A stretch of 64,000 nucleotides of DNA. It comes from Rhodospirillales bacterium (GTDB lineage Bacteria > Pseudomonadota > Alphaproteobacteria > Bin95). Positions 1 through 64,000 of this stretch are shown here, piece by piece. The stretch is from the NCBI GenBank assembly GCA_038143065.1, contig JAYQLI010000012.1:32001-96000 (forward strand), read 5' to 3'. The translations under genes and the position numbers were made by a program. The notes under the pieces were generated by a model. That model saw only the letters and a list, made by a program, of their open reading frames with translations, was not told where the DNA came from and made no database searches. How positions within the stretch are numbered: the first letter of the stretch is position 1; each line of letters begins with the position of its first letter.

Positions 1-654
1 GAATTAAGTATTACGACTTACATATTACGTCTTACGAATTACCCGTTACAGCTTATCCTTTAACCCCTGCCTTAGGAGCCTTTCCTAAGGTGTTTTTTAT
101 TTATGTATTAAGAACAGAAAGATAAATTAGAATGACCAAGTATATTGATCCAAAGCTCTCTCAAGAGACCCTAGAAACCTACCAAGGCTATAGCCTTCAG
201 GTGTTTACATCAGGGCGCATTAAGCTCAGCTTTCATAAAAGCCATAAAGACAGAGTTGAGTATTATGCAGTAAAGCCTAAGCGCTCCAGAGAAGCTTATA
301 AGCGTCAGTATAATCGTAGTGCCTTAACTAAGCCCGAGCATTACCAGTTAATGGAAGAGCTACTGGCTGAACACCACAACAGCCTCATCTACAGGGTGCA
401 CCTTAAGGGGGATATTAATGCTACTGCTGATAATGCCCATGTGCTTATCTTAACAGAAAAGAAGCATCAGTATGTGTTACTAGATACGCTAACCCACCAA
501 TGGCAGCTAACAACTCAAGTCATAAACGCCTTACTAATAGCAAGTGGTCCTAAGAAAGGACGCAGTGCTATCTTCAATGAGTACATGGCCAGCTATCAGC
601 ATGACTGGGCGGATATAATCTTCACTGAGCAGGACTACAGAGACGGGTGTCGTG
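1..654 (+). repeat. Copy 1 of a ~650-bp direct repeat (copy 2 at 37477-38129) spanning the heptamer array, hairpin and unknown gene
   Basis: Near-identical sequence from GAATTAAGTATTA through ...GACTACAGAGA(C/T)GGGT(G/A)TCGTG; the two translations share the same N-terminal ~100 aa. Confidence 0.95.
70..98 (+). terminator. Intrinsic terminator-like hairpin upstream of the duplicated gene
   Basis: CCTTAGGA-GCCTT-TCCTAAGG followed by TGTTTTTT; conserved in copy 2 at 37545-37573. Confidence 0.6.
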
Positions 655-717
655 CAGATACAGTTAGTAGATCTGTTCACCACGGTCAGTCATCAAGATG
701 ATGACTTTACGTTCTAA
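132..717 (+). CDS. Hypothetical element-backbone protein, copy 1 (SSB-like acidic C-terminus after correcting one indel)
   Basis: ORF 132-701; the +1 frame continues QDDDFTF* to 717, matching the in-frame tail DEDDDLSF* of copy 2. Confidence 0.8.
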
Positions 718-789
718 ACCTAAAAGGCAACATCATCCCCGTGGTAGGCATGAGGGCTATAACGTTCAAACTTTCAAAACTTAGAGAGC

Positions 790-880
790 GAAACAGACCT
801 TCGCTGCGTGGACATCAATGTCTGCTATGTGGACGAAGTTGCCCTTCCAGAATGCATTACGAACGGCAATTTGTTGGGTC
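790..880. repeat. Modular palindromic junction site 1
   Basis: AACAGACCTT-15nt-AATGTCTGCT-ATGTGGACGA-AGTTGCCCTT-15nt-AACGGCAATT. Confidence 0.65.
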
Positions 881-989
881 TTTAAATCGAACAGCGTGAA
901 TTTTATTCGATGCAGTTACTCGTAGGGTGCTTGTCATTGATAAATCTCGAAACCTTTCGAGACCCGTATAAATCAAATGAGCTGCCGAT

Positions 990-1720
990 TCAAGCTGACG
1001 CCGAGTTGTAAATGACCGGCATTTTCCCTGTCCATGTGTTCCACGTTTTGTCAGAATAGATTAGTTTGGCCATAAAGTGTGCGACGTTGATACGACTGGT
1101 AGTTCCGGCGTCAAATATCGCATTTCGAGTTGGTGACTCGAGAATCTTATAGTCCGTCACTTCAGTTTCCATCGATTAGCTCCGTCAGGACGGACAGCGA
1201 CCCATTGTATTTGCGGGATGGTTCTGACCAATTTTTGTGCAGTAAATAGTCAAAGCGGCTTTTTCGTTGTCGACGTGGGGTGGCAGTACCAAACGAAGCA
1301 AGCCAATAACGCATTTTTGATTGAAAGAAATCCGCTCATCCAAATCCTGATTGCTGTTCCCAGTTGTGTTCATAAGAAAATAAATTTGATGGCCTCAGTT
1401 GGTTCGTTTTCGCGGATAGCGTCGCACAAACGGCAGACCGCGTCAGTTACAAGCCTGGTGGGTCTTCCGTATATTCCTTGTTGTTAAACAGCCCCAAACA
1501 GGAAACCACCGCGTGACATCCCCGCACAAGAGTAATTGCGCCAGTATTACTCATATCCAAAATGCTCTTTTCAATCACGGACAAATTGGCGTGGTTTTTT
1601 ACCTTTAGGCACGCTTTCAAGGGATCTTACAACGATCCTAACTGCTTAATGTTTTAGAAGTTCTTCCACAAGCAGATGTCCAGTAGGCTCCACTGCGTCT
1701 TCGATAATGAGAATAGTCAT
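990..1720 (-). CDS. NAD(P)-binding oxidoreductase (atypical SDR / NAD_binding_10), frameshifted
   Basis: N-terminus MTILII followed by a degraded Rossmann motif; fragments MNTTGNSNQDLDE..PPHVDNEKAA and TSRINVAHFMAKL..WTGKMPVIYN. Confidence 0.75.
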
Positions 1721-1824
1721 ATTCGTTCCAGTCTTCTGGGTTCTAGCTTTACTGTCTGCGCGTTCAGGGGTATTTTTTTGCTATGCGAATTGACTAAATT
1801 TTATGTTTTGATATGCATATATGC

Positions 1825-2703
1825 ATGGATTGTGATCGATTGCTGATTGGAATAAAGTATGGCGTTTTTGGTGACCAGAGGAAGGTTCACTATCTGCAGC
1901 CGCGTGCTTTGGAAGATGGCACAAATCCAACGCCGGGCTCGTCAGGTCACTGGGTTTCGAGTAAGAGTTTGGCATTGTTCTGTTTGAATGTAGGTCGCAG
2001 TCTACAACTTACCCTGGTGGTGCAGAACTTTGACTAAGCGTCCGCGTTTGGGGATAGCAGGCCGTGTTTCGATGAATGCTTTTGGTCAACGCAAGCGCTA
2101 AAAGGAAAAATCTGTATTTCTGCCAGTGAAACTTATGCCGCTGTGTTGTTACCTCCACTATTAATTATGTATTTTGGAACCGGATATTCATGTCGAAATT
2201 GTTGTCGCCAATCATGCAAGCGATCTGCGCCGCCGCGAAGCCGATATCGCAATCCGTAACTTTAGGCCGACGGAACCCGATCTGATTGCCAAGAAGGTCG
2301 GAGTTGATGCAGTACTATACGCAACGCCAGACTATATCGAAAGTGCTGGCTTCGGCAACCCAACAATGCCCCAAGAATTGCAGCATGCACATTTTGTGAA
2401 TTGGACTATGCGGCGGTGTTTATGATCAAAGGCCCAATAGGTTCATTCGGTTTGACTGAGGAAAACTTTCCCGCTTTTAACGGAAAGCCATCTGGTCATG
2501 TGGGAACCAGGCGCCAAGGGAGCGGCCATCGGTATTCTGGACGCTCACATTGGTGATGCGGACCAATCGTGCAAACGTGTCCTCCCCGACCTTGAACCGC
2601 TTATCTTCCCCATCTGGCTCGTTTCTACACAGGGGAACTCACTACGAGTCATTGCATTCGAAGGGTCTTTGATTTTCTAGCTGAGGAGCTTCATCGAGGA
2701 TAA
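1825..2703 (+). CDS. LysR family transcriptional regulator, frameshifted, divergent from the SDR
   Basis: Remnant HTH (GSLSAAARAL..PTPG) and substrate-binding segment EIVVANHASDLRRREADIAIRNFRPTEPDLIAKK. Confidence 0.85.
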
Positions 2704-2717
2704 GAGCACTTGCATGA

Positions 2718-2805
2718 AGCAGGCGTTTTGTTGCAAACAGAAAATTGGTAAGTTGGGCTCTAAACAGCCATTTGCTGCAATTTGAAAGAATGACCGCTTT
2801 AGCCC
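2718..2805. repeat. Modular palindromic junction site 2
   Basis: ..TTGGGCTCTA-AACAGCCATT-16nt-AATGACCGCT-TTAGCCC, between the converging LysR and StcD-like genes. Confidence 0.6.
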
Positions 2806-2838
2806 AGAGAAAAATCTGAGCCGCTAGGGCCATTAAGT

Positions 2839-4879
2839 TTAAAACGTTTGGCAAAGACGTCTAGAGTCCAGGTATACTAGCATGGATATTTCGGCTCGCC
2901 ACCGCATCCCCAACCCTAAATAGGTTATGACCTCCATAATTAGATATGCTCGGTTGTGCCTCACCTGCTATCAACGCCGGAATATCAACTATTCCATGGG
3001 TTTGCCGCGTTGGCCACCAGCTCAGTAGTAAAGCTCGTCATTCGGCAATGTGCCGTGTTCGACCACAATATAATCTGCCTTTAATTTATAGGGATGGTCG
3101 CCGTAATCAGAGTTAAATTCAGCTAGTACTCCGTTACCTTCGGCTGATACTGTTCAACCTGAAATCAGGTGTCACCTCAACCTGATGGTCATGAAACGCT
3201 TTAATATACATCGGGAAGTTTGATGCCCCCATTTCATGAACCGCATGGCGGTCGGGCGTTACCAGACGCACTTTAAACCCGCGCTTTGCGAGCTCAACTA
3301 CTGTTGATGCAGCTTGATGCTGTCCGTGGTCATCATAAACCAAAACCATCTCTTCACCCGAAGCTATCTTGAGCGCCTCCCCTGACAGCACATCCCATGT
3401 TGAGTGCGCCAGTTCACCACCCTTAATATGCTCAATATCAGGCACACCACCTGTTGCTACCACCACAATATCAGGTTTGAGGGATTCGATCATCTCGCGA
3501 TCTGCAAATTGTTGCCAATGGATATCAACCCCCAGCCTCATTACCTCACTGCTCAGCCAATCAACAATGCCGATCGTGGTCTTTACGTACCTGACTTTTT
3601 GCAGCAAGGCGAACTTGTCCCCCTAATTCAGAAGACGCTTCGATCAACGTCGTCGTGCCCTCGCAAGGCTCGAAACACGGGCCGCTTCTAACCCTGCAGG
3701 CCCGCCACCGACAACCACAACCTTTTTTGCTGTGCCGCCAGATGGTGGAGTGATATGTGGAATACTTCGTTCTCGAGTTGTCGCAACATTATGGATGCAC
3801 AACATCTCACCTTCATTATAGATGCGGTCAATACAATATCCTGCCCCCACACAAGGTCGGATTTCTTCGGCGCGGCCCTCTTTAAGTTTATTGACCAAAT
3901 GCGGATCAGCGATATGCGCCCGCGTCATGCCCACCAAATCAACCAGCTTTTCTTGGATGGCATATCGCGCGGTTGCAAGGTCAGGAGATGCGCGCGCATG
4001 GATGGTTGGCGTTTTCAGCTCAGCCTTAAACGTCCCCGCCAATTGCAGGAACGGAGCCAGCTCTTTAAACATTGCAGGTACCGGATAATTTGCCAGCATA
4101 TATTCCGTATCTGACCTCCCTACATTTAGATTGAAATAATCAATCGTACCGTCTGCTTCAATAATCTTCAGGGCTTCCTAACGCTTCTTCTTTTTGCAAG
4201 CTTCTGTTAGCTTACTGTCCATTTCAACCCGCGCGCCAATCACAAAATCAGTGCCACTATTCCTCTTTAACCTTGTCATAAAGTTCACGCAGAAAACGCA
4301 TCCGCCCTATTAAATCGCCGCCATATTCATCATCACGCAGGTTTGTATCAGGCGAAAGAAACTGCCAGGCAAATGCCCATTTTGCAAAATCTTCAACCAT
4401 CAAGCCCTGCGTCACGGCGTGCGGCGGCAACATAATCACCAATAACGCGTTTGATGTCAGCATGGTCCATCACTTTCGGAAACCCTCGATGGGCAGGTTC
4501 ACGCACGCGAAAGGTGCAATCACTGGCAGCCAATCGCCGTCATTCCACGTAGTTCGGCGTCCCAAATGCGAAATTTGGCACACAATACGGCAATCTTCTT
4601 TATGGATGCGCTCAGCAAATTCTCTAAAATAAGGGATCATCCGATCAGACGACACATCTAGCTGACCGAAGACAGAAGGTGAGTCAGGGCTCACGCAAGA
4701 TGACCCAACCTATCCATCGTCATCCCGATCCCGCCTTTGGCTTTTTCCAAATGGTAACGTTGATATCGCTCTTTTGGCATACCATCCTCTGCTAATGCAG
4801 GCGCGTGGTACGTGCTGACAATACGATTTTTAAGAGTCATCGCCCCCAATTGAAACGGCAATAAAAGCGGGTCTGACAT
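2839..4879 (-). CDS. NADH:flavin oxidoreductase (old yellow enzyme; StcD/N-methylproline demethylase-like), frameshifted
   Basis: MSDPLLLPFQLGAMTLKNRIVST.HAPA..EDGMPKERYQRYHLEKAKGGIGMTM; RPCVGAGYCIDRIY Fe-S motif; VVVVGGGPAGLEAARV FAD motif. Confidence 0.9.
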
Positions 4880-5217
4880 GGCACACTCTCAATTGAAAAT
4901 TTGAGTTCAAAGTATTCGCAAATATGAATTTAGACGGTGCACGAATGCGCCCTTTAAGGCTAAACCACCTTAAATTTTGTCAATTGTCTAGCCCCTATAC
5001 TCGCCCAGTCATTTTAAGTCGGTTGTACTAAGTAAGAATTACTGTTTTTTTCTAGGCATAGCTACACACAGGTTTGTGGAGCCAGGAAAGTCCAGTGAAA
5101 AGAATTTTTTATGACAGCAGAGCTCTGTCGAAAGTCATAATTTTGGTGCGTCTTGTAGCTCTACTTTAAAAACCAAAGAACGAAAAAGAACTTTACTCTT
5201 TAGCTCTCGGCAGGCAG

Positions 5218-5300
5218 AGCGTGTTTTAGCGCTCATGGACCCAAAGGTCAGCGTTGCGGACAAAGCCGACTTTTAAGCTCAAAGCCTTAATGTTGATTTT
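5218..5300. repeat. Modular palindromic junction site 3
   Basis: AAGGTCAGCG-TTGCGGACAA-AGCCGACTTT-15nt-AATGTTGATT. Confidence 0.6.
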
Positions 5301-5427
5301 AGGCCTATTGATAATTTCAGGATTGCAAAATGCTAAATGGCCTTTCCATTACCGATATTCTTATTAAGGTTGAGGTTGCGTGCCGGTATCATCCAGCCAA
5401 GCCACTTGTGCGTTTAAGGAAACTGCT

Positions 5428-6405
5428 ATGCCGATTGATTTTGCAAATGCCCAATCAACTGACACTAAAACGATCCCTGTGATCGACGTTTCAGTGCGGT
5501 TTCTGGTGACGGCATCAACGGTGTTGCAGACGCGATTTACGCCGTTGCCGCGATAAACCATGGTTTTTTTATATCTCGAACCATGGGATAGAATCTGCCC
5601 TGATGGAACAGGCATTTGCAGTCGCCAAAGCATTTTTGAACTACCCGAAAGCGAAAAACAAGCTGTCGCTGTGGACAAAATCAACGCGGCTGGCTGGCGC
5701 AGGATGTCGCGTTTGCAGGGTCAAAGACCCATGACCTAAAAAAGAGGTCTTCTTTTGGGGCGCGCACACGGCGGCAGATGACGCGGACGTGTTGCTGGCA
5801 AACCGCTATGCGCTCTGAACCAATGGCCGAAAGATTTTCCCCGCCTCTGCAGATTTGGTTCCTTACTACGACGCCGTTTGTAAAGTGGCTCGCTGCGTCA
5901 TAGGCGGCGGTGGCCATCAGTCTTGATCAGCCCGCCGACTTCTTTGATGAAGTTTTATGCTAAACCCCTCGCGCAGGCAGATGGTTTATTACCCAGCATC
6001 AACAGCGCGAGACGAAGCAGAGGCCCGCTTCGGCGTTGCCCCACACACGGATTTCGGTGTGCTGACCGTTTTGATGCAAAGACAGCAGTGGCGGGCTTCA
6101 AGTGCGAGCTAAATCTATGACTGGATCGAAGCGCCACTATTCCTGGCACTTTGGTTTGCAATATCGGTGATCTATTTGGCGCGATGGAGCAACAAACGAT
6201 TTGCCTCAACTGTGCATCGCGTGATTAACCGTACCAGCCACCCGCGCTATTCCATACCCCGTATTTTTTGATCCGCATACAGATACAGTCATTGATCCGG
6301 TCTGATCTTGGCGTATCCGCCCACAATAGCCTGTTCGACCCCGTCCGCACCGGGCAATATATCATGGAACGCAATGCAAAGAGCTTTGCCCAATATAAAA
6401 AATAG
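5428..6405 (+). CDS. 2-oxoglutarate/Fe(II)-dependent oxygenase (isopenicillin N synthase family), frameshifted
   Basis: IPVIDVS N-terminus, FGVAPHTDFGVLTVLMQ (HxD), PGTLVCNIGDL, FASTVHRVINR, RYSIP. Confidence 0.9.
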
Positions 6406-6491
6406 GGAAATCGAGACGGCTAATCCATTTTTAACGCAAACAGATTGACGAATATCATTGCGGTTCTTCTTGCCTAAATCTCAACCTTAAG

Positions 6492-6583
6492 AGCAGCCAT
6501 TGATAAAGAGTGCAAAATTAGTCACTTTGCGCTGCTCAGCCGCCATTCGCTGCAATGCGATTAAATGTCCGCTTTGGGTGGGC
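6492..6583. repeat. Modular palindromic junction site 4
   Basis: AGCAGCCATT...AGCCGCCATT-16nt-AATGTCCGCT-TTGGGTGGGC. Confidence 0.65.
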
Positions 6584-6968
6584 GCGCCATGCCTTGTAAA
6601 TGTTGACGCAGCAATCCAAAATAGCCTCCCCTTTCTTCGGTGGAGGTTTTTAAGCTTTGCGTCAGTTGAAAAACCCGCGATGTGGCAACAACCGTCAAGC
6701 CAGACTTTTGTCCGTGGTATTTTCTTAGAACCCATACAATACTTTTGCCGAATTCGTTAACAAATATGGAGGATCGAGCAAAAACCCTAACTTTCTCAGT
6801 CACGCTACAAAGTAGAAATCCAATTTTGCAGGATGCAGCAGCACGGTTATCTGTTACCTCTAGAATGACCAACACGATTCCTGAACCATCCTGCAGCGCG
6901 AGTACCTGAGGAGGCTCTGCACGGTCGAAACATTCGTCTTTCAAGTTTACCGTTAATCGCTTTAGAAC

Positions 6969-8430
6969 TCACTGGGTTTCGCAGTCGAAACTTGATATGT
7001 TTTGGTTCGAGATAAGCGTCCAAACCTTCTCGTCCAAGTTCACGACCCTGACCCACTCATTTTCCAACCACCAAATGGGGCTTGAAGCTCTGAAGTGTCG
7101 TTCACGTTGACGCCCACGGCACCAAACTCCAAGCTTTCCGCCAGCGTCCAAAGTCGGTCTAGATCCTTGCCGTAGATGTAAGCTGCGAGCCCATACTCTA
7201 GGCCGTTTGCGATATTCAGCATTTCAGCTTCTGTCTCATAAGCGGCAATGGCGGCGATGGGGCCATAGGTTTCCTCGATCATAGGCAGCGCGTTCAGAGG
7301 TGTGTCATCCAGCACAGTCGGGCGGAAGTAATGTCATTGGCAAACTCTGATGCTTGCGGTGTAGCGCCGCCCGCTATCAGACGCGCGCCCTTTTGGGTGG
7401 CGTCCTGAATGTGCCGCAACGCACGATCTGTTACCGAAGCATTCAGTGTTGGTCCATAACTCACGCCATCCTCAAGCCCGTTGTTGTTCCGTCGCATCCG
7501 CGAGCGCCCAGCTATAAGAGCTGAAAACTTTTTATGGACCCGTTGATCTACAAGGAATCCGGTTCACGGTGATACATATCTGACCCATATTGGAAAAGGC
7601 ACGCCGGTGAGCGGCTATGGCTGCCTCTGCGATGTCAGCATCGGCAGTTACAATGGAATGGCATGACCGCCAGCGAGTTCCAGACAGGTACGCTTGAGGT
7701 TTCCAGCAGATGCGCGCAAAATGGCTGCCCTGCCCCCACAGAAGCGTGGTCGCTGAAATGATCCGAACATCTTTATGGGAGAGAGCGCTTTGCCAGCCAC
7801 CCGGACCAAGCCCTGGTAGGTCTGTTATGGCACCGGAGGGAACACCAGCCTCGTGCAGGCAATCAACAACCATTGCGATGGCCAATGGCGTCTCATGTGG
7901 TGATTTCACGACCAATGGCACCCAGCAGCTAAAGCCGGGCCAACTTTTCCAGCAATACAGATCAACCGGGTAATTCCACGGTACTATAGCGCTTCGCCAC
8001 ACCCACCGCTTGACGTGACGAGGTTGCGAATATCAGGCGCAGAAGCGGGGCGGATCGACCCATAGATACGTGTGCCTTCCTCTGCGTAGTACCGTAGCAC
8101 TTCGGCCCCGAACGAAATTTCCTTAATATTATCAGAAACAGTTTTGCCTTGTTCTGCTGGAGTAAACGCCATGTCCGGCGTACGCTCATCGATCAAATTG
8201 GCCGCGCGCCGCAAGATATCGCCGCGCGCACGTACGCCCATCGCCTCAAAATCAACACGAACCGCATCGGCGGCCGCAACAGCGCGATCAACAATGGCAG
8301 CGTCTGCCAGAAGCGTAGATCCGACACGGTCCGGTGGCAGGATTGAAAATGATGTGAAGGTCTCAGGGCCACTGTGCATTTCCCAGTGGCCATTAATGAA
8401 GAAAAATCCACGTTCCCGCATACCACTCAC
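6969..8430 (-). CDS. NAD-dependent aldehyde dehydrogenase (SSADH-like), frameshifted
   Basis: AIVPWNYPVDL, FSNMGQICITVNR (catalytic Cys), EETYGP, APFGGWKMSG.GRELG. Confidence 0.9.
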
Positions 8431-9197
8431 CTTAGCTTCAATCGGCGGGCAAGCTCCGCATAATTACGATCATTCTGTTCGGTCGCGGCCACTTTATCCG
8501 TGGTGTTGGGGCTTTGCATGATGAATGGCTCTTTTCAGAGCGACGACACGCTCAGCCGTCGCAGCATTGATCGCATGACCGATGGCGATAGCGATAGACG
8601 TCGCAGGTCGCCTTGGTCTTACCCCGCATTCCTCGACCTCAATTCCCCGCATCCCCTAAAAGGCACACCGGTGTCACGATAACGACATCTGCCAGTTCAA
8701 ACAGCCGCTTGCCGCAAGAATGACGCGAGAGTGACGGGAGGAATGCGGGGATGGAAGTAACCCCAATCAGTTTCAGCCGCTTTGCCCTGCGGCAATATCA
8801 AGTGTGACGGCATTCAGACCGGAGTGAGAGAATATGAGCATTGCGTCCCCTTGAACGGTATCATGCGCAGCAAGGATCGCATCGCCGTAGCCTTCCTGAC
8901 TATGGATGAACCGGTACTGCCGCGCGCCTCATCCCAGAGAACCCGGTGGAACGAAATCATGGAACTTTCGACAATTGGCCCGAAAACCTGTGACGGTCCC
9001 GTGCGCGGAAACATCTCCATTGCGGCAAATGAACCATGGCCTGTACCAAATGTGAACACCAACTTGTCGTCAAGGATCGCCTTGGCACAGATATCTGCAA
9101 CGGCGTTGATTGCGTCGCTTTGGCTGTCTTGAACCTTTTGCAACCGTTCAATCAGATCTGAAAGATAACGGGTTGGCATATCGTTCATGGTATTCAT
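8427..9197 (-). CDS. SIS-domain (sugar isomerase) protein, frameshifted
   Basis: LVFTFGTGHGSFAAMEMFPRTG motif typical of the SIS_2 family. Confidence 0.8.
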
Positions 9198-9935
9198 CCT
9201 TTGTCAGTGATTGCATCAAGGGCGATTTGGAACATTCGGGCTTCGCCCGCGGCCAAAGGGTCAGACCTAATTTTTCCTGGCTGATCCCATCAACGGTGCC
9301 CAGACACAACGTTGCCGACGCAACACCAAGATCGCCAGCCGCAGCAATGAGCGCCGAGGTCTCCATATCCGTGGCAAGGACACCCTTGTCATGCAGCGTT
9401 TGACAATATTGTAGACACGCGGCCCTGGCTGGCGTCTCAATCGCAAACATATCACGGCAGAAAGCATCAAAAAAGTCGCAAAAAGCCCGGTATGAGCAAT
9501 GACACCCTGTCCTGACAGCTGCGGCATTCAAGCGTGGACCAGCTCTTCATTCGCTGTCAGTTTGCCGCCATCGCGGTTATACGCCCCACCGGTACCCTCA
9601 TAGCTCGGCGCATCTTGGCTGATCAGAAATTCGCCAGGGCGTGCTGGAGGGAAATGCATCGCCGTGCCTATTCGAACGAACCGTTTTAGTCCGAGATAGG
9701 CCAGTTCATGCAGGACAATCGTTGCAATAGGCGATCCCATTCCAAAGGCGGCAATGCTGACGCGGACGCCATTGTAGTGGCCCGTGACGGTCTGGAGGCC
9801 GCGTTTGATGGGCAGGAAGACAGGATCGAACAATCGTGTCGCAATTCGGTCGATACGGTCAGGGTCACCGACAAGGATCGCACATTCTCCGACATCATTT
9901 GGGCTATGCCCCAGATACCAAGCGCGCTTTGTCAT
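9195..9935 (-). CDS. Nucleoside phosphorylase (uridine phosphorylase family), frameshifted
   Basis: AILVGDPDRIDRI, FGMGSPIATIVLHEL, RIGTA, GVLATDMETSAL. Confidence 0.88.
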
Positions 9936-10743
9936 AAAGCTGGTCCTTTCTCTTTGAGTGAGGAGGAGGTTCGCCGCTACAATCCCCGCCTTTGCCGCCT
10001 CGACGGGCGTCGCGCCAGACATCTGCTGTGATGAAGCCGCCTGCAAAACTATCTCCCGAACCGGTCATATCCCGACACTTGGCAGGTGAAACCGTCAGCA
10101 GGGTTTCGGTGCCGTCAATTGTAACACTGACGCCTTCTGCACCCCGTGTTTCTATCACGATAGCCGAGGTCGCTGTTACCATCCCGCGTTCTGCCCTATT
10201 GCAGAAAATAACATCTGTAGAAGCGCTAAGTGCCGCGCAGATCTCTGGCGTAAAACTTTGCGCATCATCTTTCATGGCCCAATACAGACGGGAATTGGGT
10301 GCACGGGCTGATAGTATATCTTCCGTGACCTGCGGTGGCCCAACAGACACACATAGATGCGAAGCATGACCGATGAGACGCTTTTGTGAGTCTGTCAGAA
10401 CTCTTGACCAGGTGCCCCGGGGTCGTAAAGACATGTACATGCGCCGTCCGGGTCAGGTCAGCATAGCAACTGGGGACCGAGCACCAGATATCTGTGCCAC
10501 CCCTCTGTTAATAGACCATATCTTTGCAATTCCTTCTGAGCCAATCGCCCAACTGATCATCTCCGACCCATCAACGGCGCAGCTTTCAAACCTGCCTGCA
10601 AGGTGGCCCCCAGCTATATATGATGGACACCCGCCCGCACGCGGCCATGTTGTCCTCACGGCCCGCGCGGTTCGCTCAGCACCACTGGTCCCTCACAGAT
10701 ACATCACATGATCCAGGCTGGCATATCCGGTGACGACCAACAT
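9932..10743 (-). CDS. PfkB family carbohydrate kinase, frameshifted
   Basis: MLVVTGYASLDHV start, TRGAEG, DMTGSGDSFAGGF anion-hole motif. Confidence 0.85.
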
Positions 10744-11295
10744 CAAGTAAACATCTCCTTGGCCTCAGCCAAGGTGACTACCCGCCCGAGATATCGCGAG
10801 ATATCCTCAAGGCTGGCGTCACCTAGATTTGCGCGGTTTGTATTGACTGCATCACCCACAACAGCCACGTCAAACCCATGCCCAAAGGCGTCCTGTGCAG
10901 TGGCGCGCACACAGACATTGGTTTTAACGCCACAGATAACGACGCTATCTACACCCTGTTCGCGCAAGAACAGGGACAATTCTGTTGCAAAAAATGCGCT
11001 ATAGCGCCTCTTCTTGAGTGTAATTTCTCGTTTGCGGTCCTGAGGGCCAAAACCCTTAAAGAACGCGGCGTCGAAGCCACCTTCGATCCCATGAAATGGC
11101 AGTTTCGGTTGTTCGAAATCGGTGAACCCGTCACGGTGGACATCGGCGATATGGACTATGATGGCTTCGGTCGCGGCGACAACGCCAATCAGATCCAAAC
11201 AAGGCTGAACGACGTCAGATGCCGCCGGATAGTAATTTCCGCCATCCGGGTGCAGAAAGAATTCTGCATATCGATCACCAAAGTGCTATGCTCAT
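10743..11295 (-). CDS. Cysteine hydrolase (isochorismatase family)
   Basis: VIDMQN, KRRYSAFFAT, GVKTNVCVRATAQDAF. Confidence 0.9.
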
Positions 11296-12177
11296 GCTTT
11301 TGCCTTTCTCTGTGCCTGGATGCTGGCTACAACCAAAGCGATGAGTACCATCACGTAAGGCAGCATGCCAATCAGCTTGGGCGGCAAACCTTCAAGCTGA
11401 AGTCTGATTTGCGCAGCTTCGAGCGCCCCAAATAGCAGGCAAGCAAAAGCTGTCGTGACGGGATCGGTCGCGGCCGAAATAAAATGCCGCCAAAGCGATA
11501 AAGCCAGCCGTAAGCCCTTCATTAAATAGCCCAAGCGATACCAGCGCCAGATGCGCACCGGCAAGGCCACAAAAGAACCCGGCGCAGGCCGTGGTGAAAT
11601 CCTGAATGGTCAAATGCTGCAAAACCAGATCGCGCCATCTCTGAGGCGTTTCCGGTTGCGCGAATCCAAAGCCCGATACGTGTGCTGGCCAGCACAAATG
11701 GCAATAAACCAACTGTCATCCAAGCGAAAAGCGTCAATGGATCAAGCGCCGCAAGACTTGGTCCGACCAGTGGCACGACCTCAAGTCCAGCGGGCAGAAG
11801 CTTTGGCAAAAGCGCTACATCAGGAAGCCGCAGAGTGCCTGATGAGCGATACACCCAACTGAGAATGAAACCGAGTACACCGGCCACCAAAATGTTCAGA
11901 CCCAAACCAGCAACAATCATATTAGCTCCGGCGCGCGTAATACTGAGAGAGAACAGCCAACCAATTGCGGCGCTAGCCAAAGCTGCAGCCAAACAGGCGA
12001 TAATCCAACTGCCCGTGGCTGAGGATACAATCACAGCCACAAAAGCCCCGGCCAACATCTTGGCCTCAAGCCCGATGTTCACGATGCCGGCGCGTTGTTG
12101 ATCCAGCCCGCCCATTGCCGCCAAAGGATTGGCGTTGTTAACATGATTGCGGATGCGATTAGATGCTCAAACTGCAT
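11292..12177 (-). CDS. Nucleoside-type ABC transporter permease 2, frameshifted
   Basis: RAGIVNIGLEAKML, GFIALAA, MLPYVMVLIAL (BPD_transp_2). Confidence 0.88.
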
Positions 12178-13205
12178 GGGTCTGCCTCCGTCTGTTCTTC
12201 ATAAGACGCGCGGCTTCGATGACGGCAAAGATCATCACTGTCCCTTGAATGATATTTACCAGTCTAATGGAATATTTGAAAAGAAGAGTTGGAACCGTTG
12301 TCCCGGCAGAGGCTAGAGCTCCGAATAGCACTGCGCCAAACAAAATACCGATCGGGTGGTTCCGTGCTAGCAAGGCCACGGCCATGCCTGTAAAACCATA
12401 TCCGGGTGAAAACCCGTCTGAGAAGCGATGCATCTGCCCCAACCCATGTGATGCACCGCCAAAGCCGGCAATCACGCCGGACAACACCATGACCAAAATG
12501 ATGACCGCAGGAACCGAGATCCCGACCGCACGCGCGAAGCGGGGGTTTTGACCCACCACCGCTCCCTCGAAACCTGAGGGTGTGTTGCGGCACCAGGTCC
12601 AGTAGGCAATGATGCAAAGTAGCCCGATGATGAAGCCTGCGTGTAATGTTGAGGGTGGCATCAAACGCTCAAGTTCAGCAGTTTCATGAATGAGCGGCGT
12701 GACGTTGTTTTCCGGATTGGGGTGACAGAAGGGGACCATTGACCAAGTACCCACTGATACCGGCTGCAATGAAGTTCAGCATCAAGGTTGAGACAACTCA
12801 TCCGCCTCATACTTTGCCAAAAGCACGCCGGGCAGCCATAGCCACAATCCGCCTGTTACTGCCGCAGCGATAAAAGCCAACGGGATAATTCCACTCCAAT
12901 AGACGCAGGGAGCGTGAATGCGACAAAAAAATTGCAGCCAAACCACCTAAGACAAACGCGCCATCCACACCGACGTTGAATACGCCTGAACGAAAGCAAA
13001 TGGCTGTGGCGACAGCGGTGAACAGCAGTGGCGTAGACGCAGAAAGTGTGGCCGCAAATCGCCGGACATTTCCGAATGCTTCTGTTGCCATCAGAGTAAG
13101 GATTTCAACTGGGTTTTCGCCAATTGTCAATAGAACAATGGCGGCAATGGCGAAAGCGAACAGCAGGCAATACAATGCCCAGACTGCGTTCAGTGCAGTA
13201 CCCAT
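12167..13205 (-). CDS. Nucleoside-type ABC transporter permease 1, frameshifted
   Basis: FRSGVFNVGVDG, GQNPRFARAVGI, GYGFTGMAVALLARNHPIG. Confidence 0.88.
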
Positions 13206-14730
13206 TACTGCCGTCCCTGTACCACATCATCCGCCTGATCAGAGGCAGGTTGCTAGCGGGAGCGTTGACAGTGCCAACTATTGTTCCTCTGCAATGACAT
13301 TTTTGCGCGTGGACAGCTCAATCAGTTCGTCCAACTCCTCTGAGATTAACAGAACGGCTCCACCACTATCTCTGAAATCACGGATTAATTGGTGAATGGC
13401 AGCAATACCGTTTAGATCGACCCCGCGCGTGGGTTGCGATGCGATCAAACCTGAGGAGCAGTGGCGATTTCACGCGCAAACACAAGCTTTTGCTGATTTC
13501 CCCCGGACAGGCTGCTGACGGATCGGATGGTCCGTCGTATTTGATATCAAGCGCTTGCAGCCGATCCTGTGCAATCTTGCGCATTGCTGCTCGGTTTAGC
13601 CATACGCCATGGCCAATAGGGGAGGTCCTGTGGCTGCCTGCCACTACATTTGTTTCGATGCTAGACTGTATGCTCAAACCTTGACGGCGATCTGCTGATA
13701 TAGGGCAATGCCATGACGACGTCGTTGAGAAGGATTTAGGGCCGACAAAGCTATACCATTCAGCTTCACGAGACCAGAAGATGGTCGCAACCCGACCAAA
13801 CATTCAGCCAATTCGTTTTGACCGTTGCCTGACACGCCCGCTATGCCCAGAATTTCACCGCGGCCGATAGTTAAAGAGATGTTATGCAGTGTGGCTTCGG
13901 TTCACACTGCGTGTGTTCAAAGACGCAATACTCAGCAGCTCGGATTGCGGCTTAGGCGCCTCATCGTTTACGCCATCATGCAATTCGCCGTTGACAATGT
14001 GGCGTGAAATCTCATCTGCAGTGCACTCCGCGACAGAACTATGGAACAACCGTCTCACCTTGCCGGATGACAGTGACTTCATCTGCAAGTGCTGTAACTT
14101 CGCCAATCTTGTGGCTAATGAACAATAAAGCCGTTCCTTGCGTACGCAGATTGCAGGAGAAGAGTGAAGAGTTCGTCAACCTGTACAGGGCCAGTACCGC
14201 CGTTGGCTCATCAAGGATCAAAGTCCGACATCCCCGGCGCAAAAGGCGTATGATCTCGACAAATTGTAGAATATGGACGGGTGCGTTTGCTGCATGTTGA
14301 TCCCAGTCAATCAACGCGCCAATTTGTTCTGCCAAGGCTTGCCCTCTGGTTTCTGCGCGGCAGGCCAATCAATCAAGACAAGGGCCCGCACGACCGTTTG
14401 ACCGGCTCTTCCCCAAGAACGAGATTCTCTAATAACGAGAGATCGGGCGCGATCATAAATTCCTGATGCACCATTCCGATACCATGGCGCAGCGCGTCGC
14501 CAGGGTTGGTAAAGTCTACGCGCACACCATCGACGAAAATCTCACCCCCATCCGGGCGCTCAACTCCTTGCAATAGACGCATCAACGTGGATTTTCCTGC
14601 ACCGTTTTCGCCCACAACAGCGTGAATCGATCCAGCTTGTGTTGCAATTGACGTTGCGGTTTGCAACCACGGGAGCCATAGGTCTTTCGAAGTCCTACCG
14701 CTTGAAGCCCGGAAGAGGATGGTGGTGCGC
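13205..14730 (-). CDS. ABC transporter ATP-binding protein (CUT2, two NBDs), frameshifted
   Basis: HAVVGENGAGKSTLM Walker A, GIGMVHQEF, LILDEPTAVL, GIAGVSGNGQ, QPTRGVD. Confidence 0.9.
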
Positions 14731-14744
14731 GCAATGACCTAACC

Positions 14745-15771
14745 GCCTAATTTACTGAAAGAAGTCAGGTAGCCTCGTTTGAAACATCCCAGACGTCAAT
14801 GTCGCCTGCAATGATTTGGGCTTTCATATCTTCCACTTTCTCCACATAACTGGCGGGGATGATATCTTTGGTATGCATCATGGGCGATAGGGCAACACCG
14901 TTTTCCGCCAGTCCAAAATGCATCACTTCGCCACCGGGAAACGTATCAGCCGCATAGTTGGTCACGATCTCATCAACAGCGACGTCCACACGTTTGACCA
15001 TGGATGTCAGTACATGCCCCGGGGCAAGGCCGTCCTGGTCATTGTCAACGCCAATCGCATAGTGACCACGCGCTTTGGCAGCTTCAATAATTCCAATCCC
15101 AGTGCCACCAGCCACTTGATACACGATGTCGGCACCATCATCAAACATAGCATTCGCCATCTGGGCGCCTTTTGCGGGATCACCAAAGCTATCCGCATAG
15201 GCAATTTTGATTTCGATATCTGGATTGACGGCTTCTGCGCCCTGGATAAAGCCAACAATGAATTTGTCGATTCCGGGCGCTTTAAAGCCCCCGATCACAC
15301 CAATGACAGCATCTTCATTAATCCCCTGAATCGATGTATCCGGCGTGACCTGCGCGGCCAAAGCCCCTGCAAGATAAGATCCTTCATGTTCACCAAACAC
15401 AACCGATGCAACGTTATCCCCTTCGCGGGTTTGGTTCATTATTACCCAGTTTGTATCTACATAATCTGGCCAGCGCCTCCATTGGCTCTCCGTGGATCCA
15501 CTCTAGTGAAATCACAAGCCCAAAGCCGCCATCAGCAGCGCGGCGCATGATCTCCTCGACCTGTGCGAAAACATCGGGTGACTCAATTGGACGCCCTGTA
15601 AATCCCGTTTTCTCCAGACCTGATTGAAGCCTGCATTCGCGGTATCGTTCCAGGACGCGTCACCCAGACCCCTTGGGCAATAATCAGTGCTGCGGGCCTT
15701 TCGTCCGCTGATACGGCCGTTGCCGCACAAAGCGCTATCGTTATTTTTGAAAGAAATTGCATTGCCTTCAT
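14745..15771 (-). CDS. BMP family ABC transporter substrate-binding protein, frameshifted
   Basis: EHEGSYLAGALAA, GADIVYQVAGGTGIG, AIGVDNDQ, LTSMVKRVD. Confidence 0.9.
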
Positions 15772-15774
15772 GGT

Positions 15775-16569
15775 TTATCTCCCTTTTGTAAGTTCCTTGT
15801 GGTCTTTGTGAATGCGGAGCGGCACTTGATAAGTCGTATGACGTGCCAAAGTTGTTTTGTAAGTGTACCGCTCGGCAGGATAGATGGCTTCGGCAACTTC
15901 CAGAAGCCTTTCATCATTCGAATAGGTCTGGCGCGTCACCACGGTGACTGCCGACGGGTCGTTAAGCGAGAGTGCTTGTTGTTCATGAGCCATTGCCAAA
16001 CGGGCCGTCACGATTTCAGATGCTGAGGCGATCTCATGCCCTGCATTTTGTAATGCGGAATACAAGGAAAACTGAGACTGATTGCCCGCAACCAGCGACT
16101 GCGTATCATGTTCTGAAAACTGTGCCAAAATTGCTTTGGGCACGAAACTTGAATGCAATGCTGCGGCCAATCCATCAACCAATCGAACACGCTCAAGACG
16201 CATCGCCGGTTCAAAACACCCAAGTGAGGCGCTGATTTGCCTGTCGGCGGTAGAAAATGACAAACGCGTTGCTCGGCGACATATCCTTGACCAGAAACGG
16301 TTTCTGTAAAACTCAGAAGACGCCCTAGGTCTCTCCGCAGATTTACTCCCGCAACAAATGTACCAGAACCCTGTTTACGGACGGCCAGCCCCTCTGCGAC
16401 CAAAAGTTCTACGGCTTTGACAACTGTTCCACGGCTGACTCCGTAGTTCCGGCTGAGTTCTGGTTCAGATGAGCATGCGGCTGCCCAATGGAAATGCACC
16501 ACTGGTTATTTGCTGACGCAGAATGTCTGCGAGGAACTGATATCTAGGCTGTCGTTTCAAGGCTTGCAT
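15775..16569 (-). CDS. GntR/HutC (UTRA) family transcriptional regulator, frameshifted
   Basis: SEPELSRNYGVSRGTVVKAVELLVAEGLAVRKQGSGTFV; UTRA-like C-terminal domain. Confidence 0.88.
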
Positions 16570-16591
16570 TCTAAGCAGAATATATCAAACT

Positions 16592-16607
16592 AGTTGACTA
16601 GTCAACT
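16592..16607. promoter_or_regulatory. Perfect 16-bp palindrome, candidate HutC-type operator
   Basis: AGTTGACTAGTCAACT about 23 bp upstream of the GntR start codon. Confidence 0.65.
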
Positions 16608-16988
16608 TTGAGATTATCTTTTATCGGTGTCAACAATCCATGCAATACATCATTTAGCTCCCGCATGGCGCCTGATTGCTCCGCCATCCCCCACGGGGAG
16701 CAACTTCTTAGCCGTTGACGGTGAACTGCAAGAAGTAATTTGGTCATTGTTGATATGAATGGCGGTTTTGATGAATCAACCCAATGCACCTAGAACATGG
16801 CACGCAAGGCAAACATACACGACACGCGCGAACGCATCTAAAAAAGTCAAACCTTTAGTAAGTGAAAGTAGGTTGGAAAGTTGGATAGTTTGTATCTAAG
16901 GTATTGTTTAGATTGTAGAAGTAAGCCTTTCAAAAAGAGAAAGATCTTTGGAAATGTATTGGAAAGTTGTTGGAAAGCTTGTTCCTTA

Positions 16989-17190
16989 TGCCCCCTAGAA
17001 CTGTGCCAGTATATATTACAGCGGAGTAAGGAAACATGGCTGAAAGCGTTATTCTGATGAAGATGTTGAAGTTATTGCGCGAGATTGATGTTCATTTGCA
17101 CGATGGTTTGGACGTTGTGAGGCAAAAAAGTTGCAAAGCTGGGGATTTCAGATAAGAGTTATTATTTCGGCGGGCAGTTTGGAGGCCTTT
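16989..17190 (+). mobile_element. IS3-family remnant (left end plus truncated orfA)
   Basis: Degraded MARKRYSDED.LKLLREIDVHLHDGLDVV..AGISDKSYY; a homologous remnant lies at 49669-49832. Confidence 0.75.
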
Positions 17191-17468
17191 TCGCAAAAAA
17201 TAGCAGATAAATTCGATCGCTGGTATAAACATAAAGATCTCACTGCAAATATAATCGATGAGATTTCCTTCTGCCGTTATTAACGGTACGAACATTGATC
17301 CAAGAATGTGTTTTGCACTCCATTCGGGCAAGAAATACATCTTGCCTGGCAATACAGCACGTCGACTTTGGCGGAGGGATATTGTGATTTGAATTTTTGG
17401 CAAAAGCCAAGTTATCGCAATACAGAGCCAACAAAACGCGCCTGAAGCCACTTGGAAGCTCTCCAAGA

Positions 17469-17535
17469 CTCCAGTATAAAGCGCAGCGAAAGACTGGAGT
17501 GAGCCCAAAGTAGCCGTTGCTGCAAAGCGTCGACT
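17469..17535. repeat. Modular palindromic junction site 5
   Basis: ATAAAGCGCAGCGAAAGACTGGAGTGAGCCCAAAGTAGCCGTT, nearly identical to 44340-44377. Confidence 0.7.
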
Positions 17536-17690
17536 GAAGGAATAAGCGGGAGGCTAAATCCTTTCCTCAAAAAGTGCAGAACATAGTGATTGGCCTGAGC
17601 CGTCAAAAGCTAAATGAGAAGCGTCTTCAGTTCGGCAGAAAACAAGGCAGCACCTCTTCAGGTGCCACCAGTCTGTTTCGGCCAATAATA

Positions 17691-19094
17691 CTACTTCAAA
17701 ATGATTTCCGGCCCCATGATGAGGTTGGGTAGAAAGGTCGAAATCCAAGGCACGTAGGTTACCAAGATCAAGAAAACAAAAAGAACGCCTAGGAATGGAA
17801 GCGCAGCCTTGACGACCGACATCATTGGCATGCCAGCAACGCCTGAAGTGACAAATAAATTTAACCCAACCGGTGGCGTGATCATACCAATTTCCATGTT
17901 AACAACCATAATGATACCGAGGTGAATCGGATCAATGCCCAGTTCTATCGCAATTGGAAAGACCAGTGGAGCGACAATCACAAGTAATCCTGAAGGCTCC
18001 ATGAACTGCCCACCAATCAGCAGGATGATGTTCACGACGATAAGGAACATAACCGGTCCGAAGCCCGCCGATAACATTGCATTAGCCACATGTTGTGGAA
18101 CTTGTTCATCCGTCAGAACATGCTTAAGAATGAGCGCGTTTGCGATTACAAATAAGAGCGTAACGGTGAGTTTGCCTGTTTCCAGCAGCGTGTGCTTTGT
18201 ATCGGATGGAAGAAAGCTGTCACCAGCGCCCAAGGCTGACGCCATAAAGAAGTGGTCCCTCTTGGACCCTCATAGGCAGCGGAAAGATCGCGCGGGCCTT
18301 TTTCGGCAAGTGGACCCATATCTTTGTAGATAAAGTTGGCAATGAAGAATGCATAGACCGCAGCAACCGCGGCCGCTGATTGGGGTGAATACCCCTCCAT
18401 AGATACCGCCAAGGATAATCACGATTAAGAAAAGGCCCCAACCGGCTTCGCGTCCTGAGGCAAAAACCTCTCTCCATCCTCGCCATTCGCCTTTGGGTAA
18501 GTTTTTCACCTTTGCAATGACATAAATCGCGGTCATAAGCATAAAGCCAGCCAAAAGCCCCGGGATGACGCCAGCGAGAAACATCCGTCCAACCGAAACT
18601 TCCACCGAAGCCGCATAGACAACCATCACGATAGAGGGTGGAATAAGAATTCCCAGCGTACCTGCATTGCAGATCACACCTGCAGCAAAATCCTTTGAAT
18701 AGCCAACTTGGATCATTCCTCCAATAACGATCGTTCCAATTGCCACGACAGTTGCTGGTGAAGAACCTGACAGGGCTGCAAACAGCATGCAGGCAAAAAC
18801 GCCGGCAATGGCCAGCCCACCGGGCAAGTGTCCGACACAGGCAATTGAAAACCGGATGATCCGCTGGGCAACGCCGCCAGTTGTCATGAACGAAGAGGCT
18901 AGAATAAAAAACGGGATCGCAAGAAGCGTATAGTGGCCCTCGAAGGCGCTGAACAGGGTTTGGGCCACTGATGCAAGTGAACTGTCAGAAAAGGCTAGCA
19001 GAAACAGCAGGGAGGACATGCCAAGTGCGACCGCGATCGGTACACCGATAACCAGCATGCCGATGACTAAGGTAAAAAGTAGAACAACTTCCAT
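17691..19094 (-). CDS. dctM: TRAP transporter large permease, frameshifted
   Basis: LLAIPFFILA, GSSPATVVAIG, GILIPPSI, GIDPIHLGII, GMITPPVGLNLFV. Confidence 0.93.
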
Positions 19095-19761
19095 CAGGAT
19101 TTCTTTCTCAACTGCTCACGAGCATCTTGGATTTCATCTTCAACCTCATGACTGGCCACCAACCGGTCAGCCGCGCCGACCCAGAGAGCCCATGCAGCTT
19201 GCAGAAACCGGAAAAGCATCAAAGCCATTGACAATGGCAGAACGAGATATGGCAAAAGGCGTGGGATTTTCTCGTATTCTTCGCTTTCATTGAAGACAGT
19301 TTCCATCCATCCTAATATGGCGGGATGCGGGATGTCATTGACCTCGTACCATCCTTTGTCGCGGTACTTTTCTTCAAAACCGAGCGGAAACCAACGCCCC
19401 TCCGTGCCCGGCAGATTGGCGAAATTCGCCCAGTAGTCCCAAGCTCCTTTCAGCATTAGGAAAGCTGAAGGCAACGCATACAGCCACAGCAACCAACCCC
19501 CAAGACGCGGCGTGATTTCGAAGTTAGAATATTGACGACGATATCAACACCAAGATGTGAACCCTTTTTGACGGCATAAGAGGCGCCGAGGAGTACCAAC
19601 CAACCGAAGAGAAAGACAGTTAGCTCAAGAGCCCAAAGAATGTTTTTGTTGAACCCATACCGCGCCACGACGTTGGCGAATGTAATCAATGTCATTACGC
19701 CAAGAATGGCTGAGATCAACGTCTCCTCAATACGATCGGTAAACGATTTTGAGTGATTCAT
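19094..19761 (-). CDS. dctQ: TRAP transporter small permease, frameshifted
   Basis: TFANVVARY, WALELTVFLFGWLVLLGASYAVKKGSHLGVD. Confidence 0.9.
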
Positions 19762-19827
19762 AATTTAACTTTCCAAGCATGTTAGAAGGCGTCTAAAACG
19801 CCTCCGAACAGGTTGAATCAAGTGACT

Positions 19828-20820
19828 TTAATTAAGGGATTGTGCTGCGTTGATCATGTCCTGACCAACATCATCCGCGAATTGATCCCAGACTGGTTTC
19901 ATAACATCAACCCATGCCTGACGCTCTTCAGGCGTTAGAGTCCGAACTGTGCTGCCCGCCTCAATTATAGCTTGCCGGTTGGCTTGGTTTACAGCAAAGG
20001 ATTGAGCATTGCGAAGCTCAGTTACCTCGTTCAAGATCGTTAAAAACTGGTCGCGGACATCGGCTTCCAGGCTATCAAGCCAATCAACACTGGTCACAAC
20101 CAGATAGTCAATAATACCGTGGTTGGTTTCCGTGATACCGTCCTGTACTTCGAAAAACTTCTTACCATAAATGTTTGACCACGTGTTTTCTTGCCCATCA
20201 ACGACACCTTGCTGTAACCCACCATAGACTTCAGAAGGCCATTTTTTGTGGAGCTCCTCCGGAGTGCTTCCATTTGGGCCACCAAAACGTCTGACGACAT
20301 CACACGGAATTTAAGACCATTAGCGTCTGCTGGTGACATCAACGGTACATTAGCAGACATTTGTTTCATACCGTTATGCCAGAATGTCAAACCTTGAAGA
20401 CCACGCTTTTGCATACTGTCCAGCAAAGCCTGCCCAGCATCAGAGCCTTGGAATGCATCGACGGCTTCGATGTTCTCGAACATGAAAGGCAAGTCAAAGA
20501 TACGGAACTGTTTGGTGAACTTCTCAAATTTTTGACAGCGATAGGCGCTGCTAATTGAACATCATTCTGAAGCAATGCTTCAAGAACTTTATTATCGTCA
20601 TAAAGGGTTGAATTTGGGAAAACCTCCATACAGGCCTTGCCGTTCATCTCATCATTGACACGCTGCTCTAGCAACGTGGCTGCTATTCCTTTTGGATGTT
20701 TGTCAGTGTTGGTAACATGGCTAAATTTAATAACGGTTTCGCCTGTATCGCAAGCGGCAAACGCGGATGTAGCACCTAATGCAATGTCATCGATAATGCT
20801 GTGTTCAACAGAAATTTCAT
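19828..20820 (-). CDS. dctP: TRAP C4-dicarboxylate-type solute-binding protein, frameshifted
   Basis: KFSHVTNTDKHPKG, EVFPNSTLYDDNKVLEALL, WHNGMKQMSAN, GLKFRV, GQENTWSNIY. Confidence 0.92.
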
Positions 20821-21000
20821 GATATCCTCCTTTGGTTCTTTTTACCGCGTTCCTGATTTCTTCTGGCGCGGCTTATGTTGGAAAGATTACTGGGATTGAC
20901 GCTGAAGATTAGTCGACAAAACTGTTCAGTTTTTACGATTAAATATTCAGGTTTAATCTGAAATAGTGGATAAAAATTAAACATACCCAGGGAGTTCAAA

Positions 21001-21913
21001 ATGTTTGAGGGTTTCGTGCGCGAGCGTATCGAAGGAGACGGTGCGACTTTGTTTGTTCGCCGCGCTGGACCTCAAGATGCACCTCCGCTTGTTCTTCTTC
21101 ACGGTTATCCGCAGACTTCCGCTATGTGGCACGGTGTGGGCACCAATTCTGGCACGCTCTTATCAAATCGTCTGTCCCGATTTACGCGGATATGGTCAAT
21201 CAGATAAACCAGTGTCAAATGCATCGCATCAGCCATATTCAAAACGTGCTATGGCCAATGACATTGTCGCTGTGATGCGGCGTTTGGGTCATGAACGGTT
21301 TCTGGTTGGCGCCCATGATCGGGGGCGCGGGTGGCGCATCGGATGGGTTTGGATCATCCTGATCGTGTTGCCGCCATGACTTTGCTCGACATCGCACCGA
21401 CCCGCGAAATGTATGCCAATACCAGTGTCGAATTTGCGCACGCTTATTGGCACTGGTTTTTCCTGACACAGCCAGACCCGCTGCCCGAAAAAATGATCGG
21501 AGCAGATCCCGAAACGTTCTGGAAGATGAAATGCTTTAAACAGGCAAAGCGGCGAAAATCCGTTTTCCTGCGAAGCTCTGACGGAATACCTGAGCGCCTT
21601 CGCAGAACCCCGACGCTATTCATGCAAGCTGTGAAGACTATCGTGCCGCCGCCAGATCGACATTGAACATGATGACGCAGATCAGGGTCGAAAACTCGAC
21701 ATGCCACTCTTGACGCTCTGGGCGAAAACGCGGAGTAATCGAAACATGCTTTGACGCACTTAGCACTCTGGCGGCAGCGGGCTGAAAGGGTTGAGGGCGA
21801 AGCGCTCGATACCTCTCACTATATGGCTGAAAGAAATCCCAGGTGACATAGCAGAGCGCATGTCTGATTTCTTTTTCCGCAATCCGATCCACGCAAAGGA
21901 AACTGCTCAATGA
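21001..21913 (+). CDS. Alpha/beta hydrolase, haloacetate (fluoroacetate) dehalogenase-like, frameshifted
   Basis: LLHGYPQTSAMWH, DLRGYGQS, YSKRAMAND, HDRG (Asp nucleophile), LDIAPT, YWHWFF, CEDYRA. Confidence 0.88.
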
Positions 21914-23290
21914 CCCGCACGCTCTACGACAAACTGGTGGATAACCATAAGGTTTGCGATCTGCCCGATGGCGATATGCTGATTTATGTCGATTTTCACA
22001 TCATGAATGAATACACCAGTCCGCAGGCGTTTTCTGGTCTGGAAACAAGGGGTTAAGCGTCTGGCGTCCGGAGGCGCATCTGGCTGTGATCGATCATGTG
22101 AACGCAACCCGCAGTGTCGAAGCACATGATGCGGCAATCCAAAGCTGCTGATCGATAATTTGGAAAAAACTGCACCAAACATCAAATCGCATTTTACGGT
22201 TTGGGTGACCCGCGGCCAAGGCATTGAGCATGTTATAGTTCCAGAACAGGGCTTGGTCACGCCGGCATGCTGATAGCATGCGGCGATAGCCACACAACAA
22301 CCTATGGCGCCTACGGCGCGTTGGGGTTTGGCATCGGCACATCGAAGTGGAACATGTTCTAGCAACGCAAACGCTACGATATAAGCGTATGAAGACAATG
22401 CGCGTTATGATCGACACGAAAGCACCAGGCGTGACGGCAAAAGACATCATAATGAAGGTGGTCCAAGTCGTGGGCGCAGGTGGAGCCAATGGGTTTGCTG
22501 TTGAGTTTGCAGGTTCAGCCATTGTCGGTCTTGATATGGCCGGACGGATGACCGTCTGCAATATGGCGGTTGAGTTGGGCGCGCGTGCGGCGTTGATCGC
22601 AGCAGATGAAGTCACCGAAGCGGCGCTTACAAGGATACCCGCACAGCGGTCAATTTGCGTTTAATGGTGAAGACTGGGTCAGCGATTCCGGAGCCGTCTT
22701 TGACAAGGAGGTCACCGATTTCAGGGGCCGATATCGAGCCTTTGATCACATGGGGCACCAGTCCAGACCAATCAGTACCGATAACCGCGAATGTACCTTC
22801 TGCGTCTCGATTACGTCTCTCCCAAAGCCAAGGCGGCTTTAGCGCGGTCTTTGCAATACATGGGGCTCACAGAAGGGGCAAAGTCGGCCCAATCGATCAA
22901 AATCGACACGGCCTTTATTGGCTCGTGTACCAATAGTCGTATCGAAGATCTACGAGAGGCAGCCAAAATACTGGAAGGCCGGCAAGTCGCGGAGGCGTTG
23001 AAGCTATCGTAGTTCCTGGCTCCGCCATGACACGGATAAAGGCGGAATCCGAAGGTCTGCGCGCGATTTTGAGGACCGCAGGGTTTGATTGGCGACCAGA
23101 GGCGGGCTGTTCTTTGTGTCTAGCGATGAATGACGATATTGCTATGGAGGGGGAACGGGTAGCTTCATCGACTAACCGGAATTTTGAAGGGCGGCAGGGC
23201 CGAGGCGCACGCACCCATCTAATGTCACCCGCAATGGTCGCTGCAGCAGCCGTTTGTGGGCATCTGGCTGACATACGAGATTTTGAGTGA
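21910..23290 (+). CDS. leuC: LeuC-like aconitase-family hydratase large subunit, frameshifted
   Basis: [67 protein letters not shown]. Confidence 0.9.
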
Positions 23291-23301
23291 AAGACAAACC
23301 A

Positions 23302-23901
23302 ATGATAAAAACTATTAAAGGAATCGCGCCCCTTGCCACTGGCGAATGTTGATACGGATGTGATCATGCCGAAACGGTTTTTGATTACAATCAGCCGCGA
23401 AGGCTTGCAGATGGTACCTTTGCCGATCTGCGCTTTGACGCAGCTGGCCAAAAGCGGCAAGAATTTATTCTAAATAAAACGCCTTGGACGCAAGCAACAA
23501 TCTTAGTTGTCGGAGATAATTTTGGATGCGGTTCAAGCCGAGAACATGCCGTCTGGGGAATGCGCCAATTGAAGATTGATGCCTGTATAGGAACAGGGTT
23601 CGCTGGGATATTTTATGATAATGCGCGTAAAAATGGTCTTGCTTTGCCGGTCGTATCTCCTGAAGTGCGAGACTTACTTTTACAATTTTCGGATAATCAA
23701 AGCGGCGCAGAGATTTCCATAAACCTTGAGCGCCGTATGATTGCCGCAGGTGAAAGTTCGGTGCCGTTCGAGATGGATGATACGCGAATAGCGCTGATCC
23801 GAGGCCGCGACGATACGCTTGACACGTTGAGCTACGCTTCTGCAATCCGCGAATTTGAGACTGGATTGGATGAAAAAATGCGGATAAGCGTTATAAAATG
23901 A
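23302..23901 (+). CDS. leuD: LeuD-like small subunit, frameshifted
   Basis: NVDTDVIMPKRFL, NFGCGSSREHAVW, FAGIFYDNARKNGL. Confidence 0.9.
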
Positions 23902-23920
23902 ACCTGCAGAGGATATTGGA

Positions 23921-24812
23921 TTGGACATAAGACAACTGGAGTGTTTCATCGCTGTCGCCGAAGAACTTCATTTCAGGAGCAAGCGAACGCCTAGGGCTAA
24001 GCCAATCCGCTCTCTCTGAACGGGTTTCTTCGTTGGAACACGAACTGGGCGCCCCGACTGTTTTTTAGAACTACTCTGACAAGTCAGTCTGACCCAAACT
24101 GGATCTGAATTTGCACAAGATGCAAAAAGGATCCTGACCGATATTGATAAATCGGTTTCCAATGTTCGCCACACCGCCGAGTCGGACCTTCACCACATTC
24201 GCGTAAGCGGTGTTGACGAGGCAATTTCGATGTTACTACCGCAGGTTCTACTGACATTTCGGCAGACCGATTTTAAGGTGCATGTACAGGTTCTGGAAAT
24301 ATCGTCATCCGAACAACATTCCCACGAGTTGATTGCCCATAGAACTGATGTGGCCTTCGTACGGACGCGCCTAGAAGATGACTTTATTTCCAGCGAACTT
24401 TTGCATCGTCAACCCATCGTAGTGGTCCTTGCCGAGACGATCCTCTTTCAAGATCGGTATCCCTGTCCATAGCAGACATCGCGGATCAACCAATCGTGGG
24501 TTACCCTAAGCACGCGCGACCAATCCTGCACGAGGCTTTGTGGAGTGGTTTTCGAAAAATTGGTGCCCAGCCAAATATAGTTGTGAGATTATTGACAAAT
24601 CCACCCTGTTGCAGTTTGTCGCCCCATGGGCTAGAATCGCCTTGGCACCAGCCTGGGTCAAGAATATTGCACCGCCTGGGATCTCTTTCGTCCCCTTTGA
24701 ACCTCCGAAAACCTGATCGATTTATAAGGTGGCATTTCGAAAGTCGGGTAACTCCGAGACTGTTAAAAGGTTCGTTGAAACCGTCAGAAAAAGCATTATC
24801 CAGGCGACTTAA
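23921..24812 (+). CDS. LysR family transcriptional regulator, frameshifted
   Basis: LDIRQLECFIAVAEELHF HTH start; DVAFVR in the substrate-binding domain. Confidence 0.85.
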
Positions 24813-24913
24813 TTGCAAATATTTTTTGCCAATGGCTGCGTATTGCTTCGGCGCCTTTTTTGAAATTAAAACGTTATTAGGACTGGAAGTCAGCAACTTA
24901 TTAAGTAGGCGCA

Positions 24914-24976
24914 AAATTACGCTTTGTCCGCAAAGCAGACCTCAGGCATTGGCCTTGCGAATGTCTGATTTGGGTT
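24914..24976. repeat. Modular palindromic junction site 6
   Basis: AAATTACGCT-TTGTCCGCAA-AGCAGACCTC-16nt-AATGTCTGAT; its linker is the reverse complement of the TTGCGGACAA linker in site 3. Confidence 0.65.
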
Positions 24977-25091
24977 AAGGTACAAATCGAAACGCTAATT
25001 ATGATTAAAATCAGGACCACATTTAGACCGCTTTATAATTTCATCTTAAAAATAAGTAATTGTAATTAAATAGAAGTATATAAAGTACGAC

Positions 25092-25106
25092 GTCCTTCTG
25101 GCACCA
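25092..25106 (+). mobile_element. Degenerate att core (tRNA-Leu-type 3' end)
   Basis: GTCCTTCTGGCACCA versus AGTCCTCTCCTGGGCACCA at 34768; lies about 50 bp before an integrase. Confidence 0.6.
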
Positions 25107-25153
25107 ATACTTTTTCAGTATAACTTATTGAAATTCCTTCGAGTTTAACCATC

Positions 25154-26298
25154 ATGAGGGAGACCGTCGTGTCACACATTCCGTACACATTGTGCCGTTC
25201 AGGCACCTTCTATTATAACCGCCGTGTGCCTAAGCACGCAGTGAAAGCCTATGGTCCATTCATAAGGCAAGCTTTGTCTAAATGCCCTGAAGAAGCTGAA
25301 GCTTATGCAAAACGTCTGGGTAATGTATTGAGGGATCTTGGTGAATAATACGACAGACATCATCCCAATAGATGTTATTGCTGTCGTTAGTAGCTTTAAG
25401 CCAAGGCCAAGCTTGCTCTCTGATTACGTGAGTGAATACCTATCCCTTCGATCAGTCCATCATAAGCCAATCAAGGTAGCTGTAGACCCGTTCATATCTC
25501 TGGCTGGTGATAGAGATAAGTCAGTACGCACGTGAAGATAAGCTGTTTGTCCGTCTCATCTGAAATGAAAGGTAATAAGACTGCCACAATCAGAAGACGT
25601 ATCAATAGTTTGTCGCTAGTTCTCAACTATGCCTATGCAGAGCTGGACTTGATAAGCGTAATCCCTTCATGAGGCTCTTTATCAAAGGAGAGGGTGAAGA
25701 TAGCCATAAGCGAGGAACCTTTACCAATGAGCAGCTTAAATGGGGTTACGACAAGGCCTTAGCTTCAGGCAGTCAGACTGCTATACCATGCCTCTTTTAG
25801 GAGAAACAGGCTGTCATTAGCAGAGATCGTGGGGCTGAAGCTTGAAGATATCGATCTTGAGAATGACCTGATCCATATACGAGCCAATTCAGCAAGAAGA
25901 GAAGACGAGGAGCAGCCAGAGAACTCTTGCTCCTTAGTTGATGGCGCCATGCTGGCAATGGATCAAGACTATAATTTAGCTGCGGACGATACCCACCTAT
26001 TCCCAAGATATTAGAGATGGAAAGCGCCACGCATGCGTCTAATGCTTTGAACAAGTGGCTGAAGAAAGACTTTGATGGACTTACGGCACATTGCCTTAGG
26101 CATACATTCAGAGACCGTCTGAGAGCTGTGGAGTGCCCAATGGATCTGATTGATCAAATTGGTGAATGGAAATCAGTAAGTTCAATTGGGAATAGTTATG
26201 GGCTGGGGTATCGGATGGAGCTAATAAAGATAATTTTAGGTGAAATAATAGTAGATTATTTTTCAACCGCTCGGCTGCTTCCTCTGACGTTAAGTTAG
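25154..26298 (+). CDS. Tyrosine integrase 1 (DUF6538-type N-terminus), frameshifted
   Basis: GTFYYNRRVPK, ETGC..AEIVGL, HCLRHTFRDRLRAVECP.DLIDQIG.W, YG.GY. Confidence 0.9.
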
Positions 26299-28228
26299 AC
26301 CGAAAGGATGTTACTCAGGCATTACCGGCTTCCTATCAGAGTTTCTTTAGTCTCTGGAGAAATTCTTATCCGGGTTATACTTATTTTTCCTATTGCTCGC
26401 CTCAAAGAGGTCCATTCTTCTTTATATCAGGCTGGTAATTTCCACCATACTTTAGGTACGAATCTCTTGCCTCAGATTTCTGCTCTCTTGCATTGCAATG
26501 AAGGTTTTATCCCAAGAGCAATTGCTGTGATCCACCAAAAATATTGTTCATTTTCTGACAGATCCGTGGCTAATTTGTTCGCTTTATCATAGTTTTCAAG
26601 ATAAATTAATGCCATCGAGTAATTCAGCTTACATTAGCAGGCGGGTGTGGAGCTACTGCCAGAGCTTTTTCATAATTTTCAGAGGGATTTTTCAAACAAT
26701 CCGACTGTAAATAGGGAATTTGCAGCGGCCAATATACTGATTATCCCACGTGGATTTAAATCAGCCGCTTTTATAGCGTACTCTTTGGCAACTAACTTAA
26801 TTTCTTCATCATTGTACCTGGAAATTCTTTGTGGCTGTTTAATCATCAATCCAGCTAATAAACTGTAGCCGTCAGAAAGTTCAGGACCATATTTTACTGC
26901 TCTTTTTGCAACAGAAACCATGTCTCCTGAAATGTTCCAGTCTCTGTCAGGCTCTACACCGCTTGAGCGGTAAAATACCAAGCATACATAGATAACACTA
27001 GTGGGTTATTAGGTTCAGTTTCAAAAATTTCATCAAAGAGCAAACCAGCTTCTTTGACGCCCTCTAGAGAGAAACAGTTGCCAAAGGAATTCGCCTTCAA
27101 ATATCGTTGCCAATTTTCAGGGCTTTTAAAATATTTTCTGGTTTCTTCAAAAGACTGGTCCATCGTAAGTTTGACTTGAATTTATTCAGTATTTTTGAAG
27201 AGATATATCTTGAACCTCAAAGATATCCGTCAATTCAAAGTCATATTTTTCTGACCAAATAATCTTCTGTTTAACGATGTCTGAAAGTTCAACTGTGGTT
27301 CGTATTTTATTACCAGATATCTGATTTGATCCTCTTTAAAACATAATTCACGAGATAGTTTTCTTTAATTTCCGCATCAGAATAACCTGTTTGATGAATT
27401 CGCTTGTGTTGCTTGATTGCACCAGCAAACGGGGATAACCAGACAGAGATGAAATAATAATATCCGTCATTCCTTTGCTCAATTGATCGTCAGCACTGTC
27501 ATCAGATCTATTTTCAAATGGCATGACTAAAACCATGGCTCGATCAGGACTCCTGATATTAATTGCTTGATATCTTTTTTTAGTCCGATTTTCTTTAGTG
27601 AAGTAAAACGAAGTACCGATTACGATTGCCATCGCAATTAAACTAAAAAGCGCTAAAAGCATGCGGGGGTTATTGGACCTGTTAGTCTTTATTTTCCGTT
27701 TTTGATTAGGATTTAAGATTATGTCATATGCGTGGAACTCATTTTGCTTAACCTTTTGAATACCTAAGTCGTTAAATTCATACTTAGGTCTTACCTTGTT
27801 ACGAAATCATAGATTGCCTTAGATACTGTTATTCCACCGCTCTGTGCTAACGCTTGAGCCTTGCTGCAATGTTTACCCCATCACCTAGGAGGTTTTCTTT
27901 TTCTTTTACCACATCGCCTGAGTTGATCCCTATGCGGAACTCTAGCTTTACTGTGGTATACTCAGAATCATTCCTCAATTTAATAGCATTTTGAAACTCT
28001 ACAGCGCATTCAACTGCTGAGACTGCACTTGGAAATTCCGCCAGGTGGAACTCCACCCGAATTAAATAAACGGCCCTTATGTTTTTCAAATAATGCAGTT
28101 AGGATTTTCTCGCAGGCTCGAAGATTTTTAATCGTGCCGCTCTCATCTGCTTCCATGTGTTTGCTATATCCAACAACATCGGTAACAAAGATGACTGCTA
28201 TCTTACGTTCAATTTCTTCTTCAAACAT
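26295..28228 (-). CDS. Class III adenylate/guanylate cyclase with TM, TolB-like and TPR-like regions, frameshifted
   Basis: RKIAVIFVTDVVGYSKHMEADE, FRIGINSGDV, GDGVNIAARL, VLVMPFENRS. Confidence 0.85.
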
Positions 28229-29034
28229 AGCTCGCCACACATGAAATTTTTTCATGTTTAGCATGCCGTGTTGTACAGAGTGTCTATAAGAACGTAGGGA
28301 AATTTATGCACACTGTCGCAATAAATGACAAATCACTTGCTCTACTTCCCATTTTTGACGCCTCTTATAGAAAGTACACCTTAGGGGTAAATCTATTATT
28401 GCTATATACCCGAAAGTATAGTACGGTTTAGGTATGCATTTGAGCACCTGATGAGAAACGTGTGCAAATGCCAGTAACCGCAAAAAAGCGATCTGCAATC
28501 CTGACATTGATGGAGTTAGCCCACATTAGATGTGGCGCTTGCTTTTACATTTGAAAAATCAAAAATTGAAAAATAAAAGCCAGAACTGATCATCATCTTG
28601 AAGGTTTATTACATATCTCAAGACATTCCAGTAACCGCCTCATTGAATGTCGAGATCACATTCAGTGGATCCTCCAGCAGCGAGATAAGAACGTTCCCCC
28701 GATGGAGAGGGTATTTACTATTTTCTGAACACGCACTTTATGTCCCGCATCTTTGAACGGTTGGCTTGGATGATGGAGTTGTTGGTAAAGCTTCCAGAAC
28801 GCTTTGAGAGCCGTTTTAAGACTGTTCAGCGTGAGCAATCAAATCTGATGACATAGTCATGGCTACAGACAGAAATCTATTCGAGGACAGTTTTTCTAAG
28901 CTGCATGATGGTCATAATGTTAGGATAGTTAGGCGGTCAGCATGAGGCCACTCATCGCCTGAAGTAGACTGTGCACCCCTTTGGTGATACGAAAAAAAGA
29001 CAGCAGAAGGCGGCTTTGGGTGAAGCTTGTTGAT

Positions 29035-29270
29035 CTTAAAGCTCCTTCTCCCTTTAAAATTGGAAGAGATGAGAAGCTTAAAGTTGCTTAAAGTTGCTTA
29101 AAGTATATCCTTTAAGAAGAATCTCTATCTTTTTTATCAAAGTTAGAATTGAAAGCTTAAGGCCTACTTTAAGAGATACTTTAAGTAGCTTTAAATCATT
29201 TATCATCTCAAAATATAGAAGATAATAAAAAGCTTAAAGGTGAGATGTAAGATCCAACTTTAAGTACTCC
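29035..29270. repeat. Array of CTTAAAG/CTTTAAG heptamers
   Basis: GCTTAAAGTT three times in tandem plus several CTTTAAG/CTTAAAG copies in both orientations. Confidence 0.75.
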
Positions 29271-29428
29271 GAGGCTCCCAGCCAAAGACACTCTTTGTTT
29301 CTTCTGTCGTACCCCCGATGTATTACATTTCCTATACTAGGAACGACAAGGATCAGGCGCCTGTAAGCCAACCTATATACATTACTCAGACGTTTTTGAT
29401 GAGCCTCTGCAAACCAGCAACACCATAT

Positions 29429-29510
29429 TGGTTAACACACCCCCAGCTCACCTCACTGTCAAAGTCCAAGTATATATAACGGGCACAGGGGGTGTGGCCC
29501 ATGCGTACCA
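29429..29510 (+). repeat. ~80-bp direct repeat, copy 1 (copy 2 at 30875-30956)
   Basis: TGGTTAACACACCC(C/A)CAGCTCACCTCAC(T/G)GTCAAAG(T/C)CCAAGTATATATAACGGGCA...GCCCATGCGT(A/C)CCA. Confidence 0.9.
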
Positions 29511-29749
29511 CGCTGGGGTTCGTTATCGTTGGGACATTAAGGATGTGAGCGAAGGTAAAGATAGGGGCGTTCTCTTCTAAGGGTGTCACCGATGTCAGGT
29601 GAAAACAAAATTTTTATAATGTTTTTCTTTCAGAAAACTTTTGGTTTTACCTGACACACACACCCGACAATTGCCGGTTTTAACGGTTTGCTTTCAGAGT
29701 ATAAAAACTGAAAATAAAAATTGAATTTTCGATAGAAGGATTAAAAATA

Positions 29750-30808
29750 ATGGCTCCATTAGAGACTACAACAATCGGTGCCTTCCTAAGCCCAAGTATG
29801 TTCCCATTCGAGATTGGTTTGATCTGTCTCGTGAAACTGGAGGAATGAATACTGCTTGAAACGACGAGGATGTATTCAAGAGACATAAAGAATCAAGACG
29901 CTCATGAAGATCTCTTTTAAAAGCTACCAAAGAGATTTTGGATATTCAGCTTAGATCTGGAATTTCAATTCTACAGATGAGGTTCGTCGTGAAAATTATA
30001 TTCACTACCATTGCCGTCATTTAGATGGTTTTGATTTTGAAAGTTTAGAACATCGGGTTCTTACGTGATGGCGCATATGAAACCGACCTGCCGGCAATCA
30101 GAAATAAAATTAGCCATTCGGGGAAAGAGCTACAGTGTGCACGATTATGTAGCCAGTCAGAATTTGAGCTCCAAACCAGTAAAATTTACCTTACCAGGAC
30201 CTTTGACGATAATGGATACAACAGCAGATTGTTTTTACAACGATCGTCCAAAGTTAAACGCAGCCTTGGCGGAAACAGTGAATAAGGAAATCCTTTCGCT
30301 GGTCGAAGCAGGATGTAAATTACATCAGATTAAGATGAGCCCTGTTTGCTCGCTCGGTAAAGGATGCACTGGGCTTTGGTATGGAGGGATTAGAGAGATG
30401 CTTTCATAATGAATCTGACTGAACACGAATTGTTCATATGTGTTGTGGTTACCCTGATCTTGATGATGATGATTATAAAAAAGCAGATCCAACAAGTTAC
30501 CATCAACTTAGTGAAGCAATTGATGAAGCAGCATTTGATCAGATTTCGATCGAGGACAAGCATTGCTGTAATGATTTGACACTTTTAGAAAGGTTTCAAA
30601 AAATAAGACTGTTATTTTTGTGCTGTCGCAATAGCATCCAGCCGCCTAGAAACGGTCGACGAAGTAAAGAACGGCTTCAAGCAGCAATGAACCATATCGA
30701 CCAAGAGATCGGCTAGTAGTTGCTCCCGATTGTGGGTTAGGCCTCCTTTCACCAAAACTAGCTGAGGATAAATTGCGTGTAATGTGTCAGGCGGCAGCAC
30801 TTATTTGA
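29750..30808 (+). CDS. Cobalamin-independent methionine synthase-like protein (single barrel, MetE C-terminal family), frameshifted
   Basis: TTTIGAF.KP, EVRRENY, KFTLPGPLTI, HMCCGYP, APDCGLG zinc ligands. Confidence 0.85.
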
Positions 30809-30874
30809 TGCCGACAAGAAGGCCAGATCATCTTCAAAGCCAGATGATCTTGACTTTAATCAATCTTTACAAAC

Positions 30875-30956
30875 TGGTTAACACACCCACAGCTCACCTC
30901 ACGGTCAAAGCCCAAGTATATATAACGGGCATAGGGGTATAAGCCCATGCGTCCCA
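30875..30956 (+). repeat. ~80-bp direct repeat, copy 2
   Basis: See 29429-29510. Confidence 0.9.
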
Positions 30957-31192
30957 TCTTTGTGGTACCACTTATTGTATCGAAACATGCTACCCACGCT
31001 TTGGAATGAGTTTTACGAAATAGCTACATCGAGTGATCTAAATCTATAGTCCACTCTTGGATCTTGTCACATTTATTTGGCTCATATTGGTACACATCAA
31101 GGGATAGGCCATATGTTGACAGACAACTTTATTGATGTGACTAATATTTCAAGCGGTTTAAAAGTTCTGAAAATTCAAAATACTGAATAGAT

Positions 31193-33140
31193 ATGAAAAT
31201 TACATTAAGGATAATCATTCTCTTAGGGGTTTTTGCTCATCTGACACCAGCTCTACTTCTGTCTTACACTGATTACTCCAGCGAAGACGGATCTGGAAAA
31301 CAATTTCAACTTCATGATTGATCAACCGCAGAGAATGTGACAGGCGCTTACGACTTGGTTGAAGTCGGATTTCGGATTTTGTCACTGAGTTTGGAAAATC
31401 AAATGCTTAGTGCCTTTGAGCCTTTTAAGGCTGCATATTTTGAGGTTAATGGTGAGGTTTCTAAAATTGATTTAGCTGAACTAAAAGAAGAGTTGGGCGA
31501 TGAAGTTGATTTTGTATATAATAGACGAACATGGTGTCATCATACACAACATTTGAAAAGGATTTAAATCTAGATTTCTCAAAAGTTGCACCAGGCTTCA
31601 ACAAAACTCCAAGAAATAAGAATGATAAAGTCAGTATCAGGTAGTAAGATCATGTCTCCAAATGAGACCATTACTGGTAATGTTCGCAAATGCCCTGCTG
31701 GGCACTCCTGACAAAAAGTATATTCTAGAAAATTGGTATAAAATCATCTCCCAATTTGAGCACCAGATTATTTAAAGATCTTGATTTATTGAAAATTTCT
31801 AGTGACTTTGAACAATTTAATCCAGATCTCAAGTCAGTTATCATTTTTAATGGAAATGGAAAAGTAGCGAATAAACCTGATTTTGCTGTTATGAGATCAA
31901 AGAAAGTAACATTGTAGATGTTTATGAAAGTGGCGAGCGGCTTGATATTGATAGGGTATTAAAGCTTCTGAAAAATGGATTTATGTTAAAGCTGATATTG
32001 ACGAAGCAGATGGTAGTGCTTCTCAAGGAGATAAAGCAATTGAGTCACTTTTGCACGTCTACACTAAAAAATCAGCTTAGCGAGCTAGCTTTAAACCAGG
32101 CCTTGATCACTGTCTTTCTTCTTCATCGTTATTTGGTGGAATAATGTCGCTGATTTTGGCCAATAGAATTTCAAGACCAATTACTGCCATTACAGAAGCT
32201 ATCGGAGTGATTTCTAAGGGTGAATTGAATATTGAAATCAAAAACAAAGAAAGTCTCGGAAGGAACTATGGATCTGTCTTAGGATCTCCCACCAAATGAA
32301 AGATAGCATCAAAGACAGAATTAACGATATTCAAATCATTAATTCTTCATATGAGCGATTTGTTCCTAAGGAATTTCCAAAGCACTCTCTTGGAAAAAAT
32401 CAATAATGGATATGCTCTTGGTGGCGATGGTAGCATCGACAAAGATGCTCCGTTTTATTTTCTGATATGGGACTTTACAGGCTATCTTCTGAAAACATGT
32501 CACCAAAAGAAAACTTGGTTTGAATAATTATTTGGACTCAATGACAATTCTGCCATCAACACAAAATAACGGCTTTATCGACAAATATATTTGACGCAGT
32601 GATGGCTCTTTCCCCTACTTCCGCAGAAGACTCTGTAAAAGCAGCATTGGAAATGAACAAAGAATTAAGAAATTTTAATTCGGTTAGGGACTGCAGGTGG
32701 TAGAGAAACATTTGATCAATATGGGGGTAGGTATTCATATTGGACAATTAGTTCTTGGTACTATTGGCAGAGAGACGAGGATGGAAACTACAGTCATAAG
32801 CGACTGTTAACGCTTCTGCTAGATTTAAAGTCTAAACAAAGCTGGAACAAATGTTTTGATTTCAGGGATGTGCGAAATGAACTTTCACTGAAACACAGAA
32901 AGCTGCAGGTTAGTGGACAGGACACAAGTTAAAGGTAAATCAGAATTTTTGATGTTTATGAAGTATTGTTCAGACGATACAGAATTTTAGAGGCACAATT
33001 TTCATCAATCAAAACGCTGAACAAGTAGTAACGAACTTTCGATGGATAAAAAGCGGCTGGTGCAGAATTTTCAAAAAATAAAAATCTGACTTATTTAGAT
33101 CGTCCTGTAATTTCATACTGACCGTTACGCAAAAGATAGA
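31193..33140 (+). CDS. Membrane HAMP-domain adenylate/guanylate cyclase, heavily frameshifted and AT-rich
   Basis: ISRPITAITEAI..ISKGEL (HAMP), SYERFVPKEF, NGFIDKYI.DAVMALFP, GVGIHIG.LVLGTIG, VKGKS. Confidence 0.75.
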
Positions 33141-33501
33141 TGACATCGCATTGACACATCTTATCATCTTAGTATCGCCTTCTGGAGCCGAAACTTCTAG
33201 GAATTAACTTGGAAGAAGGAGAAGACTTTAATTAAAATCAAATTTTGCAGCAAAAATTTTTTGCAGTAGGCCGTAGCGTTACATAAATGAAATACTCTGG
33301 TTTTTCTGTCGTCACCTCTTGACACATCTTCATCACACATTATCCACATTGGCACACATCAAGAGATAGGTCATGTGTTGTGGAGCTGTCCTCTTCGTGT
33401 AGATCTATACGCAGGAATTGACGTAAGTGTCTGATAATGAACACGAAGCGAATTAGAATACTGATATTGTTCTGTTTTCGTTAACGGATACAGGATCGTA
33501 G

Positions 33502-34680
33502 TTGATGTCTTTGTTGTTGAATGTGCCTTATACCTATCGCAAAGATGGTATTTATTACTTGCAGCGGTATGTCCCTGAGGATGTTCGCCAGCATTACAAA
33601 ACCAATCGGATTTCCTTTTCGCTTAGAACAAAATTAGCACGGGACGCCATGGCTCTAGCTCGCAGTGCCAGTGCAAAGCTTGAAGCCTATTGGCATTCTC
33701 TCAGGCTTGCTTACGGCGAAGTGCCCGCTCAGCACTTAGTTGCTTTGCGAGATCAGGGTCAGCGGGGAGCAGGCAAGGTGGAGCAGTCTTTGGGTTTAAG
33801 CTTGGCTGAGGCTGGTGAGATGTACCTACGGCTCAAAGGTTCAAACAAGCCAAAAGACATTCCACAGCGCTACAGAGCGGGCCTTGAGTTACGTCGTAAA
33901 AGTGATCAGGAATAAACACCTGCACGCAATCTCCCGCAAGGATGCAGCAGCCGTGCGGGATGATCTTGTTGCCAAAGGCCTTGCTCCATCTTCAGTCACC
34001 CGTGTGCTTACGACAATCAAAGCCGTGATCCAATTTGCCATTCAAGAAGAAGGGTCAGAGCTCTCAAATCCATTTAAGGGCTTGTTCGTGGATAAAGCAT
34101 AAGGCCAAAGAAACGAATGCCTGTTCCATTGAAAGATTTGCGCAGAGTTCAACAGCAATGCTGGCACGCAGATGACGATTTGCGCTGGATCGTAGCAGCC
34201 ATCAGCGACACGGGTTGTAGAATGGCTGAGATCGTGGGGCTGAGTAAAACTGACATCCAGATTAGATGGCGATATTCCCATTTCGATCAGGCCCCGGCCG
34301 TAGCGAAGGCTTAAAACGGTTTCAAGTGAGCGGGATATACCGCTGGTTGGATCAGCTCTTTGGGGAATTACTCGTGCCTACCAATCAACGAATTCAGAAA
34401 TGTTATTCCCACGCTACAACGATGGAGTTTCTACGAACTCCAATAGTGCAACTGCTTTATCAAAATGGCTCAAGCAGCAAACTAATCCCGATTGCACGAT
34501 GCACAGCTTCAGGCATTTATTCCGAGATCGTTTGAGAGCGGTGGAGTGTCCTATCAGACTTACGGATGCACTTGGTGGTTGGAGTACTGATGGAATTGGG
34601 GCAGCTTATGGTCAGGGCTATGGCCTGCAGCAAACAAAAATGGTTGTCTGCTATCGTGTTAAAAACCTGATCAACGAACG
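33502..34680 (+). CDS. Tyrosine integrase 2 (DUF6538-type), frameshifted
   Basis: RKDGIYYLQRYVPEDV..RISFSLRTK, DTGCRMAEIVGL, HSFRHLFRDRLRAVECP, LGGWS, YGQGY. Confidence 0.9.
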
Positions 34681-34767
34681 ACATCAACTACGATCCTGTA
34701 TCCCGTTAACGAAAACAGAACAATATCAGTCCTGTTAGATGAATATGGCGCCTGTTGGCGGAGCCAC

Positions 34768-34786
34768 AGTCCTCTCCTGGGCACCA
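34768..34786 (+). mobile_element. att core: duplicated tRNA 3' end (probably tRNA-Leu)
   Basis: AGTCCTCTCCTGGGCACCA is a T-arm 3' half, acceptor strand and CCA; no 5' tRNA half is present; lies between two integrases. Confidence 0.8.
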
Positions 34787-34958
34787 AAATTCTAGTATAA
34801 TTTATAATAAAATAAGCAAAAACAGTGGTATAGATTTGAAGTGGACCACTTTTGGGACCGCTTGGAGGACCAGTTTGTCGAAACTGTTCGCTAAATTGTC
34901 AGTGTTAAACCACCAGTTTTACTTGCAACTAGGCAGCTAAGTCTCAAAGCTAACAGCT

Positions 34959-36254
34959 ATGAGTGATGATATGCCGCTTAAACTCCCACGCTATGTATTC
35001 CGCCGTGCCAATGGCAGCTTTCGATATAAACGCAACGTTCCCTTGCATCCTAAGAGCCCTGATTGGAAAGCAACGCTCTATCGCCAGCTTGGGGATAGCT
35101 ACAAAGAAGCCATGCAAAACCTGCCGCTGATACATGCTCGAATCGAAGCTCTGCTAGAAGGTGAGAAAGAGAAGTCAGCACGAGATCGCAGTATTGAGAT
35201 TATTGGGGTGCGCTGGGCGATGAAGTGGCGGATATGGTACTGGCTAATGCCGTACCTGAGTATTCTGAAATTGAGGATGCGCTTAATGAGTTGGGTAAGG
35301 CTCTGCATAAGCAAAAGCTTCCTTCAGAGATTGTAGAACAGGTTTATTCAGGCAAGTTAAAGCAAGAGGTCATAACGCTTGAGTCGGTTCTAAAAGACTA
35401 CGTTGCCTATAAGTCAGATACACCCAAAAGCAGAAAAGGAAATCAAACAGCGGGTTGAAAGGCTGCGTAAAGACATGCAGCACATCTACGGTAAGCAAAA
35501 GCTTAAGTATGTCTCGCTTAGTGATATCAGCAGGCAAGATGCCAATGATCTAAGGGATCACCTACTAACCCGTGTGTCGGCCAATAGCGCTGTTAGAATG
35601 CTGGGGGTTGTGAGAACGGCTATTAACCACGCAATCGTGGAGCACAGTCTCAACATCCCGAATGTCTTTACCAACCTTCGCATTAAAGGTGCAGGTGCAA
35701 GTAACTAGATAGGCTACCGCTGGTGATACTCAGATCGTTCATTTAGAACAGCTTATTCGAATGACACAACAGCCTGGGCGCTGTTTGTTTGTCTGAGAGA
35801 TACGGGTTGCAGAGTATCAGAAATAGCAGGCCTGAGGGTCAAAGACTGTGACACTGACAAAGAATGTTTAATCATATCCCCCACCCCTTGGAGAACGCTA
35901 AAAACCAATAACTCGCAGCGCTCTGTGCCACTCTCGCCAGAGGCTATTAAAGCGCTCGAGGAAGTATCTCAGGGCAAAGATCCTGAGGCACCTCTCTTTC
36001 CCCGATATGCAAAGGAGCGTGGAGGGGATAACTGCTCAGCCATGCTGATGAAGCGCCTAAGAACCATAATCACAGACAAGAAGCTTACGATGCATTCACT
36101 ACGCCACCGTATGAAGGACAAGCTGAGGAATACAGGCTGCCCGGAGGCCATCTCCATGGCTATACTAGGGCATGGTTCTAACACGGTCGCTGCGAACTAT
36201 GGCTCAGGCTATGCCCTAGACGTCATGAGAGAGCATATGGAAAAGGTGTGGTAG
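34959..36254 (+). CDS. Tyrosine integrase 3, frameshifted
   Basis: FRRANGSFRYKRNVP, DTGCRVSEIAGL, HSLRHRMKDKLRNTGCP, LGHGSNTVAANYGSGY. Confidence 0.92.
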
Positions 36255-36309
36255 TTTCAGAAGCTGTAAGAAAGCCCTAAAATTGCTGCTGTATTTGAAC
36301 CTTTGGTTA

Positions 36310-37019
36310 TAATTGGGCTATTTTTTACCTTACTAGGTAAAAAATTTGTGGTGATGTTCGCAAAAGCACCAATATCAGGGGTGATATTGAAAAACGTATT
36401 CACAGAGAGGTAAGGTTATTGCCACCGAGCCAGGAGCATATGCCGCCCTGCCCACTACAGCCTCAGATGATTTCACGCCAAAAAAGTATTCTGAACGGTT
36501 GCTATCATAGTTTTTCGATCCCAGTGAGAATATTACCGGCTGTCCACCAACTGGAATGAACTGACTGAATGCGAGATCAACGAGTGTACCATTAAATTCA
36601 TTGGTGACTTCGCTTGCCATTTTCAGTTTGAGCGTGGAACCCCGAATGATATCTACCGAACCCATGATCACTCCATCAAATGTCATTTTGCGATCCATTC
36701 CTGAAAGTGTGGTTGAGTCTGAGCTATCATAGGGACGGAAATTGGGAGCGATAGCTGCACTCATATTAAAGGCCTCATTGTCTATGAATTGATAAGACAC
36801 ACCTTCTCGCAACCCCACTTTCACTTTATCATTCTCATATGCGATCGAGGGCATAAACCGTGAGGTTGAGCCAACTCCAGTGTAAATGGAGTTACTATTT
36901 ATGTAGGCAGCACCGACAGAAAAGTTCGAGGAAGTCTCTGCTAACAAACCACTGCCAAAACAGATCGACACCACACCAATCAAACGTAATAACACTTTAT
37001 CCACACTTTCGTCTCTCAT
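36310..37019 (-). CDS. MipA/OmpV family outer-membrane protein, frameshifted near the 3' end
   Basis: Signal peptide, SIYTGVGS..MP.IAYEND, LSGMDRK.TFDG, EYFFGV..SEA..GRAAYAPG. Confidence 0.8.
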
Positions 37020-37104
37020 ATGAGTGACGCATAAGTAAGCCGCTAATTAAAAATCCAAGGCCGAGATTTAATTGAGACTATGCAGATGCATAATCACCAT
37101 AGTA

Positions 37105-37185
37105 CATGGTTCAAACACAGTCGCTTCAAACTGCGATAAAAACTGTGCACTACATGTCATGCGAGAGCATATGGAAAAGGTGTGG
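37105..37185 (+). repeat. Diverged duplicate of the last 81 bp of integrase 3 (36171-36251)
   Basis: 64/81 identical by manual alignment, last 23 bp identical; encodes HGSNTVASN...VMREHMEKVW. Confidence 0.9.
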
Positions 37186-37470
37186 AGTTAAACTACATAA
37201 CGGAGCTATACCAGAGTGCCCCAGAGGCGGCACAAGGAGGCACTTAAAGGGCAAGCATAAGATACACTTGGGTATCAAAAAGGAAGTTTTTGATCCAAAC
37301 AAAGTAATAGCATTAGAGAGCAACCCTAAAGACATGTAAAAAATATCCCAAAGCTATGCGAAATAAAGACAGCTCTAATAGCAGACGATAAAGAATAAAT
37401 TGTAGTGTAGTTTGTTCTAAGCTGACAGGGTGTTCAGAGACACCCAAACCCTTATGTATTATATATTATA

Positions 37471-37540
37471 TATTACGAATTAAGTATTATGACTTACATA
37501 TTACGTCTTACGAATTAACCCTTACAGCTTACCCTTTAAC
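37471..37540 (+). repeat. Degenerate 7-bp tandem array (NNTTA(C/A)N, about 10 units) after an AT run
   Basis: TATTACG AATTAAG TATTATG ACTTACA TATTACG TCTTACG AATTAAC CCTTACA GCTTACC CTTTAAC; also at about 1-65. Confidence 0.75.
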
Positions 37541-37606
37541 CCTGCCTTAGGAGCTTTTCCTAAGGTGTTTTTTATTTATGTATTAAGAACAGAAAGATAA
37601 TTTAGA

Positions 37607-38191
37607 ATGACCAAGTATATTGATCCAAAGCTCTCTCAAGAGACCCTAGAAACCTACCAAGGCTATAGCCTTCAGGTGTTTACCTCAGGGCGCATTAAGC
37701 TCAGCTTTCATAAAAGCCATAAAGACAGAGTTGAGTACTATGCAGTAAAGCCTAAGCGCTCCAGAGAAGCTTATAAGCGTCAGTATAATCGTAGTGCTTT
37801 AACTAAGCCCGAGCATTACCAGTTAATGGAAGAGCTACTGGCTGAACACCCCAACAGCCTCATCTACAAAATGCACCTTAAAGGGGATATCAATGCCACG
37901 GCTGATAATGCCCATGTGCTTGTAAACAAATAAGGAGCTCCTTCATCTGGTGCTCGATAAGCTAACTCCACCAATGGGCAACTACCAACTCAAGTCATAA
38001 ACGCCTTACTAACAGCAAGTGGTCCTAAGAAAGGACGCAGCGCTATCTTCAATGAGTACATGGCCAGCTATCAGCATGACTGGGTGGATATAATCTTCAC
38101 TGAGCAGGACTACAGAGATGGGTATCGTGACTTAAGAACTAAAACAGCTGCGTTCACACAGCACGACGAAGACGACGACTTAAGCTTTTAA
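37607..38191 (+). CDS. Hypothetical element-backbone protein, copy 2 (internal frameshift; ends DEDDDLSF)
   Basis: Near-identical to 132-717; C-terminal frame EQDYRDGYRDLRTKTAAFTQHDEDDDLSF*. Confidence 0.8.
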
Positions 38192-38277
38192 TTTAAAGCG
38201 GCTCACTCGATAAAACTTGATTTGAGTGAGCCATGGTCGCACCCTGAGACAACATTTAATTGAGATAAGTTTGTAAA

Positions 38278-40066
38278 ATGACAGATAAGAAAGAAAAAAC
38301 TCCAAAACAAAAAAGCATTTCTGAAAGAGAACGTGCAGAAACAGTTGCCCGGGCAATCTTGGCGCAACAACCCCAACTTTCGAAAACAGCGCCACGCAAA
38401 GAAAAACTCGCCTGGGACCAAACTCCTACCTTGCCCGGTCAAGTGGGGGATTGGATCGACCAACAACCCGTAGCATGTTGATCAATTCCCTCAGTTGGTC
38501 GAATGGTCAACACGTACCTGAGCAACTGGAACATATCCTGATGATTATGGCCCAATGGTATGTGCGCAAGGATGGTAAATATTATGACGTTGAGGAACCA
38601 GGGCCAATGTTATCCCGAGACGACGTAGAGCGGGTAATTATTCAAAAGATTAAAGGAAGAATTTCCGGCCAACGCTTTAAGCAACGATGCTGTAAGTCAA
38701 CTCCTACAAGTTTTGATTAAGGATCAGTTTGTCGACCCTAGGCGTTCAATCCCAATATGGTCGGGCTTACGTCAATCAATGCCTGGTAATACTCGCAAGC
38801 TTGCCTTCAAAGGATGGTCGCCACGATAAACACATGGAAAGCTCCAGAGTATCGCTCGTTGAATATCAACAAACCAAGCTGGGGACCCTTCGAGAAGTAT
38901 ATGGAGGTAACGTTTCCCAGACCCAAAGAACGAGAAATGCTGCTCAACTGGCTTGCCTGGTGCCTACAAAACGAAGGGGACAAACCTGGCTGGGCACCTT
39001 TCCTCTATTTCTCAACAAAGGGATCTGGAAAAAGTACTTTTGCAAAGATTGCAGGGTTGCTGTTTGGAACTCAAAACACAGCAACAGAAAAATAATATCA
39101 ATAAACTGGTTTCTAGGTTCAATGCACCAATCCTAGAAAGAAGCTGGTCGTCTGTGAAGAGCTTTACGTACCCCAGGGTCAGACAAAGCAAATGCAATCA
39201 AAACCTTCATAACTGAAAAAGAAACAGTAGCTGAACATAAGTACCAAGCAGTTCAGCAAGTAGAACAAGTTTGCGCGTTTATCTTTATAACCAATCACAA
39301 ACCCATCTGGCTCGAAGAAGATGATAGGCGTTTTTATGTCATAGAAGTCGACCATGATGGTCACAGATGGGGGCCAAATGGTGAAGCATATTCAAAACAA
39401 GTCGCATCCCTGATGGATTACCTCCAAGACAATACTAACCTGGCCAAACTCTACGGGGCGCTTATGCAACATGATATTCCCGTTGAGTTTGATGCTCCTC
39501 GCTTGATGTCCTTGGATCCTCCACGAGTGTAATGCAAAGAGATACGGCAGGCTTCAGGGGATATTGGACGCCAGATTGTTAAGGAGTGGCTAGATGGAAA
39601 CGGTGTAGTAGCCATAAACAATGTTGGAATTAAGGCTCTAGTCAAGGAAACTACATAAGTAAGGCCAGCGCGATGAAATATACTGAGCGATCTAGGCTGG
39701 ACCCAGGTACAAGCAAAATATGACGGTAAAGATTACCAAAAGTCCATCTGGCTAAGAGAAGGATATACCTTGAAGGCGGGAGTCCTGCATCACGCAGACG
39801 GTTGGTCTCGAGACACTGAAGAAGGCGAGCATCATTTCGATGACCGAATGGTTTCCGACGTATTCCGGGTCTATAGCCGTCGTGATTTGTTTGGGAAGGG
39901 ATTGAGCTTGATGATAAAGATGCTGGCTTCTGAACTGGAGCGAATTCGAGCGCGCCACAAAGTGTATATGCGAGAGCGTATGCAGGTATTGATAAGCGAT
40001 GCTCAATATCTCTGGTGGGATTGGGTGTTCGTCAATCGTTTCGAAGAGGCTCTTAAAGAAATATGA
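38278..40066 (+). CDS. D5/DUF5906-like SF3 helicase (primase-helicase family), frameshifted; may be more than one gene
   Basis: LLNWLAWCLQ..KPGWA, KGSGKSTF Walker A, LVVCEE Walker B, FITNHKP..EEDDRRFYVI motif C. Confidence 0.82.
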
Positions 40067-40380
40067 AGAGCTCATGACAAAGCGCGTGAAGATGACCCAC
40101 AACGAATGCATGAATGCAAAAACAATCAAACGTATGAGTATTCGCTTCGAAGAAAAGGATATCCTAGCCCATCGCTTCACATATGCGGTTGCCACGGTAC
40201 CCATTAAGCCGTGTAGATCTCATACGTCATGAGTGTAACAACGCACTTTGTATCAATCCGCGCCACCTCATGACGGGGGATCATCAAGAGAACTTCGATG
40301 ACTTCATTGCTGAGCAAGCTTATGGAACACGCTGGAAGATGCTAAAAAATTGAAGCACCCACTATAAACAAAAATACTAC

Positions 40381-40500
40381 TCACCCTTTCACCCTAACGC
40401 ACTATAGTTGGCTATTACGCTTTCAAAAATCACCCTAGGGTGAATAAAAAACACCCTTACGTAAAAATATTGCGATAAAAATAAGAAAAGGTGAAAGGGA
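40381..40500. other. ori-like iteron array downstream of the helicase
   Basis: TCACCCT copies; central palindrome TCACCCTAGGGTGA (40430-40443); outer inverted pair CCCTTTCACC / GGTGAAAGGG around AT-rich DNA. Confidence 0.6.
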
Positions 40501-40506
40501 GAGTTG

Positions 40507-41570
40507 CTAAATTAAACTCTTAGACCTTCCACTATTCCGCCCCTGCCGAAAGTCTTCGCAGGGGTATTTACAGATCGCGTCGGGTAAACTTAATGCAGTC
40601 CACCACTTTTTGACTTTATTGCTTAATTCTGTAATATTACCTGAGGTACTATCCCACGTGTTTGCAGTGCCTTCCTTAGTTGGACCACATTTCTGACCAA
40701 GTGACATCTGGAACTTCAAGTTGTTGTAGTTCTGACCAACTTGGAGTTGCTTCTTTGCTGCTTCCCAAGCTTTTCGGAGAAGCCTTTAGCTGCGACGTAT
40801 TTCCTCTTTGGGAGGCACTTGATTGAACAAACTTCAAGCTCTTCATCGCTTTGCATAAAGTCAGGATTAAAAGCGCGCTTTTAGTGCACTCATATCTTTT
40901 AAAGTTGCGCATAGATCATAAGATTTCTAAAGCGGTCACGCCTACAATGACTGCCGTTCCCAAATATGGGATTGCCTCTGCTGGCATCGACGTCACCTCA
41001 CGCCTTGCGGTTTTCAACTGCTCTTTTCCCAATTACATCCGCAGTTTCATCAACTGCTGTTTTGAATGCAACCTTCTTCCCTTTAAATGGAATAACACCC
41101 ATTCCAAAATCCCGTACTTGCGATTTTAATTGGCGATTTGTAACTCGAAAAAGTTGCCAATTCAGCAGCTGCTCAGTGACTTGACTCCTCCAATTCACGT
41201 TTTAACTGTCTCTCTGTGATGAGATCAGCAGATAATTCACGGGTCTCTTTTTGAAGTTTCCGGTTGGTAATACGAGTATCTGCTAGATCTGCACTAGTAT
41301 CTCTCAATTGCCCTTTAATTTCTCGTTTAGCGTTGCGCTCTAATACAATTTCTTCACCAAGCCCCGCTATCTCTGCCTTGTTCCGCGAGGCGATTGTTTG
41401 GATTCCCGTTAAGGCTTCAAATCCATTGTTTACAATAGAAAATAATGATCCCCCAAGGAATAAAACTATGTTTTAAAGCAAGCGAAATCAATAAAACTGC
41501 CGTAATTATTATTGTCTTAAGGTTCAAAAAATTCGCCACAAAAATCTAAAAATTTTATACATTTATTGCC
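40507..41570 (-). CDS. Hypothetical membrane-anchored coiled-coil protein(s), frameshifted
   Basis: Adjacent minus-strand ORF fragments with an N-terminal hydrophobic segment; family not recognised. Confidence 0.4.
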
Positions 41571-41880
41571 TCCTAGAAAGTCAGTTTAAGAGTACAAGCT
41601 TCTGGAAAGAACTTCATATAATACTATTTCATCAACTTGGTTTATTGACAACCTGCAATCACAGAGTAATTGTCAGTCCACAAAATATTCTGGTTGGGTG
41701 AAATGAGATTAACTGCTTCTTTACCTTCAAGTTATTCTCTCGAGGTGCCCAAAAAGTGGTAACGACCACTGCCGAGGTCGTGTCTAAAAACCCAGAGGCA
41801 GCTTCGTTAACAGAAACAGTAATTAAAGGGTCACCAATTATGCACATGTTGGTGAGCGTTTAATTCACTTTCACTTAATT

Positions 41881-42174
41881 GTGTTTGGAATAATGCTCGG
41901 CTTTACAATGATGACTTTAATCATTGCACTCGGAAAACTAGCAATAGCGTTAGAAGTTAAATTTTTTGCTGAGCATAGAGATCTTATTTTAAATTTTGGA
42001 TATTTTTCGTTCTTTGCCGGCATCCTGTACGGTTTCGTACGTCACTATATGTCAAAACATCACAAACGATTTATTGCTTCAGAAAAACGTAAATTAGAAA
42101 AAGAGTTTGAAGCCAAAAAACGAAAACTAGAAACTGACTTCAACGAGTTGAAGGTTGAATTGAAACAAAATTGA
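41881..42174 (+). CDS. Hypothetical membrane protein
   Basis: Two hydrophobic helices and a charged coiled-coil tail. Confidence 0.45.
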   Translation: MFGIMLGFTMMTLIIALGKLAIALEVKFFAEHRDLILNFGYFSFFAGILYGFVRHYMSKHHKRFIASEKRKLEKEFEAKKRKLETDFNELKVELKQN

Positions 42175-42442
42175 GCTTGAGCATGCACGCTTAAAAGCAC
42201 TTGTAGATAGATCTAAAAATAAAGATGAAAGCTCATCGGTCTGGGATACGATTTCAGCGTATAACGGTTAGTGAGGACGTCGAAAAAAGAAACAAAAAGA
42301 AGAATAGAATACTGTCTTGACCAAAAATTCAATACGAACTTTTAGATTTTCCATGGTTATTAATTGCCCACTAGTCACAGCCCCGTTAAAACTGAGCATT
42401 TTTGAGCATCTATGATGGTAACAAGAAAAGGAGATTACCATC

Positions 42443-42673
42443 ATGCTTACCTTATTTTTGCTGCTCGCTGCTGCGGGCGGTATCCTTCGGCTTACCCTGG
42501 CCTGGCTGTTAAAACAGCGCTGGGGCGTATCTATTGGCGTCCCTCAAGCCTTAGCCGGTGCGCTTGTGGTGCTGGCAGGACTGCCTGAGTTCATTAAATC
42601 CATTCCCTTTCCAGTGCCTTTAGGCCTGACCATTGGCCTGCTGCTTCCAGACCTTTTGCTGAGAAGAGGCTGA
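42443..42673 (+). CDS. Small hydrophobic membrane protein
   Basis: RBS AAGGAG upstream; 76 aa with about three hydrophobic segments. Confidence 0.6.
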   Translation: MLTLFLLLAAAGGILRLTLAWLLKQRWGVSIGVPQALAGALVVLAGLPEFIKSIPFPVPLGLTIGLLLPDLLLRRG

Positions 42674-42985
42674 TATGGGGCAGCTGGATATAAGACCAGG
42701 ATGCATCGTGCTGATAGCAGGCTTTGATGACATCCCAGAGCACAAATTCCTTATAGAAGAAATCTATGAGGGAGTTCGTTACAGGTATGGCTCTCTCGGT
42801 CCCTTTGCAGGGGGCCACGGAGAGCCAGACAAAGGATGATCCAGCTGTGATTACTCAGGGAACAACCAACGACAGCTGAGTGTAGCTGTCAGGGAAGGGC
42901 TTAAACCCAGCCCTTCATTGTTCTTACTCACAAAATCCCAACTCAACATCAAAACCAGGGCAATTGCCCCAGCAAGGGAGACAGT

Positions 42986-44239
42986 ATGTCTGCAGACATA
43001 AAATACGCCTATAAACGGCATAACACCTGGGTCTATCCCTTAGAACCTATCCCAAGGCGCTGCAACCCATCCTTGGTTCCAAGCCTCAAGCAATCCCTCA
43101 GAACAGCTGATGCCAAACAGGCAAAAGTCAGAGTGGCAGAGCTTAATCAAACATTCACAAACCTCGTAAAGGAGGCACAGGCTCATGCTGATGCTGCAAC
43201 AGATGAACCCAACCCTGAAACTACTCAGCTTGGTGTGGCTTCCTCGATATCAGCGCGCAAGGCTTCTGGGTGAGCAGCCTGTTCATGGGTTAGCGAGGAG
43301 ATATCTAAAAGAGCTATCTCTAACGCTTAGACCCGGCACCACAAAGTCCATTCGCTATGCGCTGGAGCTTCTAAGTTCTCATGTAGGCAAGAAGCAAAAG
43401 ATAGGGGAGCTTAGCACTGATACAGGAAGAGATATCTTAAAGCTAATATCCAAGCTCTCTCCCAATGTCAGGAAATACGCAAAGGCTAAGGAGGCCAGCC
43501 TAACAAAGCTAGTAGAGCTCTCACAAACCTATGAGGCCATATCCCTGACACCACAAACGCAGGGCCGTATCTTCAAACAATGCAGCGCTTCCTTGACTGG
43601 TGCGTGAGAGAAGGAGAGCTAGACAGCAACCCTTGGTCAACTCTCAGCATAAGAGCAAAGCCAGAGGTCTCCCCTCATGGCGTTCTAACAGATGAGCAAG
43701 TCTCAACCCTTCTCAAAGCCAAGGATAGGGTGCTTCACAGCGCCCTTCTCTTTGGCCTGCTCACGGGAATGCGCTCAGGGGAGATCTGCGGGCTCATGGC
43801 AGAGGATGTAACCCATAAAGGCAACCTTGGGCGGTTTATCAAATCAAGCCCAACGCTATTCGGCAGCTCAAGTCAAAAGCAGCTGAACGGGAAGTACCAC
43901 TTCATCAAATCCTAGAGCAGCTTCTGGATACATCCCTGCCAAAACAGGGAAGGCTATTTCCCTACCTAACAGTTGATGCTGTGGTGAAGCGGTATGCCAA
44001 GCTCAGAAGGCTCTACCCTGAACTCCAAGGCAGCGTGTTCCACTCTACCCGCAAGTGGTTCATCACTCCAGTGTGAGCGCACAGGCACCCCTGAGCACTT
44101 CACGGCCTCCCTTGTGGGACATCACTCTGCGAGGTCTGCCAATAAGCTTACCTATAGGCTTTACTCAGGAGGCATCAGTGATGCTCAGAAGAGAGCAATT
44201 GTGGATGGGGTGAGGTTGCCATCAGAGCTGGCGTTATAA
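42986..44239 (+). CDS. Tyrosine integrase 4 (DUF6538-type), frameshifted
   Basis: KRHNTWVY, LKQSLRTADAKQA, LLTGMRSGEICGL, FHSTRKW, LVGH, final Tyr in YSGG. Confidence 0.88.
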
Positions 44240-44250
44240 CCCCTAAATAT

Positions 44251-44289
44251 CCCCCGTCTGGCTGCCCTTCGCGGGTGGTCAGGCGGGGG
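44251..44289 (+). terminator. 17-bp stem-loop directly after integrase 4
   Basis: CCCCCGTCTGGCTGCCC-TTCGC-GGGTGGTCAGGCGGGGG; all four non-Watson-Crick pairs are G-U on the + strand. Confidence 0.65.
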
Positions 44290-44326
44290 TATGACACTAA
44301 TTTTTTGTAAAATACAACTGACCAAA

Positions 44327-44400
44327 TGCGGACATTAGCATAAAGCGCAGCGAATGACTGGGTGAGCCCGAAGCAGAATTTAGCGATAAAGTCTAATGGT
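44327..44400. repeat. Modular palindromic junction site 7
   Basis: TGCGGACATT-16nt-AATGACTGGG-TGAGCCCGA-AGCAGAATTT. Confidence 0.7.
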
Positions 44401-44723
44401 TACCTTATAAATCTAAACCTAGATCGAAATCATCACACATCAGCGAAGTGCTCACAAACATTTTACAACATACGAGAATATGCTGACATATTATGCCGGT
44501 GTAACAGTGGAAGTTGCTTTGTGTCCCAAAATAGCAACTGAAATTCAACGATTATCTCTCCACCGTTACACCAATATGATCAGTGTTGGGATGAGTTTTT
44601 GTTCTGTTAAATGAGGCATTCAGCACCTTGAATGCGGAAGACATAAACAAAAGTTTATGGAGATCATTCAACATTGGGCAAACGTTGCCAGTTTGCGACT
44701 GTAAGTAAATCAACTTTTCTCGC

Positions 44724-45445
44724 TTAAAAATTCAGAAATGCCCGCCATGATTTTTTATCCGCATCTTCTAGATAATCACGAGATCCTTGCACCGTAAATG
44801 AATGACGAGCACCGCCATATACCCGCGCCGTGTGCTCCACACCGGCCTCTGTAAGCTCATTCAATAGCCCCGCTAAATCATCCATCCCTGATACTGGATC
44901 AGCGGAACCGTGCAATAAGATCGTTCCTTGAGTGTTCGAATAGTCTGGCCTTCCGGGGTCGCCAATCCTCCATGAAAACTTACAAAACCATCAAGTGGAA
45001 ACCCTGCACGCGCGCCTTCCAAGACAGCAGCACCGCCAAAACAATATCCTGCTAAGATGCTACGTGCTGTACCTTTTGAGGTTGCTTCAATCCCTTTTGA
45101 TATCCGAGCTCTGAATTCTGAGCGATCCTTGTAAAGTTTGCCTGTTTCACGACGATAATCATCAAATCCATCTAGTTTCGCATCTACACCAAACAGATCT
45201 AAGGCAACGGCCCGATAGCCTTGTTCCGCTAGCATTCTCGCTCGACCAATTTCATAGTCATCAAGTCCGTTCCAATCATGGATAATGTATACAGTTGTTG
45301 ATGCCGTGCCTTCTGGTTCGGCGACGAATGCTTTATATATGTTATCCCCGATTTGGTATGTGATCATGCTATTGTGCCCTGCCGCAATAGGTTGCGTGGC
45401 AACTAAAAGAAAAATGGATTGTAGAATTGATCTAATAAATATCAT
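44724..45445 (-). CDS. Dienelactone hydrolase family protein with signal peptide, frameshifted
   Basis: IIHDWNGL, GYCFGG nucleophile motif, SFHGGL, HGSADP, YGGARHSFT. Confidence 0.92.
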
Positions 45446-45604
45446 CTCGTGAACTCCTTCAACATCGTAGGACTAAATAGCCTGAATATTTAGATCTGCA
45501 ACTACGTATCGATTGGGTTGAGCGCGAATGGTTTGATGGTAAATATCGAAAGTGTAATGCTGGTTCTGGTGGGGTGGCTTGCACGGCTTGGGATTATGCC
45601 AAAT

Positions 45605-45720
45605 AAAAAATGGCTGACCTAGAGGAGTAGGCCAGCCAGTATCTAACTACGGGACGCGGAGGGATTGCGTCACTAATAGGAAGACTGACTTCCCCAACCA
45701 TTGCCGAAAGCCAGTCAGTG
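45605..45720 (-). ncRNA. Cuckoo/alpha-r14(CcsR)-like multi-hairpin sRNA, copy 1
   Basis: Hairpins with C/U-rich anti-SD-like loops on the minus strand (CUCCUC, AUCCCUC) ending in a terminator with U-run. Confidence 0.65.
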
Positions 45721-45850
45721 AAACAGTAACTGGTAGATACTTGTCTCAATCACCAAATCGCATCAAGCATCTGGGCGTCAAAGTTTGACCTAACGTCACA
45801 GATTTAAAATACTGATCATCTGCCTAATTTTTGTTCAACTAAAATAAAAG

Positions 45851-45957
45851 AAAAAATGGCTGACCTGTGGGAGTAGGCCAGCCAGTCTCCAACTGTCGAC
45901 ACTGGGATAGCGTCAAGGAGTAGAAGGCTGACCAGAGGGAAGTCAGGCAGCCTTCGA
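45851..45957 (-). ncRNA. Cuckoo/alpha-r14(CcsR)-like multi-hairpin sRNA, copy 2
   Basis: Three hairpins with loops containing CUUCCCUC, AUCCC and CUCCCA; terminal stem TGGCTGACCT..AGGCCAGCCA shared with copy 1. Confidence 0.65.
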
Positions 45958-46223
45958 TGACACAAAAAATTCACCTGCAGCTAGCAAGGAATTAGTAAAA
46001 TGCTAGTGTCAATTAAAGTTTACACACTTCAGATTCAGTATCAAGATAATATTTTATTTTTTTACGCTGTGTCAATCGCAGAGTAAAAAGGGCCAGATCG
46101 CATCAAGCTCAAACCAGTTAGGTATTTTCTTTGACAATGATAATATCTAATAAATTATCTTATTAAAAAGTTTCATCGGTGCTAAAAGAACACCTCAAAA
46201 TTAAAAAATGTAAAGCAAGCCAG

Positions 46224-46824
46224 ATGTACAAAATAATAGGTTCCGTCAAAAGTCGGGCGTTTCGAGTTTTATGGATGCTAGAAGAAATGGGTCTGACCCT
46301 ATGAATATACTCATGCTCCACCCCATTCAGAGTTAGTCAAACAATATAATCCCTCTGGCAAGATACCAATTCTTATAGACCGAGGCGCAGTTATTACAGA
46401 CTCAAATGCGATCATGACTTACCTAGCAGACAAACATAAGACATTGACTGCACCAGCCGGTTCAATTGAACGTGCACATCAGGATGCGCTTTCACATCAA
46501 ATCATAGACGAAATTGATGCTGTTTTGTGGGCCGCTTCTCGTCCTTCGTTAGGCCTTAAGGCATTAGAAAACTTCCCCAATATAAAAGACAGTTTCAAAC
46601 AAGAATATAAACGAAACCTTGACCGTCTTGAAAAACAGATAAAAGGGTCGTTTTTAATGGGTGACAATCTTTCTTTACCTGATTTCATCCTTGGCCATTG
46701 CGCGGGTTGGGCATATGTTGCAAAGTTTTACACTGGGAGTGAGAAATTTGGGGCATACGTTAAAAGCTTAAGAACACGACCGGCATACCAAGCTGCAGCT
46801 CGATTAGATATGTCTGACAGTTAA
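46224..46824 (+). CDS. Glutathione S-transferase, frameshifted
   Basis: SRAFRVLWMLEEMG, NPSGKIPIL, DSNAIMTYLADKH. Confidence 0.9.
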
Positions 46825-47185
46825 TAAGGTCCACATGTCCCATCAGGGGAAGGTGTGGAAGGTTTACAGATATAAGAATCTATCGAACCCAAAAGGGCAT
46901 TATCAGGCAACAAGAGCATACCGAAGGCGTTAAGACACGTTTGTATGAGATTTTGCGGACTACAAGACCCCAAATCACATACTAGCCAATAATAAATCGC
47001 TTTCTAGTGCGATACTAAATATACTTAATAAAATAAGATTAGTTTAGTTTAGTTAAAATATGCGGTGTGACTTAAGCAAAATATTTACTTCTTTAAACTA
47101 ATAGAACTGTCGCTTTCGGCAAAGAAAGCGTTTATGGCAAGCAATATCTTTGACAGACTGATTGGAACAAAGATACTGGCCTGTT

Positions 47186-48099
47186 ATGGAAGCCCGAAAG
47201 TTAGCTATTTGTTTAATTTTGGTATCTACGCTTGGGTTCGCGTTGCAAGACACGGTTGTGAAACTCCTAGCTAATATTGGTTCTTTGTGGCAATTGATGT
47301 TTCTGCGAGCAGTAATTGTCGTTTTAATTCTAATAACTTGGGCAGTACTTAAAAACCATCTAAATTTGATAAGACCAGCGGGCTGGAAGTGGCCAATTAT
47401 TCGCGCCTTTTTAATGAGTTGTGCGTACACTTTTTTTTATGCATCACTTCCTTTTACTTCACTAGCACAAGCGGCATCATGTTTTTTTATGGGCCCCATT
47501 TTTACCTGCCTATTTGCCGCCATAATATTAAAGGAAAAAATTGGAAGATGGAGAGTATCCTCAATTTTTTTGGGATTTTTAGGGGTACTTTACATTATTC
47601 AGCCCGGCACTTCTGGTATGCAGGCCATTTTGTTTTTGCCAGTTTTAGCGGGGGCATCTTACGCACTTGCAGTTGTAATAACTCGAGGATATTGCGCAGA
47701 TCACCCTGCCTTATCATTAACAATTATTCATAATGCATTTTATGCATTGATTGGCGCACTAATGATCACGGTTATTCCAATTTTCCCAATTGAAATAGAC
47801 ACACGAGTTTCAAATCCATTTGTTTTATCTGGTTGGGTACAACCAACATCAATGATACTTTTTTGATTGGAATTACATCGATCACTCATATTGTTGCAAT
47901 GACCGCCTCTATACGAGCCTATCAGTCAACCGAAAGTAGCTTTGTTGCCCCTCTAGAATACACATATTTAGTTTTTGCTCTAATAATTGATTACACGGTT
48001 TGGCAAACACTTCCTAATGCGCAGGGACTAATTGGTGTAACATTGGTTATTGGCGCAGGGGTCATGATTGCAATTAGAGAAGGAATAGAAAAGAAATAA
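47186..48099 (+). CDS. DMT/EamA family transporter, frameshifted
   Basis: QDTVVK, FFMGPIFT.LFAAIILKEKIG, VAPLEYTYLVF. Confidence 0.9.
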
Positions 48100-48445
48100 G
48101 TGGCACAATTACGCACATTTAAAGGCAGTACTAACTAGATTCTGACCTAGATAAGCGGGCATCGAAAAGCGATTGGAACAAAAAATTGCAAAACTCTTGA
48201 GAGCTGGCAAAAGTATCGTTCCCTTCACTTAAAACCTTCCACATGTTTCCACACCTTCCACCAAAGTATCCCCACCCCACCTCACATTACCAACCACTCA
48301 CCACAAAAGCGTTTAATGAGATCAGCTTGTTTGCTAAGAAAATAGCAAAGGCGAAACAGCCGCTCAGTTCTGTTTAAGTTCTGTTAACACCTGTTGGGTG
48401 CGCTGTGCCGTCAATTACAAGTTTCGGCTCTATACCTACATCAAT

Positions 48446-49052
48446 TAACTCGGGTCGTTTTCCATATATTTCGACACTTTCATTAATGCTTTTTATATCC
48501 TCTACAAAATTTCATTAACCGAGGAAATCCATCTAATAATTTTGGATCAAGCTTCTTCGACAAATCTAGGTGGTGAAAACACGCAAACTCAGCAGCTCTG
48601 GGCGTGTCATCAACAAAATACTTTCCATCATGTTTGTTCAGATAACGCTCTAAATCGAAAAATCTGCTTTCCAAATCAGCTCTCATCGCATCTCGTTTAG
48701 CTTTAAAGTCTTCACCAACCGCAAAATTAACGGTTGGATTTAAAGGCGCAAATAATTCCTGTGAACTTTGTAATACAGCACTTGCTTCAGCGGCCTTTTC
48801 TGGATCAGGTATCGTAAGACCTGCTATTGCTTCTATATAATTTAAGATCGCTATGCTCTGAGCAATCTGAGTTCCATTATCTAACTCCAAAATTGGTAAT
48901 TGTTTAAATGGCACATTTGCTTTTACGTTAATCCATTGATCGTCAAAATGATCCCAAGACATCAGATACTTGTACTCTATGCCAGAAGAGCACATCAGCA
49001 TTTGTGGTGCCTCGGCAAGCGCCCGCATTTTAAAATAAATAAGCTTAATCAT
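48446..49052 (-). CDS. Glutathione S-transferase (sigma-like)
   Basis: KLIYFKMRALAEAP, PFKQLPIL, AQSIAILNY. Confidence 0.88.
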
Positions 49053-49257
49053 CTGTCACCTTCACCAGTATGCACGATCCTAAAAGCGTAACGGCTAAAA
49101 AATAATTTTCAAAGAAATACCTTTTTCGAGAAAAAATGTGAGAGCAGGATACCTAGCAACTAGAGCGGCCGAGCTTTTTCTCCCCCCTTCTTTTTCTTGA
49201 TGTTGAACAATTCATTTGCTTAGGTTGATGCCTAATCTTTGAAGTTAAGGAAACAAA

Positions 49258-49521
49258 ATGTCATTGAACAAATATACTAAAGCCGAACTTCTTGAGATGC
49301 TTTCGTCTAGGGGCATTGATGCAAAGCCATCAATGAAGAAGGATGCGCTAATTGAATTGTTAGGAAATACCGTCGAGCCAGCGCGGGAAGAAGCAATGAT
49401 CGAAGCATCAGCGTCCGAGGAAAATACAAAGAGCACCACCAAACCAAGTGCATCTCAACCAGTATTTCTAGTAGTTGGTGTATTTATCGTACTCGCAATT
49501 CTTGCATGGATAATACTCTAA
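49258..49521 (+). CDS. Small protein with an HeH/Rho-N-like N-terminus and a C-terminal TM helix
   Basis: TKAELLEML..RGI....MKKDALIELL pattern; hydrophobic C-terminus. Confidence 0.6.
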   Translation: MSLNKYTKAELLEMLSSRGIDAKPSMKKDALIELLGNTVEPAREEAMIEASASEENTKSTTKPSASQPVFLVVGVFIVLAILAWIIL

Positions 49522-49603
49522 TATTGTTGAGATAATGTTTGCCCAGCGTTTCCTCAGAAAAGCAAAGGCTCAGCGCTTTTCCGCTAAACCCTTGATATTA
49601 GCA

Positions 49604-49636
49604 GTGAGCTGTACAGGATTTGAACCTGTGACTCTC
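49604..49636 (-). mobile_element. tRNA 3'-end remnant (probable old att site)
   Basis: Minus strand GAGAGTCACAGGTTCAAATCCTGTACAGCTCAC contains a full T-arm (ACAGG-TTCAAAT-CCTGT); flanked by CTAAACCCTTGATATT. Confidence 0.55.
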
Positions 49637-49668
49637 ATCAATTTCAATGAACTACGCTTGTTGTCTTA

Positions 49669-49832
49669 GCCCCCTAGCTCTGTGCCTTTATATTTTGGCA
49701 AAGGGAGTAAGGAAACATGTCTCGAAAGCGTTATTCTGATGCAGATGTGTTGAAGTTATTACGCAAAATTGATGTTCATTTGCACGATGGTTTAGACGTA
49801 GTAAGTGCGTGTCGCAAAGCTGGGATTTCTGG
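49669..49832 (+). mobile_element. IS3-family remnant (left end plus truncated orfA)
   Basis: MSRKRYSDADVLKLLRKIDVHLHDGLDVVSACRKAGIS, then truncated; homologous to 16989-17190. Confidence 0.8.
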
Positions 49833-49914
49833 ACTGGTTTTGAAGTAGTCGAAAGGATACAGGGTTGGGCATGTCACAGAAGTTAATTTCCAAGATGCTG
49901 CTGGGCAAGGTGGT

Positions 49915-50945
49915 TTATTCTGACAAAGCCGATGCATGCATTGTAGCCTGTAACAAAAGTCTAGGCTGAGTTTGAGCTTCCTCTTGAAAATTTAATTTTG
50001 AGCGCCATCCTCTCCAATTCGCCTGAATAAGAGCTTGAGCCGTCGCACCGCCAAGCGTGGTGCCTGGGCCCAAAACGATAAAAACATCTGGCATAAATTC
50101 ACGCGCCGCTGTGCGAATAGCTGCCGTAAAGTCATAAGGTTCAACAACCTGATGCCCTAGCGTGTAGTTATATAGCGCGCTAATATCTGTCGAGTTGGGA
50201 TACCAAATTGCACCACGACCATCAATGAGCGGGATGGTCGGTTGGACAAATAGCTGCTCTGAAAGCGCGTCAAAGCCAAGTTTGGAAATAGGTCTTTGCA
50301 AATGGGTATGAAAACCTGCATGATTTTGTAGGCGCATCGGGAAACGCCCCTGTAAAGCTGGGACTGATCTTTCAAATGCGCTCAAACCTGCCTCGTTTCC
50401 CGCAAGTACCAACATGCCACCAAGATCAATGGATAGGCCCAGATCGTGATCTGGGCGGGCGTTGATCGTGGCGGCTTCAGACAGCAAATTGTCGCGTCTG
50501 CCAGGAATTTCTTGCCAATTATCGTCTAGAAAAGGATAGATCAATTGGCCACCAATCATGTGAACTTGCATGAGCGTTCCCATGGTGTTGACAACCTGCA
50601 TCCCACCCATGGGATCAAGTGCACCCGCGCAAGCCAACGCGATATACCAACCCATGGAATTGCCCGTTATCCCAACAATATCGAAAAGATCACGATCAAT
50701 GGAAACAAAATCAGAATAGGCGCAGGCATAAATAAGCGGTGCCGCATTGTCACCGCGCGTGTGTGTGGGACCAGAAAATTGGGAAAACGTATCTAGCTCA
50801 CTGATTTTTTTTGGCCAAGCGTGGCGCGGTAAGCATCAAATTGGTCAAGATTTGGAGCGTTCGGGTGATGCCGTTTCAGATAACCGAGTTCGTTTTTATT
50901 ATAAGTGCCCCGGCCAGGCGCGATAACAACTGCGGTTTGTTTCAT
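49915..50945 (-). CDS. FabD-like acyltransferase (ACP S-malonyltransferase family), frameshifted
   Basis: VVIAPGRG, TGNSMGWY (GxSxG), HAGFHT, LGPG. Confidence 0.85.
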
Positions 50946-53125
50946 AAGGTATTCCAAAGCTTCGTAGCAGCCGTGATTATACTCTCTCGACTGGGCATTG
51001 TGGCGGCATATGCTGGACCCGTCGCGATAAAGCTATCTTCCGCAGCAAGACGTGCCACGGGGAGATCGCTGCGTTCCGTAAGCATCGCAAATAAGGCTTC
51101 GGCCTGGCCACCGGTTCCGCGACATTCATCTACAACCAGAACTTTTTGTGCACCGTCAATGGCGGATAATATGCCCTCGGCAGGAAGAGGGGCAATCCAG
51201 CGGATGTCGACAATACGTACTTCAATTCCTTGTTTTTTCAGAACTTTAGCGGCTTGTTGTGATAAATAATGACCATTGCCATAAGTGATAATAGCCAAAG
51301 GGCCATTGCCTGTAACGCCGACTTCGCCCAATGAAATGCATTCATCCATTGCGGGGTAAGTGTGCATCCAACCGCCGTCTTTTTCATCGTGCAAATCACG
51401 CATTGGATACAGCGCGATGGGTTCTACAAACACCACAACACGCTGTTCTTCGCGCGCTAGTCGTAAGCATTCGCGCAGCATTTTAACAGCGTCAGCACCG
51501 TGGGATGGGCAAGCAACGATCACTCCAGGGATGTCGCGCAAGACTGCAAGCGAATTATCGTTATGGAAATGCCCACCAAAACCTTTTTGGTAACCCAATC
51601 CCGCTATGCGCAGCACCATAGGGTTTGTGAATTGTCCATTGGAAAAAAAAGAGAGCGTTGCGGCTTCGCCGCGAATTTGATCTTCAGCGTTGTGAAAATA
51701 AGCAAGGAACTGGATCTCAGGAAGTGGAATAAACCCGTTATGGGCCAAACCGATCGCCAAGCCGAGTATGGATTGCTCATCTAGCAATGTGTCGATCACC
51801 CGATCCTGACCGAAACGATCACAAAGCTTTTGGGTCACACCATAAACGCCTCCTTTACGGCCCACGTCTTCGCCCATCATTATAATTTCAGGATGTTCAA
51901 GCATAAGATCGGTCAATGCCCAGTTTATCAACTTCGACATATTTTGAGGTTTTTCCATTTGTTGTATGTCGCTGCCGAATGCAATCTCTCGTGCCTCTTT
52001 AGATGGACCGTTGGTGAGCTTACATTCTCTTTTGGGTGGCACGATAGAGGCCATGACCTCCCGCGATGTAGACAGACGTTGTTGTTGGATCACCTCCTCA
52101 GCGACTCGAGCGCATTGCTCTTCAGTCTCAAGATATATTGAGAGAACCTGGTCAGCCGTTAGAACGCCGCTTTCGGTAAGCAAGCGCGCCGAATGCAGCA
52201 GCGGATCGTTTTGCTCCCATTCCTCAAATATACTTTTCGCCAGATAAGTTTGTTGCAGATCTGCGCCTGCATGACCGTAAAGGCGAACCAGCGAAAGATG
52301 TAAAAATGCAGGTTTCTTTCTTTTGCGGACATATTCTGCAGATGCCTGTGCTACGCAAAAAGTGTCAAATAAATCAAGGCCGTTTGCTTTGAAGTATTTC
52401 AGACCTGGTTTATTGGCAAAGCTTGCGCCAATCCAACCTTGAGGTGTGCGCGTGGAAATGCCGATATCGTTGTCTTCACAAACAAACAATAGAGGTAGTG
52501 GGACAGATTGATAGGAGGTCCAGCAGGCTGTATTTATTGCCCCTTGCGCTGTGGAATGGTTCGCCGACGCATCACCAAACGAGCACATGACAATGCTATC
52601 ATCCTTCAAAACTTTGTGTTCAGGTGGATGTCGTTTGGCTAATGAAATGGAATATGCAGTACCGACCGCTTTGGGAAGGTGACTGGCAATCGTAGACGTT
52701 TGGGGCGGGATGTTCATAGCCTTGGATCCAAGTACCTTATGACGACCGCCAGACATAGGGTCCGATTTTGCGGTGGAGAAGCTGAGCAGCATATCCCAAG
52801 CAGGTGTTGTTCCAGGCACCATTGCAGAACGGCGCGTTTGAAACGCACCATCCCGATAATGCAGAAACGCCATATCATCGGGCCGTAATGCAGAAGCAAT
52901 CGCCGCCATGCCTTCGTGCCCGGATGAACCGATGGTATAAAACCCTTGTCCAGCGCTTTGCATTTTGCGCGAGCGTCGATCAAGATTTCGGCTCAGGCAT
53001 TGAGCCCGAAAAATCGCAACGGCCTCAAAGCTAGACAAAGGACCGTATGGCGCATCACCACTGGGAAATTCACCTGCACTCACTCTGGCAAGAAAAGCCT
53101 CGTGAACGATATCTGCGCGATCCAT
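50942..53125 (-). CDS. ThDP-dependent 2-oxoacid dehydrogenase E1, alpha/beta fusion
   Basis: FGDASANH..EDN ThDP motif, GEDVGRKGGVYGVT, DTLLDEQSILG, EIQF. Confidence 0.93.
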   Translation of the reverse strand: MDRADIVHEAFLARVSAGEFPSGDAPYGPLSSFEAVAIFRAQCLSRNLDRRSRKMQSAGQGFYTIGSSGHEGMAAIASALRPDDMAFLHYRDGAFQTRRSAMVPGTTPAWDMLLSFSTAKSDPMSGGRHKVLGSKAMNIPPQTSTIASHLPKAVGTAYSISLAKRHPPEHKVLKDDSIVMCSFGDASANHSTAQGAINTACWTSYQSVPLPLLFVCEDNDIGISTRTPQGWIGASFANKPGLKYFKANGLDLFDTFCVAQASAEYVRKRKKPAFLHLSLVRLYGHAGADLQQTYLAKSIFEEWEQNDPLLHSARLLTESGVLTADQVLSIYLETEEQCARVAEEVIQQQRLSTSREVMASIVPPKRECKLTNGPSKEAREIAFGSDIQQMEKPQNMSKLINWALTDLMLEHPEIIMMGEDVGRKGGVYGVTQKLCDRFGQDRVIDTLLDEQSILGLAIGLAHNGFIPLPEIQFLAYFHNAEDQIRGEAATLSFFSNGQFTNPMVLRIAGLGYQKGFGGHFHNDNSLAVLRDIPGVIVACPSHGADAVKMLRECLRLAREEQRVVVFVEPIALYPMRDLHDEKDGGWMHTYPAMDECISLGEVGVTGNGPLAIITYGNGHYLSQQAAKVLKKQGIEVRIVDIRWIAPLPAEGILSAIDGAQKVLVVDECRGTGGQAEALFAMLTERSDLPVARLAAEDSFIATGPAYAATMPSRESIITAATKLWNTL

Positions 53126-53144
53126 AAATTATTTCCCTAGATGT

Positions 53145-54353
53145 TCAAAAAAAGGCCTGCAAGCCGGTCTGTGCGCGGCCCAAGATAAGGGCATGCACAT
53201 CATGGGTTCCTTCGTAGGTGTTAACCGTTTCCAGATTAACCATATGGCGGATCACCTGAAACTCCTCAGAAATTCCATTGCCTCCGTGCATGTCACGAGC
53301 ATGGCGAGCAATTTCTAAGGCTTTGCCGCAATTATTACGCTTCATAATACTGATCATTTCTGGCGCAGCCTTTGCCTCGTCCATCAGGCGGCCAATGCGC
53401 AAGCTTCCCTGCAAACCAAGTGTGATTTCAGTTTGCATATTGGCCAATTTCAATTGGAAAAGTTGTGTTTGAGCAAGTGGTTTATTGAACTGTTTACGAT
53501 CCAAACCATACTGGCGCGATGCATGCCAGCAGAATTCTGCAGCCCCCAGAACACCCCATGAAATACCGTAACGTGCCCGGTTCAAACACCCAAACGGCCC
53601 CTTAAGACCTTCGACATTCGGAAGCAGTGCATCTTCGCTCACTTCCAGGTTATCCATAACAATTTCGCCGGTGATTGAGGTACGCAATGACATTTTACCG
53701 CCAATTTTAGGTGCCGAAAGACCTTTCATACCTTTATCCAGAATGAAGCCGCGAATTTTATCGCCATGGGCGTTAGATTTTGCCCAAACCACAAATACAT
53801 CTGCGACTGGGCTGTTTGAAATCCACATTTTAGAACCGTTAAGGACATACCCGCCCTGCACTTTTTCTGCGCGGGTTTTCATATCACCCGGATCACTACC
53901 GGCATCTGGTTCAGTAAGCCCAAAACAACCGATGAATTCGCCACTGGCCAGTTTAGGTAAATATTTCTGACGCTGTTCTTCGGAGCCATAGGCATATATC
54001 GGATACATCACCAATGAGGATTGCACGGACATCATAGAACGGTACCCAGAATCAACACGTTCAATTTCGCGCGCAACCAGCCCGTAAGTGACATAAGATG
54101 CGCCTAAACCGCCGTATTCCTCAGGAACGGTAACGCCAAGCAAACCCATTTCTCCCATTTCACGGAAAATTTTTGTTTCTGTGGTTTCATTGGCATAGGC
54201 TTCAATAACGCGAGGCTGTAGTTTTTCTTGAGCAAAGGTACGGGCTGAATCCCGCATCATCCGTTCTTCCTCATTGAGTTGCTGCTCCAGAAAAAATGGG
54301 TCATCCCAGTTAAAACAAGACAAGCCTGGGACGTCTTTGGGTTTTAGTGACAT
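53145..54353 (-). CDS. gcdH: Glutaryl-CoA dehydrogenase
   Basis: [62 protein letters not shown]. Confidence 0.95.
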
Positions 54354-54364
54354 ATGACTATCCT

Positions 54365-55597
54365 TTATGAAAGTTTGGCCACGGCGTTAGCAATACGCGC
54401 ACAACCTTCTTTTAAATCCGCCATCGCATAGGCGTATGACAATCGAAAATGGCCGGACAAACCAAAAGCGCGCCCGGGCACAAGCGCAACGCCGGCACTG
54501 GCTAAGATGTATTCACAAAATTCGGCGTCAGTGGTTAGCTCGGTTCCATCTGGCGTTTTGAGGCCAAAGGTTTTCACACATGAGGGAAAAACATAAAACG
54601 CACCGCCCGGGGTGGGGCAATCAAGGCGCCGTGTTTTGTTCAATGCATCCACCACATAGTCTCGACGTTCTTTGAAAGACGCTAGGCGTTTGCTCAGAAC
54701 ATCTTGTGGCCCTGTAAGGGCAGCAATTGCGGCGGCCTGCGAAATTGAGCATGCTCCAGATGTGGATTGGCCCTGCACGCCCACCATTGTAGCGATAAGT
54801 TCACGCGGGCCAATGCCCCAGCCCAAACGCCAACCAGTCATGGCATAGGCTTTGGACACACCATTTACAATGAGCATGCGGGCCAAAAGGTCGGGCGCAA
54901 TTTCACGGAATGATGTGAAAGTATCATATGAGATATGTTGATAAATTTCATCTGCCAATATCCAAACATGCGGGTTTGCACGCAAAACATCAGCGAGAGC
55001 AGATAATTCTTGTGAAGAATATAACGCGCCAGACGGATTGCCAGGTGAATTCAGCAATAACCATTTTGTTTTTGATGTAATTGCGGCAGACAGTTGTGCT
55101 GGGGATAGCTTGAAATTTGTTTCGCCAGTGCATGCGACTGGCACTAAATTAGCCTGACAAAACGCTACTATGTCGGCGTATGATGTCCAATAAGGCGCAG
55201 GAACAATAACTTCGTCTCCTTGATTAAGCGTGGCCAGGAAAGCATTTGATAGCACCTGTTTCGCTCCTGTACAGACGATCACTTCGGTTTTGTCCGGTTT
55301 TCCGCTTGGGCCGGAAGCCGTGTGTTCTATAATGGCCTTCCTTAAAGAAGGTATGCCCTGCGTTGGTGGGTAAGTTGTTTGCCCTGCTAGCATAGCAGAA
55401 TGCGCGGCTTCGATGATATTCATTGGTGTTGGGAAATCTGGTTCGCCGGTACCAAAACTAAGAATATTCTCACCTTTAGCTTTGCGGGCTTGCACTGATT
55501 CTGAAATCCGAACGATTTCGGATAGTTTAACAGCTGCAGCGCGGTCAGATCTAGCAAACATAGGTGTTTTAATTTTTGTGTTCATTACGATACGCAA
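54365..55597 (-). CDS. PLP-dependent class I aminotransferase (AspC-like)
   Basis: [35 protein letters not shown]. Confidence 0.95.
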
Positions 55598-55678
55598 TTA
55601 TTTTTGTTGATATGAAACAGATATCTTTATTAATATCGAATATTACGGACAAATTTTACGAAATTTTGGAATTAGATC

Positions 55679-56599
55679 ATGTCAAAATGGAATGATACTT
55701 CCATCCCGAGGAGGTTCCTACCTCCGTTTGCGTGGCTCGCCTCGTTCGAAGCAGTTGCAAGGCGCGGATCGGTCACAACTGCGGCCCATGAACTAAACCT
55801 TACGCAAGGCGCGGTCAGTCGCCATGTGCAAAAGCTGGAACAGCAAATCGGTGTGCAGTTGTTTGAACGGGATAAGCAGCGCCTGCATTTAACGGGGTCG
55901 GGTAAGACTTATGCAGAAGAGGTGCGCCAAGGCATAAGCCAAATAACCAACGCTGGCGTCAAATTGCATACTAACCCTAATGGGGGCGCGTTGAATTTAG
56001 CGGTGCTACCAGCATTCGGAACCCATTGGTTAGCGCCGCGTTTGGCGGATTTCATTGGCCAGTGTCCTGGCGTGACAGTCAATCTGTCAACGCGAACCCG
56101 TCCTTTTGACTTTTCGAACGAGAATTTTCACGCGGCCATACATTTTGGATTGAACGACTGGCCGGACGTGAACAGCTTGTTTTTAATGGAAGAAGAAGTA
56201 GTTGCCATTGCAGCACCCCTGATCGTGAAGCCAAGCGCCGCAAACGATATGGACGAGATTCTGAAAATGCCACTGTTGCATCTGCAGACACGGCCGGCAG
56301 CGTGGAGCCGTTGGTTTGCGCAACAAGATTTAGACGTGAAAAATATAACCGGCATTCAGTTTGACCAGTTTGCGACGATGATACAAGCAGTAGTTTCTGG
56401 CCTTGGCGCGGCAATTGTGCCCAAATATCTTGTCGAGAACGAGCTAAAACAAGGGAGACTGGTTGGGCTGGGCGGTTCTGCGACATCTGTAATTGGATCG
56501 TATTTTCTTGTATGGCCAGAACGCAGCGCACATCATCCCCCGGTTATGGCTTTCCAAAAGTGGATGAAATCCCTGGTAGGAGAAAACGCAATAATTTAA
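55679..56599 (+). CDS. LysR regulator, GcvA/GcdR-like
   Basis: FEAVARRGSVTTAAHELNLTQGAVSR; divergent from the gcdH operon. Confidence 0.93.
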   Translation: MSKWNDTSIPRRFLPPFAWLASFEAVARRGSVTTAAHELNLTQGAVSRHVQKLEQQIGVQLFERDKQRLHLTGSGKTYAEEVRQGISQITNAGVKLHTNPNGGALNLAVLPAFGTHWLAPRLADFIGQCPGVTVNLSTRTRPFDFSNENFHAAIHFGLNDWPDVNSLFLMEEEVVAIAAPLIVKPSAANDMDEILKMPLLHLQTRPAAWSRWFAQQDLDVKNITGIQFDQFATMIQAVVSGLGAAIVPKYLVENELKQGRLVGLGGSATSVIGSYFLVWPERSAHHPPVMAFQKWMKSLVGENAII

Positions 56600-57108
56600 C
56601 CATCGGAGGTTGCCAGTTTTTTCTTAGATGGTTGTTGATTGGGACGCCAAGGTGCACGGCTACTGTGATCATTGGCAGAAATCAGTTTTTGGGTCAGCGT
56701 CATATACAAAGCGTATTCTTCATCTGTCAGAGGATCTATCAGCCGCCTTTGTGCTTTCACCATTCCAGGTTTCACTTTTTCGACAAGCTGGCGTCCCGCA
56801 AGGGTTATTTTGGCCAGCTTTGTGCGTTTGTCTGTCGGATTATCGGGCCGCTCCAGTAACTCGCGTTTGGCCAGACGTCTGATAACATCCGCAGCGGTGT
56901 TTCTGTCCACGCCAATCATTGAGGCAATGGTAACCTGATCGCGAACATTGCCATCTACAAGTACCGTAAGCACACCAAATTGGACAGGTGTTAGATCATG
57001 CTTGCCGCATTCCTCCAGAAAAAGGGCTACGTGGATTTGGTGCAACCGCCGAATAAGGTGTCCCGGTCGATCTGTAAGGTTTTGAAAAATCGAATCATCA
57101 ACTGACAT
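56596..57108 (-). CDS. MarR family regulator
   Basis: RPGHLIRRLHQ, LTPVQFGVL, GVDRNT, DKRTK. Confidence 0.93.
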   Translation of the reverse strand: MSVDDSIFQNLTDRPGHLIRRLHQIHVALFLEECGKHDLTPVQFGVLTVLVDGNVRDQVTIASMIGVDRNTAADVIRRLAKRELLERPDNPTDKRTKLAKITLAGRQLVEKVKPGMVKAQRRLIDPLTDEEYALYMTLTQKLISANDHSSRAPWRPNQQPSKKKLATSDG

Positions 57109-57256
57109 AGAGGCTCTGGTTTTAATTACTGCTTAATCGGTATTATATACCAAAGCACCGTGATTTAAACCAGCGCTTGAAAATGTAAGGTACAGCGGGC
57201 CGCACACAGGAAGAGCCACAAGGTGTGTGGATGACGGATAAAAAAATGTCTTTTAT

Positions 57257-57286
57257 TTGACACCGCCAATTTCCGTAGTACACTAC
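57257..57286 (+). promoter_or_regulatory. Sigma70-type promoter with an overlapping palindrome (candidate MarR operator)
   Basis: TTGACA-16nt-TACACT; palindrome GTAGT-AC-ACTAC covers the -10 element. Confidence 0.6.
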
Positions 57287-57321
57287 CTAATATTGTGTGT
57301 TCGAACTTTGGAGAAAACCGT

Positions 57322-59394
57322 ATGGGTTGGACAGTTGGTGTGGATGTCGGCGGGACATTTACTGATTTTTATGCAGCGAACGATCAAACCGGAGTGTTTC
57401 ACGTTCACAAAACGTCGTCCACGCCTTCGAACCCAGCTGAAGCAATTCTAAATGGTCTTGACGTAATGTGCACCAAGTTCGATATCCCAGCGGATGAAAT
57501 CGAACGGGTGTCCCATGGAACAACAGTTGGCACCAATGCGCTGATCCAGCGCACTGGAAGCCGTGTGGCCTTGGTAACAACCAAAGGGTTTTGCGATCTG
57601 TTGGAAGTTGGTCGCCAAACGCGCCCTCATATGTATGACTTGCAACGGGATCACCCCGATCCGCTAGTGGATCGGGAATACCGCATTGAACTGAATGAAC
57701 GTATCGGCGCAAAGGGTGAAATCGTTCGCGCTCCGAGTGCTGAGGATATCGATGCGGCTGTTGATGAAGTGATTTCTGTGGCTGCAGGCGCCTGCGCCAT
57801 TGGGTTTGTTTTTTCGTTCAGAAATGACAGCCACGAACAAGCGTTTGCAAAGGCCTTGCGCAAACGTGCACCAGAGATTGCGGTTTCGGTGTCCTCCGAA
57901 GTACAGCCAGAATTTCGCGAATATGAACGACTATCCACAACAGTTCTCAACGCCTATTTGCAGCCTGTTATGTGGCACTATTTGGAAACCTTGGAAGCAG
58001 GGATCGCAGAACGTGCGCCCAATGCCAGCCTTGGGATTAACCAATCAAGTGGTGGATTGATGTCGGTTCAGCGGTCAAGGGAATTTCCAGTGCGGACTGC
58101 TCTGTCTGGTCCTGCTGCAGGTGCAGTGGGCGCGGCCCATGCGGCACGTCAAACAGGACGCCGCAATATCATTACGCTCGATATGGGTGGCACCAGTGCC
58201 GATGTAGCGTTGATCCGTGACTACAGCGTTGATCTGGCGTTTGATCGTGATGTAGCTGGCTTTCCTATTCGGATGCCGTGCGTTGATGTGGAAACTGTTG
58301 GTGCGGGTGGTGGCTCGATTGCGTGGTTTGATCGTGATGGTCTGTTGAAGGTTGGTCCAAAATCCGCAGGGGCGTATCCCGGACCCGCGTGTTACGGCAA
58401 TGGCGGCGACGAACCGACAACAACGGATGCGAACCTATTGCTAGGTCGTTTGTCTTCACGCGGTTTGCTGGATGGTGAAATGGGGCTTGATCCAGAGTTA
58501 TCCCGTGCAGTTTTTAAGCCGATTGCGGATCAGTTGGGTTTTACCCTCGAAAAAACCGCACAGGGGATGCTGGGTATCGTAATTGCCAATATGGTGCGAA
58601 CGATCCGCACCATTTCTGTTGAGCGTGGACATGATCCGCGTGACTTTGTGCTGATGCCATTTGGTGGCGCTGGGCCTCTGCACGCCCGTGATGTGGCTGT
58701 AAGCCTCGGCATGAAAGAAATGGTTGTGCCCGCCGCACCTGGTATCGTTTGTGCTCAGGGTCTGTTAGTGTCTGATTTGAAAGAAGATTTTGTTGTCAGC
58801 CGCCGTATTGCATTGGATGACACTGGGATCGGTGTTTTGGCGCAAACATTAGCAGACTTGCACACCAAAGCCGTGGATTGGTTTGCCAAGGAGAAAGCCC
58901 CTGAAACTGGTCGTAGTGTTCAATTGATTGTGGATGCGCGGTATGTGGGTCAAAACTTTGAACTTGCAGTGCCCGTGGCCGCAGGTGCGCAGTTATCTGT
59001 AAACGATGTACCAAATGCCCAAACGGTGACCAAAGCATTCTGTGATGCGCATGATCAAGCTTATGGCTACGCCAGCGAAACTGATCCCGTTGAAATAGTG
59101 AATGTTCGCTTGTCGGCACGTGCAAAGTTACACACATTCGAGGACAAACCAGCCGTAGATAGTGAAATAGATGAACCACAGGTGCGCGACACTCGTTTAG
59201 TTTATTATGATAGCGATGCTCCTGTTGAATCGCGTATTTACGACAGTGCGGAAATGCGCCCGGGCCAACGGGTCACCGGCCCAGCGGTTCTGGAGCAAAT
59301 GGACACGACCACACCAGTTTACCCTGGTGATGTTGCTGAAATGACGCCCGATGGGCATTTGATTATCACCATAAAGCCGGAGGACCTTGCATGA
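57322..59394 (+). CDS. Hydantoinase A / 5-oxoprolinase family subunit
   Basis: GVDVGGTFTD, HGTTVGTNAL, SGPAAG, DMGGTS, GAGGGS, FGGAGPLH. Confidence 0.95.
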   Translation: MGWTVGVDVGGTFTDFYAANDQTGVFHVHKTSSTPSNPAEAILNGLDVMCTKFDIPADEIERVSHGTTVGTNALIQRTGSRVALVTTKGFCDLLEVGRQTRPHMYDLQRDHPDPLVDREYRIELNERIGAKGEIVRAPSAEDIDAAVDEVISVAAGACAIGFVFSFRNDSHEQAFAKALRKRAPEIAVSVSSEVQPEFREYERLSTTVLNAYLQPVMWHYLETLEAGIAERAPNASLGINQSSGGLMSVQRSREFPVRTALSGPAAGAVGAAHAARQTGRRNIITLDMGGTSADVALIRDYSVDLAFDRDVAGFPIRMPCVDVETVGAGGGSIAWFDRDGLLKVGPKSAGAYPGPACYGNGGDEPTTTDANLLLGRLSSRGLLDGEMGLDPELSRAVFKPIADQLGFTLEKTAQGMLGIVIANMVRTIRTISVERGHDPRDFVLMPFGGAGPLHARDVAVSLGMKEMVVPAAPGIVCAQGLLVSDLKEDFVVSRRIALDDTGIGVLAQTLADLHTKAVDWFAKEKAPETGRSVQLIVDARYVGQNFELAVPVAAGAQLSVNDVPNAQTVTKAFCDAHDQAYGYASETDPVEIVNVRLSARAKLHTFEDKPAVDSEIDEPQVRDTRLVYYDSDAPVESRIYDSAEMRPGQRVTGPAVLEQMDTTTPVYPGDVAEMTPDGHLIITIKPEDLA

Positions 59395-61086
59395 GCGAGC
59401 GCACAGTAGAACTCGATCCGATCCGTCTGGAAATTATCGCCAATGGTCTGCGCTCAATTGCGGATGAATGCTTTGTGGCGTTGATGCGGTCTTCGTATTC
59501 GACCAACATCAAGGAGCGCAAAGACCATTCCATTGCGATTGTAGACAAAGTCGGCCGTTTGGTTGTTCAGGCGGAACTGACCCTGCCCATTCACATCGCC
59601 TCGATGGGGGGATTGATGAAATGTGTGTTGGAAAAATTTGGCGACGACATCAATGAAGGCGATATCTTTGTAGCCAACGATCCACACACGGCGGGCGGCA
59701 CACACTTGCCTGATATTAACTACGCAATGCCGATCTTTATTGACGGCGAGATCGTAGCTTTTGTGTGCAACATCGCCCACCACGCCGATATCGGTGGTAT
59801 GGTTCCGGGTTCTATGGCGGGTGGCATGTCGGAGATTTATCAGGAAGGGCTGCGTATTCCCGCTGTCCGCCTGTTTAACAAAGGTATTTTGCAACAAGAT
59901 ATCATGGATATCATGTTGTTGAACGTTCGAGTTCCCGAAGAACGCCAAAGGCGATCACAACGCACAAATTGCGTCGTGTCGATTGGGCGAACGGCGGTTC
60001 AAAGAAGTTGTCGGAGTTCATGGATTGTCAAGCGTTGTGACAGCGTTTGATGAAATTATCAGCCGTACAAACCAGCGGATGAAAGACACTATCGCGCAGA
60101 TACCTGATGGAGTTTATGAATTCAAAGACTACATGGATTCAGATGGTCTCTCGACCTACGATATTCCGATTTGCCTGAAACTGACGGTTAAAGGCGAACG
60201 TATCCATCTGGATTTTGCGGGCACCAGCCCACAGGTTAGAGGTAACATCAACACGACATTAAATGCAGTACAGGCCAGTGTGAGTTATGCGTTGATCGGG
60301 GCATTAGACAGCGAAATGCCATCCAACCAAGGTGTGTTGGACGCGGTTGATATTTCATGTGGATCTGGCACGATTTTGAACTGTGTCTTCCCAGCCCCCG
60401 TAGCGGCGCGTGCGCATGCCTGCCAACGGGTGATTGATATTGTTCTTGGCGCCTTGTCCAAAGCGATCCCAGACAAGGTGATTGCAGCGGCGAACGGAGC
60501 CAATACAACGGCTGTTTTTTCGGGCGTCGATCCTCGCACTGGTAAACCGTATCTGTACTTTGAAACCATCGGAGGTGGTATGGGTGCACGGGCGACCAAA
60601 GACGGCAAAGATGGCGTTCAAGTTGGCATAACCAACACATCAAACCTGCCAGTGGAATCCATTGAACAAGAATACCCGCTGCGGGTCGAAGAATACGGCT
60701 TTGTCGAAAACTCTGGCGGCGCGGGTGAATTTCGTGGGGGCATGGGATTGCGCCGCGTGTTAACACCTGTGGACCATGAATGTGTGTTCAACGGCGCGGG
60801 CGAACGGTTCCGGTATCAACCTTGGGGGTTGTTTGGCGGCGAAGCAGGTGCGTCTGGCCAATTCCAGATCGAAGACGCTGATGGCATACGCCGTTTGGAC
60901 GACAAACCGAATGAGGTTGAAGTCAAACTGGGCACGCGCATAACAGTGGAAACACCGGGCGCGGGTGGCTATGGCAAACCTGCTAAGCGGAATGCAGAAG
61001 CTGTAAAACGAGACCAAGAGAGCGGAAAATATTCGCCAGAGTTCATAAAAGAAAACTATGCAGAAACCAACTTCGGGGAGCAATAA
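59391..61086 (+). CDS. Hydantoinase B / 5-oxoprolinase family subunit (one frameshift near 59950)
   Basis: SYSTNIKERKDHS, NDPHTAGGTHLPD, HHADIGG, EIYQEGLRIP, ETPGAGGYG. Confidence 0.93.
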
Positions 61087-61087
61087 C

Positions 61088-62125
61088 ATGCGTGTCTACT
61101 CTATGGTACGGCCCAAGAAACTGTCGGAAATGCCAGAAGCAATGGCACGGGCAGAACGGCTTGGCTATGACGGGACAACTTTGCTGGAACTGACTGTTCC
61201 ACCAACCTTGTCTGCTGCGGCTGGAGCGATGCTAACCAAAGATATCAAGATGATGTCTGGCGTTTTTGTTGCCTTTCCCCGTAGCCCGATGGCAACCGCC
61301 TATGATGCGTGGTCGTTGAATGAATTGTCGGGTGGGCGTTTCCAGCTTGGCCTTGGCAGCCAGATCAAGGCCCACATTACGCGCCGCTTTGGTATGGAGT
61401 ATTTGCCGGTGATCCGTCGGATGAAAGACTACATCAACGCTTTGAACGCAATTTGGGATTGTTGGCAGGATGGAACTAAACTGGATTATGATGGCGTGTA
61501 TTACAAACACAACCTCATGATACCGTATTACAACCCTGGCCCATTAACGACCGGCAAGCCGGAAATCCATTTGGCCGCGATCAACAAATTAATGTGTCGG
61601 TTGTGTGGTGAGGTTGCAAACGGCCATTTACCCGGTGATCCGATCACATGGAAATGGCACGAGGAAGTCATGTTGCCCAACCTTGAGATAGGTTTGGAAC
61701 GTTCCGGTCGCACGCTCAAAGACCTCGATCTGGGTGGCTATGGCTTCATCGGCTGTGCGACAAATACCGAGGGGCTGGATCGCGTTGCCAATGGTTTGAA
61801 AGAGCGGGTTGCATTATATGCGTCGACGCCAGAATATGCAGAAATGTTGTCAATGTTTGGTTGGTCGGTGAGCCAAGAAGATTTCGCCAATCTGTCCCGT
61901 CAAGGTAAATGGGCCGAAATGGGAAATCTGGTAACTGATGATATGCTTGAAGCCTATTCGGTGATTACAACACCGGAAGACCTGCCTTCTGCTTTGGCCA
62001 AAAGGTATGGTGGAAAAGTTGATCGCATCCCAATTGATGAAACATGGTTTGATGGTTTGACTGATGATCAAGTTGAAACACTGGTAACTGAAATTAAGAA
62101 AATACCCAGCCATGCTGACGGTTGA
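61088..62125 (+). CDS. LLM-class oxidoreductase (resembles the putative F420-dependent TIGR03617 family)
   Basis: VAFPRSPMATAY.AW.L..LSGGRFQLGLGSQIKAHITRRFG; YASTPEY. Confidence 0.85.
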   Translation: MRVYSMVRPKKLSEMPEAMARAERLGYDGTTLLELTVPPTLSAAAGAMLTKDIKMMSGVFVAFPRSPMATAYDAWSLNELSGGRFQLGLGSQIKAHITRRFGMEYLPVIRRMKDYINALNAIWDCWQDGTKLDYDGVYYKHNLMIPYYNPGPLTTGKPEIHLAAINKLMCRLCGEVANGHLPGDPITWKWHEEVMLPNLEIGLERSGRTLKDLDLGGYGFIGCATNTEGLDRVANGLKERVALYASTPEYAEMLSMFGWSVSQEDFANLSRQGKWAEMGNLVTDDMLEAYSVITTPEDLPSALAKRYGGKVDRIPIDETWFDGLTDDQVETLVTEIKKIPSHADG

Positions 62126-63623
62126 ACCCTTTCTTCAAAACGCCGATACCAGAGACTTTGCAGCTGAAGAATGGGATCGACTGTGCGCCCGTGATCCGTC
62201 AGCTTTGGCGGTTGCCGAAATTGACCGTGAAATCACTGTTGGTGAACTGATCAAACAGGCTCGTGTGCGGGCGGGACAGTTTATTGCACAAGGCGCGGAG
62301 CCAGGATCTCGGGTGATTGTTGCGCGCCCGAACGTGATCGAATTTGTGGTGGATTATCTCGCGGTTCGTCTTTGTGGTGCTGTATTGGTCAACCTTCCTT
62401 GGGCCGCAGGGACCAGCATCACGGAATTGGCAGAAATTCTGGACGCCAAAGTGGTTGTGCTGACCGAACATCTTGTTGGCGACAATCCTTTGTTTGATCA
62501 ACTGGGAGATCGTCGTTTTCGTGAAGATGAAACCACCGACATCGGACCAGAACGCCCTGTTGCACGGAGCGGCGAAGAATTGGCTTGGTTGGCCTGCACG
62601 TCTGGCACCACAGGTACGCCCAAGGCGGCGATGCATACGGGCGCCACGTGGCAGCGCCAAACCGAGGTATTTGCCCAACATTTTAGGCTGACCAAAGACG
62701 ACCCGATTTTGGTGTCTGCGCCTGTCGGTCACGCAGTTGCATTGTTGTTCGGTGTGCGGTTCTCGCTGTTGCTGGATTCACCGATGATTTTGGTGTCTCG
62801 TTGGAAAATCGACACGGCGGTGGATTTGATTGAGCGTTATAATTGTACCTTCACAGTTGCGCCGACGCCGTTTCTGATTGATATGGTTTCCTTTGCTGAA
62901 CAAAACGGCAACGAGCGAGTGAAATCGCTGAAATTCTTTCCATCTGCTGGTGCGCCTGTGCCACGCACATTGGTGCGTCGTGGCTTGGATGCTTTGCCCG
63001 GGTGTCAGGTTTGGTCCTATTTTGGAACGTCGGAAGCGGGCGCGGTAACGGCCTGCCCGTTGGACGCTGATTTGGAGAATCGTCTAGAGACAGATGGAAT
63101 AGCGATGCCCGGCACAACAACCCGTGTCGTTGATAATGAGCTGCAAGTGCACTGCCCTGAACAAATGATGACAGGGTATTGGAGCGGCGATCCGAATGGG
63201 CGGCTGCATGATGATGGCTGGTATCAAACTGGCGATGCTTGCGAACAGCGTGAAGATGGCTATATCAAGATGGTAGGACGTGCGCAGGATATCATTCTGC
63301 GTGGCGGAGAGAACATCTCACCGTTAGAGATCGAAAACACGTTGCTGAGCCATACTAGCGTCGAAGATGTTGCCATTATTGGCTATCCTGATGAGCGTCT
63401 GGGCTCTCGATTGGCGGCAGTAGTTGTTCAAACGGCTGATGTGACGCTGGACGATTTGCGTGATCATTGTAAAGGTGTTGGGCTTGATAAGGCAAAGTGG
63501 CCGGAATTCATGACATGCATCGACAAAATTCCACTGTCCGCAATTGGCAAAGTCCAACGCGGCGTTTTGGAAGATTACGTTTGGGATGAAGTCAAGAAAA
63601 CCGCAAAGAAAGGTGTTTCCTAA
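62112..63623 (+). CDS. AMP-forming acyl-CoA synthetase
   Basis: TSGTTGTPKA, FGTSEAG, WYQTGD, GRAQDIILRGGENISP, terminal GKV. Confidence 0.93.
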   Translation: MLTVEPFLQNADTRDFAAEEWDRLCARDPSALAVAEIDREITVGELIKQARVRAGQFIAQGAEPGSRVIVARPNVIEFVVDYLAVRLCGAVLVNLPWAAGTSITELAEILDAKVVVLTEHLVGDNPLFDQLGDRRFREDETTDIGPERPVARSGEELAWLACTSGTTGTPKAAMHTGATWQRQTEVFAQHFRLTKDDPILVSAPVGHAVALLFGVRFSLLLDSPMILVSRWKIDTAVDLIERYNCTFTVAPTPFLIDMVSFAEQNGNERVKSLKFFPSAGAPVPRTLVRRGLDALPGCQVWSYFGTSEAGAVTACPLDADLENRLETDGIAMPGTTTRVVDNELQVHCPEQMMTGYWSGDPNGRLHDDGWYQTGDACEQREDGYIKMVGRAQDIILRGGENISPLEIENTLLSHTSVEDVAIIGYPDERLGSRLAAVVVQTADVTLDDLRDHCKGVGLDKAKWPEFMTCIDKIPLSAIGKVQRGVLEDYVWDEVKKTAKKGVS

Positions 63624-63624
63624 T

Positions 63625-64000
63625 ATGGGAATGCGTCACAACAATCTGACGATTGATGACATACAGGAACGGATCAACCGCTCCAAATACCATCAATTAT
63701 TCCAACCAAAAGTGCTGGAACTGGACAACGAAATAGAAAGGCTAAAGCTGCGGGTATCGATGTGTGATGAGTTTGAACGCCAGCCAGAAACAAATCAGTG
63801 GCATGGTGGCGTAATTGGATCCTTGGTGGATATCACTGGATGCTATGCGTTGATGCTGGTCGCTGGTGGCCCGATGCTTACGCTGAATTTCAGCACGGAT
63901 TTCCTGCGCCTTGCAGTGTCAGACCATCTGTATGCCATTGCAACCGTGCGGCGCATTGGGAGCACAGTTGGATTTGTAGATGTTGAAATCGAAGATGATG
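63625..64000 (+). CDS. PaaI family thioesterase (runs off the window)
   Basis: Own translation MGMRHNN...QWHGGVIGSLVDITG...DFLR. Confidence 0.85.
   Translation, partial: MGMRHNNLTIDDIQERINRSKYHQLFQPKVLELDNEIERLKLRVSMCDEFERQPETNQWHGGVIGSLVDITGCYALMLVAGGPMLTLNFSTDFLRLAVSDHLYAIATVRRIGSTVGFVDVEIEDD

Follow-up and report, generated by a model that had tools for sequence, protein, structure and literature searches.

What marks the borders between unrelated gene modules in a bacterial island, and could the same element be what moves them? The window analysed here is a 64,000-nt stretch of a Rhodospirillales assembly (GCA_038143065.1, contig JAYQLI010000012.1). An initial annotation had placed seven similar intergenic sites in it, described them as palindromic and as lying at module junctions, and proposed that they serve gene-cassette capture, possibly through a neighbouring tyrosine recombinase.

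A repeat unit of about 69 bp

A covariance model, R1, was built from 27 units (alignment A1). At E<0.01 it gave seven matches in the window, exactly the seven intergenic sites of the initial annotation, all of which were present where they had been reported, and no match in the 50-64 kb region, which had been described as free of sites. Across the assembly the same threshold gave 30 copies on 11 small contigs. The unit is about 69 bp long and loosely dyad-symmetric, with the consensus nnTTTGGGCTCnAAGCAGnCATTCGCTGC-(~12 nt)-AATGTCTGCTnTGCGGACAAAG. In alignment A1, outer boxes TTTGGGC and GSMCAAA, about 45 nt apart, enclose inner arms of about 10 bp (AGCAGNCATT and AATGNCTGCT) separated by a centre of about 16 nt. 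The loose core pattern GCTGC-N8-16-AWKGWCYGC occurred four times in the window against 0.09 expected, a number reached by none of 100 shuffles. No Rfam family matched the units in a scan of the window. The 45-46-bp period described earlier was seen at sites B and D, each of which has a second, degenerate unit in tandem; the near-identity over about 38 bp claimed for the sites at about 17476 and 44340 (E and G) amounted to 93.5% over 31 bp.

The palindrome is weak. Among the 27 units of the assembly, 65.1% of the proposed pairs formed, as against 66.1% in shuffles, covariation was absent, and none of 12 units folded more stably than its shuffles (z −1.85 to +0.91). In 108 roseobacter units, paired cells together with two-sided changes showed a weak excess (72.7% vs 69.1 ± 0.7; reached by 0 of 500 shuffles), in an alignment that was model-fitted and included reverse-strand readings of the same sites. 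Because the units fold no better than shuffles, they would act as duplex DNA and not as a folded strand.

Table 1. Repeat units, modules and integrases of the window
Feature	Position	Strand	R1 (bits)	Description
Unit A	779..846	+	50.3	3' end of multi-copy ORF194 module
Site B	2714..2817	+	47.1	degenerate unit 2714-2752, then unit B 2750-2817
Unit C	5205..5273	+	34.7	3' end of module Y
Site D	6490..6668	+	47.6	degenerate unit, unit D (6524-6592), terminator-like hairpin
Site E	17449..17540	-	32.8	unit with replaced right arm (R1 17449-17511) and degenerate tandem unit
Unit F	24914..24982	-	41.1	other edge of TRAP-LeuCD module
Unit G	44307..44375	-	45.3	directly past integrase 4 and terminator-like hairpin
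ORF194	132..701	+		protein, 189 aa as read here; at least 6 copies in assembly
Module Y	2753..5265	-		Oxidored_FMN + Pyr_redox_2 flavoenzyme ('StcD' of the initial annotation)
Module E-F	17478..24940	.		TRAP DctPQM, hydrolase, LeuCD, LysR
Integrase 4	42445..44236	+		DUF6538-type, frameshifted; 4 copies in assembly
Tyrosine integrase	34941..36251	+		DUF6538-type, frameshifted
IS3-family orfA 5' remnant	16975..17190	+		IS3 name read from translated N-terminus

Units at module edges

Breakpoints were taken from paralogous blocks of at least 400 bp and at least 80% identity. As expected if breakpoints map to the sites, 21 of 32 sites lay within 30 bp of a paralogous-module breakpoint, whereas random placement gave 1.33 ± 1.13 (maximum 6 in 2000 trials). 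Counted from the other side, only 25 of 369 paralogue breakpoints fell at a unit. The 2.86-Mb contig, which holds 62% of the bases, carried none of the 30 copies found by R1, and the small contigs that bear them are rich in integrases. Scatter of the REP type without a link to breakpoints, the outcome that was to overturn the original proposal, is thus refuted for this assembly.

In the window, the placement of the sites at module junctions was borne out by paralogue breakpoints at six of the seven, and at site D by a 135-nt unit-plus-terminator element, five aligned copies of which have unrelated flanks. At unit A, paralogue homology to contigs C50, C1 and C2 stops inside the unit or at its 3' edge. 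ORF194 is followed by a unit or unit relic at five places in the assembly. Its 243 homologues belong to no Pfam family, and its predicted model (pLDDT 60) matched no fold.

Module Y begins at 2753 (TTGGGCTC), within site B. From this position homology runs to C2 (97%) and C50 (93%), with unrelated left flanks, and it stops past GCGGACAAAG at 5265, within unit C. What precedes the module is X' in the window but X on the two other contigs, and the breaks lie directly before TTGGGCTC and directly after GCGGACAAAG; module boundaries fall just before TTGGGCTC and just after CAAAG, among others. Its flavoenzyme is frameshifted in the window and intact on C50 (652 aa), and relatives are annotated on plasmids as N-methylproline demethylase or NADH:flavin oxidoreductase. 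The TRAP-LeuCD module has one edge at site E, where homology to C8 starts at 17478, inside the loop; this homology (96.5% over 7.5 kb) stops at 24940, at unit F. This module is intact on C8 and frameshifted in the window. An integrase element has its left end about 30 nt from unit F, and an integrase fragment lies 604 nt from the unit. Copies of the unit thus flank both module Y (B, C) and module E-F (E, F), as they flank a roseobacter cassette (L199/L218), an arrangement typical of island attachment sites.

The breaks are not confined to one point. In the model they fall at positions 4, 13, 25, 29, 34-36, 43, 49-52, 56-62 and 68-71. BLAST extension across similar units blurs break positions. 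The earlier idea of cassette recombination sites is partly supported: the modules bounded by the sites are found again in other settings, but breaks at model positions 4 to 71 give no fixed crossover.

Of the genes first labelled in the window, a LysR fragment, the 'StcD' enzyme, the nucleoside/ABC genes, TRAP, LeuCD, the integrases and DLH were seen; a Pfam search at 1e-5 did not recover the SDR or the 2OG oxygenase. An intact 447-aa paralogue of the integrase at 34941 lies shortly before the window begins, at C12:28829-30169. A second copy of the IS3-family orfA remnant lies at 49660-49830, and the assembly has about 10. The island also carries a primase-like DUF5906 gene.

Whole modules vary in marine metagenomes

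Logan contigs from three independent marine metagenome data sets, examined as contigs only and not as raw reads, end at several of the same places. They begin at 808/816 at unit A, start or stop at 2753/2760 at site B, and stop at 6533 and begin at 6647 at site D; further ends lie at 16769, 17191 and 17459. Joints that skip whole modules connect 834 to 2753, 2705 to 6546, 6651 to 17191 and 6673 to 16775, with short sides of 23-30 nt, and three metagenome joints are marked 'between: not known'. Excised circles were not observed. Natural populations thus vary by whole modules at the sites, as the cassette proposal anticipated.

These data bear also on whether the junctions arose as chimeras when noisy long reads were assembled. 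The window has about 1.5% indels relative to the metagenome contigs, and the small contigs show redundancy, with 22% of their bases in repeats of 400 bp or more. The same units with the same junction behaviour nevertheless occur in independent metagenome contigs and in the genomes of isolates from other genera, and an artefact is close to refuted. The indels do affect gene content: the 'pseudogenes' of the window are mostly assembly indels, on which the earlier picture of a backbone with decayed genes largely rested. The window's contig may be mis-binned.

Arrays of units in roseobacters

The core pattern was found in 87 stretches of the genome contigs searched, and about 63 of 80 titles among the matches listed were roseobacter taxa; R1 confirmed 109 matches in these loci. 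The repeat family is roseobacter-wide and not specific to the window. Boseongicola aestuarii has at least 148 copies, and four further genomes have 7-23. Given this distribution, REP-like scatter is only partly refuted for genomes such as that of B. aestuarii, although its copies are clustered into arrays, mostly with one accessory gene between neighbouring units. We found no description of the repeat in the main text of openly available papers on roseobacter or Rhodobacteraceae repeats, cassettes and islands or on DUF6538.

Units in the roseobacter arrays are spaced by a median of 1128 nt, and in 29 of 47 intervals a single ORF takes up 60% or more of the length; 16 of 92 neighbouring unit pairs lie 41-116 nt apart. 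One array (L232) packs 12 units into 12 kb, separated by accessory genes that are unrelated to one another. The arrays carry varied cargo (GNAT, SnoaL, methyltransferases, small unknown proteins). Genes start 7-50 nt past a unit, and no bias in gene-unit co-orientation was seen (26/47). Segments common to different loci or genera begin or stop at a unit, at 87% identity between B. aestuarii and Ruegeria and 96% between two Tateyamaria; in two Rhodobacteraceae isolates a unit bounds a segment that is 99.6% alike. In an Amylibacter MAG, a unit lies just past the 3' end of a Xer-like gene.

The units stand 11-100 nt past stop codons, and in the D-type copies the unit is joined to a terminator-like hairpin, as would suit an operator, 3'-UTR stabiliser or terminator of accessory genes with no part in recombination. 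The unit itself has neither a following T-run nor a stable stem, and it belongs to no Rfam family. A regulatory or transcript-end role leaves the breaks of module homology and of metagenome contigs at units unexplained, and we consider it most unlikely.

Units and DUF6538-type integrases

Among 13 roseobacter loci with DNA downstream of a DUF6538-type integrase match, a unit begins 0-60 nt past the match in five, always in opposite orientation, and eight have no adjacent unit. The five are not independent, since they come from only three genomes and homologous elements. The window-type integrase is 51% identical to an integrase of B. aestuarii (L237) whose stop abuts a unit. The same layout, a site beside the integrase as at the end of an island, is seen at window site G, where the unit is again opposite to the gene, and at C2:25665 and C8:10320. 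Integrases that are 50-77% identical to the query share this placement of the unit right behind the stop codon.

Within the assembly, proximity of units to integrases was not significant. Three of 30 units lay within 200 nt, compared with 1.25 ± 1.07 for random positions on the same contigs (249 of 2000 trials reached three). The numbers were 4 vs 2.7 within 1 kb and 8 vs 6.2 within 3 kb, and with a Pfam-only integrase list one unit lay within 500 nt against 0.8 expected. The suggested link to a neighbouring recombinase is supported by the units just past DUF6538-type integrase stops, including integrase 4 and site G, but not by proximity across the assembly.

These null results fit the main rival explanation, a passive REP- or MITE-like intergenic repeat, selfish or structural, that settles in flexible regions. 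It would mark junctions only through its intergenic location and through ectopic homologous or illegitimate recombination between copies. In keeping with this, there is one unit per gap, near gene ends and without orientation bias; breaks are scattered along the unit; the B. aestuarii genome holds copies in large number; and units also lie just past other genes at their 3' ends, for example past the Xer-like gene. The resemblance to REP/REPIN sequences extends to a short intergenic repeat of palindromic design that is sometimes tandem. The RAYT gene (Y1 transposase, PF01797), however, was found in none of five unit-bearing genomes, while the control was found in 6 of 14 reference genomes. With no stable hairpin and with copies confined to flexible regions, the units were rejected as a REP/REPIN-RAYT system. 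Against a passive repeat more generally stand the copy-free 2.86-Mb contig, the grouping of copies in arrays, the movement of a unit with its gene between genera, with homology beginning at the unit edge, and the position kept behind diverged integrases. We regard a passive repeat as rather unlikely.

A proposed model of module exchange

The reading that we hold, with about even confidence, is that the units are att-type duplex sites used by tyrosine-integrase-borne islands and integrase-less cargo modules in the marine roseobacter group. An island, or a cargo module carrying a site but no integrase, would recombine with a resident copy, and each event would leave a unit on either side. As a unit is left on both sides, repeated events would build arrays of modules with single or tandem units between them; recombination of unit with unit would delete or exchange modules. 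Exchange at the units would be site-specific, and the DUF6538-type integrases are the candidate enzymes.

A more far-reaching version is possible but doubtful: an IntI-independent cassette system, in roseobacters and in the DNA of the window, of tens to well over 100 modules per genome, either single genes or operons. Each module would be bounded by a conserved 69-bp duplex site, and DUF6538-type integrases would carry out capture, stacking and exchange in trans. If true, it would be a functional counterpart of the integron in Alphaproteobacteria, a group from which integrons have been reported to be puzzlingly absent, and might explain why integron finders detect none there. Roseobacters are highly abundant, metabolically versatile marine bacteria, and the movement of their flexible genes is poorly understood. 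A conserved site shared between genera, bounding single accessory genes as well as whole operons and linked to a single integrase family, would offer a mechanism of this gene flow that can be tested, and R1 would serve as a sequence tag for finding cassettes in metagenomes.

Comparison with known systems

In attC sites the boxes are ordered R''(RYYYAAC)...R'(GTTRRRY), with the cassette boundary between G and TT; the outer boxes of the unit, TTTGGGC...GSMCAAA, have the reverse polarity. IntI (TIGR02249) was found neither in this assembly (best 82.2 bits, cut-off 265) nor in five roseobacter genomes (best 90.2 bits). The arrays share with integrons and CALINs their mostly single accessory genes, their miscellaneous cargo, a conserved site that is only loosely palindromic and has two boxes in each arm, and cassettes common to several genomes, with homology stopping at the site. 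Unlike integrons, the units conserve sequence rather than structure, genes lie in both orientations, and modules may be multi-gene operons of 7-10 kb. According to the available part of a survey (PMC4889954), no integrons, In0, CALIN or attC clusters were reported in 243 alpha-proteobacterial genomes.

An integron analogue would consist of attC-like folded single-strand sites, cut at the stem base by a dedicated recombinase, with the island integrases as bystanders. The two-box arms around the centre recall the attC boxes R and L, the outer edges (positions 4 and 59-62) take many of the breaks, and the compact single-gene intervals and the weak pairing excess of the 108 roseobacter units agree with it. 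Folding energies equal to those of shuffles, the lack of covariation in the assembly's 27 units, the model-fitted alignment with reverse-strand readings behind the 108-unit signal, IntI in none of six genomes, the box polarity and the lack of co-orientation make an analogue of this kind very improbable; the units were likewise rejected as attC or CALIN sites, with no IntI, reversed boxes, no stable hairpin and genes not co-oriented.

Sites of dif and pdif type have two arms of about 11 bp around a 6-8-bp centre (11-6-11), and pdif modules are bounded by short dyad sites, with the tyrosine recombinase supplied in trans. The unit-bounded modules are similar in their short dyad sites and in the recombinase proposed to act in trans. 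They differ in arms of about 10 bp, a centre of about 16 nt and additional outer boxes, and the dif/pdif layout was rejected on this spacing. The original view that the sites match neither attC nor pdif was therefore upheld.

Tycheposons reportedly integrate into tRNA genes, where partial repeats of the tRNA are left behind. The window contains no tRNA gene and no Rfam match, and its repeat is a distinct 69-bp unit, so a tycheposon was rejected. Prochlorococcus tycheposons (bioRxiv 10.1101/2020.12.28.424599) are reported as a similar combination, also marine, of islands of integrase-borne elements and cargo modules. A further point of likeness is the primase-like DUF5906 gene in the island of the window.

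Integrase-less modules flanked by site copies, a tyrosine integrase by the site at island ends, and islands in tandem, with four integrases in 25-44 kb of the window, are features that the att-type reading has in common with ICE/CIME accretion. In systems of the ICE/CIME type, integrative elements and their integrase-less derivatives accrete in tandem at one att site. The unit differs in that no tRNA or housekeeping gene ends in it and in arrays that reach gene-by-gene density. Dispersed in 30 to at least 148 copies per genome, it would offer many landing pads, unlike the att site of ICE/CIME elements.

Repeat units in the window

A covariance model, R1, was built on an alignment (A1) of 27 units, all from assembly GCA_038143065.1. 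The consensus of these units is nnTTTGGGCTCnAAGCAGnCATTCGCTGC, followed by about 12 nt and AATGTCTGCTnTGCGGACAAAG. Scanning of the 4.63-Mb assembly with R1 gave 36 matches at E<=1, of which 30 were at E<0.01. In the window, R1 found exactly the seven sites of the initial annotation and none in the 50-64 kb part, from which they had been said to be missing. A loose core pattern had four matches in the window, where 0.09 would be expected. The 45-46-bp period that had been ascribed to the sites arises from tandem second units at sites B and D.

The sites had also been described as palindromic. A dyad is present but loose, and pairing and folding were no better than in shuffled sequences. The proposed pairs were formed to 65.1% in the units and to 66.1 +/- 1.3% in shuffles, none of 12 units beat its own shuffles in single-stranded DNA folding (z -1.85 to +0.91), and the covariation test of the units was negative or weak. 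Five copies of a 135-nt element, composed of one unit and a GC-rich hairpin with a T-run, have unrelated flanks.

Units at module junctions

That the sites lie at borders between modules was borne out by BLAST against the assembly. Modules of the window recur on other small contigs with their ends at sites (see table), and beyond the module breaks the flanking DNA is unrelated between copies. For all small contigs, a paralogue breakpoint was located within 30 bp of 21 of the 32 sites, compared with 1.33 +/- 1.13 by random placement; conversely, the sites coincided with just 25 of the 369 paralogue breakpoints. The order of arrays varies: the unit-bounded flavoenzyme module Y (2753-5265) follows one left neighbour (X') in the window and a different one (X) on small contigs C2 and C50.

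Logan contigs, which are marine metagenome assemblies, were available from three independent data sets (X1 and X2 are apparently one data set). The evidence leaves out runs X3-X5 and X8-X24, whose word shares are at most 0.44, and the thinly covered parts of the window. Joints within single Logan contigs are presence/absence variants of module size; their short sides measure 23-30 nt and each joint is weak alone. Break positions are spread along the unit and are most frequent at 59-62, just 3' of GCGGACAAAG. The BLAST ends of module breaks yielded no fixed crossover position, and no sharper one was obtained because alignments extend through similar units.

Frame shifts and genome setting

Frame shifts split nearly all genes in window 1-50000, and one more break was seen at about 59950. 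The longest stop-free frame in the first 50 kb is at most 281 aa and all recognisable genes there appear as overlapping frame fragments; 50-64 kb is normal. On C8, the copy of 17478-24940 has DctM, DctQ, DctP, LeuC and LeuD intact, and on C50 that of 2753-5265 contains one intact 652-aa gene. Relative to C2, the window shows 39 gap events and 30 substitutions; relative to an independent metagenome contig over 6647-16769 (10.1 kb), it shows 148 gap letters and 63 substitutions. An alternative genetic code was considered as a reason for the scarcity of ORFs in these 50 kb. Read-through of any single stop codon also raised ORF counts in the intact right part, and the alternative code was rejected, indel errors being preferred. 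These alignments point to long-read indel errors, not gene decay, as the source of most split genes.

The assembly consists of one 2.86-Mb contig (normal ORF cover, 0.84) and 51 small contigs (1.78 Mb, cover 0.07-0.91), and repeats of 400 bp or longer account for 22% of small-contig bases. Along a 3.2-kb test stretch, the 2.86-Mb contig shares 96% identity with a 2.6-Mb relative; it is the only contig with rpoB and recA. Its RecA matches diverse Alphaproteobacteria at 80-83% and roseobacters at 76-79%. The window-type integrase is matched 12 times on small contigs, and 35 of the 36 genomes from the same order have no match to it at E<=1e-30. Among species-representative genomes, 14 of 17 related integrase loci have roseobacter titles, with 48-88% identity, or 99% in the case of one 73-residue fragment. 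The 51 small contigs carry roseobacter-type integrases, ORF194 (a multi-copy protein gene) and units, none of which is present on the 2.86-Mb contig or in its relatives. Integrase kinship and the contrast with RecA suggest that C12, the contig of the window, is either a mis-binned roseobacter piece or a very large imported mobilome; the bin may thus be chimeric or hold a very large foreign mobilome. Truncated 5' ends of an IS3-type element (orfA start) were seen in about 10 copies in the assembly, and one remnant sits where the island region meets the intact genes.

Spread across roseobacters

The exact core pattern was found in 87 stretches among species-representative genomes. Of the 80 titles listed, about 63 belong to roseobacter genera and the rest are near the estimated chance level; R1 confirmed 109 matches in these 80 loci. 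Whole-genome scans gave 148 or more matches in Boseongicola aestuarii (a floor, with 150 candidates scored) and 15, 7, 23 and 18 in four other genomes. Within the window's own order, 1-3 weak copies were found in 3 of 36 relatives.

In 85 roseobacter loci with 172 units, 69 of the 92 neighbouring pairs have the same orientation, units are a median of 1128 nt apart and 16 pairs stand in tandem. One ORF occupies at least 60% of the interval in 29 of 47 unit intervals, and gene orientation is unrelated to that of the unit (26 of 47 co-oriented). Locus L232 of B. aestuarii, which extends from the start of its contig to 12.2 kb, packs 12 units into 12 kb; three units oriented one way are followed by nine oriented the other. 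Most of its unit intervals hold one gene, the cargo being HxlR, GNAT, GDSL lipase, ankyrin-cytochrome c, two SnoaL, two methyltransferases and a TPR regulator, and the array end adjoins TetR, NDUFS4 and uvrB. Many contigs of the B. aestuarii assembly start or stop inside a unit. Cassettes are shared between loci, also across genera, as homologous segments with an edge (start or end) at a unit.

Integrases and ORF194

Small contigs carry 35 of the 39 Phage_integrase matches of the assembly. An intact 447-aa integrase at C12:28829-30169, a short way upstream of the window, has a Phage_integrase match and a weak DUF6538 match. Over 428 residues it shares 50.7% identity with a B. aestuarii integrase at L237:1743-3098, and the stop codon of the latter is about 10 nt away from a unit. 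The integrase-adjacent position is conserved: in 5 of the 13 roseobacter loci of this integrase family with downstream DNA, a unit starts 0-60 nt past the integrase match, always oriented opposite to the integrase gene. Integrase 4 of the window carries DUF6538; downstream of it come a terminator-like hairpin and then site G, oriented opposite to the gene; the layout of its C2 copy (hairpin, then opposite-oriented unit) is identical. On C8, a different integrase abuts the unit at C8:10320. The neighbouring tyrosine recombinase of the initial proposal was seen at several loci. Against this link, 3 of 30 units across the assembly lay within 200 nt of 45 integrase loci, compared with 1.25 expected, and proximity was non-significant with either of two integrase lists.

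A second layout, integrase-ORF194-unit, recurs in a Paracoccaceae single-cell genome as well as on C12, C1, C2 and C50. The 243 close homologues of ORF194 are mainly on metagenome contigs of about 1 kb. ORF194 has no Pfam family, and its AlphaFold model (pLDDT 60.3) gave no PDB fold match at E<=0.001. ORF194 could be an accessory recombination factor.

We see an even chance that the unit is a duplex att-type site of the island integrases and that integrase-less cargo modules use the same sites. The integrases would act on the unit as duplex DNA, and modules without an integrase would ride on these sites; serial integration would produce arrays, and unit-by-unit recombination would lead to module loss or swap. 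The junction counts, the cassettes shared across genera, the metagenome variants and the conserved integrase-adjacent position are observations; from them we infer site specificity, the identity of the enzyme and the crossover point. The main rival explanation, a passive intergenic repeat seeding homologous recombination, appears unlikely. That most units are away from integrases is expected if most modules are integrase-less, and is equally expected of a passive repeat. None of the five unit-bearing genomes tested has PF01797 and the 2.86-Mb contig holds no copies, which argues against a passive REP-type repeat; REP/RAYT was rejected on the same grounds.

Repeats of the form GGACCACTTNTGGGACCGCTT were seen at integrase-proximal left island ends. 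They contain a stretch resembling the right arm of the unit and could be putative arm-type integrase binding sites. A DUF5906 (primase/helicase-associated) fragment within the integrase cluster suggests a satellite- or tycheposon-like replicative nature for one island. In an Amylibacter MAG (locus L242), two units are located just 3' of a 307-aa Xer-like recombinase gene. This recombinase looks like housekeeping XerC or XerD, and the adjacency may be coincidence or a hint of Xer acting on units.

Features of the window, other contigs of the assembly and roseobacter loci
Feature	Location	Remark
Sites A-G	window ~790, 2718, 5218, 6492, 17469, 24914, 44327	
Copies of module 1-838	five further copies in assembly	BLAST
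Copies of module 2753-5265	C2; C50	96.7%; 93.4%; BLAST
Copies of module 17478-24940	C8	96.5%; BLAST
Copies of module 42380-44308	C2, C13, C1	~91%; BLAST
Logan contig ends	window 808, 2753/2760, 6533, 6647, 16769, 17191, 17459	
Joints within single Logan contigs	window 834 to 2753; 2705 to 6546; 6651 to 17191; 6673 to 16775	21 other letters in 2705 to 6546
135-nt unit-hairpin element	window 6524-6668; C50:35670; C43:4713; C2:28084; C13:18281	
IS3-type element	window 16975-17190, 49660-49830	
ORF194	window 132-701; C50; C2; C1; C12:69.6 kb	always between DUF6538-type integrase and unit
GGACCACTTNTGGGACCGCTT-type repeats	window 24990-25080; C12:28560-28720	
DUF5906 fragment	window 39158-39529	
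Integrase-then-unit loci	L259, L260, L261, L262, L266	from three genomes
Two units, Amylibacter MAG	L242 1848-3551	
Shared segment	B. aestuarii and Ruegeria	87% over 1.39 kb
Shared segment	two Tateyamaria genomes	96% over 1.58 kb
Shared segment	two Rhodobacteraceae isolates	99.6% over 1.1 kb; units at both ends
Shared segment	two B. aestuarii contigs	89%

Comparison with known systems

Outside subscription journals and supplementary files, our search found no publication on this repeat or on DUF6538 integrases. A plasmid collection gave only gene-level matches at 66% identity, with no unit or ORF194 context. Module Y was absent from 40 relatives apart from two chance-level matches, and window 50.9-62 kb gave only paralogue-level matches (63-75%) in 24 relatives. 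Rfam and tRNA scans gave no match, and the unit is not a tRNA remnant.

The initial annotation had stated that the sites match neither attC nor pdif, and we agree. A dif site was rejected on the geometry of the unit, which is not dif-like. An integron site was rejected as well. The best scores of the IntI search, 82 and 90 bits, were below the cut-off of 265. In PMC4889954, the IntegronFinder authors report that 243 alpha-proteobacterial genomes contained neither integrons nor In0 nor CALIN elements. In contrast to attC, the unit has its outer boxes in reverse polarity and lacks hairpin stability, and unlike in integrons, the genes in unit arrays are not co-oriented. We place the finding among integrase-served module arrays.

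Follow-up and report, generated by a model that had tools for sequence, protein, structure and literature searches.

How bacteria convert 2-oxoadipate to glutaryl-CoA is the question raised by this locus, where a gene for a fused 2-oxoacid dehydrogenase E1 lies next to a gene assigned to glutaryl-CoA dehydrogenase and overlaps one for a FabD-like protein. In animals, the excerpts of two papers (PMC9367764, PMC10003691) describe a 2-oxoadipate dehydrogenase complex made of the DHTKD1 E1a together with E2o/E3 of the 2-oxoglutarate complex; E1a, E2o and E3 are named there and a FabD-like partner is not among them. In roseobacters, functions are given for Ruegeria pomeroyi lysdh (SPO0234) and aasadh (SPO0235) (PMC4334477), and in Phaeobacter inhibens label from lysine reaches 2-aminoadipate and glutaryl-CoA (PMC5653290); the excerpts of neither paper name a gene whose product would take 2-oxoadipate on to glutaryl-CoA. 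The literature that we searched names no bacterial enzyme for this step, which appears to lack assigned genes in bacteria.

The operon and a split reading frame

The window, as we call the whole 64-kb stretch of DNA analysed, contains five genes that a sequence-only reading had described as an aminotransferase, gcdH, an E1 fusion and a FabD-like gene under a divergent LysR. All five were found where they had been placed, and their families were confirmed with Pfam and NCBIfam. The regulator gene (55679..56599, plus strand) encodes an N-terminal HTH_1 domain and a LysR substrate-binding domain, as expected of a LysR-type protein divergent from the operon; it is GcvA-like, scoring 244 bits against the NCBIfam GcvA subfamily with its cut-off of 288, and a relative was found at 46 of the 80 related loci. 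An A+T-rich intergenic region of 81 bp (55598..55678) with a GATAT-N8-ATATC dyad, read from the sequence, may serve as the divergent control region. It includes a promoter-like match at 55607-55636 (plus strand), which is a consensus match from a scan that gave fewer such sites than shuffled sequences did. On the minus strand follow the genes for a class I (Ib, AspAT-like) aminotransferase (54365..55597; Aminotran_1_2 at 2e-72; closest solved structure the AspAT AatB, 6f35, E 1e-123), the glutaryl-CoA dehydrogenase GcdH (53145..54353), the 727-residue fused E1 (50942..53125) and the FabD-like protein (49915..50945). The overlap claimed for the last two is an ATGA, in which the FabD-like ATG (50945-50943) sits on the E1 stop codon TGA (50944-50942). 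About 320 nt past the FabD-like stop, a consensus scan gave a terminator-like hairpin of 13 pairs (49563..49594, minus strand), although this evidence is weak, as the scan listed 11 such sites and shuffled sequences would give 9.1. The minus-strand genes, with the divergent LysR, make up a regulated operon that most likely serves to convert the lysine breakdown product 2-aminoadipate to crotonyl-CoA.

What the sequence-only reading overlooked, while placing the genes correctly, is that the FabD-like frame is broken in this assembly. The frame from the ATG at 50945 ends after 50 codons and the remainder lies in another frame down to 49915; the split falls at an A8 homopolymer (50805..50812, minus strand) from which one base is missing here. 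Intact relatives of 340-343 residues, up to 100% identical, read GQKKISELD across the A8 run, and from the translations and one such relative (P0002) the intact protein would have 343 residues. All four public runs compared (three DNA metagenomes from three studies and one metatranscriptome) have contigs with one extra base at or after 50804, so that the gene should be intact in nature. Other genes in the same assembly are fragmented as well (lpd, an E2 and fabD, on contig C35), and a fault of this assembly, or a lesion confined to the strain, thus explains the break better than a pseudogene shared by the whole family.

The fused E1, its FabD-fold partner and their predicted complex

The E1 has the three domains of an alpha/beta-type 2-oxoacid dehydrogenase E1, namely E1_dh (residues 41-347, 1e-28), Transket_pyr (394-573, 7e-25) and Transketolase_C (610-715, 7e-17). 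These are also the domains of the alpha2beta2 E1s of PDH and BCKDH (1w85/3duf, 1um9 and human BCKDH 1dtw), to which it is closest, whereas DHTKD1 is a single-chain E1 of the E1o type. Unlike in the alpha2beta2 enzymes, the alpha and beta parts are fused through a linker of about 45 residues, the sequences are only distantly similar (E 1e-20 to 3e-40, the best solved relatives being the PDH E1 beta of G. stearothermophilus at 3e-40 and the E1 alpha of T. thermophilus at 1e-20), the operon contains no E2 or E3 gene, and a FabD-fold partner is predicted to sit on the alpha part. Three E1 residues, H285, E470 and H521, do not vary among 28 sequences. H285 pairs in the alignment with the His that precedes the phospho-Ser in the alpha chain of BCKDH E1, in the E1 beta of G. 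stearothermophilus the residues facing E470 and H521 are E59 and H128, and counterparts are present in the alignments with 1dtw_A, 1um9_A and 1w85_B. We take H285 and H521 to be the catalytic alpha- and beta-His and E470 the cofactor-activating beta-Glu. Several Lys are invariant, and the sole invariant Cys falls in the usual CEDN motif. Because the E1 retains a His/His/Glu set that aligns with that of lipoyl-dependent E1s, and Pfam finds no lipoyl domain in either the E1 or the FabD-like protein, a lipoyl carrier and an E3 still seem to be required from elsewhere.

The FabD-like protein was modelled with high confidence (AF2, pLDDT 96.5), and the best Foldseek matches were the FabD structures 3k89 and 1mla (TM 0.75-0.84, 16-22% identity, E 3e-19). 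The GNSMG motif noticed earlier is present, and Ser97 and His213, invariant in 44 sequences, align with Ser92 and His201 of E. coli FabD (1mla), so that the protein shares both fold and Ser/His dyad with FabD. In other respects it differs from FabD. The protein reaches 38.3 bits against TIGR00128, for which the curated cut-off is 260.9, matches no Pfam family at E<=1e-3 and is about 35 residues longer than 1mla; when aligned with 1mla it has Met in place of Arg117, Arg (Arg12 here) in place of Gln11 and Asn in place of His91. In FabD, Arg117 binds the malonyl carboxylate, and Gln11 is likewise a functional position. The gene has no fab gene context, and a canonical fabD is present elsewhere in the same assembly. 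In a comparison by features, the look-alikes included clusters with members that carry the Pfam family VinK_C (PF21124), which we note as a lead only; VinK moves acyl groups from carrier to carrier.

The two proteins were predicted to form a complex, the FabD-like protein docking on the alpha part of the E1, with an ipSAE of 0.78 (runs of 0.78, 0.76 and 0.79), compared to 0.38 for the best control. It passes a mark that 58 of 80 solved complexes attained, as did 2 of 110 mismatched pairs; our own alignments went into the prediction, so these calibration counts apply only roughly. At least 95% of the contacts were common to the runs and the pLDDT of the partner was at least 91. The complex was folded with a single truncated E1 chain (residues 62-727) and such E1s are dimers, in which the docking surface of the model could be hidden. 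The predicted interface employs FabD-like residues that are conserved specifically in this family (D242, G243, G245, E283 and P286). On the E1 side, interface residue 110 is Trp or Tyr in 84 of 86 partner-bearing E1s (12/12 and 72/74) versus 1 of 10 E1s from genomes in which the partner was not found, a correlation among related sequences with few independent losses. The partnerless E1 of genome G172, 66% identical overall to that of the window, agrees with it at 2 of 18 interface positions, and four sisters of G172, at 69-71% identity, do so at 6-9 of these positions.

Linkage, loss and the role of the acyltransferase

Conservation of the E1-FabD-gcdH neighbourhood had been suggested as a check on the sequence-only reading. 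The gene immediately upstream of the FabD-like one matches the E1 at 80 of 80 related loci (at locus L029 the match in one piece covered only E1 residues 1-373) and likewise in 11 of 11 genomes examined further, the window not counted, and in these 91 loci the FabD-like gene is never found apart from the fused E1. The further genomes represent at least five families and two classes, and the pair has at least 598 genome matches. gcdH is directly upstream of the E1 at 30 of the 80 loci and in 4 of the 11 further genomes, another class included.

The reverse dependence is looser. Among 20 sampled genomes that encode an E1 orthologue (E<=1e-100), 10 yielded no FabD-like gene, and profile searches of these ten whole genomes gave only matches of 43-78 bits, which lie far from the E1 and score as canonical FabD would be expected to. 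Two of the ten, G172 and G047, still have gcdH adjoining the E1. Well-supported branches force at least three changes between presence and absence of the partner, and four of the ten partnerless E1s fall within the partner-bearing clade, which shows that the E1 can persist without the acyltransferase and weakens an essential, E2-replacing role. An E1 that works with the housekeeping E2/E3, together with a FabD-like gene that is dispensable or not conserved in this context, had been named as what would speak against the sequence-only reading, and this was found in part, in that half of the sampled E1 genomes yielded no FabD-like gene. The acyltransferase thus looks like a docked accessory and not an obligatory E2 replacement.

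We favour, with confidence a little short of even, a LysR-controlled lysine operon in which the E1 works on a borrowed lipoyl arm with the help of the docked acyltransferase. The AspAT-like aminotransferase would yield 2-oxoadipate, which the fused E1 would decarboxylate on thiamine diphosphate. Having no E2/E3 of its own, like DHTKD1, the E1 would then reductively glutarylate a lipoyl arm of a housekeeping 2-oxoacid dehydrogenase complex, to be re-oxidised by the E3 of the lending complex; that carrier and E3 are borrowed from elsewhere is probable. The acyltransferase, translationally coupled to the E1, would dock on its alpha part and use Ser97 and His213 to move glutaryl from the dihydrolipoyl arm to CoA, bypassing the non-cognate E2 core, and GcdH would convert the glutaryl-CoA to crotonyl-CoA. 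A specific transfer of glutaryl from arm to CoA is the more tentative part, for which we would not claim even half a chance. The broader idea that a docked FabD-fold Ser acyltransferase unloads the S-acyl-dihydrolipoyl arm just loaded by the E1, as a second, non-homologous solution to the E2 step, is rather doubtful. As an accessory, the enzyme may increase flux or keep the borrowed lipoyl arms free without being indispensable.

If this is correct, an orphan E1 could use housekeeping lipoyl arms and E3 without relying on E2 cores, and a possible engineering route to glutaryl-CoA or glutarate would follow; an acyltransferase that unloads lipoyl arms would represent an undescribed 2-oxoacid dehydrogenase architecture. 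The pair is a concrete and widespread candidate for converting 2-oxoadipate to glutaryl-CoA in bacteria, with handles for testing in the predicted interface with its co-varying aromatic E1 position 110, the natural partnerless E1s and the invariant Ser97.

The E1 could instead behave entirely as DHTKD1 does, docking on a housekeeping E2 whose own core makes glutaryl-CoA. The FabD-like protein would then have a secondary role, such as clearing wrong acyl groups from lipoyl arms, comparable to the trans-acting acyl hydrolases of polyketide synthases, or shuttling glutaryl between CoA and another carrier. The partnerless E1s, with gcdH beside two of them, argue for this, and FabD-fold hydrolases do exist, with PksD (8avz/8aw0) among the Foldseek matches; the VinK_C look-alikes point the same way, as a lead only. 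We nevertheless consider it somewhat unlikely, given the constant linkage of a FabD-like gene that overlaps the E1 stop codon and a predicted partner that is the E1 and not an E2; docking on the E1 is also not obviously necessary for a pure repair role.

The sequence-only reading had gone further and suggested a route independent of E2 and E3, in which the Ser-acyltransferase replaces the E2 step, perhaps with a free carrier such as GcvH. Its observation that the operon lacks a lipoyl E2 or E3 gene stands: neither the 64-kb window (tblastn, E<=1e-3) nor the 91 related loci gave a hit to a lipoyl domain, an E2 core or GcvH, the fused E1 has no co-encoded lipoyl-bearing E2, and the single Lpd-like match near the pair is 7.7 kb away, at locus L056. 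A self-contained pair, using a GcvH-type carrier or another oxidant, would fit this absence and the predicted complex, and GcvH is encoded on contig C35 of genome G000. However, a thioester cannot form without a two-electron acceptor, and lipoyl domains are absent from both proteins; no Cys or Lys is invariant across the FabD-like family, and the one invariant Cys of the E1 belongs to CEDN. A lipoyl carrier would still have to be re-oxidised by E3, no locus has a linked GcvH gene, and the acyltransferase is dispensable in several lineages. Together with the His/His/Glu set of the E1, this leaves E2/E3 independence improbable.

The lysine pathway and the substrate of the E1

By sequence comparison, the acyl-CoA dehydrogenase is a glutaryl-CoA dehydrogenase, with similarity to solved GcdHs across residues 12-402 (phmmer against the PDB: 4w9u, 2e-212; Burkholderia GcdH 3gnc, 4e-191; human GCDH 1sir, 1e-169), and 5 of 5 pair-bearing genomes examined that lack an adjacent gcdH encode a GcdH elsewhere (70-83% identity). 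At least one lysine-pathway gene is present at 59 of the 80 related loci, where the neighbours include GcdH (30), aldehyde dehydrogenase (39), saccharopine-dehydrogenase-like (31), class I aminotransferase (20, orthologues counted at >=45% identity) and DAO (14) genes. The neighbouring aldehyde dehydrogenase is of the ALDH7 type, for aminoadipate semialdehyde (human 4x0t, 7e-148; Pcd 6rtr, 1e-182). The genes for an aminoadipate-semialdehyde dehydrogenase and a lysine dehydrogenase were not found in genome G000 with the queries used; at related loci, aminoadipate-semialdehyde dehydrogenase and lysine-dehydrogenase-like genes lie beside the pair, as in the roseobacter pathway. Judged from gene context alone, the aminotransferase would convert 2-aminoadipate to 2-oxoadipate and the E1 would act on 2-oxoadipate, and the claimed route from 2-aminoadipate through 2-oxoadipate and glutaryl-CoA to crotonyl-CoA fits both the identity of GcdH and the lysine genes at related loci. 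That the operon serves the lower half of the 2-aminoadipate route of lysine breakdown is quite probable. The system would then resemble the animal complex, as the excerpts cited above describe it, in carrying out the same proposed reaction in lysine catabolism with an E1 that lacks its own E2/E3.

The substrate could be a different 2-oxoacid, such as 2-oxopimelate or some other dicarboxylic or hydroxylated compound, if the link to gcdH were indirect. Indeed, 21 of the 80 loci have no lysine-pathway neighbour (about eight of them are short contigs, and ten flanking genes sampled from ten full-length loci among the 21 belonged to unrelated families or none), and the acyl-CoA dehydrogenase found near a separate, long-branch clade of partnerless fused E1s shares just 49% identity with GcdH. 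This seems a poor prospect, however, because gcdH is the most constant neighbour over two classes and the aminotransferase, aminoadipate-semialdehyde dehydrogenase and lysine-dehydrogenase-like genes all indicate 2-oxoadipate. Finally, an E1 that releases glutarate semialdehyde non-oxidatively, for oxidation by the aldehyde dehydrogenase that follows the pair at many loci (39/80), is highly improbable, as that dehydrogenase is of the ALDH7/aminoadipate-semialdehyde type, both His that align with the lipoyl-acylation pair are invariant, and the acyltransferase would be left without a role and GcdH without a source of its CoA ester.

Gene content and pathway context of the operon

The operon and its LysR-family gene span 49915-56599 of the window. 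The LysR-family gene (55679-56599, plus strand) is divergent from four minus-strand genes: a class I aminotransferase (55597-54365), an acyl-CoA dehydrogenase (54353-53145), the fused E1 of 727 residues (53125-50942) and the FabD-like gene, which carries the motif GNSMG and ends at 49915. The E1 contains E1_dh, Transket_pyr and Transketolase_C domains, and its stop codon shares bases with the FabD-like ATG as ATGA. The gene order, families, overlap and motif described in the sequence-only reading are borne out by the sequence and, for the families, by Pfam and NCBIfam. Close matches to solved structures (Burkholderia 3gnc, 4e-191; human 1sir, 1e-169) identify the acyl-CoA dehydrogenase as glutaryl-CoA dehydrogenase, GcdH, and the aminotransferase is nearest to rhizobial aspartate aminotransferases (6f35, 1e-123). 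Promoter and terminator scans of the window gave results at chance level. Metatranscriptome contigs cover parts of both pair genes, which is no proof of transcription because DNA carry-over is possible.

The FabD-like protein has at least 598 genome matches, and in all of the best 80 of these the gene immediately upstream, in the same orientation, encodes the fused E1. The family was present in 10 genomes of a 400-genome phylum sample and, with the genome G040 added, E1 adjoined it in 11 of 11. The order gcdH-E1-acyltransferase is also retained in another class. At least one lysine-pathway gene occurs in 59 of the 80 best loci (GcdH in 30, aldehyde dehydrogenase of the ALDH7/aminoadipate-semialdehyde type in 39, saccharopine-dehydrogenase-like in 31, class I aminotransferase in 20 and DAO-type oxidase in 14), and where gcdH does not adjoin the pair, GcdH is encoded elsewhere in the genome (five of five cases). 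At 10 full-length loci without pathway genes, 10 sampled flanking genes belonged to unrelated families or to none. Taken together, the neighbouring lysine-pathway genes, GcdH and the ALDH7 type point to a route via 2-oxoadipate, and the pair probably provides the middle step of 2-aminoadipate to 2-oxoadipate to glutaryl-CoA to crotonyl-CoA, which is well supported by gene context. The proposed conversion of 2-oxoadipate to glutaryl-CoA thus gains from the identity of GcdH and from its neighbours, as an assignment made by context. We found neither a bacterial gene for this conversion nor a description of the pair in the literature searched, and in excerpts of PMC5653290, PMC7645780 and PMC4334477 the 2-oxoadipate step has no bacterial gene assigned.

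Just downstream of the operon, window 44000-49900 has a G+C content of 0.37-0.41, compared to ~0.49 in the operon, and few long ORFs. In relatives, aldehyde dehydrogenase and lysine-dehydrogenase-like genes often lie 3' of the FabD-like gene; they are absent there in the window, and the queries used did not find them in the source assembly.

The acyltransferase family and its association with E1

The FabD-like family is small and distinct: among 1.84 billion representative proteins, 597 clusters match it at E<=1e-3, of which 139 reach E<=1e-30. A 44-member profile reaches solved FabDs at only ~1e-17 to 3e-19. The AlphaFold model (pLDDT 96.5) nevertheless has the FabD fold (Foldseek TM 0.75-0.84 at 16-22% identity), and Ser97 and His213, invariant in the family, align with the FabD dyad. 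In the alignment FabD Arg117, the clamp on the malonyl carboxylate, is replaced by Met, Gln11 by Arg and His91 by Asn. The protein scores 38 bits against the curated FabD family, below the cut-off of 260.9, and a canonical fabD is present elsewhere in the assembly. The retained fold and dyad, the three substitutions, the failed cut-off and the separate fabD together argue that this is a FabD-fold Ser/His acyltransferase but not the malonyl transferase that serves fatty-acid synthesis.

When longer proteins were searched for E1-acyltransferase fusions, P0272 and P0273 came up; both look like frameshift read-throughs and not like true fusions. P0137 and P0164 also appear chimeric. The sole candidate joining the C-terminal half of an E1 beta part to a FabD-like part in frame was P0254, a 595-residue protein of the representative library. 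Its E1 portion is 28% identical to residues 503-706 of the window E1, its FabD-like portion matches at 35% identity (E 3e-40), and ~55 residues link the two. P0254 may be a naturally fused protein, but as it is a single fragment with both ends cut or odd, we left it out as evidence.

With E1 as query on the same 400-genome sample (orthologues at E<=1e-100), orthologues of 46-71% identity were found in 20 genomes. The sequence-only reading had allowed that the FabD-like gene might be dispensable or not conserved with E1, and this holds in part: only 10 of the 20 E1 genomes carry the gene, although from the FabD-like side E1 always adjoins. The acyltransferase is never found without E1, and E1 persists without the acyltransferase. 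Nothing FabD-like turned up in the other 10 E1 loci, even with the threshold relaxed to E<=10, and whole-genome profile searches of these 10 partner-less genomes gave only 43-78-bit matches, far from E1 and as weak as ordinary FabD would be expected to score. Three of the 10 contain some masked bases, none of them in the fetched loci, and seven are wholly unmasked. No family was shared among 10 flanking ORFs scanned in the partner-less loci as a common substitute (SDR, FMN reductase, GGDEF, MatE, a weak lactonase match and five without family). The locus of one partner-less genome, G172, reads LysR-GcdH-E1 followed by an ABC transporter, and that of another, G047, reads GcdH-E1. We placed 22 E1s in a maximum-likelihood tree. 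Six of the partner-less E1s form a separate long-branch clade, and four more fall within the partner-bearing clade: G172 groups inside its own family (support 98/93), and the closest relative of G047 is an E1 that has the partner (100/99). This tree requires no fewer than three changes of partner state.

The long-branch clade comprises loci L143-L148 (genomes G175, G191, G401, G083, G350 and G281), with E1s at 46-49% identity. Three of these loci have an acyl-CoA dehydrogenase within ~1.4-6.5 kb that is only 49% identical to GcdH, and the clade may represent a sister system that acts on a different substrate.

We predicted the complex of E1 residues 62-727 (one shortened chain, where the enzyme is normally a dimer) with acyltransferase residues 1-334, using one alignment each. 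The ipSAE was 0.78 (runs 0.78, 0.76 and 0.79) compared to 0.38 for the best control. Of solved complexes 58 of 80 attain that mark, whereas only 2 of 110 mismatched pairs do; these counts are rough and the calibration is only approximate, because our own alignments were supplied. At least 95% of contacts were common to the runs, with partner pLDDT of at least 91. No E1 bound to a FabD-fold protein occurs among the PDB matches to the FabD-like profile (60 listed of 72), the 43 to E1 or the listed Foldseek matches, so a pass from predictor memory is unlikely. The predicted interface sets E1 residues 101-110 and 321-344 against acyltransferase residues 242-251 and 275-286, and includes the conserved acyltransferase residues D242, G243, G245, E283 and P286. 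As a predictor-independent check we compared E1 residue 110. All 12 E1s of the tree set that have the partner carry Trp or Tyr there, as do 72 of 74 further loci with the pair; among 10 partner-less E1s only one is aromatic at this position, the others having Arg or Met. The comparison draws on related sequences with few independent losses. G172 shares 2 of 18 interface positions with the window at 66% identity, compared to 6-9 of 18 in four sisters at 69-71%. The prediction supports binding of E1 and acyltransferase, and the latter looks like a catalytically intact accessory docked on E1.

Probable dependence on a lipoyl carrier and a possible role of the acyltransferase

Oxidation to a thioester requires a two-electron acceptor. 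By Pfam the fused E1 has no lipoyl domain, its sole invariant Cys falls in the usual CEDN motif, and no Cys or Lys is invariant across the acyltransferase family. E1 residues His285, His521 and Glu470 are invariant in 28 sequences and align with the catalytic alpha-His, beta-His and beta-Glu of lipoyl-dependent E1s. Because an acceptor is needed, lipoyl is absent from the pair and these residues are retained, we think that E1 probably borrows a lipoyl carrier and E3 from elsewhere. The animal 2-oxoadipate E1 likewise borrows its lipoyl arm and E3, using the E2/E3 of another complex, according to an excerpt of PMC9367764. The source assembly holds E2 cores, lipoyl domains, Lpd-like genes and GcvH, most of them on contig C35; as C35 and the window contig are doubtfully from one organism, these matches say little about the carrier of E1.

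For the acyltransferase, the most economical role, which we put forward tentatively, is that it would take glutaryl off the loaded dihydrolipoyl arm and hand it on to CoA, with no recourse to a non-cognate E2 core. The main rival, in which a housekeeping E2 core transfers glutaryl and the acyltransferase edits or repairs, is only slightly less likely. That the pair works independently of E2/E3, as the sequence-only reading suggested, is unlikely: its observation of no linked E2 core, lipoyl domain or GcvH gene holds in the window and in 91 related loci, but the acceptor is still required and the pair offers neither a lipoyl domain nor an invariant acyltransferase Cys or Lys.

The frameshift and the make-up of the source assembly

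In the window the FabD-like frame breaks after 50 codons, within an A8 run at 50805-50812. Relatives of up to 100% identity are intact at 340-343 residues, and contigs of all four public runs aligned to the window (three DNA metagenomes, each of a different study, plus one metatranscriptome) have one more base at the A-run. Other genes of the assembly are also in pieces. Together these findings make an assembly error the likeliest cause of the break; failing that, it would be a lesion confined to this strain. On C35, several housekeeping genes (two lpd copies, an E2 and fabD) lie in two or three pieces with different frames or internal stops (for example 1190796-1192179, 305364-306037 and 1012994-1013868), a pattern that points to numerous indel errors along C35.

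The assembly is possibly a composite. The window E1 nests with full support in family f24, and the assembly itself is filed under family f1. The FabD-like gene is present in none of 9 same-genus and none of 24 same-family genomes, and the first 20 kb of the window have no real DNA match in the 9 same-genus genomes. In tetranucleotide make-up the 2.86-Mb C35 is set apart from most small contigs on PC2, and the reported contamination is 5.5%.

Segments of 0.2-2.5 kb from window 1-1057, 2753-5266 and 16772-20000 have further copies, 85-99% identical, on contigs C1, C2, C8, C13, C43 and C50, and one more on C12, whose positions 32001-96000 are the window; C35 has none. These look like mobile-element copies common to the small contigs. 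Near-duplicate operons of E1 alpha, E1 beta and a two-lipoyl E2, with identical lipoyl-domain scores, lie at C10:14120-19024, where the E1 beta is in pieces, and at C17:20116-25409; they may reflect redundant variants of a strain or duplication during assembly.
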